From an uncultured Erysipelotrichaceae bacterium (GTDB lineage: Bacteria > Bacillota_I > Bacilli_A > Erysipelotrichales > Erysipelotrichaceae), in assembly GCA_964389885.1 (NCBI GenBank), contig CAYMGC010000002.1, positions 1-45,853 of the forward strand: DNA of 45,853 nucleotides. Reading direction: 5' to 3'. Positions 1-45,853 of the stretch are shown piece after piece. The notes under the pieces were generated by a model. The model searched no databases, had not been told where the DNA came from, and worked only from the letters and a program-made list of their open reading frames with translations. Each line of letters starts with the position of its first letter. The stretch's first letter is position 1. A program made the translations under genes and the position numbers.

Positions 1-25
1 TCAAGCTGCTAAACGCCGACGATAG
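1..25 (+). CDS. 3' end of a gene entering the window (...QAAKRRR*); basic tail, identity uncertain (rpsU-like ending is possible)
   Basis: CAA GCT GCT AAA CGC CGA CGA TAG followed by a strong terminator at 61-98; too short to identify. Confidence 0.3.
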
Positions 26-60
26 CTGTAAAGCAAAAATAGGAAGTTGCTGGACGAAGT

Positions 61-98
61 AAGCCTTATTTCAACATATGTTGAAGTAAGGCTTTTTT
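61..98 (+). terminator. Intrinsic terminator
   Basis: AAGCCTTATTTCAACAT/ATGTTGAAGTAAGGCTT near-perfect inverted repeat followed by a T run. Confidence 0.8.
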
Positions 99-160
99 AT
101 GTTTTGCTTTAAGATTGTGACTGTTTGTTTCAAAAATTAAAGGAAGGATAGTTCAAAATA

Positions 161-188
161 AAAAAAGTGGAGATGTACATCTCCACTT
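161..188 (-). terminator. Intrinsic terminator of 86-aa copy 1
   Basis: AAGTGGAGATG-TA-CATCTCCACTT palindrome with an A run on + (U run on -), 20 nt past the stop. Confidence 0.8.
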
Positions 189-208
189 GTAAGTGTCGGA
201 TAGTTGTA

Positions 209-469
209 TTAAGCGATAGCAGCAAGAGCTTTTTCAACGATAGCGATTTTAGCAGCTTCTTCGTCAGCTTTAGCAGTGTCGCCTTCTTCGCGATGTTTCT
301 TTTCCCAGCCTTTTAAAGAACCAAGTCTGTCATCCAAACGGTCTTTAGCGTTCTGAGCATATTTGCCAGTTTCGTCAAAGTGAGCAACGAGATCTTCGAT
401 TACTTCGTCGCCATAAGCAGTACCGCCGATAGCAGTTTCAAGAACCTTTTTGAATTCATCTTTTGTCAT
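209..469 (-). CDS. 86-aa charged helical hypothetical protein, tandem copy 1
   Basis: ORF, SD AAAGGGAGG, own -10 (TAAAAT, 502-507) and terminator; differences from the paralogs are mostly synonymous. Confidence 0.92.
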   Translation of the reverse strand: MTKDEFKKVLETAIGGTAYGDEVIEDLVAHFDETGKYAQNAKDRLDDRLGSLKGWEKKHREEGDTAKADEEAAKIAIVEKALAAIA

Positions 470-651
470 GATTACATGACCTCCCTTTTCTTTATGGTTT
501 CATTTTAACTCTTGGGCCTGTATTCTTCCTTTTTTAATGCTCTATTTTTTGCGGAACTTTAATAAGTATACCGAAGGAATAATAAGCGCTGAGGAGAAGT
601 GACCATCAGGAAGAGCTCTATGAAACTATACTTATTATACTCTAAGTCTAT

Positions 652-682
652 AAAAAAAAGCGGGAAATGCCCGCTTTCTTTT
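652..682 (-). terminator. Intrinsic terminator of 86-aa copy 2
   Basis: AAAGCGGG-AAATG-CCCGCTTT flanked by A/T runs. Confidence 0.8.
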
Positions 683-701
683 AAATGGGTAGGGAAGCTA
701 A

Positions 702-962
702 TTAAGCGATAGCAGCAAGAGCTTTTTCAACGATAGCGATTTTAGCAGCTTCTTCGTCAGCTTTAGCAGTGTCGCCTTCTTCGCGATGTTTCTTTTCCCA
801 GCCTTTTAAAGAACCAAGTCTGTCATCCAAACGGTCTTTAGCGTTCTGAGCATATTTACCAGTTTCGTCGAAGTGAGCAACGAGGTCTTCGATGATTTCG
901 TCACCGTAAGCACTTCCGCCTACTGCTGTTTCGAGAACTTTTTTGAATTCATCTTTTGTCAT
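702..962 (-). CDS. 86-aa hypothetical protein, tandem copy 2
   Basis: ORF, same SD, -10 TATACT at 995-1000. Confidence 0.92.
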   Translation of the reverse strand: MTKDEFKKVLETAVGGSAYGDEIIEDLVAHFDETGKYAQNAKDRLDDRLGSLKGWEKKHREEGDTAKADEEAAKIAIVEKALAAIA

Positions 963-1140
963 GGTTGCATGACCTCCCTTTTCTTTACTTTATTAGTATA
1001 CTCTCTTTCTCATATTTCTATGGTTTTTAGCACTAAGAAATTTTATTTTTCTCCTATTTTTAAAGGGTTTTCATCACAATAGATCCTGAGGAGAAAAAAG
1101 TGAGAATACTACGCAATTTAATGAGCAAATTTATAAAAGC

Positions 1141-1401
1141 TTAGGCAATGGCAGCAAGAGCTTTTTCAACGATAGCGATTTTTTCAGCTTCTTCGTCAGC
1201 TTTTACTACGTCGCCTTCTTCACGATGTTTCTTTTCCCAGCCTTTTAAAGAACCAAGTCTATCATCTAAACGATCTTTAGCATTTTGAGCATATTTACCA
1301 GTTTCATCAAAGTGAGCTACAAGATCCTCAATGATTTCATTCCCATAAGCGGTATCGCCTACGGCTGTTTCAAGAACCTTTTTGAATTCATCTTTTGTCA
1401 T
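1141..1401 (-). CDS. 86-aa hypothetical protein, tandem copy 3
   Basis: ORF, same SD, -10 TATGAT at 1434-1439. Confidence 0.92.
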   Translation of the reverse strand: MTKDEFKKVLETAVGDTAYGNEIIEDLVAHFDETGKYAQNAKDRLDDRLGSLKGWEKKHREEGDVVKADEEAEKIAIVEKALAAIA

Positions 1402-1522
1402 GATTCCATGACCTCCCTTTTCTTTATGGAGTTATCATACACTTCTTTATAGGTATCCTTCCGCTCAACGCACTAGAATTTTTTACGGAATGATTGAAAA
1501 ATTTTTTTCCCCTTTTTATCTC

Positions 1523-1630
1523 TTAAACAAATGATAAGACATAAACGATCACTAAAGCCAAGATCACAATTAAGGTTAGGACAACCATCCAAGTGGGACG
1601 CTTGGTGGAGGTTTCATTATTTTTTGACAT
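1523..1630 (-). CDS. 35-aa single-pass membrane peptide MSKNNETSTKRPTWMVVLTLIVILALVIVYVLSFV (DUF4044-like layout)
   Basis: Read by hand, below the ORF-track cutoff; basic N-terminus plus one hydrophobic helix; weak SD GGCAGG. Confidence 0.6.
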   Translation of the reverse strand: MSKNNETSTKRPTWMVVLTLIVILALVIVYVLSFV

Positions 1631-1807
1631 GAAAAAAACCTGCCACACTTAGAAAGTAAAAGCAAGATCAGTGCTTACTTGTCTTTCCATTCTACTTTTG
1701 GTCTCAAAAAGGTAGTTCTTCTCGTATTCATAAAAATTTAAAGTCCAGTCTCTATCAAAAAATCTGTGGAGTGGAAAAATTCAGCTACACTTAAAAAGGA
1801 GGTTACT

Positions 1808-1915
1808 ATGCAAGAGAATAAATGGATTGTCATTGTTATTTCGGCTATGCTGATTTTAAGTGCCTTAGCTGGAATTTTGGCTGGTTTAAAAGAAGAACTA
1901 GACCCACATCATTAA
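1808..1915 (+). CDS. 35-aa single-pass membrane peptide MQENKWIVIVISAMLILSALAGILAGLKEELDPHH
   Basis: Read by hand; strong SD AAAGGAGG 5 nt upstream, one TM helix, hairpin AAATCTC...GAGATTT right after the stop. Confidence 0.75.
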   Translation: MQENKWIVIVISAMLILSALAGILAGLKEELDPHH

Positions 1916-2000
1916 ATCTCTCTTTAAGTGGAGATTTTGTTTAAAATGGATAAAAAAAGAGATCTCTTTGACTGCTGGGATCTCTTTTTTCTTTAAAGAG

Positions 2001-2723
2001 TTAATAATATTCCTCATTATCTGGAATAAACCAACCTTCTTCATCTTCAATGTAAAGTTCTTCTTGGGGCGTTTCTTCATCCTCATTTGCTGTAGAGGAA
2101 GACTGGCTAGTTACTTCTTTTGATTGTTCCTCTTTGGAATCTTGGCTAGTTAAAGCAGTGGATTCTTGAGAAGAATTGGTTTGAGAGGCTTCTTTTCCTT
2201 TATAAGCTTTCGCTTCCAAGAACGTCCAAACTTCAACTGGTTTAGCCTCATTCCAATTAATTGGGCTATCCACTCCCCAACTCGATACACTATGTCGATT
2301 GGAATCATAGCCAATTCCAGCACTTACAGGTTGACCATTTTCAATTTTATAAATGACAGGTGTGTAGAGAAAATAAGGAAAACGAGCTAAAAACGCTCGG
2401 CCCTCCTCATTGGTTGAGATGAGTGTCATATCGCCTTCATTTTCACGATACAATTCAAAATTTGTCGAATCCAAACGGTACAAATGAACATCTCCATATT
2501 GGCTTTTTGTTTGATCCAGATAAAGATTCAAAGCGGAACAAAATGGGCACGAATCCCGTTCTACCAATAAAAAGAATGTTTTTTTATCATTCATCATCGT
2601 TTCAAGTTGACTGAGAGAGATGTCTTCCATTTCAAAAGGTGTAGTAGCATTTTGGCTACACCCTGCTAAAAACACCATTAGCCCAAATAGTAAGAAAAGA
2701 CTTGATTTGAAAAAATGCTTCAT
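2001..2723 (-). CDS. Thioredoxin-fold lipoprotein with acidic, low-complexity C-terminal tail
   Basis: Lipobox LAGC, CPFC redox motif, YTP cis-Pro-like loop; ATGA overlap with the glxK stop; terminator at ~1952-1990. Confidence 0.8.
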   Translation of the reverse strand: MKHFFKSSLFLLFGLMVFLAGCSQNATTPFEMEDISLSQLETMMNDKKTFFLLVERDSCPFCSALNLYLDQTKSQYGDVHLYRLDSTNFELYRENEGDMTLISTNEEGRAFLARFPYFLYTPVIYKIENGQPVSAGIGYDSNRHSVSSWGVDSPINWNEAKPVEVWTFLEAKAYKGKEASQTNSSQESTALTSQDSKEEQSKEVTSQSSSTANEDEETPQEELYIEDEEGWFIPDNEEYY

Positions 2724-3865
2724 TTTTCTCTCCTTCTTTCGGCGGCTAAAATCAATCGGGTTACATTATTCGCTTGTTTTTCAACTTTTTCTGCCCCGTG
2801 ACTTAGGGCATAAGAAAAGCTCATAGCCCGATCCGCACTCGAAAAAATAGCACTTACTCCTTCATGATATAAAAGTTCAGCTCCTGAAAGTAAAGCCCCA
2901 CAAATACAAATCAAAGGAACATCTGCCTTTTTACATAAATGTGCAATCCGTGCTACGGCTTTTCCATTGATCGTTTGCGAATCTGTTTGACCTTCTCCTG
3001 TAAAGACATAATCGGCTTCTTGGATTTTTTGGAATAAACCACCTTTTTCTAGTACATCGATGCCAGAAAGCATGGTAGCGCCAAAAATTCCTAAAATCAT
3101 GCCCCCTAATCCACCTGCAGCTCCCGATCCTTCTAAAGCATTCATATTTACATGAAAAGTTTGATCGATTTTCCGGTTGAGATTTTCCATCCCTTCTTCA
3201 ACTTCTTTTTGTAAAGTAGGATTTAAGCCCTTTTGACGACCAAATACATATGTCGCCCCATTGGGTCCCAATAAAGGATTGGAAACATCACACGCAGCAA
3301 TAATGGGCTTTCTAGAATTATAGTGGAAAGTTCGTTTTTCAATATAGGCGATTCGTTGTAAGTTTTGAGTACAAGGATCGAGAGGACAGCGTTGTCGATC
3401 ATAAAATCCGGCTCCAAAAGCTGCTGCAAAGCCAATACCACCATCGTTTGATCCTGTTCCACCAAGACCAATGATGATTCGTTTAACATCTGGACGAGCT
3501 AAAATCTTTTTAACCAATAAACCTAGGCCATAGCTTGAGGAATTCATAGGATAGCGGATTTCAGGAGGATAGAGGGTTAAACCTACACAACTAGCTGCTT
3601 CCACACAGGCGGTTCCGGTTTTTTCATCTAATGCCCAAGTTACTGTAATGGGAAAACCATATAAGTCTTGAGTGGCCATTTTCAAGCATCTCGCTTCATA
3701 GGCATAGGCAAAGGCTTGAACCATTCCCTCTCCACCATCTGAGATGGGGATACATTCCGTTATGATATTTGGATCGGCTTTTAAAATGCCTTTTTCCATA
3801 GACCGATTGGCTTCTTCACTACTCATACAACCTTTAAATGAATCTGATGCAATTAAAATTTTCAT
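2720..3865 (-). CDS. glxK: Glycerate kinase (GlxK/GarK family)
   Basis: MKILIASDSFKG, DGGEG, GLGGTGSNDGG, GSGAAGGLG and TGEG motifs. Confidence 0.93.
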   Translation of the reverse strand: MKILIASDSFKGCMSSEEANRSMEKGILKADPNIITECIPISDGGEGMVQAFAYAYEARCLKMATQDLYGFPITVTWALDEKTGTACVEAASCVGLTLYPPEIRYPMNSSSYGLGLLVKKILARPDVKRIIIGLGGTGSNDGGIGFAAAFGAGFYDRQRCPLDPCTQNLQRIAYIEKRTFHYNSRKPIIAACDVSNPLLGPNGATYVFGRQKGLNPTLQKEVEEGMENLNRKIDQTFHVNMNALEGSGAAGGLGGMILGIFGATMLSGIDVLEKGGLFQKIQEADYVFTGEGQTDSQTINGKAVARIAHLCKKADVPLICICGALLSGAELLYHEGVSAIFSSADRAMSFSYALSHGAEKVEKQANNVTRLILAAERRREK

Positions 3866-3920
3866 TATGATAGCGGATACTCATGACTATCTTAAAAGAA
3901 ACATCCGCCGTCTCCTTTCT
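3866..3920 (-). promoter_or_regulatory. SD-hairpin-AUG element, copy A (glxK leader)
   Basis: mRNA AGAAAGGAG-AC-[GGCGGAUG...UAUCCGCU]-AUCAUA-AUG; no SD near the start codon. Confidence 0.6.
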
Positions 3921-4470
3921 TTTTATTAGTCCAAGACTAATTTCTTCAAGCGGTTAACATAATCTTTTCTCTCACTTTCCCTAAGAAATAATCTGTTAAT
4001 CTACGTCGATAAAATCTATTTTTAACTCTTAATCCTAAATTATAAAAGACCTTTCATGAGAAGATATCAGCTCTAAGGTTAGTCGAGATGCCTTTGGCTT
4101 CCCTTAGATATTTGCTTTACAAAGAAAATGTCTTTTAAAATGTACCATATTTAAAATGGAATTCCTTATTTACTTTATAGGTATTCGCGATCGTAAAGAA
4201 GACAGGTTTTCTGAGAAAAAACAATAAGAAAAGGCATTAGATCCCTTAAAATATAAGGAAAAGAAGTATTCTTTTCTTTTTTTATAACAATGAAAAAGGA
4301 ATAAAGAGTGGAGTAGGAACTTTTCTTTACTGAGTCACAAATCCCTTACTTTCAGTGTAAGTGACTATACTAAGACAGGAATCGCTCAGGATTCCTAATG
4401 ACTTATACCCAAAAAAATTCTCTATTTTTCTATACAAGTTGAGGCAACATAGCTTGTTGAAAGGAATACC

Positions 4471-5682
4471 ATGACAAAACACATTCTTATTGGCATGACA
4501 GGGTCTATTGCCGCTTTTAAAATATGTTCTTTAGTCAGTTCTTTAACTAAAAAAGGTTACGACGTACGCGTCATTGAAACCAAACACGCTGCGGCTTTTG
4601 TAGGACCTTTAAGCCTTGCTGCGTTAAGCCGTCATGAAGTGATTCTAGATGAGTTTGATGGGACTCACCAAGAACAAATTCCTCATATTGAATTGGCCAA
4701 GTGGGCGGATGTTTTTTTAATTGCCCCTGCGGATGCCAATGTTTTGGCCAAAGCAGCCTGTGGAATAGCGGATGATTTATTGACCAGTTGCATCTTGGCT
4801 TGTACTTGTCCTATTTTGGCTGCTCCAGCTATGAATGTTCATATGTTCGAAAATGTAGCCACTCAACAAAATCTTAAAACATTACAAGCCAGGGGATGGC
4901 ACATTATTGATCCAGAATATGGCTATTTGGCTTGCCAAGATAGCGGTAAAGGTCGGATGGCTGAACCGAGTACTCTTGAAGAGGTCGTACTTGGGGTCTT
5001 AAATGAAAGCCAAGATCAAGAACAATTGCCTCTTTTTGGAAAAACCGTTTTGGTTTCGGCTGGACCCACTCAAGAATCTTTGGATCCCGTACGGTTTTTA
5101 TCCAATCATTCCAGTGGTAAACAAGGGTATGCCATTGCTAAAGCGGCCAAAGCCTTGGGCGCTCAAGTTATTTTGGTTTCTGGTCCAGTCAATTTAGACC
5201 ACCCGGAAGGCGTAGAGGTTATTCCTGTAATTAGTGCTTGTGATATGGAAAAAGCTGTTTTGGACAATGCGCCTAAAGCGGACTTCATTATCATGGCTGC
5301 CGCTGTAGCTGACTATCGCTTTAAAGAGCAATACGATCAAAAGATGAAAAAAGGCCAAGAGGCTATGACGCTTGAATTGGTCAAAAATCCCGATATTTTA
5401 GCCGAATTAGGAGCCCAGAAAGCGCCAGGACAAGTTCTTTGTGGCTTTGCGATGGAAACTCAAAACTTAGAAGAAAATGCACGCCATAAACTGCTCACTA
5501 AAAACTGTGATTTATTGGTAGCCAATAACCTACGGACCAAAGGAGCAGGATTTCAAGGGGATACCAATGTGGTGTCATTATTATTTCCAGATTCCATTGA
5601 GCGGTTAGGCTTAGAAACCAAAGAAGAGATTGGATATACGATTTTAAATAAAATGTTAGCCATTCAGAAAGGAAGTCATTAA
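4471..5682 (+). CDS. coaBC: Phosphopantothenoylcysteine decarboxylase/ligase
   Basis: TGSIAA, HIELAKWAD, PAMN, AGPTQE-DPVRFLSNHSSGKQG, AAVADY, GFAMET. Confidence 0.96.
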   Translation: MTKHILIGMTGSIAAFKICSLVSSLTKKGYDVRVIETKHAAAFVGPLSLAALSRHEVILDEFDGTHQEQIPHIELAKWADVFLIAPADANVLAKAACGIADDLLTSCILACTCPILAAPAMNVHMFENVATQQNLKTLQARGWHIIDPEYGYLACQDSGKGRMAEPSTLEEVVLGVLNESQDQEQLPLFGKTVLVSAGPTQESLDPVRFLSNHSSGKQGYAIAKAAKALGAQVILVSGPVNLDHPEGVEVIPVISACDMEKAVLDNAPKADFIIMAAAVADYRFKEQYDQKMKKGQEAMTLELVKNPDILAELGAQKAPGQVLCGFAMETQNLEENARHKLLTKNCDLLVANNLRTKGAGFQGDTNVVSLLFPDSIERLGLETKEEIGYTILNKMLAIQKGSH

Positions 5683-5683
5683 G

Positions 5684-6505
5684 ATGCTTCTTTGTATAGA
5701 TGTTGGAAACTCTAATATAACTATTGGAGTTTTTGACGGGGATCAATTGATCTGTAACTATCGCATGAACACCAAAGTCCGTCGCACGAGCGATGAATAT
5801 GGCTTCATGTTGGAAAACTTTTTACGCAATGCCAATGTGACGAAAGATGATATTGAAGGCGTAATTGTCAGCTCAGTTGTACCAAAGGTGATGCACTCAT
5901 TTCGCAATGGCATCGTGAAATTCATTGGTATTGAACCTGTTATTGTAGGACCTGATATTCCTACGGGGGTTAAAGTGGAACTAGATAATGCTCGTTCCGT
6001 TGGGGCTGACCGCATTGCGGATGTAGCTGGGGCCATTGAAGAATATGGCTATCCTCTTTTGATCGTAGACTTTGGAACGGCAACGACATTTGACTACGTG
6101 GATGAAAATGGGGTATTCAAAGCAGGAGCCATTGGGGTAGGTATTGAAAGTGGAGCCAATGCTCTTTGGGGACAAACGGCTCAATTGCCTGAAATTGAAA
6201 TCAAAAAACCCCAGAGTGTTTTAGGAAAAAATACCCAAGCTGCAATGCAAGCTGGTATTTTTTACCAATTTTTAGGTGGCTTTGAAAAAACCGTGGATGC
6301 TTTTCGCCAAGAAACCAATCAAAACTTTAAAGTCATTGCGACGGGAGGACTAGGTCGCGTTATTTGTCAACATACCGATTACATTGATGTCTATGATCCT
6401 AGATTGATTTTCAAAGGCTTAAAAGCGATTTATGAACGCGCAACGCAAGATAAAAAGATTCAAGATAAACCAGCAGAGGAAGAATTTGGCATTCTTGAAA
6501 TTTAA
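5684..6505 (+). CDS. coaX: Type III pantothenate kinase
   Basis: IDVGNSN, GADR, VDFGTATT and ATGG motifs; follows coaBC. Confidence 0.95.
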   Translation: MLLCIDVGNSNITIGVFDGDQLICNYRMNTKVRRTSDEYGFMLENFLRNANVTKDDIEGVIVSSVVPKVMHSFRNGIVKFIGIEPVIVGPDIPTGVKVELDNARSVGADRIADVAGAIEEYGYPLLIVDFGTATTFDYVDENGVFKAGAIGVGIESGANALWGQTAQLPEIEIKKPQSVLGKNTQAAMQAGIFYQFLGGFEKTVDAFRQETNQNFKVIATGGLGRVICQHTDYIDVYDPRLIFKGLKAIYERATQDKKIQDKPAEEEFGILEI

Positions 6506-6610
6506 GGGAAATGACTCTGTTGGGTTTTATTCCAAGCAAGAGAGCCATTTCCTGTTTAGAACAAATTTTTAGGAAAGAATAAGCTCTTTCCTAAAATTCC
6601 TTTTTAAATT

Positions 6611-6997
6611 ATGAATAAAACATTAGACCAAGACCAACGTTTAATCGATCCGCAAAAGCTAGAAGCTACAAAAGAGCGGATTGAAAAATTTGAACCAATT
6701 CATAGTGAATTGAAAAAACAGTTTTCTCATTACGAAAAACAAGCGAATCTTTTAGCTCAAGAGGTTCCTTTACTAGAAGAATTAGCCAAATGGTATTTTA
6801 GTCCACAATGGTTAGATGACTATGCCCTAGATGAATATGGTCATTTCGATCATTTGAAACGAGGTGTTCTTAGTCAAGATGAAGTAAGCAATCTTCTTGA
6901 TCAATATCGTGAATTGGCAACGGATCTACAAACCATTGCCAAAGCGATTTTAGATACCACAAATGGGACACCTCCACTTCCAAAACCCGAAGACTAA
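6611..6997 (+). CDS. Hypothetical protein, DUF4298-like
   Basis: WYFSPQWLDDY...LKRGVLSQD motif recalled from this family. Confidence 0.65.
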   Translation: MNKTLDQDQRLIDPQKLEATKERIEKFEPIHSELKKQFSHYEKQANLLAQEVPLLEELAKWYFSPQWLDDYALDEYGHFDHLKRGVLSQDEVSNLLDQYRELATDLQTIAKAILDTTNGTPPLPKPED

Positions 6998-7200
6998 GAC
7001 TAAATTTTTCTCAATCAAGGTTAAAAACAATAGAATTCGCTAACAATGATCGAAATAAAATGAGTAAGCTGTCCTTTTTGCACTCATAAAGTAAAGGCAA
7101 CTTTAATACATGGAGTAAAAATAAATTCTCTAACCGCAAGGTCCACCTTTGCGGTTTTTCTTTAATTTTTTGAAGCTGGAATCTTAAACCAAGACACGAA

Positions 7201-7223
7201 AAAGCTAGGTCGAAACCTAGCTT
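7201..7223 (-). terminator. Terminator after the pilus operon
   Basis: AAGCTAGGT-CGAA-ACCTAGCTT hairpin. Confidence 0.7.
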
Positions 7224-7244
7224 AAAGGGAAAGTGAGTAATATT

Positions 7245-8261
7245 TTATTTCTTGATAAACCGTTTGCCTCCTTTAGATAAGGCAAAGGTCATTAATCCAG
7301 AACTCAATAAAATCAATGCCCATTTTTGAAGTGAAACTTGAATGGCAGTATCGGGTTTATTGGAACTGATTTTAGAAGATGAGGTTTGAGAAACGGTGTT
7401 CGTATCCGGTTTTTGACTTTCCTCATTGGGTAAGGGTGGTTCCTCTTCTTCGAGTCGATTGATGCATTGTAATTTGACTTTCAAACCATCTACTGGACCC
7501 TTTTGATCATTGACAAAGAGACTTCCTTCTTCATCCATAAATACTTTGATACATTGTTTGGAAAGTTTATATCCTTCTGGCGCTTGAGTTTCCTGAATGT
7601 AGATGGTTTGGCCAAGATTTAAGCGAAATTCGACCATGCCGGTTTCCATATTTCCTTTTTTGGTTTCAATAAGCTGCATCGCTTCTGGGTCTTTAAAGGA
7701 AGAAAACGCAAAGTCTTTGTTTAAAATTGGCTCTTTATTGGCATCAACTTTTACAATACAAAGATCGGGAAGGGGATACGCTTTCGCTTGAATGCACAAG
7801 AAGTCCTCAGCACAATTTTTCTCATTGTTCCAAGCGGGAAGCATCGCCATGAAGTTTCCGACGAGTTCGTATTGGGCTGGATCACTGACACAAAAGAAGT
7901 AAAGACCATAGGGTAAGTGTTCAAAGATCGCTTTTCCTTCTTCATTGACTAAGCTACTTGCATAGGGACTTTCATTGCTTTTTTGAGAGGCTAAATATTG
8001 AAGGGCTTCTTTCATCTTGGTGGCATCATCCAGTTCATCCACTTGCAAAGTACAATCCTGATAGGGTTCTAAAAAAGTGAGGGTATCGCCATCGCTACTC
8101 GCACATCGATAGGCATCAAAGCGAACCCCTTGATAGGAACGTCCCATACTGCTTTCTTCTAAACGAATCTCAATCGTGCCTTCTAGGCTCTGCGCTTGTA
8201 AATGGATGGGATTTACGATAGTCCAAAAACTTATCCAAAGACAAAGAAATCGTTTAATCAT
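7245..8261 (-). CDS. Ancillary (basal) pilin, SpaA/Cna-B-like domains
   Basis: Start moved to MIKRFL (SD AGAAAGGAGG); signal peptide, E-box-like YIQETQAPEGY, KPDTA + TM + basic tail. Confidence 0.8.
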   Translation of the reverse strand: MIKRFLCLWISFWTIVNPIHLQAQSLEGTIEIRLEESSMGRSYQGVRFDAYRCASSDGDTLTFLEPYQDCTLQVDELDDATKMKEALQYLASQKSNESPYASSLVNEEGKAIFEHLPYGLYFFCVSDPAQYELVGNFMAMLPAWNNEKNCAEDFLCIQAKAYPLPDLCIVKVDANKEPILNKDFAFSSFKDPEAMQLIETKKGNMETGMVEFRLNLGQTIYIQETQAPEGYKLSKQCIKVFMDEEGSLFVNDQKGPVDGLKVKLQCINRLEEEEPPLPNEESQKPDTNTVSQTSSSKISSNKPDTAIQVSLQKWALILLSSGLMTFALSKGGKRFIKK

Positions 8262-8262
8262 T

Positions 8263-9087
8263 TCATTCCTCCTTTCTAGCGGCGTTTGGCCGCTTTTTTC
8301 GTTGATGCCATAAAAAGAAACCAACTAGAAGAACAAGGCAGATAGGCCAAAGACGAAAACAGATTTCTCGCCACGATCCAACAGCAGCTTGATTTTTTAC
8401 TTGAATCTTTTCCTGGCTTTCTTGCCAAGGAATTCGCTGACCAGTAACCAATAAGCGATGATCGTTGATGCCATAAGGCGTACAGGTCATAAGAGTGACA
8501 AGATCTTGATTGTCTTCAATGGCCAAGGCGTTTTTTTCACTGGGTAAAATGACTTGAATGTCTCGAACACGATAGGCCAGCTTTTCTTTTGGATTTTCAA
8601 TGTAGAAAGAATCCCCCACTTCGAGTTCATCTAAACGCGTAAAGAGTTCCGCTTGCATTAAACCGCGATGAGCGGAAAGCACCACCCGGGCACTAGAAGA
8701 GCCAATGGGCAAAGAGGAAGAGGGCAAATGACCAACTCCTTGACTTAAGGCTTCCTCTTCTACTCCATGGTAAATAGGAAGTTCTAAGGAAATTTTTGGA
8801 ATCGATAAAATGCCCATTACCCCATGACCCAAAAGTTGCAATTGATCTTCATAACTCGCTAAGCGTTCGCTTACCTGTGCTTGTCCATTTAAGGCAAGAT
8901 TCCACAAGGTAGCTTGTTCAAAACTTTTTGAAAAGTCTTGAGGGGCCATCGTTTGCATTTCTTTTTGATAACCTTGGATTTCTTGAGCGGATTGATGATG
9001 AGAAAACATCATCCATAGACTAGGCGCTATACAAAAACCTAGCCCTACAATTAGACAAAGAAGAGAAATCGAACGTTTGATCGGCAC
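8263..9087 (-). CDS. srtC: Class C (pilus) sortase
   Basis: GVGHL, SAHRG, LFTRLD, TLMTCTPYGINDHRLLV; N- and C-terminal TM segments. Confidence 0.95.
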   Translation of the reverse strand: MPIKRSISLLCLIVGLGFCIAPSLWMMFSHHQSAQEIQGYQKEMQTMAPQDFSKSFEQATLWNLALNGQAQVSERLASYEDQLQLLGHGVMGILSIPKISLELPIYHGVEEEALSQGVGHLPSSSLPIGSSSARVVLSAHRGLMQAELFTRLDELEVGDSFYIENPKEKLAYRVRDIQVILPSEKNALAIEDNQDLVTLMTCTPYGINDHRLLVTGQRIPWQESQEKIQVKNQAAVGSWREICFRLWPICLVLLVGFFLWHQRKKRPNAARKEE

Positions 9088-9091
9088 GATC

Positions 9092-10846
9092 TTACTGCTT
9101 CTTTTTCTTCATGGAACCTAAAAGTCCAGCTCCCACAATAATTGTTCCCGCTCCCATGCTAATCAAAGCGGTATTGCCACCGGTTAAAGGCAATTCTTTA
9201 CCACTACGGTTGATGATGGAAACATTTACACTTCCTGTACTGACATTGCCAGCTTGATTGGCATTGTTCACATCATGAGTCGTGCCATCGTAGTATTCCT
9301 TGTAAGCATAAGAAGCACTTAAGGACTTTAAAATGGTTGCACCTTCTCCTTGTTTTTCAACATAACTATTGCGATCACTCGTATAGGTAGGGGTCAAAGT
9401 TAAGGCAATACAAGTAAGCGGTTTGTGATACCCTTCTGGGGCTTGAGTTTCCAATAAGTAGTAGGTGCCTTGATCGAGACCATAAATGGTAAAGGTTCCA
9501 TCCGATTTGCTGACAATATCCACGCCGCTGCCGCTTGGATCGAGTACAAATCCGCCATCCTTTTCTTTTACTTTGATTTCGTTTTGACAAGCTTCATCGT
9601 GGTATAAGCGAAAGTGGGCATTTTCAAGAGGTAAAGGATTTCCAGATCCATCGGTTTTTTCACTGACTTTGAGGCCATCCACTTTGAAGGTAAAACACAC
9701 TACACAATCCCAAGGCGTAAACCCCGTTTGTCCTGTTCCATCGCTATCTGGATTGTTGGAGTATTCTAAACGAACTTGGTTTTCAAAACCTGGTCGTCCA
9801 GTCGCACTCATAGCCTGTTCGTTGAGCTTGGCATTATAACGCACTACAATTTCTTGGCCATAGGTGCTATTGGTACTGTTAAATTCGCGATCCAAAATAG
9901 CTTTTATATCCGCAATCGAAATAGAAAAGGTTTCGCCCGTTTGACTATCTGGAGTAGAAAGAACTTGAAGAGTAAATTCATTGGCTTTTAGGGTATAGGT
10001 TTTGCTTGCTCCTATCGCTTGAATTTGAATGGAGTTTTTATCTAAGTCCAAAGCGCTATCCATCTTGTCGTGGAAGACAAGCTGATAGGTTTGATAGGCG
10101 CCAATCGGAGGAATCGTGGTGGCGTATTGGTAGGGAATGGTTTGGCCAATTTCGTAATCACCGATGTCATTCCATCCCTCATTGGCCAAATTTCCATCAT
10201 CTTCTTGAATTTTTTTCTCTAAGGTTGGATAAACGCCTTTAAGTTGCAAGGTTTTATTTTCTGTAACGGTAGAGACTAAGCACAAAGAAGTGGCTTGATT
10301 TTGGGCTTTTGGAGCATCACTGGCCACCACTTCATCGATTAAGTAATAGCCCTTCTCCAGATTGGCAATGGTGTATTGTCCATTGCTATCGGTAGAATCG
10401 ATGGTAATGGATGTTGGGGTAACATGACTGGCTTTCAATTGATTGCGTAATTCTTGAATAATGGTACGAAAACCACTGGTATCGGGTTCAAGACCATCGG
10501 TTAAAGAGGTAGCAAAGCTAGCAAGATAGTCTTGTGCTTGCATCGCACTGACATTGGCAGCGGCCGTCCCCATTTTGCTTCCGACAAATGTTTGTAGGGC
10601 TGCTTTGGTAGTTGCTACGAATTCATAGCGATAAGAGGTTTCCCCAGGAGCCACACTCACACTAAAGAGAGGATAGAGTTCGAATTGTCGTCCCGCTAAA
10701 CTTCCAGCACCCCCAGGCGATAAGGTGATGGAGGCAGTATCAGATAAAATCGGAGTTTGTAAAGTGGAAAAAGAGGAGGCTTGAATGGGAAGGGTAAAAC
10801 TTGGCGCAAGGAGACTAAGAGCTAAAAGACAAAGTTTTGGATTCAT
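9092..10846 (-). CDS. Backbone (major) pilin with isopeptide D2-type domain
   Basis: Signal peptide, YSNNP motif, E-box YYLLETQAPEGY, LPLTG sorting signal; start probably MNPK (SD-like AGAAATGAG, 7-nt spacing) rather than 10858. Confidence 0.88.
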   Translation of the reverse strand: MNPKLCLLALSLLAPSFTLPIQASSFSTLQTPILSDTASITLSPGGAGSLAGRQFELYPLFSVSVAPGETSYRYEFVATTKAALQTFVGSKMGTAAANVSAMQAQDYLASFATSLTDGLEPDTSGFRTIIQELRNQLKASHVTPTSITIDSTDSNGQYTIANLEKGYYLIDEVVASDAPKAQNQATSLCLVSTVTENKTLQLKGVYPTLEKKIQEDDGNLANEGWNDIGDYEIGQTIPYQYATTIPPIGAYQTYQLVFHDKMDSALDLDKNSIQIQAIGASKTYTLKANEFTLQVLSTPDSQTGETFSISIADIKAILDREFNSTNSTYGQEIVVRYNAKLNEQAMSATGRPGFENQVRLEYSNNPDSDGTGQTGFTPWDCVVCFTFKVDGLKVSEKTDGSGNPLPLENAHFRLYHDEACQNEIKVKEKDGGFVLDPSGSGVDIVSKSDGTFTIYGLDQGTYYLLETQAPEGYHKPLTCIALTLTPTYTSDRNSYVEKQGEGATILKSLSASYAYKEYYDGTTHDVNNANQAGNVSTGSVNVSIINRSGKELPLTGGNTALISMGAGTIIVGAGLLGSMKKKKQ

Positions 10847-10858
10847 ACAGGGTCTCAT

Positions 10859-10991
10859 TTCTAAAAAGAAAAGCAGTGAAAGATAGAAGAAAGATAGGAA
10901 ATAAAGATAAAAGATTAATTGAAAGATGAGATATTAAAAAGAATAGAAAGTGAAAAGAAAAATAGAAGTTAGATAAGAAAAATAGAGAAGA
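10859..10991 (-). other. 133-nt almost G-free, pyrimidine-rich intergenic tract
   Basis: Only two C on the + strand (two G in the mRNA) across the whole spacer. Confidence 0.8.
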
Positions 10992-13900
10992 TTAATGAAG
11001 CGACTTCTTTTTTAGTTTACGTGTGGTAGAAAGACCATACCAAACACTAAACGTTCCAAGAGTTAAGCAAAAAAGCGCACTTTGGCTTCCAGTGTGGGGA
11101 AGCTCGTCTTTCTCTAAAGGCGTATTGACGCTTTCAAAGGTGATAGTAACCAAATCATTTTCCTTGATCCAAGAAAAACCATTCGTTTTACTTTCACGAA
11201 TAAGATAGTTTGGTTTTCCTTTTTCTCCTGAGTAGGTCAAATTGTAGGGGCGTACGATTAAGGCGTATCCACTTTCCGTTTGCAAGGTGGAAGTAGAGGA
11301 AGTGTTCGGTTGCGCATTGATAACATACTCTGGTTTTACCCCATCCTCGTATTGGGGTAAAAGATATCCATCTGGTGCTTTGGATTCGCACAGTACATAT
11401 AATTTAGACGGTTCTAAATTTCCAAAGGTCGCGATCCCTTGAAAATCTGTTGTGGCTTGGGCTACAAGCTTTTTTTGATCGAGAGCATTGATGGTATCAA
11501 TGGTGTACAAATCAAACACCGCTTGACTTAAAGGAACTCCACTAGGATCAGTCTTATAAATTTTTAAACCATAACAGTCTCCAAGATCTTGAATGGTCAA
11601 CGTGTGATTGGCATAGGTAACATAGGCATTTTCACTGGGACAATTGGCCGTAATGGAGGAACCCGTCACCGTAAAAACGGCTTTGGTGGTATTGATGTGA
11701 TAGCCTTGAGGCGCTTTGGATTCCCAAATGGTCCACGTACCATTTTGATCAAAGGTAACCTCTCCTTTTCCAGAAGAGTCTAAAGCGATGACTTGGATAT
11801 GGCCTTTTGGATCTTGAACGGAAAACTCTGCTCCTGGTAAACCAGTCGCGTTGGCGCTGGTTTTGGCTAAGCGAATTTTGGCCTTTCGATTTTCGATGGT
11901 TGGTGCTTTATAAACCTGAAAATTGGTCTGGGTCGTATTGGTTGCCGTGGGCTTTAAGCCAATCGCATACACTTTATCATTGATTGCATACCCACTTGGC
12001 GCTTGAATTTCTTGTAAAGTGACCACACCAATGGGAAAGACCGCTAAAGAAGGATTGTCCACAGGTCGAGGGAAGTCATAGTCCGCTTGATAAATATGAG
12101 CTAGATCGGCTTTGACTTCCCCATTGGCATCCGATTTCAATTTCCAAGAAGCGATCGGAGTAGCGTTTTGATAGGCTGAGGGTGTACTTGGATCAATGGC
12201 ATAATAGCGCAGTTCAAAAATTGCATTGGCTAAGGGTTGATTGGTAGACCCATCAATCTTTTTGGCCAAAAGATTTACCGAACAGTATTGAGGAGAGTCG
12301 TAAACTAAAATTCGTACGGGCGATTGAGCGGTGGAATTTTCCGTAACTTCGATAGGATAGGCGGTTGGATCAAGCGCAAAGCCTTTAGGGGCTTGCGTTT
12401 CCTTGGCCCAATACGTTCCAGCACTGTCTACCTCCAATACTTCGCTGCTTAAATCCTTGCCAATGGTTAAAGTCGTTATTTTTTGTCCAGAAGCATAGCT
12501 TGATCCCTTGCGAATTTCATACTTTGCTCCGACTAAGGAGTAGTTTTGTTGACCCGTATTGGAAAGAATATCATCGCGGGTCGTTTTTAAAAGTTGTAAA
12601 GCGGGTTTTAAGGCAATCGGTGGGGTGTCTTGAGGTGGCGTTTCAGGCGTTGGCTCTTCGTAGCGTCCAAAGGCTAAAGGTTGAAAAGTCGTAGTTTGAT
12701 TGAGATGGTTTAAGCCCGTTCCAGGAAAATTGGCCACATAGGCCTTGTAATTTTGAGGGTCGGGCAAGCTTTGAATGCGATCCCAAATGGCTTTTAAACC
12801 GGTACGCCACATTTTTCCATTGAGTTCACCTTGAGAAATGCAAGTGTTGCTAAAGGCGAGACTGACTAAATCATTGGTGATGATAATTTGTTGTTCAGTA
12901 GACCAATCCCCTAAAGCATTGCCAGGACCGGCAAAGCCATAATAGAGCGCTTTACGCAAAGCTGCATCATCCACTAAATCAATAGAGGAAGCCACCGCAT
13001 TGCGTTTGGGGGGCGCATTTAAATAGGAAGCACAAAAGGCATGTTGGTTGTTGGATAAGATCCAGATGTAATTGCTGATGTAATTTCCAAAGATGGAGAT
13101 GTTTTGATACAACATCGAGGAAACCACCGATACCGATTCATTTATCGTGGATCGTGCAGCTGCTCGCGCTTGACGTTTTGGCGTGGAGCTTGGTTGCATG
13201 GCTGATTTTTGTAAAAGAATGGCTTCGGGAGTACGAAGTAAAAATGTTTCGTTGAATAAATTTTCCGGTAAGTAGGCTTCCTGATCAATTTGATCCAAAA
13301 CCCCTAAGCAATAAGCCAAAGCGGTACGAAAGTAAATCCAGTTGGCTTCATAACCCAGTTGGCAATCACTTTGGATTTGTTCAAGACTCGTGTGAAAGAA
13401 ATCAAATAGCTCATCTACCCGCATGAAAGGAAGACGTTTAACAAGAATTTTTAGATCACTAGAGGAATAGCCAAAATATTGCCCTTCCTCCAAAGGAATT
13501 TCCTCTTCCTCCTTGGGCTTTTCATCCTCTTTTTCTAAAGGTGCTTGAAGGATGGAATCAATCGGTTCATCTTGATTCGCATCTTGATCCAATGATTCTA
13601 TGGGTTGATCTAGGTTTTCAGAAAAATCCAAAGACGGCTTTTCTTCAAAGGAATCCGTTCCAAGAAGTAAGTCATCTTTTCCTTCTGCCTCTAACTCGTC
13701 TTGTTTCAAACTGGGTTCTAAAATATCCTGTTGATCGAGATGGTCGTCATTTTCTAGATCGGGTTCTTTGGAAATCAAAGTCTCTAGGGGCTCTTCGTCC
13801 TCATTTTCAATGGGATTTTCGCTTGTTGTCTCTTCTTTCCCCATGTTGAAAGAGTCTTGAGATAAGGGAAAGGAAAGAGACGTAAGAGATGAACGAAGAG

Positions 13901-14297
13901 AAGAAGACGCAGAGATTGGAAGAGGAGTGAGAGTACTTTCTGGTTTGACTTGGTTTTTAAAGGTGGCTTCAATGCAAAGATTTTCTTGTAAAACCAAATT
14001 TTGGCTCCAAGTCGTTTGATTTAAAGTCAAGGGAATCGATTGGTGATTCATTTCAATGGTTTGAATTTCACTTGTAGTTATCGCTTCAACTTGAATAGGA
14101 GAATTGTACGGCAAGGACAATTGAAGCACTTCGTCTTGATAAGTGGTATACACCTCTTTTCCATAATGAAGTCGCAAGTGGCCAGGTCCATGAGCCTGCA
14201 ACGCAATTTGAGGCGTAGGCGGCTCTAAGGCTTGAACAATTGGACTGGAAAGGACACTGAGTAGACACAGTCCCCATTTAAAAAATGTTTGAAGCAT
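10992..14297 (-). CDS. Large pilus tip adhesin with repeated SpaA/Cna-B domains
   Basis: Start moved to MLQTFF (SD AGAAAGGA); signal peptide, acidic linker, four E-x-x-AP-x-G-[YF] boxes, LPHTG + TM + basic tail. Confidence 0.88.
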   Translation of the reverse strand: MLQTFFKWGLCLLSVLSSPIVQALEPPTPQIALQAHGPGHLRLHYGKEVYTTYQDEVLQLSLPYNSPIQVEAITTSEIQTIEMNHQSIPLTLNQTTWSQNLVLQENLCIEATFKNQVKPESTLTPLPISASSSLRSSLTSLSFPLSQDSFNMGKEETTSENPIENEDEEPLETLISKEPDLENDDHLDQQDILEPSLKQDELEAEGKDDLLLGTDSFEEKPSLDFSENLDQPIESLDQDANQDEPIDSILQAPLEKEDEKPKEEEEIPLEEGQYFGYSSSDLKILVKRLPFMRVDELFDFFHTSLEQIQSDCQLGYEANWIYFRTALAYCLGVLDQIDQEAYLPENLFNETFLLRTPEAILLQKSAMQPSSTPKRQARAAARSTINESVSVVSSMLYQNISIFGNYISNYIWILSNNQHAFCASYLNAPPKRNAVASSIDLVDDAALRKALYYGFAGPGNALGDWSTEQQIIITNDLVSLAFSNTCISQGELNGKMWRTGLKAIWDRIQSLPDPQNYKAYVANFPGTGLNHLNQTTTFQPLAFGRYEEPTPETPPQDTPPIALKPALQLLKTTRDDILSNTGQQNYSLVGAKYEIRKGSSYASGQKITTLTIGKDLSSEVLEVDSAGTYWAKETQAPKGFALDPTAYPIEVTENSTAQSPVRILVYDSPQYCSVNLLAKKIDGSTNQPLANAIFELRYYAIDPSTPSAYQNATPIASWKLKSDANGEVKADLAHIYQADYDFPRPVDNPSLAVFPIGVVTLQEIQAPSGYAINDKVYAIGLKPTATNTTQTNFQVYKAPTIENRKAKIRLAKTSANATGLPGAEFSVQDPKGHIQVIALDSSGKGEVTFDQNGTWTIWESKAPQGYHINTTKAVFTVTGSSITANCPSENAYVTYANHTLTIQDLGDCYGLKIYKTDPSGVPLSQAVFDLYTIDTINALDQKKLVAQATTDFQGIATFGNLEPSKLYVLCESKAPDGYLLPQYEDGVKPEYVINAQPNTSSTSTLQTESGYALIVRPYNLTYSGEKGKPNYLIRESKTNGFSWIKENDLVTITFESVNTPLEKDELPHTGSQSALFCLTLGTFSVWYGLSTTRKLKKKSLH

Positions 14298-14474
14298 TGA
14301 TCGTTTCCTTTCTACAGATGGTTCTAGAAGCCATCCTTCAAACACTAAAAAAGGGATCCCTAGCTACTGTACGCTAAGACAATTGGTGGGGTAAAGAGCT
14401 TTTTAACCTTTTAGATATGTTTTAAATACGCTAAAAAATGGAATTTTCATCCTTTCGTCTTTCCTTTCTCAACC

Positions 14475-14504
14475 AAAAAGAAAAGACGATGCCATCGCAT
14501 CGTC
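14475..14504 (-). terminator. Intrinsic terminator after the K/S/T-rich gene
   Basis: GACGATGC-GATG-GCATCGTC then TTTTCTTTTT on the - strand. Confidence 0.8.
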
Positions 14505-14519
14505 ATCAAAACGGAAACC

Positions 14520-15275
14520 TTATTTAAGCCAACCATCAATTAAACTGGATACCAAATTTCCCGCCAAATCTTCCACTTGTTGACTCATCTCTGGGGCTTT
14601 ATTTCCTAGTAAAGAGCGAGTAAGAGCCTTCGCACCTTGGCGACCGATGGTTTTCACGGTATCTTCGAAGCTAGATGAAGAGGGATTTTGGTGACTTTTC
14701 GCTGAAGTCTTCGTGCTTGAGGTGGGTGAAGTTTTCGCCTTACTTTGGCTGGTTTTAGAACTCGTTTTAACACTCGATTTTTGAGGAGTAGAAGATGTAG
14801 TGTTTGGATCGGACAGCTTTTTATCGGGCCGAATGACTTGACCCACGGGTTGGGAAGAAAAGGCACCGACAAATTGCCCCGCCCCAGTCGAATTTTCTTT
14901 GGCTTTTTGAGCAGCTTTGGTGGGTTCTACGGTAATTTTAGAAGAACTTTTTTCGGAGGCGTCCAAAGCTTTTGATTTAGCTGTTTTTTCTTGTTTAGAA
15001 GCCGAAGCTGTTGAAGTCTTAGAAGCGACTTTTGTAGTTTTTTTGGACTCTTTTGATGTCGAACTTTTGGAAGCTCCACTCGAAGTGGTTTTCGTGGTTT
15101 CCTTGCTTTGGTTGGAATTGTTAGAACTCTTAGAAGCTTGGTTAGAAGTCTTCGTGGTTTTGGATGTCTTTTGTTCCAAGCTTTTTTCTGATTGTTTGGT
15201 TTCTTGCGAGGAAGTTGATTTTGAGCGAGTTTCTTTGGAACTCGAGGTGGTTTGGGTGGTCTTTTTGGTGGTCAT
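14520..15275 (-). CDS. Lys/Ser/Thr-rich, largely disordered basic protein (histone H1-like composition)
   Basis: ORF with SD AGAAAG, 10 nt after the panE-like stop, terminator downstream. Confidence 0.75.
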   Translation of the reverse strand: MTTKKTTQTTSSSKETRSKSTSSQETKQSEKSLEQKTSKTTKTSNQASKSSNNSNQSKETTKTTSSGASKSSTSKESKKTTKVASKTSTASASKQEKTAKSKALDASEKSSSKITVEPTKAAQKAKENSTGAGQFVGAFSSQPVGQVIRPDKKLSDPNTTSSTPQKSSVKTSSKTSQSKAKTSPTSSTKTSAKSHQNPSSSSFEDTVKTIGRQGAKALTRSLLGNKAPEMSQQVEDLAGNLVSSLIDGWLK

Positions 15276-15285
15276 GGCAGTCTTT

Positions 15286-16227
15286 CTAATCCAAAGATTT
15301 TTGAGACAGTCTTTGAAAGAGATCTTCTAAAACAGGCGTTTGGAGGTGAGCTTGTTTGGCTAAAGGCAAAATGGTACCGGAAAACAAATCGAGTTCGATA
15401 GGACGATGGGCTTTGATGTCTTGGGCCATGCTTGGCATGGAGTTGGGATCAAAGGTTGTAATTTTATAGGCCCAATTTTCTAAGGAAGCCTGTCCGGGAT
15501 CTTCAAGAGTAGCGGCTAAGACTTCTCTAGCTTCTTCCATCGCTTGAATAAATAGGCCATGAAGCTTAGGGTCTTGCGCTACTTGTCCATAAGTAGCCTC
15601 ATAAGCCGCACACACTTGATTAATCCCACAGTTAAACATTAGCTTACGCGCTTGATCCAAAAGAATTTGAGAAGAAAAAATGTAGGGAATGTGGCAGGAC
15701 AAAAAGAGTTCCTCTACAGCTTTGGCATAAGGCTCTTGTAATGGAGTAGCTGGACCAAAGACAATTTCTCCAGGAGTCGTAAAGTGAAGGGTTTGTGCTT
15801 GGGAGTCGTAACAGGAATCCATGTTTTGAGCGATCGCATGGACAATGGGATTGGTAGGAAACCGTTTTTGTAAGCGATTTTCACTCTCCATGCCATTGAT
15901 GCCACTCATCAAAATCGTGTGTTCGCCTAAAAAGAAAGCCGCTTCCTCCATGGCTTCATCTAAGTTGTACGATTTGCAGGCAAAGAAAATAAGATCCGCT
16001 TGGTTTTCAGGATGGGCCTCTTCTGTGGTGAGATAGCGATACATTTTTGGTTCTCCATTCACTTGAATGGGTTGCTTTAAGTAGCGCTCTTTGCGAGTCT
16101 TGTCGACTAAAAAGGCAAAGTGATTAGTGGGCAAATACGTCGCAAACAAATCGCCGATGGTCGTTCCGACGGCTCCTCGTCCGCAAACATAGACCGTTTT
16201 TAACGGCCCAAAAGTGGATTTTTCCAT
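15286..16227 (-). CDS. panE: Ketopantoate reductase family protein
   Basis: GRGAVG Rossmann motif, CKSY, NG, KLMFNCGIN, SMAQDI, ELD. Confidence 0.85.
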   Translation of the reverse strand: MEKSTFGPLKTVYVCGRGAVGTTIGDLFATYLPTNHFAFLVDKTRKERYLKQPIQVNGEPKMYRYLTTEEAHPENQADLIFFACKSYNLDEAMEEAAFFLGEHTILMSGINGMESENRLQKRFPTNPIVHAIAQNMDSCYDSQAQTLHFTTPGEIVFGPATPLQEPYAKAVEELFLSCHIPYIFSSQILLDQARKLMFNCGINQVCAAYEATYGQVAQDPKLHGLFIQAMEEAREVLAATLEDPGQASLENWAYKITTFDPNSMPSMAQDIKAHRPIELDLFSGTILPLAKQAHLQTPVLEDLFQRLSQKSLD

Positions 16228-16230
16228 CTT

Positions 16231-16998
16231 TTATACTTCCTTTTTCTTAGCTTGTTCTTTTTTTAAGGCTTGATAGGCGACAAGCTTATCCTTTTGACAA
16301 AACGCTTGAAAAGGACATTGTTCACATTTTGGTTTTTTAGCGGTACAAAAATACCGACCAAAAAAAATGAGATCATGATGGCCTTGGTTCCAGCGCGATT
16401 GATCCACTTGGTCTTTAAGGGCTTCTTCTACTTGTCCGACGCTGTCTTCTACCTTGGCTAGACCTAAGCGTTTGGATACTCGTTCGACATGGGTATCCAC
16501 CGCAAAGGAAGGAATATCAAAGGCTACCGAACGAACGACATTGGCAGTTTTCCGTCCCACACCAGGCAAAGATTGCAATGCTTTTAAATCATAAGGAACT
16601 TGATCATGAAAATCTTCTACGAGCGCTTTGGACAAAGCGATGATGTGTTTGGCCTTGTTGCGATATAGACCAATGCTCTTTATAGTCTCTTCAACGTCGG
16701 CTAAATTGGCATTCATTAAGGCTTTGGCATCGGGCCAGCGCGAAAACAAGGCGGGAGTCACTTTATTGACGGATACATCCGTGGTTTGAGCCGAAAGAAC
16801 GACCGCCACTAAAAGCTCAAACGTATTGCGATGATTGAGTTCACACTGGGCTTGAGGAAAGATCGCTTCCACTGTATCCAAAATGACATTGGCTGAAGGT
16901 TTTTGGGAAAAAACAGGCAAAGTGGCTGCTCGATATTCGGCTTCTAAGGCCAAATCTTGACTTTTATCTTGGGCCATTAAATTGGATTCTTGTTTCAT
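16231..16998 (-). CDS. nth: Endonuclease III
   Basis: LSAQTTD, HhH LPGVGRKTANVV, VDTHV, C-x6-C-x2-C-x5-C; start placed at the ATGA overlap with dnaD. Confidence 0.95.
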   Translation of the reverse strand: MKQESNLMAQDKSQDLALEAEYRAATLPVFSQKPSANVILDTVEAIFPQAQCELNHRNTFELLVAVVLSAQTTDVSVNKVTPALFSRWPDAKALMNANLADVEETIKSIGLYRNKAKHIIALSKALVEDFHDQVPYDLKALQSLPGVGRKTANVVRSVAFDIPSFAVDTHVERVSKRLGLAKVEDSVGQVEEALKDQVDQSRWNQGHHDLIFFGRYFCTAKKPKCEQCPFQAFCQKDKLVAYQALKKEQAKKKEV

Positions 16999-17543
16999 CG
17001 CAAACCACTTTCTATGTCTTGGGCACTCAGCCCTCTTTGTTTCCAACTTTGTAATAAGGATTCAATATAATTGAGCGATCGACGATCATAGGCGGCAGCT
17101 TCATCAAGGGCTCGTAAGATAACGGATTCTTCAAATTCCTCTTGCCAACGCAAAATGCGCTCCATTTCGCCTCCAGAAAGAGGTCGGCCAAATTCATTGC
17201 CAATTTCGCGCAAAAGGCCTTGTTGAATGGGATTGCCAAGCGATTCGTGATTGGCATTATAGAGTCCATCCAATAAAAACTGCATCCCACTGCGTTGAAT
17301 ACGCACATGAAGATATCCTTTTTCGCTCAGTGAATCAATGGCTTGCTCTACCTCTTCCAAATCCAAACCACTCTTAGCTGAGATATCTTGCGCACTAATG
17401 GTGGTAGTGGGATTGGTTTCATTAAAGTAATTGATCAATAGCACCACGAGTACTTCCGCGGAGTTCAAATGAAAGGTTTCCAAATGAGCAAAAATCCAAT
17501 TGGTGCGATTGAGCCAAGGGGCATTCCAATCATCATGTGGCAT
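16995..17543 (-). CDS. dnaD: DnaD domain protein
   Basis: N-terminal winged helix, EFGRPLS..E, YIESLLQSW; dnaD-nth synteny. Confidence 0.88.
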   Translation of the reverse strand: MPHDDWNAPWLNRTNWIFAHLETFHLNSAEVLVVLLINYFNETNPTTTISAQDISAKSGLDLEEVEQAIDSLSEKGYLHVRIQRSGMQFLLDGLYNANHESLGNPIQQGLLREIGNEFGRPLSGGEMERILRWQEEFEESVILRALDEAAAYDRRSLNYIESLLQSWKQRGLSAQDIESGLR

Positions 17544-18042
17544 AATTTAAATTCCTTTCATACACCCAATCGAGCGTATCATAATCCAACATTAACAATT
17601 TGACATCGTTTTCCAGTTGATACACCGGACCACTGTAGCCATAGGCCAAAAACACAACACGAACGTCCATACCATAATCATTTTTGGCGATTTCTCTTGC
17701 TTCATTATAGTCTAAGGTATCGAGGTCTCGAGTGGTAATGAGATTTCCGGTCGCATCAAACCAGTACAACAACTCATGGGTATATCCTTGCCAGGTTACA
17801 TAATCAAAGGCCGTTTGTTGAAGACCTTGAATCGCAGGCACTTGGGCTTGAATGGTCTCTTTGACTTGAGCAATTTGCAGGTCGTGTAAACGGGCGGGAC
17901 CACTAATAAAGAGGGCCCATAAACAACAAATGATCAATCCAAGTAAAACCCAAAGACTTAAAGTCAAGGGCCAGCCATAGGTTTGACTTTTTTTGACGTT
18001 TTGCTTGGAAGTTGGTGATCGATCTTTAGATGAAAAAAACAT
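17533..18042 (-). CDS. Membrane-anchored protein, YpmB-like by position
   Basis: One N-terminal TM helix; lies upstream of dnaD-nth as ypmB does in Bacilli (inference). Confidence 0.55.
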   Translation of the reverse strand: MFFSSKDRSPTSKQNVKKSQTYGWPLTLSLWVLLGLIICCLWALFISGPARLHDLQIAQVKETIQAQVPAIQGLQQTAFDYVTWQGYTHELLYWFDATGNLITTRDLDTLDYNEAREIAKNDYGMDVRVVFLAYGYSGPVYQLENDVKLLMLDYDTLDWVYERNLNYAT

Positions 18043-18262
18043 GAATGCTTATCCTCTTTCCATATGCCTTTTTAAATAAAAGGTTGAAAGAAACCAGACC
18101 AAATTTCCCCTTAAGTCTTTGGTTTCTTTTAAAAGGTCATAAAAGTAGATTTTATTATACAAGTGATTTTTCACCATGGATCTTCCTATTTTGAACGTAA
18201 GAAAACCTTTAGAAATCCTAAAAATAAAAAAACTAGACCTAAGGCGATCTAGTTTGAAGCGC

Positions 18263-18940
18263 TTAAAATTCTTGACAAAATACCTTTAAAAATGCTGCTA
18301 CTTTTTGGGCTGATTCTTGAGCAAATTGGGCATATTCCATCGGGTTGTCTTCGTGGACGACCACATCACTTAACGTTCGCAAGACAAGACAGGGAATGGA
18401 AAACGCTTTGGCTGTTTGAGCGACAGCACCACCTTCCATTTCCGAACAGGCCGCATTTGGAAAATGGTTTAAAAGCCACGTATAGTCCTCTTGAGCGGCC
18501 ATAAATAAATCTTGGGTCGCAATCGTTCCCACCATCCAATTTAATTCCGTTTTTTGTGCGGCCTCTTGGGCTTTTTGGATAAGGGTAGGATCGGCGTGAA
18601 AATACAAGCCCAGCCCTTCTGGGCCATCAAATTGGGTGGTATCAAAATCAGCTTGAATAATGGTATCCGAGATGACCAAATCCCCCACTTGTTGTTGCGG
18701 TTTTAACCCACCAGCTACTCCCACGGAGAGTAGACAAGAAGGTTGATACAACTGGCACATCAAAGTGGCGGCAATGGCGGCAGCAACTTTTCCCACCCCA
18801 GATAAGGCGACGACGAGTTCTTGTTTGCCTAAATGGCCATGACGAAATTCTACATGAGCTACGCTACGGGTTGAAATTTTGCTCAGCGCTGCACTGATGG
18901 CCGTCATTTCTTGAGGTGTGGCGACAATGAGTCCAATCAT
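18263..18940 (-). CDS. mtnN: 5'-methylthioadenosine/S-adenosylhomocysteine nucleosidase
   Basis: SGVGKVAAA, GVAGG, EMEGGAVAQ, RTLSD; start MIGLIV with SD AGAAAGGA. Confidence 0.93.
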   Translation of the reverse strand: MIGLIVATPQEMTAISAALSKISTRSVAHVEFRHGHLGKQELVVALSGVGKVAAAIAATLMCQLYQPSCLLSVGVAGGLKPQQQVGDLVISDTIIQADFDTTQFDGPEGLGLYFHADPTLIQKAQEAAQKTELNWMVGTIATQDLFMAAQEDYTWLLNHFPNAACSEMEGGAVAQTAKAFSIPCLVLRTLSDVVVHEDNPMEYAQFAQESAQKVAAFLKVFCQEF

Positions 18941-18978
18941 AAATGTTTCTTCCTTTCTTGACTCGTTTTCAATTCTTA

Positions 18979-19704
18979 TCATTTAGGAGTCTTTTGACAA
19001 GCGATGAAGTACTTTTCACACGTTTCTAAAGGTTCTTCGCCAAAATCACCAAGAATTTCGAGTACCGTGAATCCAGCTTTTTGTAAGGCCTCTTGTAAAA
19101 CCTCTAAGGAATATACTCGCTGAACATGATGTTCTAAAACTACAGGTTGATTGGGCAAATAAAAGGCGAAGTCTTGAACAATTAAATCGTCTTCAGAGCG
19201 AATTCGCCATTCCACTTGAGTTCCATCACTAAAGGTTCCTTCTTCTTCATACCCATAATCATCCCGTTCCGCTTTAAATTCCTCTAAGCGATCGAGTCCA
19301 TGGCTATCGAAGAAAAAGAATCCACCCTCGACTAAATGGGCATAGACACTTTGAAAAAAAGATTCAATATCCTCCAGTAAATAGTTAAAAGAATCGCAAA
19401 AGCAACCAATGGCATCAAATTGTTCTAAGTTTTCTAAGTTGCGCATATCACCTTGAATAAAAACAATTTGATCATTTGTATCGCGTTTTTTCGCTTCTTC
19501 TAACATGGAGGCCGATAAATCAAGGGCAGACATCGTATGATTTTGAGCAAGTAAAGAGGTAATGGCACCACTTCCACAAGCCAATTCTAAAAAGGTTGGC
19601 CCAGGTTGATAGGATTCCACCCAGTCCACCCATTGATTGGAAGCTTCTAAATCCCCGACCAAGGCATCATAGTAATGGGCCAAAGTCTTTTCATATTGTC
19701 CCAT
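18979..19704 (-). CDS. Class I SAM-dependent methyltransferase (YqeM-like)
   Basis: ELACGSG, DLSASML, GDMR, DSFNYL; position after rsfS. Confidence 0.88.
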   Translation of the reverse strand: MGQYEKTLAHYYDALVGDLEASNQWVDWVESYQPGPTFLELACGSGAITSLLAQNHTMSALDLSASMLEEAKKRDTNDQIVFIQGDMRNLENLEQFDAIGCFCDSFNYLLEDIESFFQSVYAHLVEGGFFFFDSHGLDRLEEFKAERDDYGYEEEGTFSDGTQVEWRIRSEDDLIVQDFAFYLPNQPVVLEHHVQRVYSLEVLQEALQKAGFTVLEILGDFGEEPLETCEKYFIACQKTPK

Positions 19705-19771
19705 TTAAATCGTCCTTTCTATTGCTTTAAAAAAGAGCTCTTTTCCCCAAGAGGCAAAAGAGCATTTTTTG

Positions 19772-20116
19772 TCACTCAAATCGTTGAACGGGGCATTCTT
19801 GATACAAGCGATCTAGAGAATACAGCTCGCGCTCATTGCCCACAAAGAGATGAATCACAATGTCTTTAAGATCCACTAAAAGCCAACGGGATTCGCTATT
19901 TCCTTCTACACGAAAATCACCATCGTAGTCGGTTTCAAAAAGACGGTCTTTAATATTTTGAGCAAGCGCATGATTTTGTTTTAAATTGTCACTGCTTGCT
20001 ACAATCATCGTATCCATAAAAGGGGTCAAGGCGGTGGTATCGTATACTTCAATGTCATGACCCTTTTTTTCACTAATGGCTTTGATGATGAGGTCTGTTA
20101 ATGTTTTTTGATCCAT
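19772..20116 (-). CDS. rsfS: Ribosome silencing factor
   Basis: EKKGHDI, WLLVDLKDIVIHLF, RELYSLDRL. Confidence 0.93.
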   Translation of the reverse strand: MDQKTLTDLIIKAISEKKGHDIEVYDTTALTPFMDTMIVASSDNLKQNHALAQNIKDRLFETDYDGDFRVEGNSESRWLLVDLKDIVIHLFVGNERELYSLDRLYQECPVQRFE

Positions 20117-20128
20117 AAAATAGCTTTC

Positions 20129-21208
20129 TTACTTTTCAGGGGATATTTTTGCTTTGTCTTTGCTTGACTTATCCTTACCTTTTTCTTTTTCTAAAAATGC
20201 TTTATTTTCCGCTTTTACCAGCAAAAATCCATTGTATAAATCATGTAAACAAGCTTTATATAATCCGGAGGAGTCATATCCGCGCAAAGGATCAAGTTTA
20301 TCAGCAATGAAGACAATCATCGCATAGGGATCATAACTTGTCCCTTTGACATGGTTGAAAATGGCATTGCGAATCATGGGACTTTCTAAGCCATAAAAGC
20401 GTTTGACCACTTCACTGCCCACATACCCATGCCAAATGGCATGATGTTCACTGAGTGCTTCTGGAAAAAGAGCCCGAATCCATTTTTCTTGTTCGTCTTT
20501 GGGCATGTCTTTGGCAATATCATGAAAAAGTCCCGCGAGCCAAGCCGCATGGGGATTCAATTTATGGGCTTTGGCCAATTCACGACAAAGCCGTGCCACA
20601 CTGCAAGAGTGGGCAAAACGTGAAGGACTCATTTGATTACGAATCCACCAAATTAAATACAATTCTTGATCCAAGATATACGTTAAAACCGATTTTGGAA
20701 CCATGTTGAGACGTTTGCCATTGCGAATTTGAGTAGAAGAGACATCCATAGGTTCCATAGATAAGGGAAGAAATGTTTCTCCAAGATCCAAGAAGTCTTC
20801 TTGATCACCACGCATGACTACAGCAAAAGTAGCTAATTCTTTTAAACGTTCGGGATCTTTCCATTTGTCAAATTGCTTGGCTTGATCTTGGCCGAGCAAC
20901 CAAAAAAAATCCACATTGGGGAAAAACTTAGTGAGCGTTTCAAGCGTATCGACGGTATAGCTTTGACCATTGCGTTTGAGTTCGACATCACACACTTTAA
21001 ACTGTGGATGGTCTTGACAAGCCAAGCGAATCATTTTCAAACGATGGGCGGCATTGGTTAAAGGCCGATCTTTTAAAGGGGAATGGCCTGCTGGAATAAA
21101 CCAAACTTCATCGACACCAAGATGATCGAGCGCTGCTTGCCCCATGGCAAGGTGTCCATTGTGAATGGGATCAAACGATCCGCCCAACAAAGCGACTTTC
21201 TTTTTCAT
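20129..21208 (-). CDS. nadD: Nicotinate-nucleotide adenylyltransferase fused to a YqeK-type HD hydrolase
   Basis: GGSFDPIHNGH, SYTVDTL, VSSTQIR, then RFAHS, FHDIAK, ADKLDP. Confidence 0.93.
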   Translation of the reverse strand: MKKKVALLGGSFDPIHNGHLAMGQAALDHLGVDEVWFIPAGHSPLKDRPLTNAAHRLKMIRLACQDHPQFKVCDVELKRNGQSYTVDTLETLTKFFPNVDFFWLLGQDQAKQFDKWKDPERLKELATFAVVMRGDQEDFLDLGETFLPLSMEPMDVSSTQIRNGKRLNMVPKSVLTYILDQELYLIWWIRNQMSPSRFAHSCSVARLCRELAKAHKLNPHAAWLAGLFHDIAKDMPKDEQEKWIRALFPEALSEHHAIWHGYVGSEVVKRFYGLESPMIRNAIFNHVKGTSYDPYAMIVFIADKLDPLRGYDSSGLYKACLHDLYNGFLLVKAENKAFLEKEKGKDKSSKDKAKISPEK

Positions 21209-21259
21209 TTCGTTTCGGGCTGGAGACTCATAACTAGGAAAGCCCGAACCAACCTTTCT
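21209..21259 (-). promoter_or_regulatory. SD-hairpin-AUG element, copy B (nadD leader)
   Basis: mRNA AGAAAGG-UUGG-[UUCGGGCU...AGCCCGAA]-ACGAA-AUG; no proximal SD. Confidence 0.6.
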
Positions 21260-21353
21260 TTTTTATGTCTCCATTTTCCTTCTTTTTGAGGCCAAACAGT
21301 GTTCCATAGTTGGAAACGAAATGCGTCTTTCAATGGAGCCACAATTTTGGGCT

Positions 21354-21641
21354 TTAGCGAATACCTAGCTTGTTTTCTTTGCTTTGTTTGTACAGAGTAA
21401 ACGTCCGTCCAATAATTTGAATAATTTCACTTCCTGTAACGCTTGCGCATTCAATGGCGGCTTGCCGAACACTGAGTTCACTGGTTTTTTGCATGGTGAC
21501 TTTAACCAGTTCATGCGCTTCTAAATCAGCCGCGAGCGTTTCAAAGAAGGAAGAGGTTAAATTGGCTTTGCCAATTTGAAGCATTGAGGGAAGCTCCATC
21601 GCCATAGTGCGAAGCTTCTTTTTATTTTGTGCGCTCAGCAT
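21354..21641 (-). CDS. yhbY: YhbY/CRM RNA-binding protein
   Basis: QIGK, LEAHELVKV, QIIGRTFTLYK. Confidence 0.92.
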   Translation of the reverse strand: MLSAQNKKKLRTMAMELPSMLQIGKANLTSSFFETLAADLEAHELVKVTMQKTSELSVRQAAIECASVTGSEIIQIIGRTFTLYKQSKENKLGIR

Positions 21642-22723
21642 TAAATCATCGCCTTTCGAAATGTAACTTGAATGCCTTTAGGGGCTTTCACGCTAATGGA
21701 TTGAATGTCTCCACTTACGCTAAACCAGCCAAGGCCTTGAATCACTACATCCATTTTTTGATTGGGACGTAGTTTAGGAGCATGCCAAGTTTTCATCGTA
21801 TCCAACGATTCATCCAAAGCAGGGGATAACATTTCCCCTAAATGCTCCTTCCATAACCGATCAGCATCGGCTAATTTGCCGCGATGAATGGGCAAAGACA
21901 AAGAAAAATAGCCTACAATGCTCGCTTTTCCCTTGCATACCACATCCATACGCGCCAATCCCCCTACCGCAAAGGATTGATCTTCATAAATCTGACAAAT
22001 GTAGGGTTTTAAAGGTTTAGTTGGAATGACTTGTTTTAAATCGGCTCCTTGTAACCAAGCCAATACGGATTTATCGTTTTCAAGACCTGGTGTATCAAAC
22101 AGTTTTCGATGGTGCCAAGGCCGTTCAATGATATCAAGTGTCGTTCCAGGGTTACGAGAAATGGTCAATTCTTTACTTCCAAGCAATTTATTGACCAAGG
22201 TTGATTTTCCCGAATTGGCCATTCCCATAAAGATGACATTTTGGTTAGGAGCATAATGGTCAGCAGCCCATTCGATTTGTTCAACTACATCTTGAGCTTT
22301 TTCTCCATCTTTTGTCATGTAGCCCGCTACGATGATGTCTTTCACATGAATGTCTTCTTCTTTTAAACGACTTTCCAAATAGGCTTTGATCTTTTTTTCG
22401 CTCATTGTGGCTGGCAATAAATCGCGTTTAGTCGCCACAAGAATGATATCTTTGTCGGGTAAGCGACGATTTAAGCGACTGACTAAGTTGCTTTCAAGAT
22501 TAAATAAATCCACGGTCCAAAACACTACACCATCCAAATGATTAACTTTTTCAATGGTATTTCCCGTGGCAATGCCTTGTTGCATATTGATCGTTACATC
22601 TCCATAGTGACGCAAACGATAACAGCGCTGGCAATAGTCGGCCTCTAAAGAAGGCACATAGCCAAGCGCATTGGGATCCTGATTTTGTAGGCGAATCCCG
22701 CATCCTTTACAAAATTCTGACAT
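21641..22723 (-). CDS. yqeH: Ribosome biogenesis GTPase YqeH
   Basis: CKGCG...CQRC zinc finger, TKRD, GMANSGKS, PGTT, DTPG; start MSEFC. Confidence 0.94.
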   Translation of the reverse strand: MSEFCKGCGIRLQNQDPNALGYVPSLEADYCQRCYRLRHYGDVTINMQQGIATGNTIEKVNHLDGVVFWTVDLFNLESNLVSRLNRRLPDKDIILVATKRDLLPATMSEKKIKAYLESRLKEEDIHVKDIIVAGYMTKDGEKAQDVVEQIEWAADHYAPNQNVIFMGMANSGKSTLVNKLLGSKELTISRNPGTTLDIIERPWHHRKLFDTPGLENDKSVLAWLQGADLKQVIPTKPLKPYICQIYEDQSFAVGGLARMDVVCKGKASIVGYFSLSLPIHRGKLADADRLWKEHLGEMLSPALDESLDTMKTWHAPKLRPNQKMDVVIQGLGWFSVSGDIQSISVKAPKGIQVTFRKAMI

Positions 22724-23240
22724 GACGACCCTTCCGTTTAAGTTGGCCTTTTTTTTCGAGTCTTGCATACACTACTTCTTCAAGGTGTCGCATGAATTGG
22801 GTATCCTTTGGCTCATCTTCATAGAGTGGACTGCTCAAAATGGTATACGCTCCAGCTAAATGCCCTCCAAGCATATCCGTAAACAATTGATCGCCCATCA
22901 CGGCTACTTGACTCGGGGAAAGACGATGGCGCACCATTTCAAACCAAAAGGAAAAGGGCAATGGTTTGCAACAAAACCAATGCATCGAAAATGGGGGGCA
23001 TCCATTCATCACCCGTAAAGCGTGTTTTTTGGTGTTGTTGGTAAACAAGACAACCTCTAAGCCAGCTTCTTGTACAGCTTTTAAAAACTGTACGGCCTGT
23101 GGTCGACAATGCGTATCCGTATGACAGGCTAAGGTGTTGTCGATATCACACAATAACAAGCGAATACCTTGTTTTTTTAAAGCGTCAAGGTCGAGCTGGG
23201 CATAGGAATCGATCGCAAGATCGGGTAAAAAGAGCTTCAT
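22707..23240 (-). CDS. yqeG: YqeG family HAD IIIA phosphatase
   Basis: DIDNTL, TNN, KP, GDQLFTD. Confidence 0.92.
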   Translation of the reverse strand: MKLFLPDLAIDSYAQLDLDALKKQGIRLLLCDIDNTLACHTDTHCRPQAVQFLKAVQEAGLEVVLFTNNTKKHALRVMNGCPPFSMHWFCCKPLPFSFWFEMVRHRLSPSQVAVMGDQLFTDMLGGHLAGAYTILSSPLYEDEPKDTQFMRHLEEVVYARLEKKGQLKRKGRHVRIL

Positions 23241-23245
23241 TCTTC

Positions 23246-24844
23246 TTATTTTAGCGATACTTCGCGCGGCTTGTCAAAATGGTCCATGAGGGCCATAGCG
23301 CATTGTAAGCCATCAATTGCCGAAGTCATAATGCCCCCTGAATACCCTGAGCCTTCTCCACAGGGATACAAACCTTGAATGTTGCTTTCAAGCGTTTCTT
23401 TGGTTCTTGGTATGCGAATAGAAGAAGAGCTGCGCGTTTCCACTCCAGTTAAAATGGCTCCCTCTAGAAAACCAGGAACTCTTTTATCAAAAGCTAGAAG
23501 AGCTTCTTGTAAGGATGTGGCAATTGGAGTGGGAAGAAGATCGTGAAAATTGGTGAAGACAGTGCCTAAAGGATAAGTAGGGTTTACCGTTTCAAAATGA
23601 TCGGAGATTTGATTTTGGACAAAATCTTTAGCCAGTTGCACCGGCGCTTTATAACTATTGGAAAGCGCATAGGCTTTTTTCTCTAAGGCTTCTTGATAAC
23701 GTAAACCATCAAAAACGTCCTCTCCCGTATCCGAAGCATCCACTTGGACTAAAAGAGCGGCATTGGCATTTTCTCCTCCTCGATCACTATAGGACATGCC
23801 GTTGACTACAACGGTTTCGGGTTCACACGCAGCAGCAATGACATATCCTCCTGGGCACATACAAAAGCTATAGACCCCTTTTCCGGTGGAGACGGTTTGA
23901 CTCAATTGATAACGGGCTGGAATAAAATCGGGATTTTGATATTGGGTTTTGAGCATCGCTTTATTGATGAACTCTTGCAAATGCTCAATGCGTACCCCAA
24001 TGGCAAAGGGTTTGGCTTCCATATCCAATCCCTTTTCATACAACATTTGAATGGTATCGCAAGCGGAATGGCCAATGGCTAAGATGAGAGCTTGGCAGTT
24101 GATCCACGTTTGGCTTTGGTCAAGCGTGGAAACAAGGCCAATGGCTTTTAGTTTTCCCTCCTCCACTTGGATATCGTCTAAGCGATGATCGAATAAAAAT
24201 TCACCACCCAGTTTTTCAATTTCTTGGCGTAAGTTTTGCAAAATCTGTACGAAACCATCGGTGCCCACATGAGGATGTTGTTCGTATAAGATATTGGGAT
24301 TGGCACCAAGATTGACGAGTTCTTCAAAGACTTTGCGGACTTTGAGATTTTTCGAACGTGTCGTTAATTTGCCATCGCTAAAGGCTCCTGCGCCTCCCAT
24401 ACCAAATTGCACATTGCTTTCAGGATTAAGTTGACCATCCTTCCAGAAGGTTTGAACATCTTGGGAACGTTTTTCAATGGCACTCCCCCGCTCAATGATG
24501 AGCGGCTTATAGCCATATTGGGCCAATAATAAGGCGGCAAACATTCCCGCGGGTCCAAAGCCGACCACTACAGGGCGGTTTTGAAGCGGTGTTTCCTGTT
24601 TAGGGGTAAAGAAAAAGCGCTCATCGGGAGCGACGATGACATCTTTATTTTTTAAGTATTTTTTTTCGTGTTTAGCTTCTACATCCACTACAAAGGAAAA
24701 AAGGACCTTTTGTCCTCTAGCATCCATGCTTTTACGATGGATTGACCAGCTCAAAAGATCCTGTTTTGGCATATTGAGTTTTTTGAGAAGACTTTCCTCG
24801 ATCTTTTTAGGATCGGTGCATTTCACCTGATGGACTCTAATCAT
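23246..24844 (-). CDS. NAD(P)/FAD-dependent oxidoreductase (uncharacterised flavoprotein family)
   Basis: GFGPAG, GAGAFSDGKL, FCMCPGG, GEGSGYSGGI; start moved to MIRVHQ, where the family-like sequence begins. Confidence 0.9.
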   Translation of the reverse strand: MIRVHQVKCTDPKKIEESLLKKLNMPKQDLLSWSIHRKSMDARGQKVLFSFVVDVEAKHEKKYLKNKDVIVAPDERFFFTPKQETPLQNRPVVVGFGPAGMFAALLLAQYGYKPLIIERGSAIEKRSQDVQTFWKDGQLNPESNVQFGMGGAGAFSDGKLTTRSKNLKVRKVFEELVNLGANPNILYEQHPHVGTDGFVQILQNLRQEIEKLGGEFLFDHRLDDIQVEEGKLKAIGLVSTLDQSQTWINCQALILAIGHSACDTIQMLYEKGLDMEAKPFAIGVRIEHLQEFINKAMLKTQYQNPDFIPARYQLSQTVSTGKGVYSFCMCPGGYVIAAACEPETVVVNGMSYSDRGGENANAALLVQVDASDTGEDVFDGLRYQEALEKKAYALSNSYKAPVQLAKDFVQNQISDHFETVNPTYPLGTVFTNFHDLLPTPIATSLQEALLAFDKRVPGFLEGAILTGVETRSSSSIRIPRTKETLESNIQGLYPCGEGSGYSGGIMTSAIDGLQCAMALMDHFDKPREVSLK

Positions 24845-24893
24845 AAAAATAGCGGATTGGATACTTATAAGGGGAGGAAAATCCGCTCCTTCC
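24845..24893 (-). promoter_or_regulatory. SD-hairpin-AUG element, copy C (oxidoreductase leader)
   Basis: mRNA GGAAGG-[AGCGGAUU...AAUCCGCU]-AUUUUU-AUG; no proximal SD. Confidence 0.6.
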
Positions 24894-25062
24894 AGTAACG
24901 TATCCCTTAACCTAAGGCTAATTTCCTCCAAAAAGCTCCTTTCGAAGCAAAATCCCATGGTCATGATTGGCCAAAGACTTCATGGGTTCCCTACTCCTTA
25001 GGACTTTTATCCTAAAGTAAAAGTCTAAAGTTCGAAAAGGATGATTGACATGAAAGAGCAAG

Positions 25063-26103
25063 CTACATAATCCAATGCAACCATTTAAACCGCGTACTTA
25101 AACGAACAATGATGCTCGCAAACAACTGCGAACAGGCCAAAGTTCCAAGATAGACCACCAGATGCATTGTTGGCAAAGCCAGCAATAACAAACGCGCAAA
25201 TAAGATATGGCTGACATAGATGAGTGTGGAGTCTTGCCGCATGATCTTGTAAATCGGCTTGCGCACCATCTTGATTTTTAAAAGCATACTCATCAAGAAA
25301 TACAAGGCGGGCAAGAGCATCAAAAACATACAGCTTTTATCATTTAACACTCCAAGAGCCGCATACAAGGTCACTTCTAGTATTAAGCAAATAAAGGAAA
25401 TCGCAAAGCCAAGGGCACTGATTTTCAAGGGAAGGCGTGGGCGTTTGGCGATAAAAGCACCAATGGAAATGAAAATGGGCGCAAAGAAAAAACCATCACG
25501 AGCCGTCACCAAGGTTTTTACAAAAAAGCCATACACCACGGAAACCCCTTTAAGCGTTTCCCAAAAAGGCCCGTAAATATTGATGATATACCCCACGACA
25601 TATAAGGCTAAAGACACTTCTAAAGCGTAGATTGCACCTTTTCTTTCATACAAAAGCCATACGATCACCGTACCGAGGATTAAAGCGGGTAAAAACCAGA
25701 GATGATAGTAGGAACCATTTAAAAAAAAGTCTCGAATCCAACCTAGAAAGCCTGCCACACTAAAGCCCGCTTGCGCATAATTCCAAATGGTATAGGGCAA
25801 ATAAATAATGGTCCAAGCCAAATACAAGATTCCAAGCCGGCGCAAATAATGCACAATCACTTGTTGATTGGCGACAGGAGCATCGTTTTTAATTTTTCGA
25901 AAGAGAAAAAAGCTGCTCGCCACAAAGAAAAATGGCACCGCAATACGACACACTGTCGAGATAAAATACAAGTTGAAAGATGGGGAGATGTCTTCAAAGG
26001 GAAAGGTATGAATTGCTACTACTAACAAGGCGCAAATGTATTTAGCCAAGTCAATCGCTGAATATTGCCTTGGTTTTAAGCCGGTTCCCTTCGATTTGGT
26101 CAA
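25063..26103 (-). CDS. Acyltransferase-3 family membrane protein resembling the VanT membrane domain (VanTm-like)
   Basis: IDxxKxxxAxLVVAIH, RIAVPFFF, NGSYYHLWFLPA, ARDGFFFAPIF, IYVSH; about 10 TM segments; next to the racemase. Confidence 0.8.
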   Translation of the reverse strand: MTKSKGTGLKPRQYSAIDLAKYICALLVVAIHTFPFEDISPSFNLYFISTVCRIAVPFFFVASSFFLFRKIKNDAPVANQQVIVHYLRRLGILYLAWTIIYLPYTIWNYAQAGFSVAGFLGWIRDFFLNGSYYHLWFLPALILGTVIVWLLYERKGAIYALEVSLALYVVGYIINIYGPFWETLKGVSVVYGFFVKTLVTARDGFFFAPIFISIGAFIAKRPRLPLKISALGFAISFICLILEVTLYAALGVLNDKSCMFLMLLPALYFLMSMLLKIKMVRKPIYKIMRQDSTLIYVSHILFARLLLLALPTMHLVVYLGTLACSQLFASIIVRLSTRFKWLHWIM

Positions 26104-26297
26104 TGAAAGGCCCCCTTTCCATATAAAAAGGATTTATCTGTATTATGAAACGCCTTTAGGCTTTTAAAGTGGAATTGGCTTTCTAAAAATAGCCCAAAGC
26201 GAATCTAAGCATATATTACCAAATTTTCTGATGTCAAAGAAAAAGCGCCTAGCCAAATTCTAGACACGGCAAAGCGCTTTAAAATACTACACACATC

Positions 26298-27512
26298 CTA
26301 CTTAGCGAGACGCACTACACGCTTGGTTAAACAGGATAACGTTTCATTATTGATCGTATGCGAAAGGCGACTGATTTGATCGACACTGCACACATTTTTT
26401 CCATCTTGTCCAATAATGGTCACCACATCGCCTTCTTGAATATCGTCAAAGCCAGTGATATCCGCCATGCATTGATCCATACAAATGTTTCCCACAAGGG
26501 GTACTAAGTGGCCACGAATGGATACCATCAAATTTTGATTGGAACAAGCGCGCGATAAACCATCAGCATAACCAATAGAAAGAGAAGCAATTTTTCGTTC
26601 TCCTTGGGCTGTATAGTGGCGTCCATAGGATACGCTGGCTCCATTTGGAATGGTTTTTACTAAGGTGACTTTGGCTTTTAAAGCCAAAATTGGAATAAAG
26701 TGGGGATGGGTCAAAATCGGAATGGCATCATCACTTGTTACCCCCATATATAAAAGGCCAGGGCGACAATAATCCATTCCAAGATCTTGGTAATTTAAAA
26801 TTCCATACGAATTTTGAATGTGGCGCAAGCCGACATCAAGACCATCTTTTTTTAAACGAGAGCATACTTCGTTAAACAGATCAATTTGATGCTGGGTAAA
26901 GGTCGTACTTTCTGAACCTAAATCGTCACTGACGGGAAAATGAGAGAAAATTCCCTCTACTTGCAATCCAGGTAAACGATAGAGAGCCAAAATATCCTCA
27001 TATTCTTTGGCCCCATCTTGGTACAAAATACCAGTGCGATTCATTCCCGTATCCACTTTGACATGCCCCTTCATTTTGACATCGTATTCTTGCCCAAAAG
27101 CGGAAAGCTTTTGAGCATACTCTTTGGATAACAACGATTGGATCAAATCCAAACGAGCCAATTCAGCAAAGTTGGCGGGAGGCGTATAGCCAAGAATTAG
27201 GATGGGGGCGTCTAACCCTGCCTGCCGTAATTCTTGGGCTTCTTGTAAACACGCTACCGCAAAAAAATCGACACCACAGGCTTGTAAAGCTTTAGCACAA
27301 GCAATCGCTCCATGACCATAGGCATCCGCTTTGACAATGCCCATAATTTTGGTGTTTCCAATGAGTTTTTGGATTTGGTCTACATTATGGGCAATGGCTT
27401 GATAATCTACTTCCACCCAAGCGCGTTGCGTAGCGATAGGATCATGAGGGGCTTTGCTGGGATTTGGCTGGGCATTGGAGGCTGGAGAAGAAAGCGTTTT
27501 GCGTTCTTTCAT
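26298..27512 (-). CDS. alr: PLP-dependent alanine/serine racemase, VanT racemase-like
   Basis: VKADAYGHG, HVKVDTGMNR, HIQNSYG, SYG, GNICMDQ; TINNE instead of Alr TINYE; start MKERK with SD GGAG. Confidence 0.9.
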   Translation of the reverse strand: MKERKTLSSPASNAQPNPSKAPHDPIATQRAWVEVDYQAIAHNVDQIQKLIGNTKIMGIVKADAYGHGAIACAKALQACGVDFFAVACLQEAQELRQAGLDAPILILGYTPPANFAELARLDLIQSLLSKEYAQKLSAFGQEYDVKMKGHVKVDTGMNRTGILYQDGAKEYEDILALYRLPGLQVEGIFSHFPVSDDLGSESTTFTQHQIDLFNEVCSRLKKDGLDVGLRHIQNSYGILNYQDLGMDYCRPGLLYMGVTSDDAIPILTHPHFIPILALKAKVTLVKTIPNGASVSYGRHYTAQGERKIASLSIGYADGLSRACSNQNLMVSIRGHLVPLVGNICMDQCMADITGFDDIQEGDVVTIIGQDGKNVCSVDQISRLSHTINNETLSCLTKRVVRLAK

Positions 27513-27524
27513 AGTGGACTCCAA

Positions 27525-28568
27525 CTAGAGAGCTGCCTGCTTTTCCATCGCCAAGTTCACTAAGCGATCGATCAAATCTCCAAAAGAGATACCCGCTTCT
27601 TTCATCATTGTGGGATATCGACTGGTCGCGGTAAAGCCTGGAATGGTATTGACTTCATTTAAGACAATTTGACCATTTTCTTTGATAAACATATCGACAC
27701 GAGCCATATCTCGGCATTCTAAAACGCGAAATATTTTCTTGGCTAATTCCTTAGCTTCTTTTGCTTTGGCTTGAGAAATGCGAGCTGGGCAATAAATTGC
27801 GGAGTCTTTCATTTCGTATTTGCCTTCAAAATCGAAAACTTTGCCAGCCATTTCGATTTCATCGATTTCTCCAGTGAAAAGAGTCGCATCCCCTAAAACA
27901 GCACAGCCAATTTCAAAGCCATCGATGGCTTCTTCAATTAAAATTTTGCCTCGTCCATCGTAATGAAAGGCTTCTTTTACGGCATTTTCAAATTGGTCTT
28001 CCTTATCAACAAAGCTCACTCCATAGGAACTTCCCGCATTACAAGGTTTAATGACCCAAGGCAAGGGAATTTGTTGACAAAGACTTTCAAAGGAAGGCAA
28101 CGGTTCGTTTTCATGCAAGCAAATGTATTTGGCGGCTGGCAAACCACTCAAATCCATTAAGCGGTGCATGATTTCTTTGTCCATACAAATCGCGGAACCC
28201 AAAACATCACAACCAGCCACCGGCAAATCTAAGATGTTCATCATTCCTTGAATAGAACCATCTTCCCCATTTTTGCCATGCAAAATAGGAAAGACACAAT
28301 CCAAATCGATTTTGGTTTGGCTTTCCAATTCCACAATGCCTTTATGGACCCAGGCAATCGGTTTGGCCTTTTCTTGCCAATGATCATGTTCAAGCGCTTC
28401 TAAATCGCCTGTGTAATGGTAAAATCCTCCATCGAGTGAAATCCCAATCATTACCACTTCATAACGATCGGGATGAATCGAGCGTAAAAAGGAGGCAGCG
28501 GAATGCAATGAAACACTGTATTCGCTACTCTGTCCCCCAAAAATAACACCTAAACGAAGTTTATCCAT
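27525..28568 (-). CDS. ddl: D-Ala-D-X ligase with D-Ala-D-Ser (VanC/VanG-like) signatures
   Basis: FGGQSSEYSVS, LHGKNGEDG, GSSYG, FDFEGKY omega loop, EVNTIPGFTATSRYP. Confidence 0.9.
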   Translation of the reverse strand: MDKLRLGVIFGGQSSEYSVSLHSAASFLRSIHPDRYEVVMIGISLDGGFYHYTGDLEALEHDHWQEKAKPIAWVHKGIVELESQTKIDLDCVFPILHGKNGEDGSIQGMMNILDLPVAGCDVLGSAICMDKEIMHRLMDLSGLPAAKYICLHENEPLPSFESLCQQIPLPWVIKPCNAGSSYGVSFVDKEDQFENAVKEAFHYDGRGKILIEEAIDGFEIGCAVLGDATLFTGEIDEIEMAGKVFDFEGKYEMKDSAIYCPARISQAKAKEAKELAKKIFRVLECRDMARVDMFIKENGQIVLNEVNTIPGFTATSRYPTMMKEAGISFGDLIDRLVNLAMEKQAAL

Positions 28569-28571
28569 AAA

Positions 28572-29936
28572 CTAAAAGTCTCCTTTCAGGCAAGCTTGTA
28601 CGACTTCATCCATTTTCATAGCCCGACTCCCTTTTACTAAAATCACCGTATCATCAAAAGCAAAAGGTTGAAGGGCAGCAATGAGATCTTGTTTGGTTTG
28701 AAAATGCGTTTTGGTTTGATCAAACGCACGGCTTGTTTCTTCACTTAAAGAACCCCAAGTAAAAAGCACGTCGACTCCTAATTCTTGGGCCCATTTTCCT
28801 ACTTGGGCATGCAGTTCTTTTTCTTCTTTTCCTAAATCCAACATATCGCTTAAAACCGCGATGTGCTTGGTAGCGGGAATATCGATCAAGGCATGAAGCG
28901 CTTCATACACGGCTTCGGGATTGGATTTATACGTATCATCCAATAAAATACTTTGTTTCCAAGGATGCAAATCGCCACGCATCGGAGTGAGTTTTGCGGT
29001 AGCCAGCCCTTCGTGCCACAAAGTGGGATTGACACCTCCCGCCTTGGCAGCAAGTAAAGCGGCAGTGGCGTTAAAGGCTTGTACTTTGGAAGCACTAGGC
29101 ACTAAAAAAGGCGTATTGGAAAGAGCTGGAAGCCTAAAGGATACTCCTTGTCGGGTATGGTCAAAATCACACGGCGCATACTGGGTATCTTTTCCATAAG
29201 GTAAAATGGTCCAAGAGGGATCCATTTTACAAGTGGCTAAAGCTTCTTGTATTTCTGGACTATCCGCGTGGTAAATAAAGGTTCCTCCAGGTTTTAAAGA
29301 GGATAAAATTTCGCACTTGGCTTTGGCAATGTTTAACTTACTGCCTAAATTTTCCATATGAGCACTTCCAATTGAAGTAATAATGGCAATGTCCAAAGGC
29401 GCAATGGAACACAGGTATTCAATTTCGCCCGCATTTTCCATTCCCATTTCCAAAATCAACACCCGATCCTCACGACTTGCTTCAAAAATCGTTAAGGGAA
29501 GGCCGATTTCATTATTGTGGTTCCCTTGAGTTTTCCAAGTTTTTTCTTGCAAGGAAAATAGACTTGCACAAAAATCTTTGGTAGAGGTTTTACCATTGCT
29601 TCCCGTAATGCCAATGGTAAAAGGGGAAAGGTCTTTGAGCCATCCCGCTGCTAAGCGCCCCATGGCTAAAATCGGATCGTCTACCACAATAATGGGAAAA
29701 TCAGTAGGAAAAGGAACATGATCTGCTTTCCACACCATCGCTGCGGCGTTGGCTTGGCAAACTTGCTTGGCAAACTCATGGCCATCCACCCGACTTCCTA
29801 CAATGGGCACAAACAACATGCCCTCTTGAATGGCTCGAGAATCCGTACTTACACCAGAAAAGACTTGATCTTTCTGGCCATTGAAAAGCTGGCCCTTCAT
29901 TAAAGTGGCCGCTTGTTGAAAGGTCATTGTAATCAT
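28572..29936 (-). CDS. murF: UDP-MurNAc-tripeptide--D-Ala-D-X ligase
   Basis: TDSR, DGH, ITGSNGKTSTK, NNEIGLP, EMG, DMLDLG, KGSR. Confidence 0.95.
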   Translation of the reverse strand: MITMTFQQAATLMKGQLFNGQKDQVFSGVSTDSRAIQEGMLFVPIVGSRVDGHEFAKQVCQANAAAMVWKADHVPFPTDFPIIVVDDPILAMGRLAAGWLKDLSPFTIGITGSNGKTSTKDFCASLFSLQEKTWKTQGNHNNEIGLPLTIFEASREDRVLILEMGMENAGEIEYLCSIAPLDIAIITSIGSAHMENLGSKLNIAKAKCEILSSLKPGGTFIYHADSPEIQEALATCKMDPSWTILPYGKDTQYAPCDFDHTRQGVSFRLPALSNTPFLVPSASKVQAFNATAALLAAKAGGVNPTLWHEGLATAKLTPMRGDLHPWKQSILLDDTYKSNPEAVYEALHALIDIPATKHIAVLSDMLDLGKEEKELHAQVGKWAQELGVDVLFTWGSLSEETSRAFDQTKTHFQTKQDLIAALQPFAFDDTVILVKGSRAMKMDEVVQACLKGDF

Positions 29937-30096
29937 AAAAATCATCCTTAAGAATCTTTGCCATTATAGCATTCTCAAAAAAAGGCAAAAGTCCCCTAAA
30001 CTTTTTTGACACTCTTCTTTAACGACTTGCCTTTGATTTTTAACTTTTCAAAAGAAAAGAAGATAGGCTTTAAAAATGAATCATTTAAAGGAATGT

Positions 30097-30201
30097 AAAT
30101 AGGGAAATTTCCCCACTTTATCGTTTTATTTCCCCTTAAATAGGGAAATCTAATAAAAATATCCCCTATTTTTCGGTTTTACCTGCCACTTATGGTACAA
30201 T
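30097..30201 (+). promoter_or_regulatory. Extended -10 promoter (TGgTACAAT, 30193-30201) with upstream repeated AAATAGGGAAAT/TCCCC boxes
   Basis: Motifs seen directly; no consensus -35. Confidence 0.55.
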
Positions 30202-30205
30202 TGAA

Positions 30206-30311
30206 GTGCAAAGCTCCCATGAACTTTGTGCGAAATGGTTTTTCGTTTCGAATGTTTTATCCCCTTAGACGAAAAGTCTGGCCTCCCCTTAGCCTGACTT
30301 TTCTTTTTTTT
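30206..30311 (+). ncRNA. Candidate ~105-nt small RNA with three C-rich motifs
   Basis: Promoter, 5' hairpin, terminator GAAAAGTCtGGC/GCCtGACTTTTC + T8, no credible SD-led ORF; opposite strand to both neighbours. Confidence 0.6.
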
Positions 30312-30372
30312 GCTCTTTTAGCTTGAAGGATAAATAAAAAAAAGAGACACAAACCGTGCCTCTTTGGCGTTT

Positions 30373-30795
30373 TTAGTCGTTTTTTAGCCCTTCTTGTAGC
30401 GTTTGCACAATTTGATTGAAATCGACCGGATCAATTGAGCCGTGTTCTAAGACAAAGCGATCTTTGGTTTTATCTTGATAACGAGGAATAACATGGACGT
30501 GAAAGTGATCCACCGTTTGGCCGGCGACTTCTCCACAGTTGGCCACCACATTGATTCCTTCACACCCTAAGCTTTGTTGCATGGCTTGGCCAACTTTTTG
30601 GGCGACTTCAAATACGTGACCAAGTTTTGAAGCGGGATAGTCCAACAAACTGCTCGCATGGTCTTTAGGCAAAATGAGCGCATGACCAACACTAGTAGGA
30701 TTAATATCCAAAATCACGCGTAAGTCTTCATCTTCATAAAGAGTCGAAGAGGGAATTTCCCCTGCAGCAATGCGACAAAAAAGACAATCGTTCAT
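30373..30795 (-). CDS. hit: HIT family nucleotide hydrolase
   Basis: CLFCRI, GHALILPKDH, AGQTVDHFHVHVIPR. Confidence 0.94.
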   Translation of the reverse strand: MNDCLFCRIAAGEIPSSTLYEDEDLRVILDINPTSVGHALILPKDHASSLLDYPASKLGHVFEVAQKVGQAMQQSLGCEGINVVANCGEVAGQTVDHFHVHVIPRYQDKTKDRFVLEHGSIDPVDFNQIVQTLQEGLKND

Positions 30796-30800
30796 AAAAT

Positions 30801-31546
30801 CTGCTACTCAAAATATAGACAAAAATACTCTAAGAGAATTCCGGCTTCATCCTGTCGGCTTTTATAACGAGTCCTACTCACAATCATGAACCGTCCACAG
30901 GTGTCCCGTATAGCCTACAATACAGACTTGGCTTTTTTAGGCCCTCTGCTAAGTCAAACAATCCCTCAAGACTTGCATTGAAATCCCGGTGACTATACCC
31001 ACATTGATCCCATAGGTTCGATCTGATAACTTCAAGGCTTGATACAACCACAAGGCATGTTTTGTTTGATGGATAAAATCGATCAACAAGCCGTAGTTCA
31101 ATACCATAGTCTTTATTCTTTCCATTTTGTAGTTATCTTTGTTCTAAACTCGAACAATTTCTATTGGGGCCTTTGAAAGATGTCTTTATCATTCCTGTGT
31201 TATTCAGGTCTTCAAGTGTTAAGCTAGCTTGGTTTTCACCAATTCGGATATTACTTTATGGATCCGTTCTGATACAGTCTAGTTTGGGATAAAGTTTTTG
31301 TACTTTCAGCTTTTGTTTTTGTTTGTCGAGTAGCTTCTCCTTTCCTAATTTTATTTGGTAACTTTTTTAGACTTTCGTATTTCCTATACTCAGAATATTG
31401 TTTATCTGTATAGGCTCTTCTACCTTTTGGTGTGCAATAGGCTGTAAATTCTTTCGGTTTATACATCCTCATAAGCGCACTTCCCTATAGGTATGTAATA
31501 TAACCTTTAAACACTTTTGTCAGTTTTTTCTATTTGTTTAGTAACG
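30801..31546 (-). mobile_element. Degenerate, internally deleted IS607-family element (tnpA/tnpB relic with omegaRNA-like right end)
   Basis: TnpA-like start MYKPKEF..TPKGRRAYTDKQY joined to frameshifted TnpB fragments; right end ...TTTTGAGTAGCAG; left flank ends in GG. Confidence 0.85.
30950..31390 (-). pseudogene. tnpB: TnpB C-terminal half, multiply frameshifted
   Basis: Fragments KQKLKVQKLY, KVISELVKTK, LEDLN, FEFRTK, YGIELRLVDRFYPSNKTC, CG, LKLSDRTY, CGY, RDFNASL in shifting frames. Confidence 0.85.
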
Positions 31547-31552
31547 CCTTTT

Positions 31553-32470
31553 TTATCTACTTTTTTTATGGGCCTTTTTTAATTGTATCCAATTGGCAGG
31601 TCCATGGGCTTCTTGAGAAGTCTTGGGTATTTCTTCTAAAGAGGCTTCTTTTTGTTCAAGAGAAGGTGGACTGATCCATAAGGCGGTACTGTTTGGAATA
31701 TGACCAAACGTTTCCAAAGAAAACCAATCGGTATATTGCTCGCAAAGGGGTTCTAAAAAGGATACGATCGCCTCTAAAGTGGCTTGTCTAGAGCCAAATT
31801 GCGTTTCTAAAGCGTTAAAGCGGCCTAAGACAATGCCTTGCAATTCTTGAAAAACCCCCGCTTGACTGAGATGGGCACTCATAGAACGAAATGCGTTCCA
31901 ATCGGCTGACATCGATTCAAGAACTAAGTATCCCCCTTTGCAACAAGGCATATAGGGCGTTCCAGCTAGCTTTAAAAAGCAACGAATATTCCCACCGGCC
32001 AGTCTTGCGTGTTTAGGCCAAGGAACATGGCCATTTAAACTTTGCATTGGAATCTCCAAGGGATTTCCTTGAAAAATCCGAATGGCTTGTTGCATGGAAA
32101 TTTGATTCCAAAGAGGAAACAACAAAGCACGACGTTTGGCTTTCACGGCCAACGCGTTTACAATACACGTTCCATCACTGAAGGCACAATAAATGGTTCG
32201 ACTGTGGGCATAGGCTTCATAATCCAAATAAGGCAATACCAAATTGGCCAAATCCCCTCCTGAAACATCGGCAATCCAGGCATAGCGACCACTGCGCACG
32301 GCTTTATTAAAATCAGCCGCTTTTTTTAAAGGGGATAAGTCTTGCTCGAGATAAGGAGAAAGCTCGAGTTCAATGTTGGCTTGGGCAAAAATGGAAACAA
32401 GTCGTTCGTATTTGGTGCGATCCGCAATGGGATTGGATAAAGCCACTAAATAAACACGAATGGATGCCAT
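31553..32470 (-). CDS. S66 family peptidase (LD-carboxypeptidase/MccF-like)
   Basis: GGD..N..LPYLDY, FSD (Ser), GGN, LES (Glu), FGH (His). Confidence 0.85.
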   Translation of the reverse strand: MASIRVYLVALSNPIADRTKYERLVSIFAQANIELELSPYLEQDLSPLKKAADFNKAVRSGRYAWIADVSGGDLANLVLPYLDYEAYAHSRTIYCAFSDGTCIVNALAVKAKRRALLFPLWNQISMQQAIRIFQGNPLEIPMQSLNGHVPWPKHARLAGGNIRCFLKLAGTPYMPCCKGGYLVLESMSADWNAFRSMSAHLSQAGVFQELQGIVLGRFNALETQFGSRQATLEAIVSFLEPLCEQYTDWFSLETFGHIPNSTALWISPPSLEQKEASLEEIPKTSQEAHGPANWIQLKKAHKKSR

Positions 32471-32600
32471 AGCACTTCCTCCTTTTTAGTTTTACAATGC
32501 GTCCAAGCGATTTAAGGGGCTTATTGTACGAAAGAGAAAAAATAAGCCGATACAATACCTACAACAAGCGGTCTTTAAACCGTTTGTGGAGGTAAAAACA

Positions 32601-33086
32601 ATGGCTAAAACATTTACAATTACGATGGAAAATGGCGATGTCATTAAAGGGGAACTGTATCCTGAAAAAGCTCCAAAAACCGTGGAAAATTTCGAAACCC
32701 TCGCCAATCAAGGATTTTACGATGGCTTAAAATTTCATCGGGTTATTCCTGGCTTTATGATTCAAGGAGGCGATCCTTTAGGAACTGGTATGGGCGGTCC
32801 TGGCCACACCATTCCAGGAGAATTTTCAGCCAATGGCTTTAAACAAAATGACCTCAAACATGTTCGGGGCGTTTTGTCTATGGCTCGTTCCCAAAACCCC
32901 AATTCGGCGGGTAGCCAATTTTTCATTATGCATGGCGATTCACCATGGCTTGATGGACAATATGCCGCGTTTGGAAAAGTGACTTCCGGTATCGAAGGGG
33001 TCGATAAAGTGGCTCAAGTCAAAACCAATGCCATGGACAAACCCTTAAAGGATCAAGTTATTCGTTCTATTCGAGTAGAAGGATAG
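32601..33086 (+). CDS. ppiB: Cyclophilin-type peptidyl-prolyl isomerase
   Basis: APKTVENF, FHRVIPGFMIQGGDP, SMAR, SQFFI, LDGQYAAFGKV; ATG after GGAGG. Confidence 0.95.
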   Translation: MAKTFTITMENGDVIKGELYPEKAPKTVENFETLANQGFYDGLKFHRVIPGFMIQGGDPLGTGMGGPGHTIPGEFSANGFKQNDLKHVRGVLSMARSQNPNSAGSQFFIMHGDSPWLDGQYAAFGKVTSGIEGVDKVAQVKTNAMDKPLKDQVIRSIRVEG

Positions 33087-33228
33087 ATTTAAAATGGTTT
33101 TAAGGCTGTAACAGACCAATTGTAACAAAAAAATAAACGATACAAAACGCTTGCCAAACTTAGCTCTATTTTCTAAAAAGAGCTGATTTTAAAGCGATCT
33201 TGAAAAGAAAAAGGCTTCGGCCTTTTTT

Positions 33229-34626
33229 TTATGAAAGGGAAAAGAGAGAAAAGTCGATATCCTTTGAAGAATTTGTAGTGGCAAGGGGAAGATGATCGAT
33301 TTTAGGTCGGGTTTGGCGTAACGTATCCAATACTCGGCATAAGCGATTGGCTTCGCTATACTTTTCAAAACGTTCCATTTCATACAGTTGAATGCGTAAA
33401 AAAAAGATCGCAAGTTCTCGAGTGGCAGGTAAAGTCGTCAATTGTTTACGCCAAAAATGTTCACAACGTCTACAAAACAGTTTTAAAAATGGATCTTGTT
33501 CCTCTTTTTTCTTTTCGGCTAAATCGAAAAGGGGTTCAAATATCTTTAAAATTTCTAAATCGCTTGGACAGTTGGCTAAACTTTGCTCTAAGCGAGTCAA
33601 TGCCTCTTTTCCTTTTTGGATTTGACCCAAGCGATAAAAACAATACACTTGAAAAACCAAATTGGAATTGGTGGAGATACCAAATTTGGCTTCTAAAGCG
33701 TTTGCTTCTTGAAGACTTTGTTGGAAATCTTGGGCCATTAAATAGCACCAGATTAAATTGTCTTGAATGGCCTGCGGCAAATGATCCAATTCAAAGGGAA
33801 AAACGGTGCGTTGAAGTTGATGGAACAATTTACGAGCTTGTTTATAATTGCCAATCGACATCAAATAAACCCCTTCATCAAAGTCAAGATGAATCAAGCG
33901 CAAGTAATTGTGTTGGCGATGAGCCACGGATTGCAGATGATGAAGAAGTTCACGCACTTCGACTCTTGAATCCGGACAGACCACTAAGGCTTTCATTTGA
34001 TAATAGGCGACCAAAGAGATCAGCCCTGGAAAACGACTCATCTCTTCATTTAAATTGAGACTGTTAAAAAAGCGCTGACTGATTTGCCATTGGCGTGAAC
34101 GAGTCAACCACATCAAAACAGCGAGAGCATAAATGGTTTGTAAATCACTAGTACAATCCATGATCATTCGTTCAAGGCATCGTAAGCGATGGATAAGAGG
34201 CTCTTGTAAGGCTTCTGTAGCCATGGTTAAAGGCATTTGATCGAGTTTTATTAAAATGTCCAAAAAGACCAAATAAAAATAGCCATCACAAAAATCTTTG
34301 GTCGCATCGAAATGCCATTTTGCAAAGCGGCGGCGAACCGCTTGTTTTTGACGTGAATCCAAGTAATACATTCCTTGAATAAAATTGGCTATCATATCTA
34401 GAATTTCTTCGCGCTTATCGGGCTCAAGAATTTTAAAATGGCTATTCATGTGCAGTAAGCCCTTTTCAAACGCAAAAGGGGAAAAAGTGCGTTTACCATT
34501 TTCCATGTTGGAAAGCGAACTTTTCGAGATAGAAATGGCACAAGCTACATTTTCAATGGAATAGCCTTTGGATTGACGAATCCAGCGAAACACGAGTCGC
34601 TGCATTAATGGCAGATCAAATTCCAT
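33229..34626 (-). CDS. XRE-type HTH plus TPR-like helical domain regulator (Rgg/RRNPP-like architecture)
   Basis: IRQSKGYSIENVA..ISKSSLSNMENG HTH; helical repeats in the C-terminal part; start MEFDL with SD AGAAAG. Confidence 0.75.
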   Translation of the reverse strand: MEFDLPLMQRLVFRWIRQSKGYSIENVACAISISKSSLSNMENGKRTFSPFAFEKGLLHMNSHFKILEPDKREEILDMIANFIQGMYYLDSRQKQAVRRRFAKWHFDATKDFCDGYFYLVFLDILIKLDQMPLTMATEALQEPLIHRLRCLERMIMDCTSDLQTIYALAVLMWLTRSRQWQISQRFFNSLNLNEEMSRFPGLISLVAYYQMKALVVCPDSRVEVRELLHHLQSVAHRQHNYLRLIHLDFDEGVYLMSIGNYKQARKLFHQLQRTVFPFELDHLPQAIQDNLIWCYLMAQDFQQSLQEANALEAKFGISTNSNLVFQVYCFYRLGQIQKGKEALTRLEQSLANCPSDLEILKIFEPLFDLAEKKKEEQDPFLKLFCRRCEHFWRKQLTTLPATRELAIFFLRIQLYEMERFEKYSEANRLCRVLDTLRQTRPKIDHLPLATTNSSKDIDFSLFSLS

Positions 34627-34706
34627 AAAAAGACTTCTTTCTATACGTTTTAACGAAAAGTTGGAAAAATTTTCCGTTATCCAAAATAGGAGATTAGGAT
34701 ATAGGG

Positions 34707-35459
34707 ATGAAAACATTTCCCTTTCGGTTTACAAGCCTCTTGCGCCCCATGATTTACTTCTTTTTCTTTTCACTGGGGTATGGGCTTGGTGAACTTTACT
34801 TATTGCAATACGATGCGCCAAGATGGATAGAGTGCATTTGGTTAGCGATTTTTGGCCTCGGCCTATATTTTGTTTGTACCTTAATTTGGGGTAAAAAGCG
34901 GCAAACGTTGGCTTGGCCTAAGGTGCTTGAGGTCTTGGGACTTTGCTTAGGATTAAATTTGTTTACCACCTATTGTATTTCGCCCCTTTCTTTAGCCCAA
35001 GGACCACTCGTCTTATTGGGAGCTTTGTTAGGAACGGGATGTTTATTGGGGGCTTTACCCACTTTGATTTTATTTTTTAAGGCGATTTATGAGGATCAAA
35101 AAACGTTTCAAGCCCAATGGCAAAGCGTCCTAGCCACTTGGCGCCAAAAATTTTGGGTGATTTTGAATTTATGGCTTTTGTTATTTGGCTTAATGTTTCT
35201 TTGGGACAATCTCATAGGTGGTCCCTTATATACCGCTACTCGCTTTGATGCTCCATCTCTTTTTACCACGTTGTTGTTTTTAAAGGAACCTACGGTGTAT
35301 TTAGAACTGATTTTATCCTTCTCCTTAGGAGCAGATGGTACCTATGAGCTGATTATGCTTGGTTTAATGGAAGCCCTTGGCGCCATTTTTTTAGAATGCA
35401 ATATTATTTCTTGGTATGGCCAAGCCTATCAAGAGGCAATCGTCCAACGTTACTCATAA
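34707..35459 (+). CDS. Multi-pass membrane protein of unknown function
   Basis: About 6-7 hydrophobic segments, SD AGGA, terminator at ~35473-35512. Confidence 0.75.
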   Translation: MKTFPFRFTSLLRPMIYFFFFSLGYGLGELYLLQYDAPRWIECIWLAIFGLGLYFVCTLIWGKKRQTLAWPKVLEVLGLCLGLNLFTTYCISPLSLAQGPLVLLGALLGTGCLLGALPTLILFFKAIYEDQKTFQAQWQSVLATWRQKFWVILNLWLLLFGLMFLWDNLIGGPLYTATRFDAPSLFTTLLFLKEPTVYLELILSFSLGADGTYELIMLGLMEALGAIFLECNIISWYGQAYQEAIVQRYS

Positions 35460-35564
35460 AGCTTAAAGAATAAAAAAGGAAGTCTTATTTGGGTCAAAAG
35501 ACTTTCTTTTTCTTTTTTTCCAATTCTTAACGTATAAAAATTAAGCCTATTTGGAGGTGAGTTT

Positions 35565-37544
35565 ATGGATTCATGGCATGGAATTTCATTTACAGCTACC
35601 CAAAAAAAATTTTTAAACCAGCGTCATATTGCTTCATTAGAGGCTTTGCTTCATACCTATCCCTTACGGTATATTCAAATTCTTCCTTTTGAAGAGTGGC
35701 ATTCTGGCCAAGAAGTACTCTTTGAAGGACTCGTGTGTAGTGTATCGAGTAGTCAGCGAATTTCCAAAGGACGCATTGCCACAAAGGCCATTGTTATGGT
35801 CAACGATACCCCTTTGGAAGTCACTCTTTTTACCTATGGCTATTTTCCAAAACTAGAGATAGGACGCTCTTTAACGGTGTGTGGATATTATCAAGGGGCC
35901 AAAGCGGTACGAGCGTCTTGGACCAGTCTCATTCCTCTCGACTCACAAATGCAGCTTTATCCCATTTATTCTCTTCCCCTCAAAACTAGACGCGATACTA
36001 TGCTGCGTTTGGAAAAAAAGGCTTTACAAAAAGTGGAGAGTTTACCCGATCGCGTGCCAAACTACTTGCGCGAGCGCTATCGCTTATATCCTTTATCCAA
36101 AGCCTTACAAGCCGTTCATCGCCCGCAAAATGAGAAGGATTTGTATCAAGGCATTCGTGCTTTAAAATATGAAGAATTTCTCAGCTTTCATTGCGCTCGA
36201 CTATGTCAATCCATTCATGTACCCAAAAAGGGGCGTATCTTTGATCAAGCGCTCGTAGAGGCTTTTATTGAGCAATTGCCCTATCCTTTAACAGCCGATC
36301 AACGCCAAAGTTTGGATGAAATTTTAACGGATTTGCGCCAAGACCAAGCGATGTATCGCCTTTTGCAAGGCGATGTGGGATGTGGCAAAACGGCGGTAGC
36401 GGCTTGCGCTTTGTATGCCGCGAGCCTAGATCATGGCCAATGCGCTTTATTAGCCCCCACCGAAATTTTAGCCCGTCAACACGTAAACAGTTTAAAGCAA
36501 TTTGGTGTCCAAGCGGCTTTGCTTTGTAGTTCACTCAAAGCCAAAGAAAAAAAAGAAGTGTTACAAGGATTGCAAGATGGTTCCATTCAAGTGGTCGTGG
36601 GGACCCACGCTTTGTTTCAACCCGAAGTGCAATTTGATCATTTAACTTTGGTCATTGCCGATGAGCAACATCGCTTTGGCGTTTTGCAACGGCGCGCTTT
36701 GATTGAAAAGGGCTACCATTGTGATGTGTTGTTAATGAGTGCTACCCCTATTCCGCGGACTGCGGCGCATTTTTTGTATGGCGATATAGATTTATCGGCG
36801 ATTCATACCCTTCCTCCTGGACGAAAACCGGTTAAAACGCAATACATCCAAAGCAATTCCATGAAACCTGTGTTAGGGCGTATTTTAGAAGCCATTGAAC
36901 AAGAAGGCCGCCAAGTGTATGTGGTGTGTCCAGCCATTGAAGACAATCCCGAAGAAGGATTGGCTGCGGCCCAAAGCATTTATGATGGCATGCAACAAGT
37001 TTTAGGCGGCCGCTTTCAAATTGATTTATTACACGGAAAGATGAAGAATACGCAAAAAGAGGAAATTATGGCGCGCTTTAGCCAAGGGCAAACCCACATT
37101 TTAGTAGCGACTACCGTGATTGAAGTGGGTATCGATGTAGCCAATGCCACTGTAATGGTGATTTATGATGCCCATCGCTTTGGCCTTTCGGCCTTGCATC
37201 AATTACGAGGTCGATGTGCAAGAGGAAGCGTTCAAGGAGAATGTTATTTGTTATCGCCAAGTAAAAATAAAGAAGCCATTCAGCGGCTTCAAAAATTAGA
37301 AGAATTAGACAATGGCTTTGACTTAGCCACTTATGATTTAAAAATGCGCGGTCCTGGGGATTTACTGGGAACCCGTCAATCGGGTCTTCCCGCTTTTATT
37401 TTAGGAGATGCCACAAAAGACTTAGCTATGATGGAGTGTTGTGCTAAGGATGCCAAAGAAATCTTAGATCACCCAGAAAACCCTGCTCATCATGCGATGC
37501 TTGCGGCCCTTCGCCAAGGATTGGCGAATCCTTCTATTGACTAA
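35565..37544 (+). CDS. recG: ATP-dependent DNA helicase RecG
   Basis: LQGDVGCGKT, APTEILARQH, DEQHRFG, MSATPIPRT, HQLRGR, RGPGD..GTRQSG. Confidence 0.96.
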   Translation: MDSWHGISFTATQKKFLNQRHIASLEALLHTYPLRYIQILPFEEWHSGQEVLFEGLVCSVSSSQRISKGRIATKAIVMVNDTPLEVTLFTYGYFPKLEIGRSLTVCGYYQGAKAVRASWTSLIPLDSQMQLYPIYSLPLKTRRDTMLRLEKKALQKVESLPDRVPNYLRERYRLYPLSKALQAVHRPQNEKDLYQGIRALKYEEFLSFHCARLCQSIHVPKKGRIFDQALVEAFIEQLPYPLTADQRQSLDEILTDLRQDQAMYRLLQGDVGCGKTAVAACALYAASLDHGQCALLAPTEILARQHVNSLKQFGVQAALLCSSLKAKEKKEVLQGLQDGSIQVVVGTHALFQPEVQFDHLTLVIADEQHRFGVLQRRALIEKGYHCDVLLMSATPIPRTAAHFLYGDIDLSAIHTLPPGRKPVKTQYIQSNSMKPVLGRILEAIEQEGRQVYVVCPAIEDNPEEGLAAAQSIYDGMQQVLGGRFQIDLLHGKMKNTQKEEIMARFSQGQTHILVATTVIEVGIDVANATVMVIYDAHRFGLSALHQLRGRCARGSVQGECYLLSPSKNKEAIQRLQKLEELDNGFDLATYDLKMRGPGDLLGTRQSGLPAFILGDATKDLAMMECCAKDAKEILDHPENPAHHAMLAALRQGLANPSID

Positions 37545-37547
37545 ATT

Positions 37548-38885
37548 TTATATCTTGATCACTTTCGCAATGCGTTTTCTTAAAAAGTAGGCTTCTTTGT
37601 CATGGTTTTGACATTCGTGTTCATAAAGAAGCGCTTTGAGTAAAAAATGAGCCAGTTCAGCTTGTAAACGATCTTCTAAAATCAAATGACTCACAATTTC
37701 CTCACACTTCATTTCAAAATCCGCTTTGCTTTTAAACAATAAGGCATGAAAAGCCTCGAGCAAAAATTGGTCCCGCTCTTTGGAGTCGCTTAAAGCGTCT
37801 TTCATTTTTCGATAGCGCGCTTTGGCTTGAGCCAGTTGCCCCAGACGATAATTCGCATAAATCGAAAAAATAAGATTGCGCCCTTCATGAGCACAGCCAA
37901 AACGTTCTTCAATGCGATCGGCCTCTTCTAGGACTTGTTCATAGTCTTCTTTCATCAAATAGCACCAAAGAATGCTGTTATAAACCGAAATTCGTGGAGA
38001 GGACAATTGAAATCGTTCCACATTGTGTAGAATCGCTTTAAAACGTTCAAGGGCTGCATCGTATTCCTCCAACATTACCCAAAAAATTCCTTCCAAATTA
38101 TCCAAAAAGATCATCCGAATATAGTTCATATCTTTTTGAAAAATTTCCCGTAATAGGCCAATAAGTCGATAAGTATGGGATAAATGGCAATTATGAATAG
38201 TGGAGCGAATTAAAAAATAACCCACTAAACCATGCAAGTGACGAAATACTTCACGACTCGTCATGGAAAAAAGATTGTTGACGTAAGATTCAATAGCCAT
38301 GAGTTGTCCGTTGTATTCAAGCCATGCTACTTGTACGTAGTAATACACTTCTTTTAATTCCTCAGGAAAAGAAGGAAAGGCCTTTTCTAAATAGGATTGA
38401 CCTTGAAAAATGGAAGCATGTAAAGTGGGGTCTTCGGCTTGCAAATCGATTAAGACTTCTAAGGTGAGCAAATAATAATATCGGTCATCAAACGTTTGAT
38501 GACGATCAAAGTGATAGGTTAAAAATTCTTGATAAACCGCTTCTTGTTCGTTGATGTCGTAAAAATAACAGGCGGTAATGAAGCGTTGAATAAGAGCTAT
38601 AATTTCTGGAATGTTTTTTTGAAACGTTTCCTGATAGGAAGCGTTCATAAAATACATTCCTTTTTTTAAAGCCGCTAAAGAAAACTTGCGTATACCTTGT
38701 TCCGCTTCCCACATCGTGCCTTTAGAAACTCCAATAGCTTGAGCGACGGCTTCAAGAGAATAACCACGCTCTAAACGAACTTGCCGAAATAAGCAACCAT
38801 ATAAGGTTTGGATTTCTTTTTTTTTGATCTCTTTAAAAGAAGGATTGGATTGTCTTTTGATGTCCATAGGTCCATGTTGGCCCAT
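37548..38885 (-). CDS. Second XRE-HTH plus TPR-like regulator, paralog of 33229-34626 (start uncertain)
   Basis: FRQVRLERGYSLEAVAQ HTH; shares NYxRxIxLD..EG, WCYLM..D and YRLGQ with the first copy. Confidence 0.75.
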   Translation of the reverse strand: MGQHGPMDIKRQSNPSFKEIKKKEIQTLYGCLFRQVRLERGYSLEAVAQAIGVSKGTMWEAEQGIRKFSLAALKKGMYFMNASYQETFQKNIPEIIALIQRFITACYFYDINEQEAVYQEFLTYHFDRHQTFDDRYYYLLTLEVLIDLQAEDPTLHASIFQGQSYLEKAFPSFPEELKEVYYYVQVAWLEYNGQLMAIESYVNNLFSMTSREVFRHLHGLVGYFLIRSTIHNCHLSHTYRLIGLLREIFQKDMNYIRMIFLDNLEGIFWVMLEEYDAALERFKAILHNVERFQLSSPRISVYNSILWCYLMKEDYEQVLEEADRIEERFGCAHEGRNLIFSIYANYRLGQLAQAKARYRKMKDALSDSKERDQFLLEAFHALLFKSKADFEMKCEEIVSHLILEDRLQAELAHFLLKALLYEHECQNHDKEAYFLRKRIAKVIKI

Positions 38886-39035
38886 TTTGGGCGCTGTATT
38901 GGGATAAACTTTTTCTATTTTGGATCCTTTTAAGTCTTTGGCTTTTAGTTTACCTCTTTTTAAAAATAAAAAAGCCCAAGAACGGTCTTGAGCTTTTGTT
39001 TTTTGGAAAAAGTGAAAAGAAATTCCTTAGGATTT

Positions 39036-41420
39036 TTAATTCTTTTTAGAATGCGCTTGAATTTGACGCGCCATTCCAGGATCCAATTTAGCAACCTTTG
39101 CCAAAATTTTAGTCCAATTGAGGCGCCATAAAATCCAAAGAACACTTTCTTCTAAAATGGCCAATAAAGCCAATACCGCAAAAAGCATCCATGAAAGCTT
39201 CTCGAGTAAGAAAACAGAAGGAAGAAGTAAAAGCGCTCCGACCATTAATCCTATCGAACCAAGAACCACACCTAAACGCAAAGGCGAAGGAGGAAAACAA
39301 ATGAGGGCCAATACCCCAAGACTGTTGAGAGCCGCTAGCCATGTGCAAATGGTTTGATATTGTTCTAAGCTCAGATCAAAAGGACCATGGATAAAAATAC
39401 CATAGGCCATCATAATGCCAAAGGTAATGGCTAAGGCTCCAGGCAAGGCGCGGGAAAGTACACTGATTAAAAAATTTCCCTTGGGCCGTTTGGTATCGTT
39501 TTCGAAAGTTAAAAAGAAGGCAGGAATGCCAATACCAGCGGAAGAAATTAAAGTGAGCTGAATAGGAACAAAAGGATATACCTTCATCCAAACAACCGTT
39601 AATAAGGTGACAAAGAAAGAAAATAACGTCTTAACCAAGAATAAGGAAGCCGTGCGTTGGATATTATTAATCACGCGACGGCCTTCCAATAAAATTTGGG
39701 GTAAAGCCGAAAATTGGTCTTCCAACAACACCATCGAAGCCACTGCCATCGCCGCTTGGGCACCACTTCCCATCGCAATGGAGCAGTCGGCTTGTTTTAA
39801 AGCCATGACATCATTGACGCCGTCTCCCGTCATCGCCACCATGTGGCCTTGGTTTTGAAGAGCTTCTACCATGAGCTTTTTTTGAATGGGGGTGACGCGA
39901 CCAAAGATAGAATACTTTTCCACCACTTGAGGAATTTGAGCCTCAGAAATGGTTGACATATCAATCGCTTGACCATGGACTCCTGCTTTTTGAGCGATAG
40001 CTTGTACCGTTTCCGTCATATCGCCGGAAATCACTTTTAAAGCCACATCTTGTTGGTGAAAGTAGTCTAAAATTTTCGCTGCATTGGGTCGGATTTCGTC
40101 TTCAATTAAAACAAAGCCACGCAGTTCATAATTGCCCTTTTGAAGTTTTTCGAGGGGTTTACTTTTTGCCAACACCAACACACGCAATCCTTGGTTGGCC
40201 CATTGCTCGATTTGCGCGAGTACTTTTGGATCCAAATCTTGAAATAAAAATCGATAAGCTCCCATCAAAAGCGATTCGTGTTCAAAGGAAGCCCCTGAGC
40301 TTTTCCATTCTGAGGAAAAAGGAAAGGTTTTGACAGGGCTTTGGGTGGGTTTTGTGCCTTCAATGGCTTTACGTATAGCTTGAGAGGTCAAATTGTCATC
40401 CTGTAAAGCATTTAAGATATTGGCCAAATCCACTTTCATTTCCTCTTTGCTGACTCCCAAAACGGGAACAAAATCATACACATCCATCGCCCCACTTGTG
40501 ATCGTGCCTGTTTTATCTAAACAAAGCGTATCGACGCGGGCTAAACTTTCAATGCAATAGAGTTCATGAATCAATACTGCCTTACGAGCCATTTTTACCG
40601 CTGCAGTGGCTAGAGCTGTGGACGTTAAAATAATAAGTCCTTCGGGAATCATGCCAATCATGGAGGCCGTAACATTTAAAAGCGCTGCATTAAGCGAGGT
40701 CGCTTGGCCAAAGAAGTAAAGCTTACAAAATAAGAGAATACCGGCGGGAAAAATAATAATGGAACAAAATTGAATCAAGCGATCTAGAGTATCACGCAAT
40801 TGGCTAGGAAACTGCTTTTCACGTTTGGCTTCTTTGACAATTGAAGCCATGTATTGGGCATTGCCCACTAAAGCAGCTTGCATCACACAACTGCCGCTCA
40901 TGACAAAGCAACCACCATAAATCGTTTGGCCAGGATCGCGTTCCAAGGCATCGGATTCTCCAGTCAAGGGGCTTTCATTCACCTGACAAGCGCCCGCCCG
41001 AATGACTCCATCGCAAGGAATTTGGGCTCCAGCACTTAGCTTAACCAAATCTCCTTCCACAATGTCATCTGAAGCCAATTCCTCATACTGGCCATTGCGC
41101 AAAACGGGATACTTTTGAGCATGAACCAAAGCCAATTGATTTAAAATGCGTCGGGAATGGATTTTTTGGTATAAACCAATAACCGTATTGGAAAGCACAA
41201 CCAGCATGAACAATAAGTTGCGATAGCTTCTTGTCAAAATAACTAAGAAGGCCAAAATATAGTTAACGATATTGAAAAATGAAAAAAATTCCTCGGCCAC
41301 AAGCCTACCGATGGATTTTTGGGGATTGGAATCGATGGTGTTTTTGGGAGCAACCGCCACTTGGGCTTGGGTCAAGCCGGTTGCTAGATCGGTTTCCTTT
41401 TGTAAATGAATGGGTGTCAT
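39036..41420 (-). CDS. Cation-transporting P-type ATPase (CtpE-like)
   Basis: LTGES, MIPEGL, DKTGTIT, ISGD, MTGDGVND. Confidence 0.93.
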   Translation of the reverse strand: MTPIHLQKETDLATGLTQAQVAVAPKNTIDSNPQKSIGRLVAEEFFSFFNIVNYILAFLVILTRSYRNLLFMLVVLSNTVIGLYQKIHSRRILNQLALVHAQKYPVLRNGQYEELASDDIVEGDLVKLSAGAQIPCDGVIRAGACQVNESPLTGESDALERDPGQTIYGGCFVMSGSCVMQAALVGNAQYMASIVKEAKREKQFPSQLRDTLDRLIQFCSIIIFPAGILLFCKLYFFGQATSLNAALLNVTASMIGMIPEGLIILTSTALATAAVKMARKAVLIHELYCIESLARVDTLCLDKTGTITSGAMDVYDFVPVLGVSKEEMKVDLANILNALQDDNLTSQAIRKAIEGTKPTQSPVKTFPFSSEWKSSGASFEHESLLMGAYRFLFQDLDPKVLAQIEQWANQGLRVLVLAKSKPLEKLQKGNYELRGFVLIEDEIRPNAAKILDYFHQQDVALKVISGDMTETVQAIAQKAGVHGQAIDMSTISEAQIPQVVEKYSIFGRVTPIQKKLMVEALQNQGHMVAMTGDGVNDVMALKQADCSIAMGSGAQAAMAVASMVLLEDQFSALPQILLEGRRVINNIQRTASLFLVKTLFSFFVTLLTVVWMKVYPFVPIQLTLISSAGIGIPAFFLTFENDTKRPKGNFLISVLSRALPGALAITFGIMMAYGIFIHGPFDLSLEQYQTICTWLAALNSLGVLALICFPPSPLRLGVVLGSIGLMVGALLLLPSVFLLEKLSWMLFAVLALLAILEESVLWILWRLNWTKILAKVAKLDPGMARQIQAHSKKN

Positions 41421-41606
41421 AATTTTATTGTAATAAGTCCATTCTAAAACAACCTTCCAAGCGTCTTACTTTTCCTAATCGGGAATAGCAAATTTCTTGG
41501 TAACAACTACAAGTGACGATCTTTTCCATCACTTTAAAATCAAAGGACGCACTTATTAACGCCTACTTTTGCTTTTGGCTTATATTCTTGTCTTTCTTTT
41601 AAATTT

Positions 41607-42278
41607 TTAAGAGCCATTTTGTTTTAAAAATTCAATATCCTGAATAGAGGTAATTTTTTGGTTGGTGAGTTCCCCTGGAATTAACCGACTTGGAATGCCA
41701 AAGACGGTTTCGATGGCCATGGCATCATCGGTTACTTCCAAATTCTTGTTTAAAACGTGTTGTAAAGCTTCTTGAATAAGAGGGGTGGAAAACGCTTGTG
41801 GAGTTTGAATGGCGCGCAAGTGAGAGCGTTTGGGAGTATAGACTACATACCCTTCTTCATTGATTTCTTTGATGGTATCCACCACTTCAATTCCTGGCAC
41901 CACAGCTTGGTCCTGAGCTAGGGAATTTTTTAGACGCTCTATTAAATCGGAAGTAAAAAAAGGACGAGCCCCATCGTGAATGAATACATAGGGTAAAGTC
42001 ACGAAGGAAAGACCTGAAGCCACCGATTCGGCTCGCGTGTTTCCTCCAATGGCAAAAGTGATTCGCTTGGTATCCAAGGATTGAAAAAGAGTTTGAAAAA
42101 TATCCAATTCGGATGCCGCACATACCACTACGATTTGTTGACAGGCCGAATCCTCTAAAAAGCGTTCAATGGAATGTTGGACAATAGGTTTATCTTGATA
42201 AGGAAAAAGGACTTTGTTGTAGGAAAGGCCACTGCGACTTCCTTTGCCCGCGGCCACAATCACAGCTGCATAGTTCAT
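41607..42278 (-). CDS. ispD: 2-C-methyl-D-erythritol 4-phosphate cytidylyltransferase
   Basis: VAAGKGSR, GGNTRAESV, IHDGARPF, QTPQAF, TDDA, NQKIT; start MNYAA likely (GTG at 42311 is the alternative). Confidence 0.92.
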   Translation of the reverse strand: MNYAAVIVAAGKGSRSGLSYNKVLFPYQDKPIVQHSIERFLEDSACQQIVVVCAASELDIFQTLFQSLDTKRITFAIGGNTRAESVASGLSFVTLPYVFIHDGARPFFTSDLIERLKNSLAQDQAVVPGIEVVDTIKEINEEGYVVYTPKRSHLRAIQTPQAFSTPLIQEALQHVLNKNLEVTDDAMAIETVFGIPSRLIPGELTNQKITSIQDIEFLKQNGS

Positions 42279-42394
42279 GCCTTTAGTGTAATCGGCTAAG
42301 CTTTCTTTCACTATCTTTTGAGTCTGAAAAAAAAGGGATCTTTAGCCAAACAAGCTAAACATCCCGAAGATCCATACAACTTTTTACCTTATGG

Positions 42395-42949
42395 CTAACG
42401 TTGGCGATGAATCATTTCGATCCAAATTTTTCGTAAGCCACACTTGTAAGTCAATAAAACCCCCGCAATGGCTCCAATTAATCCTTGAGCAATTTCATAG
42501 GGAAGCTTCAACATAGCATATTCAAAAGTGGAATAAATAAAGATTTTGCCGAGGGTATAGCCAACCACTAAAATAACGCATCCTAAAGCGGCACCCAAAA
42601 TTGCTCCATAAATGGGCTTCTTTTGAAACGTATTGTGGGCACACCAACTGATTACAAAAGCTTGTAATCCATGAACGACTAAAGACACATACATAGGGGT
42701 CGGATAAAATAAGGCATCCCCTAAAAACGATCCAAGGCCTCCAACAAGCATAGCGCCAATCGGATCAAGCAAAATGGAGGCGGTCACGATAGCAATATCA
42801 CAAAGATAAAGCTTTCCACCAGGGACTGGAACACCAAAGCTCGATAACAAAATTACTAAACTCATGAACAAACCACAAGCTGTGATCCACAATACAGAAT
42901 CACGGCGAGGGACGGTCAAGTTGGACCGGTTTGAAGAGGTCATCAACAT
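42395..42949 (-). CDS. ECF transporter S component, probably vitamin B6-related
   Basis: About 5-6 TM segments, PVPGGxxYLCD, GGLGSFLGD; divergent from a MocR/PdxR regulator. Confidence 0.82.
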   Translation of the reverse strand: MLMTSSNRSNLTVPRRDSVLWITACGLFMSLVILLSSFGVPVPGGKLYLCDIAIVTASILLDPIGAMLVGGLGSFLGDALFYPTPMYVSLVVHGLQAFVISWCAHNTFQKKPIYGAILGAALGCVILVVGYTLGKIFIYSTFEYAMLKLPYEIAQGLIGAIAGVLLTYKCGLRKIWIEMIHRQR

Positions 42950-43103
42950 AGTTTTTATTCCTTTCGTCTTCTTTTGTTTCTAGCCACTCAAATAGAGGGC
43001 TTTTTTTATGGGCCCATGATTTTGGTTTTTTATGTATGAATAAGAGTATACTCGTATCTGATATGATAAAAAGATTCAAATTTAGGAAAAAGGAGCAGAC
43101 CAG

Positions 43104-44201
43104 ATGATTAGCTATACTCTTACTTCTCCCCTCTTTCAATCGCTTTATCAAGCGATACGGCAGGACATTGAAAAAGGCGTCTTGGCAGCTGGAAGTAAAT
43201 TGCCTTCCAAACGCCAATACGCCTTAGATTTACATCTTTCCCTTTCGACCGTTGAACAAGCTTTAGATGTTTTAGAACAAGAAGGATATATTTTGGCAAA
43301 ACCCCGAAAAGGCTATTTTGTAGTTCCAGGAAATCAACGCCTGCGTGATGGCTTTCAACTTAAAGCTTTAGCTCAAGATGTGCCCACTCCTGACCCCGAT
43401 TTTCCAGTATCGCTTTGGTTTAAAACCATGCGTTTGGTGATGAGTCGCGACCAAGATTTCTTAACCCAAACATCTCCAGCGGCGGGCAGTGCTCGATTGC
43501 GCAATGTCATTGCTCAATACCTCCATGAAAATCGTCAGATGATGGTTCAACCGCATCAAATTGTCATTGCTTCTGGAGCCCAAGAGTTGTATGCCATTTT
43601 GTGTCGGATGTTTAAACAAGATTTTCATGTAGCCATTGAAAATCCTGGTTATCCCGTAATTGAACACATTTATACTTCTTCCAATGCCAAAATTGAACGC
43701 TTACCTCTAGATGAAGATGGCATTGAGCCCAATGCCCTTTTTCAAGCAACAAGTCGATTTCTTCATGTATCGCCTTTTTCAAGTTTTCCCGCAGGGATTA
43801 TGGCCTCTGCTGCGCGTAGACGGCTTTACCTTTCTTGGGTTCAAAAACAAAATGGGTATTTAATTGAAGACGACTACAATTCCGAATTTTTTCAACATGG
43901 ACCAGTTTTACAAACGCTCTATGCCATGGATTCCACCAATCGAGTCATTTACCTGAATACTTTTTCGAAGTCTCTTTCCCCTTCCTTACGTCTAGGCTAC
44001 ATGGTGCTACCAGAATCGTTGGTGGAACAATACGAAAAAACCGCTGGGAAATTGGCCTGCACCGTTACGATGCTAGAACAATTTACCCTAGCGGAATTTA
44101 TTGAAAATGGGAGTTTTGAACGATTGATTGTTCGCCGTCGGCGTCATCAAAGAGGCGCATCAAAAAGGGTATTGGGCAATTCAGCCGTATGCCACGATTG
44201 A
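43104..44201 (+). CDS. MocR/GabR (PdxR-like) GntR regulator with PLP-binding domain
   Basis: KLPSKR wHTH, ENPGY, IEDDYNSEF, TFSKSLSPSLRLGY. Confidence 0.9.
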   Translation: MISYTLTSPLFQSLYQAIRQDIEKGVLAAGSKLPSKRQYALDLHLSLSTVEQALDVLEQEGYILAKPRKGYFVVPGNQRLRDGFQLKALAQDVPTPDPDFPVSLWFKTMRLVMSRDQDFLTQTSPAAGSARLRNVIAQYLHENRQMMVQPHQIVIASGAQELYAILCRMFKQDFHVAIENPGYPVIEHIYTSSNAKIERLPLDEDGIEPNALFQATSRFLHVSPFSSFPAGIMASAARRRLYLSWVQKQNGYLIEDDYNSEFFQHGPVLQTLYAMDSTNRVIYLNTFSKSLSPSLRLGYMVLPESLVEQYEKTAGKLACTVTMLEQFTLAEFIENGSFERLIVRRRRHQRGASKRVLGNSAVCHD

Positions 44202-45445
44202 TACACTACATTGCTTTTGGGATCTTGATAAGCTTGGGTGAAAAATTCAAAAAATTCACCAGGAGTGTTGATGCCTTTTGGTAAAGCGTATTGGTTGCGA
44301 TCCAGTTCATGCAACAAGCTAGAGGTAAACAAAGAGCAGTTATTACCCAAAACCCAATACGTTTTCCAAATTCCTTTCCGGAATTTATAAAACTTACTTC
44401 CCGTTCGCCAATACAAGCGACAAGTGTAATCACTTTGTAGCTTTTCAAAGTTTTCTTTGGTCATGGCTTCTCGAGAAAGAGGACAATACCAACGATAGGT
44501 TTCTTGCTCAATTTGGTCCAATAATTCTTGAAGATGTTTTTCTTGATCTTCTGTTAAATGAATGCCAAATTCAAAGATCGTACTGTCTTCATAGACACAC
44601 GAATTGTTGACATAAATTTCCATCGGGACGGTAAATAAAATGCCAGGTCCAAGAGTTCGAAACATCTTCTCTTCCGCTACATCATAGTTACCATACGAAT
44701 ACATGATGCCTTTATAGGAGAAGGTCATATGACCGACTTGGTGGTCACCAGTAAGTCCTGTATGAACAAATACTCGTAAATTAATGGGTTCATTGTTTTT
44801 ATAGGCATCGAAAGGGAAAGAATCCACATCCATTTTCTTTTTGTGGGCTAAGCGCAAAATAATGGCTGGTCCAGCCGCTACTACATAAACCGGTAAAGCA
44901 TTCCAATACCGAAATGACCAAGTGCGTGAACCAGAATGACTTTGAAAGACATATAACTCGGCAATGAGTTGTAACCCTTGATAAATAAAGTAGCAACCAA
45001 TACTGATTTGTAACAACTCAACATCTTCTTTGGCATTGGTTAAAAGCACAATTCCAAACACCAATCCAGCCAATCCAATGAGTAAAAAAGGAATCCCCGT
45101 TTTGGACTTTTCTTTTAAATCCATGATCCCTTCAATCATTAAAATGGCTCCTGTACCAATCATGTACCAGCCAAAGAGTACCGAAACAAAGACGACGCCT
45201 TCCGCTCGATACCCCCATAAAAAGCCTGCTAAAACGCCTGCTACAATTCCTTTCAACAATTCCATGACGTTTTTTAACTTCCAGGCTTGCCACAGCAATA
45301 ACAGGGCGGAAACGGTACATAAAATGGACAAGGCAATCATCAATCCATCGGCCAATCGATAAGGAAACAAAAGACAAAATAGGCCAAAGACAATCAAAAC
45401 CAGCCCGCCAATCCATTCAAGCTTTTCTTGTTGTTTTAACTTCAT
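44147..45445 (-). CDS. HdeD/DUF308-like membrane domain fused to a soluble C-terminal domain
   Basis: Six Gly-rich TM helices, then a domain with GH...SYGNY...NNC; start MKLKQQ. Confidence 0.75.
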   Translation of the reverse strand: MKLKQQEKLEWIGGLVLIVFGLFCLLFPYRLADGLMIALSILCTVSALLLLWQAWKLKNVMELLKGIVAGVLAGFLWGYRAEGVVFVSVLFGWYMIGTGAILMIEGIMDLKEKSKTGIPFLLIGLAGLVFGIVLLTNAKEDVELLQISIGCYFIYQGLQLIAELYVFQSHSGSRTWSFRYWNALPVYVVAAGPAIILRLAHKKKMDVDSFPFDAYKNNEPINLRVFVHTGLTGDHQVGHMTFSYKGIMYSYGNYDVAEEKMFRTLGPGILFTVPMEIYVNNSCVYEDSTIFEFGIHLTEDQEKHLQELLDQIEQETYRWYCPLSREAMTKENFEKLQSDYTCRLYWRTGSKFYKFRKGIWKTYWVLGNNCSLFTSSLLHELDRNQYALPKGINTPGEFFEFFTQAYQDPKSNVVYQSWHTAELPNTLFDAPL

Positions 45446-45619
45446 ATCCTTATTTTTCCATAGAAAAAGGGAATTTATTTTTGAGTGCCCGAAAAGCCCC
45501 ATAAAAATCACAAACTTTTAAATAGAAAAAGTTGACTTTTTTCCGCCTTGTAATGGATACACTTCTATAGTTTTTAGATCTATTTATTTCATTTGATTTT
45601 CAGTTTCGTTTAGTCCAGA

Positions 45620-45656
45620 AAAAAACTCCTACAGGCCAACAGTTTCTGTAGGAGTT
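45620..45656 (-). terminator. Intrinsic terminator
   Basis: AACTCCTACAG...CTGTAGGAGTT with an A run on +. Confidence 0.8.
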
Positions 45657-45683
45657 AAGAGTGAAGATAAGCTTTAAGTAGAA

Positions 45684-45853
45684 TTAATTCTCTTCAGAAT
45701 CGGTTAATCCATACCAAGCGGTTCCTTCATAGGTCCACCCTTGTTTTACCAATTCATCGCGTTCCAATTCATTCACAGTGTAATGATGAGAACCTGCACC
45801 TTGCGCATAAGGATTGTAAAGGCGATGGAGAAGAATGATGTTTTCATCTTCCG
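45684..45853 (-). CDS. 3' end of a secreted/surface protein with a DUF5648-like repeat (partial)
   Basis: Hand translation ...LHRLYNPYAQGAGSHHYTVNELERDELVKQGWTYEGTAWYGLTDSEEN*. Confidence 0.8.
   Translation of the reverse strand, partial: EDENIILLHRLYNPYAQGAGSHHYTVNELERDELVKQGWTYEGTAWYGLTDSEEN

What the first reader, a model, noticed from the sequence alone, without database searches (positions are those of the whole stretch)
3866..24893. Conserved hairpin element between Shine-Dalgarno and AUG of three unrelated genes
Seen: glxK (3866-3920), nadD (21209-21259) and the FAD oxidoreductase (24845-24893) have no SD next to the start codon, but a good SD 46, 44 and 43 nt upstream. In each, an 8-bp stem closes a 38-, 35- or 37-nt hairpin whose collapse leaves 8, 9 and 6 nt between SD and AUG. 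The stems differ yet stay paired (GGCGGAUG/UAUCCGCU, UUCGGGCU/AGCCCGAA, AGCGGAUU/AAUCCGCU). The loops share a 5' pyrimidine tract (UUUCU/UUCCU) and a 3' motif UYAURAGUMUCC (UCAUGAGUAUCC, UUAUGAGUCUCC, UUAUAAGUAUCC). Known: looped-out SD-AUG spacers exist (T4 gene 38/25, structure-assisted RBSs in Gram-positives). Inference: a shared sequence motif plus covariation at unrelated genes suggests a dedicated cis-element recognised by a factor, or a domesticated mini-repeat. I do not recognise it as a named family.
Basis: partly seen in the sequence, partly recalled or inferred. Interest (0 to 1): 0.85.

Follow-up and report, generated by a model that had tools for sequence, protein, structure and literature searches.

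The report
Transposon scars kept as ribosome-binding sites
The three hairpins are worn-down ends of a known RNA-guided jumping gene (IscB family) that inserted directly in front of start codons; about 50 genes in this genome carry such a scar and likely rely on its ribosome-binding site, which the stem is predicted to fold back next to the start codon.

Summary
Observation confirmed, origin identified. The element is the iscB-downstream end of IscB-type IS200/IS605 (ISC) transposons. Two copies in this genome still follow a HEARO RNA and an iscB remnant, and 132 intact iscB ends share the layout SD, stem, TTCCT, hairpin, TCC, stem, ATGA. The family inserts 5' of ATGA (PMC4810608), often between a gene's SD and its ATG. 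The genome holds 52 remnants; 49 precede long ORFs. Of 45 parsed, 43 start ATGA, none has a proximal SD, and collapsed SD-AUG spacing (mode 6-9) matches canonical genes. In a sister genome, 11 old copies keep SD (98%) and stem (94%), while the transposase hairpin is at 77% and upstream DNA at 55%. Split-RBS function is inferred, not shown: free-RNA folding often pairs the SD with the UUCCU tract instead. The scan earlier noted SD-carrying IscB ends on other DNA; new here is mass retention after transposon loss and erosion into plain hairpins. My searches found no paper on it.

The parts
3862..3947 (-). IscB-end remnant in front of glxK (young GCGGAT subfamily; found only in this genome among 12 of the genus)
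3912..3920 (-). transposon-borne Shine-Dalgarno, glxK copy
3872..3909 (-). closing stem (3902-3909 with 3872-3879) enclosing the pyrimidine tract (3896-3901) and decayed transposase hairpin
   Evidence: predicted P=0.96 when SD and AUG are held open
2720..3865 (-). glxK, glycerate kinase; ATGA at the insertion target
21205..21273 (-). IscB-end remnant in front of nadD (old TTCGGG subfamily; shared with G004 and G005 only)
21252..21259 (-). transposon-borne Shine-Dalgarno, nadD copy
   Evidence: AGAAAGGT identical in G004 and G005
21214..21248 (-). closing stem (21241-21248 with 21214-21221); GTCTCCA at 21221-21227 can also pair with TGGAGAC at 21267-21273 (possible pseudoknot)
20129..21208 (-). 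nadD (cytidylyltransferase-like plus HD domain); ATGA target
24841..24943 (-). IscB-end remnant in front of the FAD oxidoreductase, including about 55 nt of decayed iscB 3' coding sequence (GGAGGAAA 24922-24929, GGATAC 24900-24905)
   Evidence: local alignment to a G004 copy that retains iscB tail: score 81 vs shuffled max 43
24886..24893 (-). transposon-borne Shine-Dalgarno, FAD oxidoreductase copy (overlaps the stem base)
24851..24887 (-). closing stem (24880-24887 with 24851-24858) enclosing TTCCTCC (24873-24879) and GTATCC (24859-24864)
23246..24844 (-). FAD-dependent oxidoreductase, true start 24844

Best explanation
Each element is the decayed iscB-downstream end of an IscB-type IS200/IS605 transposon that inserted just 5' of an ATGA start codon, and it likely now works as the gene's only ribosome-binding site, with the closing stem predicted to fold the leftover transposase hairpin out of the way. 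Steps: (1) the family targets N|ATGA (published; footprint shown here). (2) Insertion at a start leaves the native SD at the far, HEARO end (shown for 18 of 63 intact elements and for the C132/C131 copy). (3) The end carries AGAAAGGAG directly before a covarying stem (shown). (4) The transposon body is later deleted, but the end is kept where a gene depends on it (inferred from 49 of 52 remnants vs 26 of 63 intact elements preceding long ORFs). (5) SD and stem stay under purifying selection while the inner hairpin shrinks, ending as a plain SD-hairpin-AUG leader (pattern shown; selection inferred). (6) The 30S subunit binds the distal SD and the AUG across the stem, as for T4 genes 38 and 25 (inferred, untested).
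For: Origin: HEARO (81.7 bits, E 5.5e-16), an RRXRR remnant and this element lie in one row at C132/C131, and likewise at C62. Intact iscB ends share the layout; 19 of 53 hits are also hit by a profile of intact ends only. Target: [AG]TG[AG] follows 129 of 132 intact ends; ATGA starts 43 of 45 remnants vs 231 of 531 canonical starts, p 7e-13. The flank of the C132/C131 copy matches the uninterrupted SD-ATG leader of the G005 ortholog. SD: 77 of 132 intact ends have a >=6-nt SD within 16 nt of the stem vs 3.2% of in-gene windows; it lies in three iscB frames or after the stop, and uses AGG in 72 of 93 Arg codons vs 14.8% elsewhere. Stem: 77% Watson-Crick vs 41% +/- 2.6 in partner shuffles, 63 arm pairs, pairing-blind anchors. 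Spacing: linear 26-57 nt, collapsed mode 6-9, canonical mode 8-9; proximal SD in 0 of 45; only 3 of 45 have an alternative start near the SD. Empty orthologs mostly have a proximal SD. Selection: 11 ortholog pairs found by protein match give SD 86/88, stem 150/160, inner hairpin 115/150, upstream 112/203; 4-fold sites 306/634.
Against: No expression, ribosome-profiling or reporter data. In free-RNA nested folding the closing stem has P>0.5 in only 17 of 44 copies (0.34, 0.0, 0.0 for the three reported) and the SD pairs with the UUCCU tract in 21 of 44. With SD and AUG held open the stem wins in 29 of 42 but still not in the FAD oxidoreductase copy (pseudoknots not modelled; anti-SD assumed because no 16S 3' end was found). 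Spacing and stem are inherited from the transposon, so they alone do not show function; in intact elements the stem could serve TnpA. Only 3 two-sided changes occur among 80 orthologous stem pairs: 2 break the pair and none is compensatory... of 79 aligned pairs 73 are unchanged, 3 one-sided changes keep the pair, 3 break it. The remnant profiles were seeded on SD-bearing copies, which favours SD. The glxK and nadD copies show no significant pairwise alignment to one iscB-tailed reference and no iscB or HEARO debris upstream; their assignment rests on profile and model matches. 30 of 63 intact elements sit at neither an SD nor a long ORF.
Confidence: 0.76

Rival explanations
1. The transposon end has been exapted as a regulatory switch: the UUCCU tract sequesters the SD (off), and an upstream GGAGGAAA helix or a pseudoknot (GGAUAC with GUAUCC, crossing the closing stem) frees it (on), perhaps through a protein, temperature or transcription kinetics.
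For: SD:tract pairing is predicted in 21 of 44 copies. The tract stays 58/66 identical in orthologs. 20 of 27 young copies can form a >=7-bp helix between the upstream region and the tract, vs 2.5 (max 6) in shuffles. 10 of 38 alignment boundaries fall at -109 to -102, at the GGAGGAA motif. A >=5-bp b/b' helix occurs in 31 of 52 remnants vs 26 of 132 intact ends.
Against: Downstream genes share no pathway (one search list). Minimal copies such as C115 have lost almost all the inner sequence. The upstream motif is simply iscB coding sequence, and the young copies are related, so the counts are not independent. No Rfam match.
Confidence: 0.12
2. Functionless debris: transposon ends decaying slowly at start codons, with the genes translated by other means (weak proximal SD, leaderless transcripts or coupling to the upstream gene).
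For: The layout is inherited whole from the transposon. Several glxK orthologs look leaderless and nadD orthologs look coupled (read by eye). Free-RNA folds often lack the stem.
Against: SD 98% and stem 94% identical where upstream DNA is 55% and 4-fold sites 48%. Stem and SD are better kept than the hairpin between them (p 2e-5 and 4e-6). None of 45 has a proximal SD. Remnants precede long ORFs far more often than intact elements (p 8e-10).
Confidence: 0.09
3. The hairpin is removed from the mRNA (IStron-like splicing) or skipped by a translating ribosome (hopping).
For: IS200/IS605 elements fused to self-splicing introns exist (named in PMC4810608 passages). Removing the stem would give canonical spacing.
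Against: The elements are 26-57 nt, far too short for a group I or II intron core (established knowledge). Inner length varies from 3 to 45 nt. Only 3 of 45 have a start codon near the SD, and lengths are not kept in frame.
Confidence: 0.03

Closest known systems
ISC (IscB-encoding IS200/IS605) transposons with N|ATGA targets (Kapitonov et al. 2016, PMC4810608; passages read) and ISGst5 with TAM TTCAT (Meers et al., 10.1101/2023.03.14.532601; passages read)
   Same: Subterminal hairpin end next to the ATGA(A) target, iscB (RRXRR + HNH) and HEARO/omega RNA at the other end; no target duplication seen.
   Different: Here only the target-side end survives, with the transposase hairpin decayed. 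Term searches of the main text of PMC4810608 gave 0 hits for 'start codon' and 'Shine-Dalgarno'; the preprint's one 'start codon' hit is a plot axis. Supplements were not read.
Split ribosome-binding sites of T4 genes 38 and 25 (review PMC3014915; passages read)
   Same: SD too far from the AUG, brought to working distance by a stem between them (22 to 5 nt and 27 to 11 nt in T4; 26-57 to about 6-9 nt here).
   Different: T4 cases are single genes with mutational proof. Here there are about 50 chromosomal genes, transposon-derived, with a longer loop and no experiment yet.
PATEs and REPs (gene-less IS200/IS605 derivatives; passages in both papers above)
   Same: Short non-coding multi-copy hairpins derived from Y1-transposase ends.
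   Different: PATEs keep both ends and can move; these keep one end only, sit almost only at starts, and conserve SD and outer stem rather than the transposase hairpin.
IStrons and outward-facing IS promoters (recalled; IStron named passages)
   Same: A mobile element that limits the damage of its insertion by restoring host gene expression.
   Different: Those act by splicing or transcription; this one would act at translation initiation.

Membership tests
ISC / IscB IS200-IS605 end | lies directly 3' of iscB, with HEARO at the other end | tested here: met
   Met for family copies C132/C131 and C62. The three window copies have lost the body; only the FAD oxidoreductase copy keeps a significant iscB tail.
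ISC / IscB IS200-IS605 end | subterminal imperfect hairpin shared by both ends | tested here: met
   Same hairpin at both ends of C132; decayed in remnants, 5.3 vs 7.8 pairs.
ISC / IscB IS200-IS605 end | insertion 5' of ATGA without duplication | tested here: met
   ATGA in 43 of 45; C132/C131 flank matches the empty G005 leader (one site, one base shorter in G005).
ISC / IscB IS200-IS605 end | mobilised by a Y1 TnpA | tested here: inconclusive
   No PF01797 match in G000, which is 79% complete; activity not testable.
PATE | both transposon ends present without an ORF | tested here: not met
   HEARO-end signal upstream of only 4 of 53 hits, none of them in the window.
T4-type split RBS | distal SD, no proximal SD, stem collapses spacing to canonical | tested here: met
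T4-type split RBS | the stem forms in the initiating mRNA | tested here: inconclusive
   Predicted in 17 of 44 free and 29 of 42 with SD and AUG open.
T4-type split RBS | stem and distal SD are required for translation | not testable with these tools
   needs reporters or ribosome profiling
Riboswitch or other Rfam cis-element | match to a curated family; downstream genes of one pathway | tested here: not met
   0 gathering hits in the window; one chance hit at E 0.25, away from the element, in 11 loci; unrelated downstream genes.

The most novel reading that the evidence does not exclude
IscB transposons carry an evolved portable split ribosome-binding site, and repeated waves of them have replaced the native translation-initiation signal of roughly 85 genes (about 50 recognisable remnants plus about 35 plain SD-hairpin-AUG leaders, which are also ATGA-rich) in this lineage, including polA, der, gmk, pth, nadD and transketolase: a transposon rewiring bacterial translation initiation genome-wide, with a built-in SD/anti-SD switch available for regulation.
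Probability: 0.45. Interest if true: 0.87.

Novelty: new variant of a known kind. Interest (0 to 1): 0.72.

Why it matters
It gives a reason why a transposon that targets ATGA is tolerated, adding translation-level rescue to the known splicing and promoter strategies of mobile elements. It offers an origin for looped-out SD-AUG leaders, so far known from a few phage genes, with a dated series from intact element to plain hairpin. It supplies dozens of natural variants (loops of 3-45 nt on a fixed collapsed spacing) to test how large a structure the 30S subunit accepts between SD and AUG. It also warns that such leaders cause wrong start calls (here 24964 instead of 24844).

Tried and rejected
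Riboswitch-like multi-helix RNA (my first idea, note 1): dropped once the upstream part proved to be iscB coding tail. Rfam: no match to the element. Minimum-energy folds of the three leaders are no more stable than shuffles (z -0.37, -1.41, -0.06). A loose left-end pattern gave 169 mostly chance hits. A fixed pattern over 121 genomes of the order found nothing, not even in G000, so it is uninformative. MAFFT alignment A2 misregistered the variable arm and was not used for pair counts. The first end parser mis-parsed several loci and was replaced. Ortholog conservation is biased for the stem because G004/G005 copies were found by a stem pattern; one search is the unbiased version. No RNA holder was listed. 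The Y1 transposase was not found with PF01797 in a 79% complete genome. Two papers on HEARO and OMEGA could not be read, so what they say on insertion sites is unchecked.
Full report
Observation. The three leaders are as described: a distal SD, an 8-bp stem closing 38, 35 or 37 nt, and 5-6 nt to the ATG. Pfam supports glycerate kinase, NadD-HD and an FAD-dependent protein. The shared 12-nt motif occurs 7 times in the 1.69-Mb genome, always in this element. A first profile found dozens more. A descriptor blind to ATG gave 64 hits with an SD, of which 36 precede an ATG opening a long ORF, against 9 of 478 without an SD. Profiles cut before the spacer gave 53 hits at E<0.01 and none in the reversed genome. 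C132 and C131 are one copy across a contig join (55-nt overlap), leaving 52 loci, 49 of them before a long ORF.

Origin. The best-kept loops read CCCATGACTGAAGTCACGGG, which I recalled as an IS200/IS605 hairpin, and I tested that lead. At C132/C131 the order is HEARO RNA (81.7 bits, just under the gathering score of 83; E 5.5e-16), a broken RRXRR gene, then the element and ATGA; C62 repeats this with a weaker HEARO hit. Intact iscB genes (RRXRR and HNH) in relatives end in the same layout. Of 259 iscB loci gathered, 242 had the 3' flank and 132 distinct ends could be parsed; the rest were duplicates or unparsed, and these ends are related, not independent. 129 of 132 are followed by [AG]TG[AG]. 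This matches the published N|ATGA target (PMC4810608, passages) and TAM TTCAT (10.1101/2023.03.14.532601, passages). The 45-55 nt further upstream in young copies are decayed iscB codons. For glxK and nadD the link is by profile and covariance model, not by surviving iscB sequence.

The intact end carries an SD and a covarying stem. 77 of 132 ends have a 6-nt or better SD within 16 nt of the stem, against 3.2% of windows inside iscB. It falls in three reading frames (49, 30, 3) or after the stop (9), and Arg codons there are AGG in 72 of 93 cases against 14.8% elsewhere, so it is not a protein constraint. With anchors that ignore pairing, 63 distinct arm pairs are 77% Watson-Crick against 41% in partner shuffles (maximum 49.5% of 2000; slid registers 28-53% vs 82%); a 21-row alignment gives the same picture. 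This shuffle ignores relatedness, and in an active element the stem could serve the transposase. Both ends were located in 63 elements: 18 have an SD stranded just outside the HEARO end (control 57 of 874), 26 precede an ORF of 80 codons or more, 11 do both and 30 neither. So fresh insertions hit starts often but not always.

The remnants. Of 52 loci, 45 parsed with SD and long ORF (a few stems were mis-parsed). Linear SD-AUG distance is 26-57 nt; collapsed, it peaks at 6-9, like the 8-9 of 531 canonical starts. None has a proximal SD; 43 start ATGA against 231 of 531. The inner hairpin has fallen from 7.8 to 5.3 pairs and its length ranges 3-45 nt against 27-44. The seeds required an SD, which favours SD-bearing copies. 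glxK and the FAD oxidoreductase carry the element only in G000; nadD carries it in G000, G004 and G005, 3 of 28 genomes with an N-terminal match. Of 13 young G004/G005 copies with a G000 ortholog, 10 sites are empty in G000, most with a proximal SD by eye. Using 1.51 of about 1.9 Mb of G005 and protein matches only, none of 18 young copies is shared (7 orthologs have a proximal SD by my strict rule), while 11 of 13 binned as old are (one exception is a mis-binned young copy). In those 11: SD 86/88, stem 150/160, tract 58/66, inner hairpin 115/150, spacer 46/64, upstream 112/203; of 80 stem pairs 73 are unchanged, 3 changed and still paired, 3 broken, 1 gapped. Four-fold sites are 306/634 identical. 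A covariance model finds 44, 42 and 22 copies in G000, G004 and G005 and at most 1 in 58 other relatives; it was trained mostly on G000 and scored at most 85 candidates a genome, so other lineages may hold their own families.

A wider class. 54 further genes have a strong distal SD and no proximal one; 36 fold a hairpin at z<-2 (one artefact) against 7 of 93 controls, and 41 start ATGA. Of 18 with a G005 ortholog, 12 keep a distal SD and 10 a hairpin; two plain hairpins in G000 are recognisable IS ends in G005. I infer that many are the end state of the same process.

Against. Folding does not simply favour the looped-out form. The three leaders are no more stable than shuffles. The closing stem has P>0.5 in 17 of 44 copies and the SD pairs with the UUCCU tract in 21. 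Holding SD and AUG open, the stem forms in 29 of 42 (three mis-parsed copies left out): glxK 0.96, nadD 0.93, FAD oxidoreductase 0.0. Opening cost plus SD pairing averages -7.8 kcal/mol against -2.8 for 200 canonical starts (assumed anti-SD). Extra helices (upstream GGAGGAAA with the tract in 20 of 27 young copies; GGAUAC with GUAUCC crossing the stem) may free the SD or form a switch; pseudoknots were not modelled. No expression data were available.

Known and new. The parent element and its target are published, and split RBSs are proven for T4 genes 38 and 25 (PMC3014915, passages). A 2026 OMEGA review has no hit for 'start codon', 'ATGA' or 'Shine' (PMC13565253, term search). Nine searches (listings only) showed no paper on an IS-borne SD; two key papers were not held and no supplements were read. 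Five earlier AI notes of this scan report SD-carrying IscB-type ends at start codons in other genomes; my reading predates that look-up, I tested the same claim on other loci, and they are not independent support. A look-up for domesticated remnants returned nothing. Verdict: transposon origin about 0.97, split-RBS function about 0.78; a new variant of known kinds; interest 0.72.

Noticed in passing
G000 genome-wide, e.g. C101, C77, C7+10949, C9+18668, C15+170: 54 genes with a strong distal SD, no proximal SD and no profile match: 36 fold a hairpin at z<-2 (one a numeric artefact) vs 7 of 93 controls; 41 start ATGA. Two are recognisable IS ends in G005, and some show compensatory changes (by eye).
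   Followed up: partly
G000 C19:~770-820 and C21:~5026-5076: Minimal fusions of the HEARO-side hairpin directly to the 3' half of the target-side end, with the ATGA lost; the C21 one sits just upstream of a full remnant before der.
   Followed up: no
G000 C38 vs L364, L379: The same start codon carries a GCGGAT-type remnant in G000 and a TTCGGC-type remnant in G004 and G005: the site seems to have been hit twice.
   Followed up: no
L068, L104, L150, L158, L159, L216, L225 (intact iscB ends): Where the SD lies further from the stem, the extra sequence is often itself a hairpin (8 of 24 at -3 kcal/mol or better), which would preserve collapsed spacing.
   Followed up: partly
L004, L013, L023 (G007); L005, L014, L015 (G003, G006): Some IscB families lack a clear SD at the end; one of them is often followed by ATGG. 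A natural control group.
   Followed up: no
L289-L294 (glxK orthologs): TACAAT 7-9 nt before ATG and no SD: glxK looks leaderless in several genus members (by eye).
   Followed up: no
L308, L309 (nadD of G004, G005): nadD is about 35-40 residues longer than in G000, with an in-frame insert near residue 138.
   Followed up: no
window 24845-24964: The leader is stop-free in frame, so ORF finders extend the FAD oxidoreductase by 40 codons through the remnant.
   Followed up: yes
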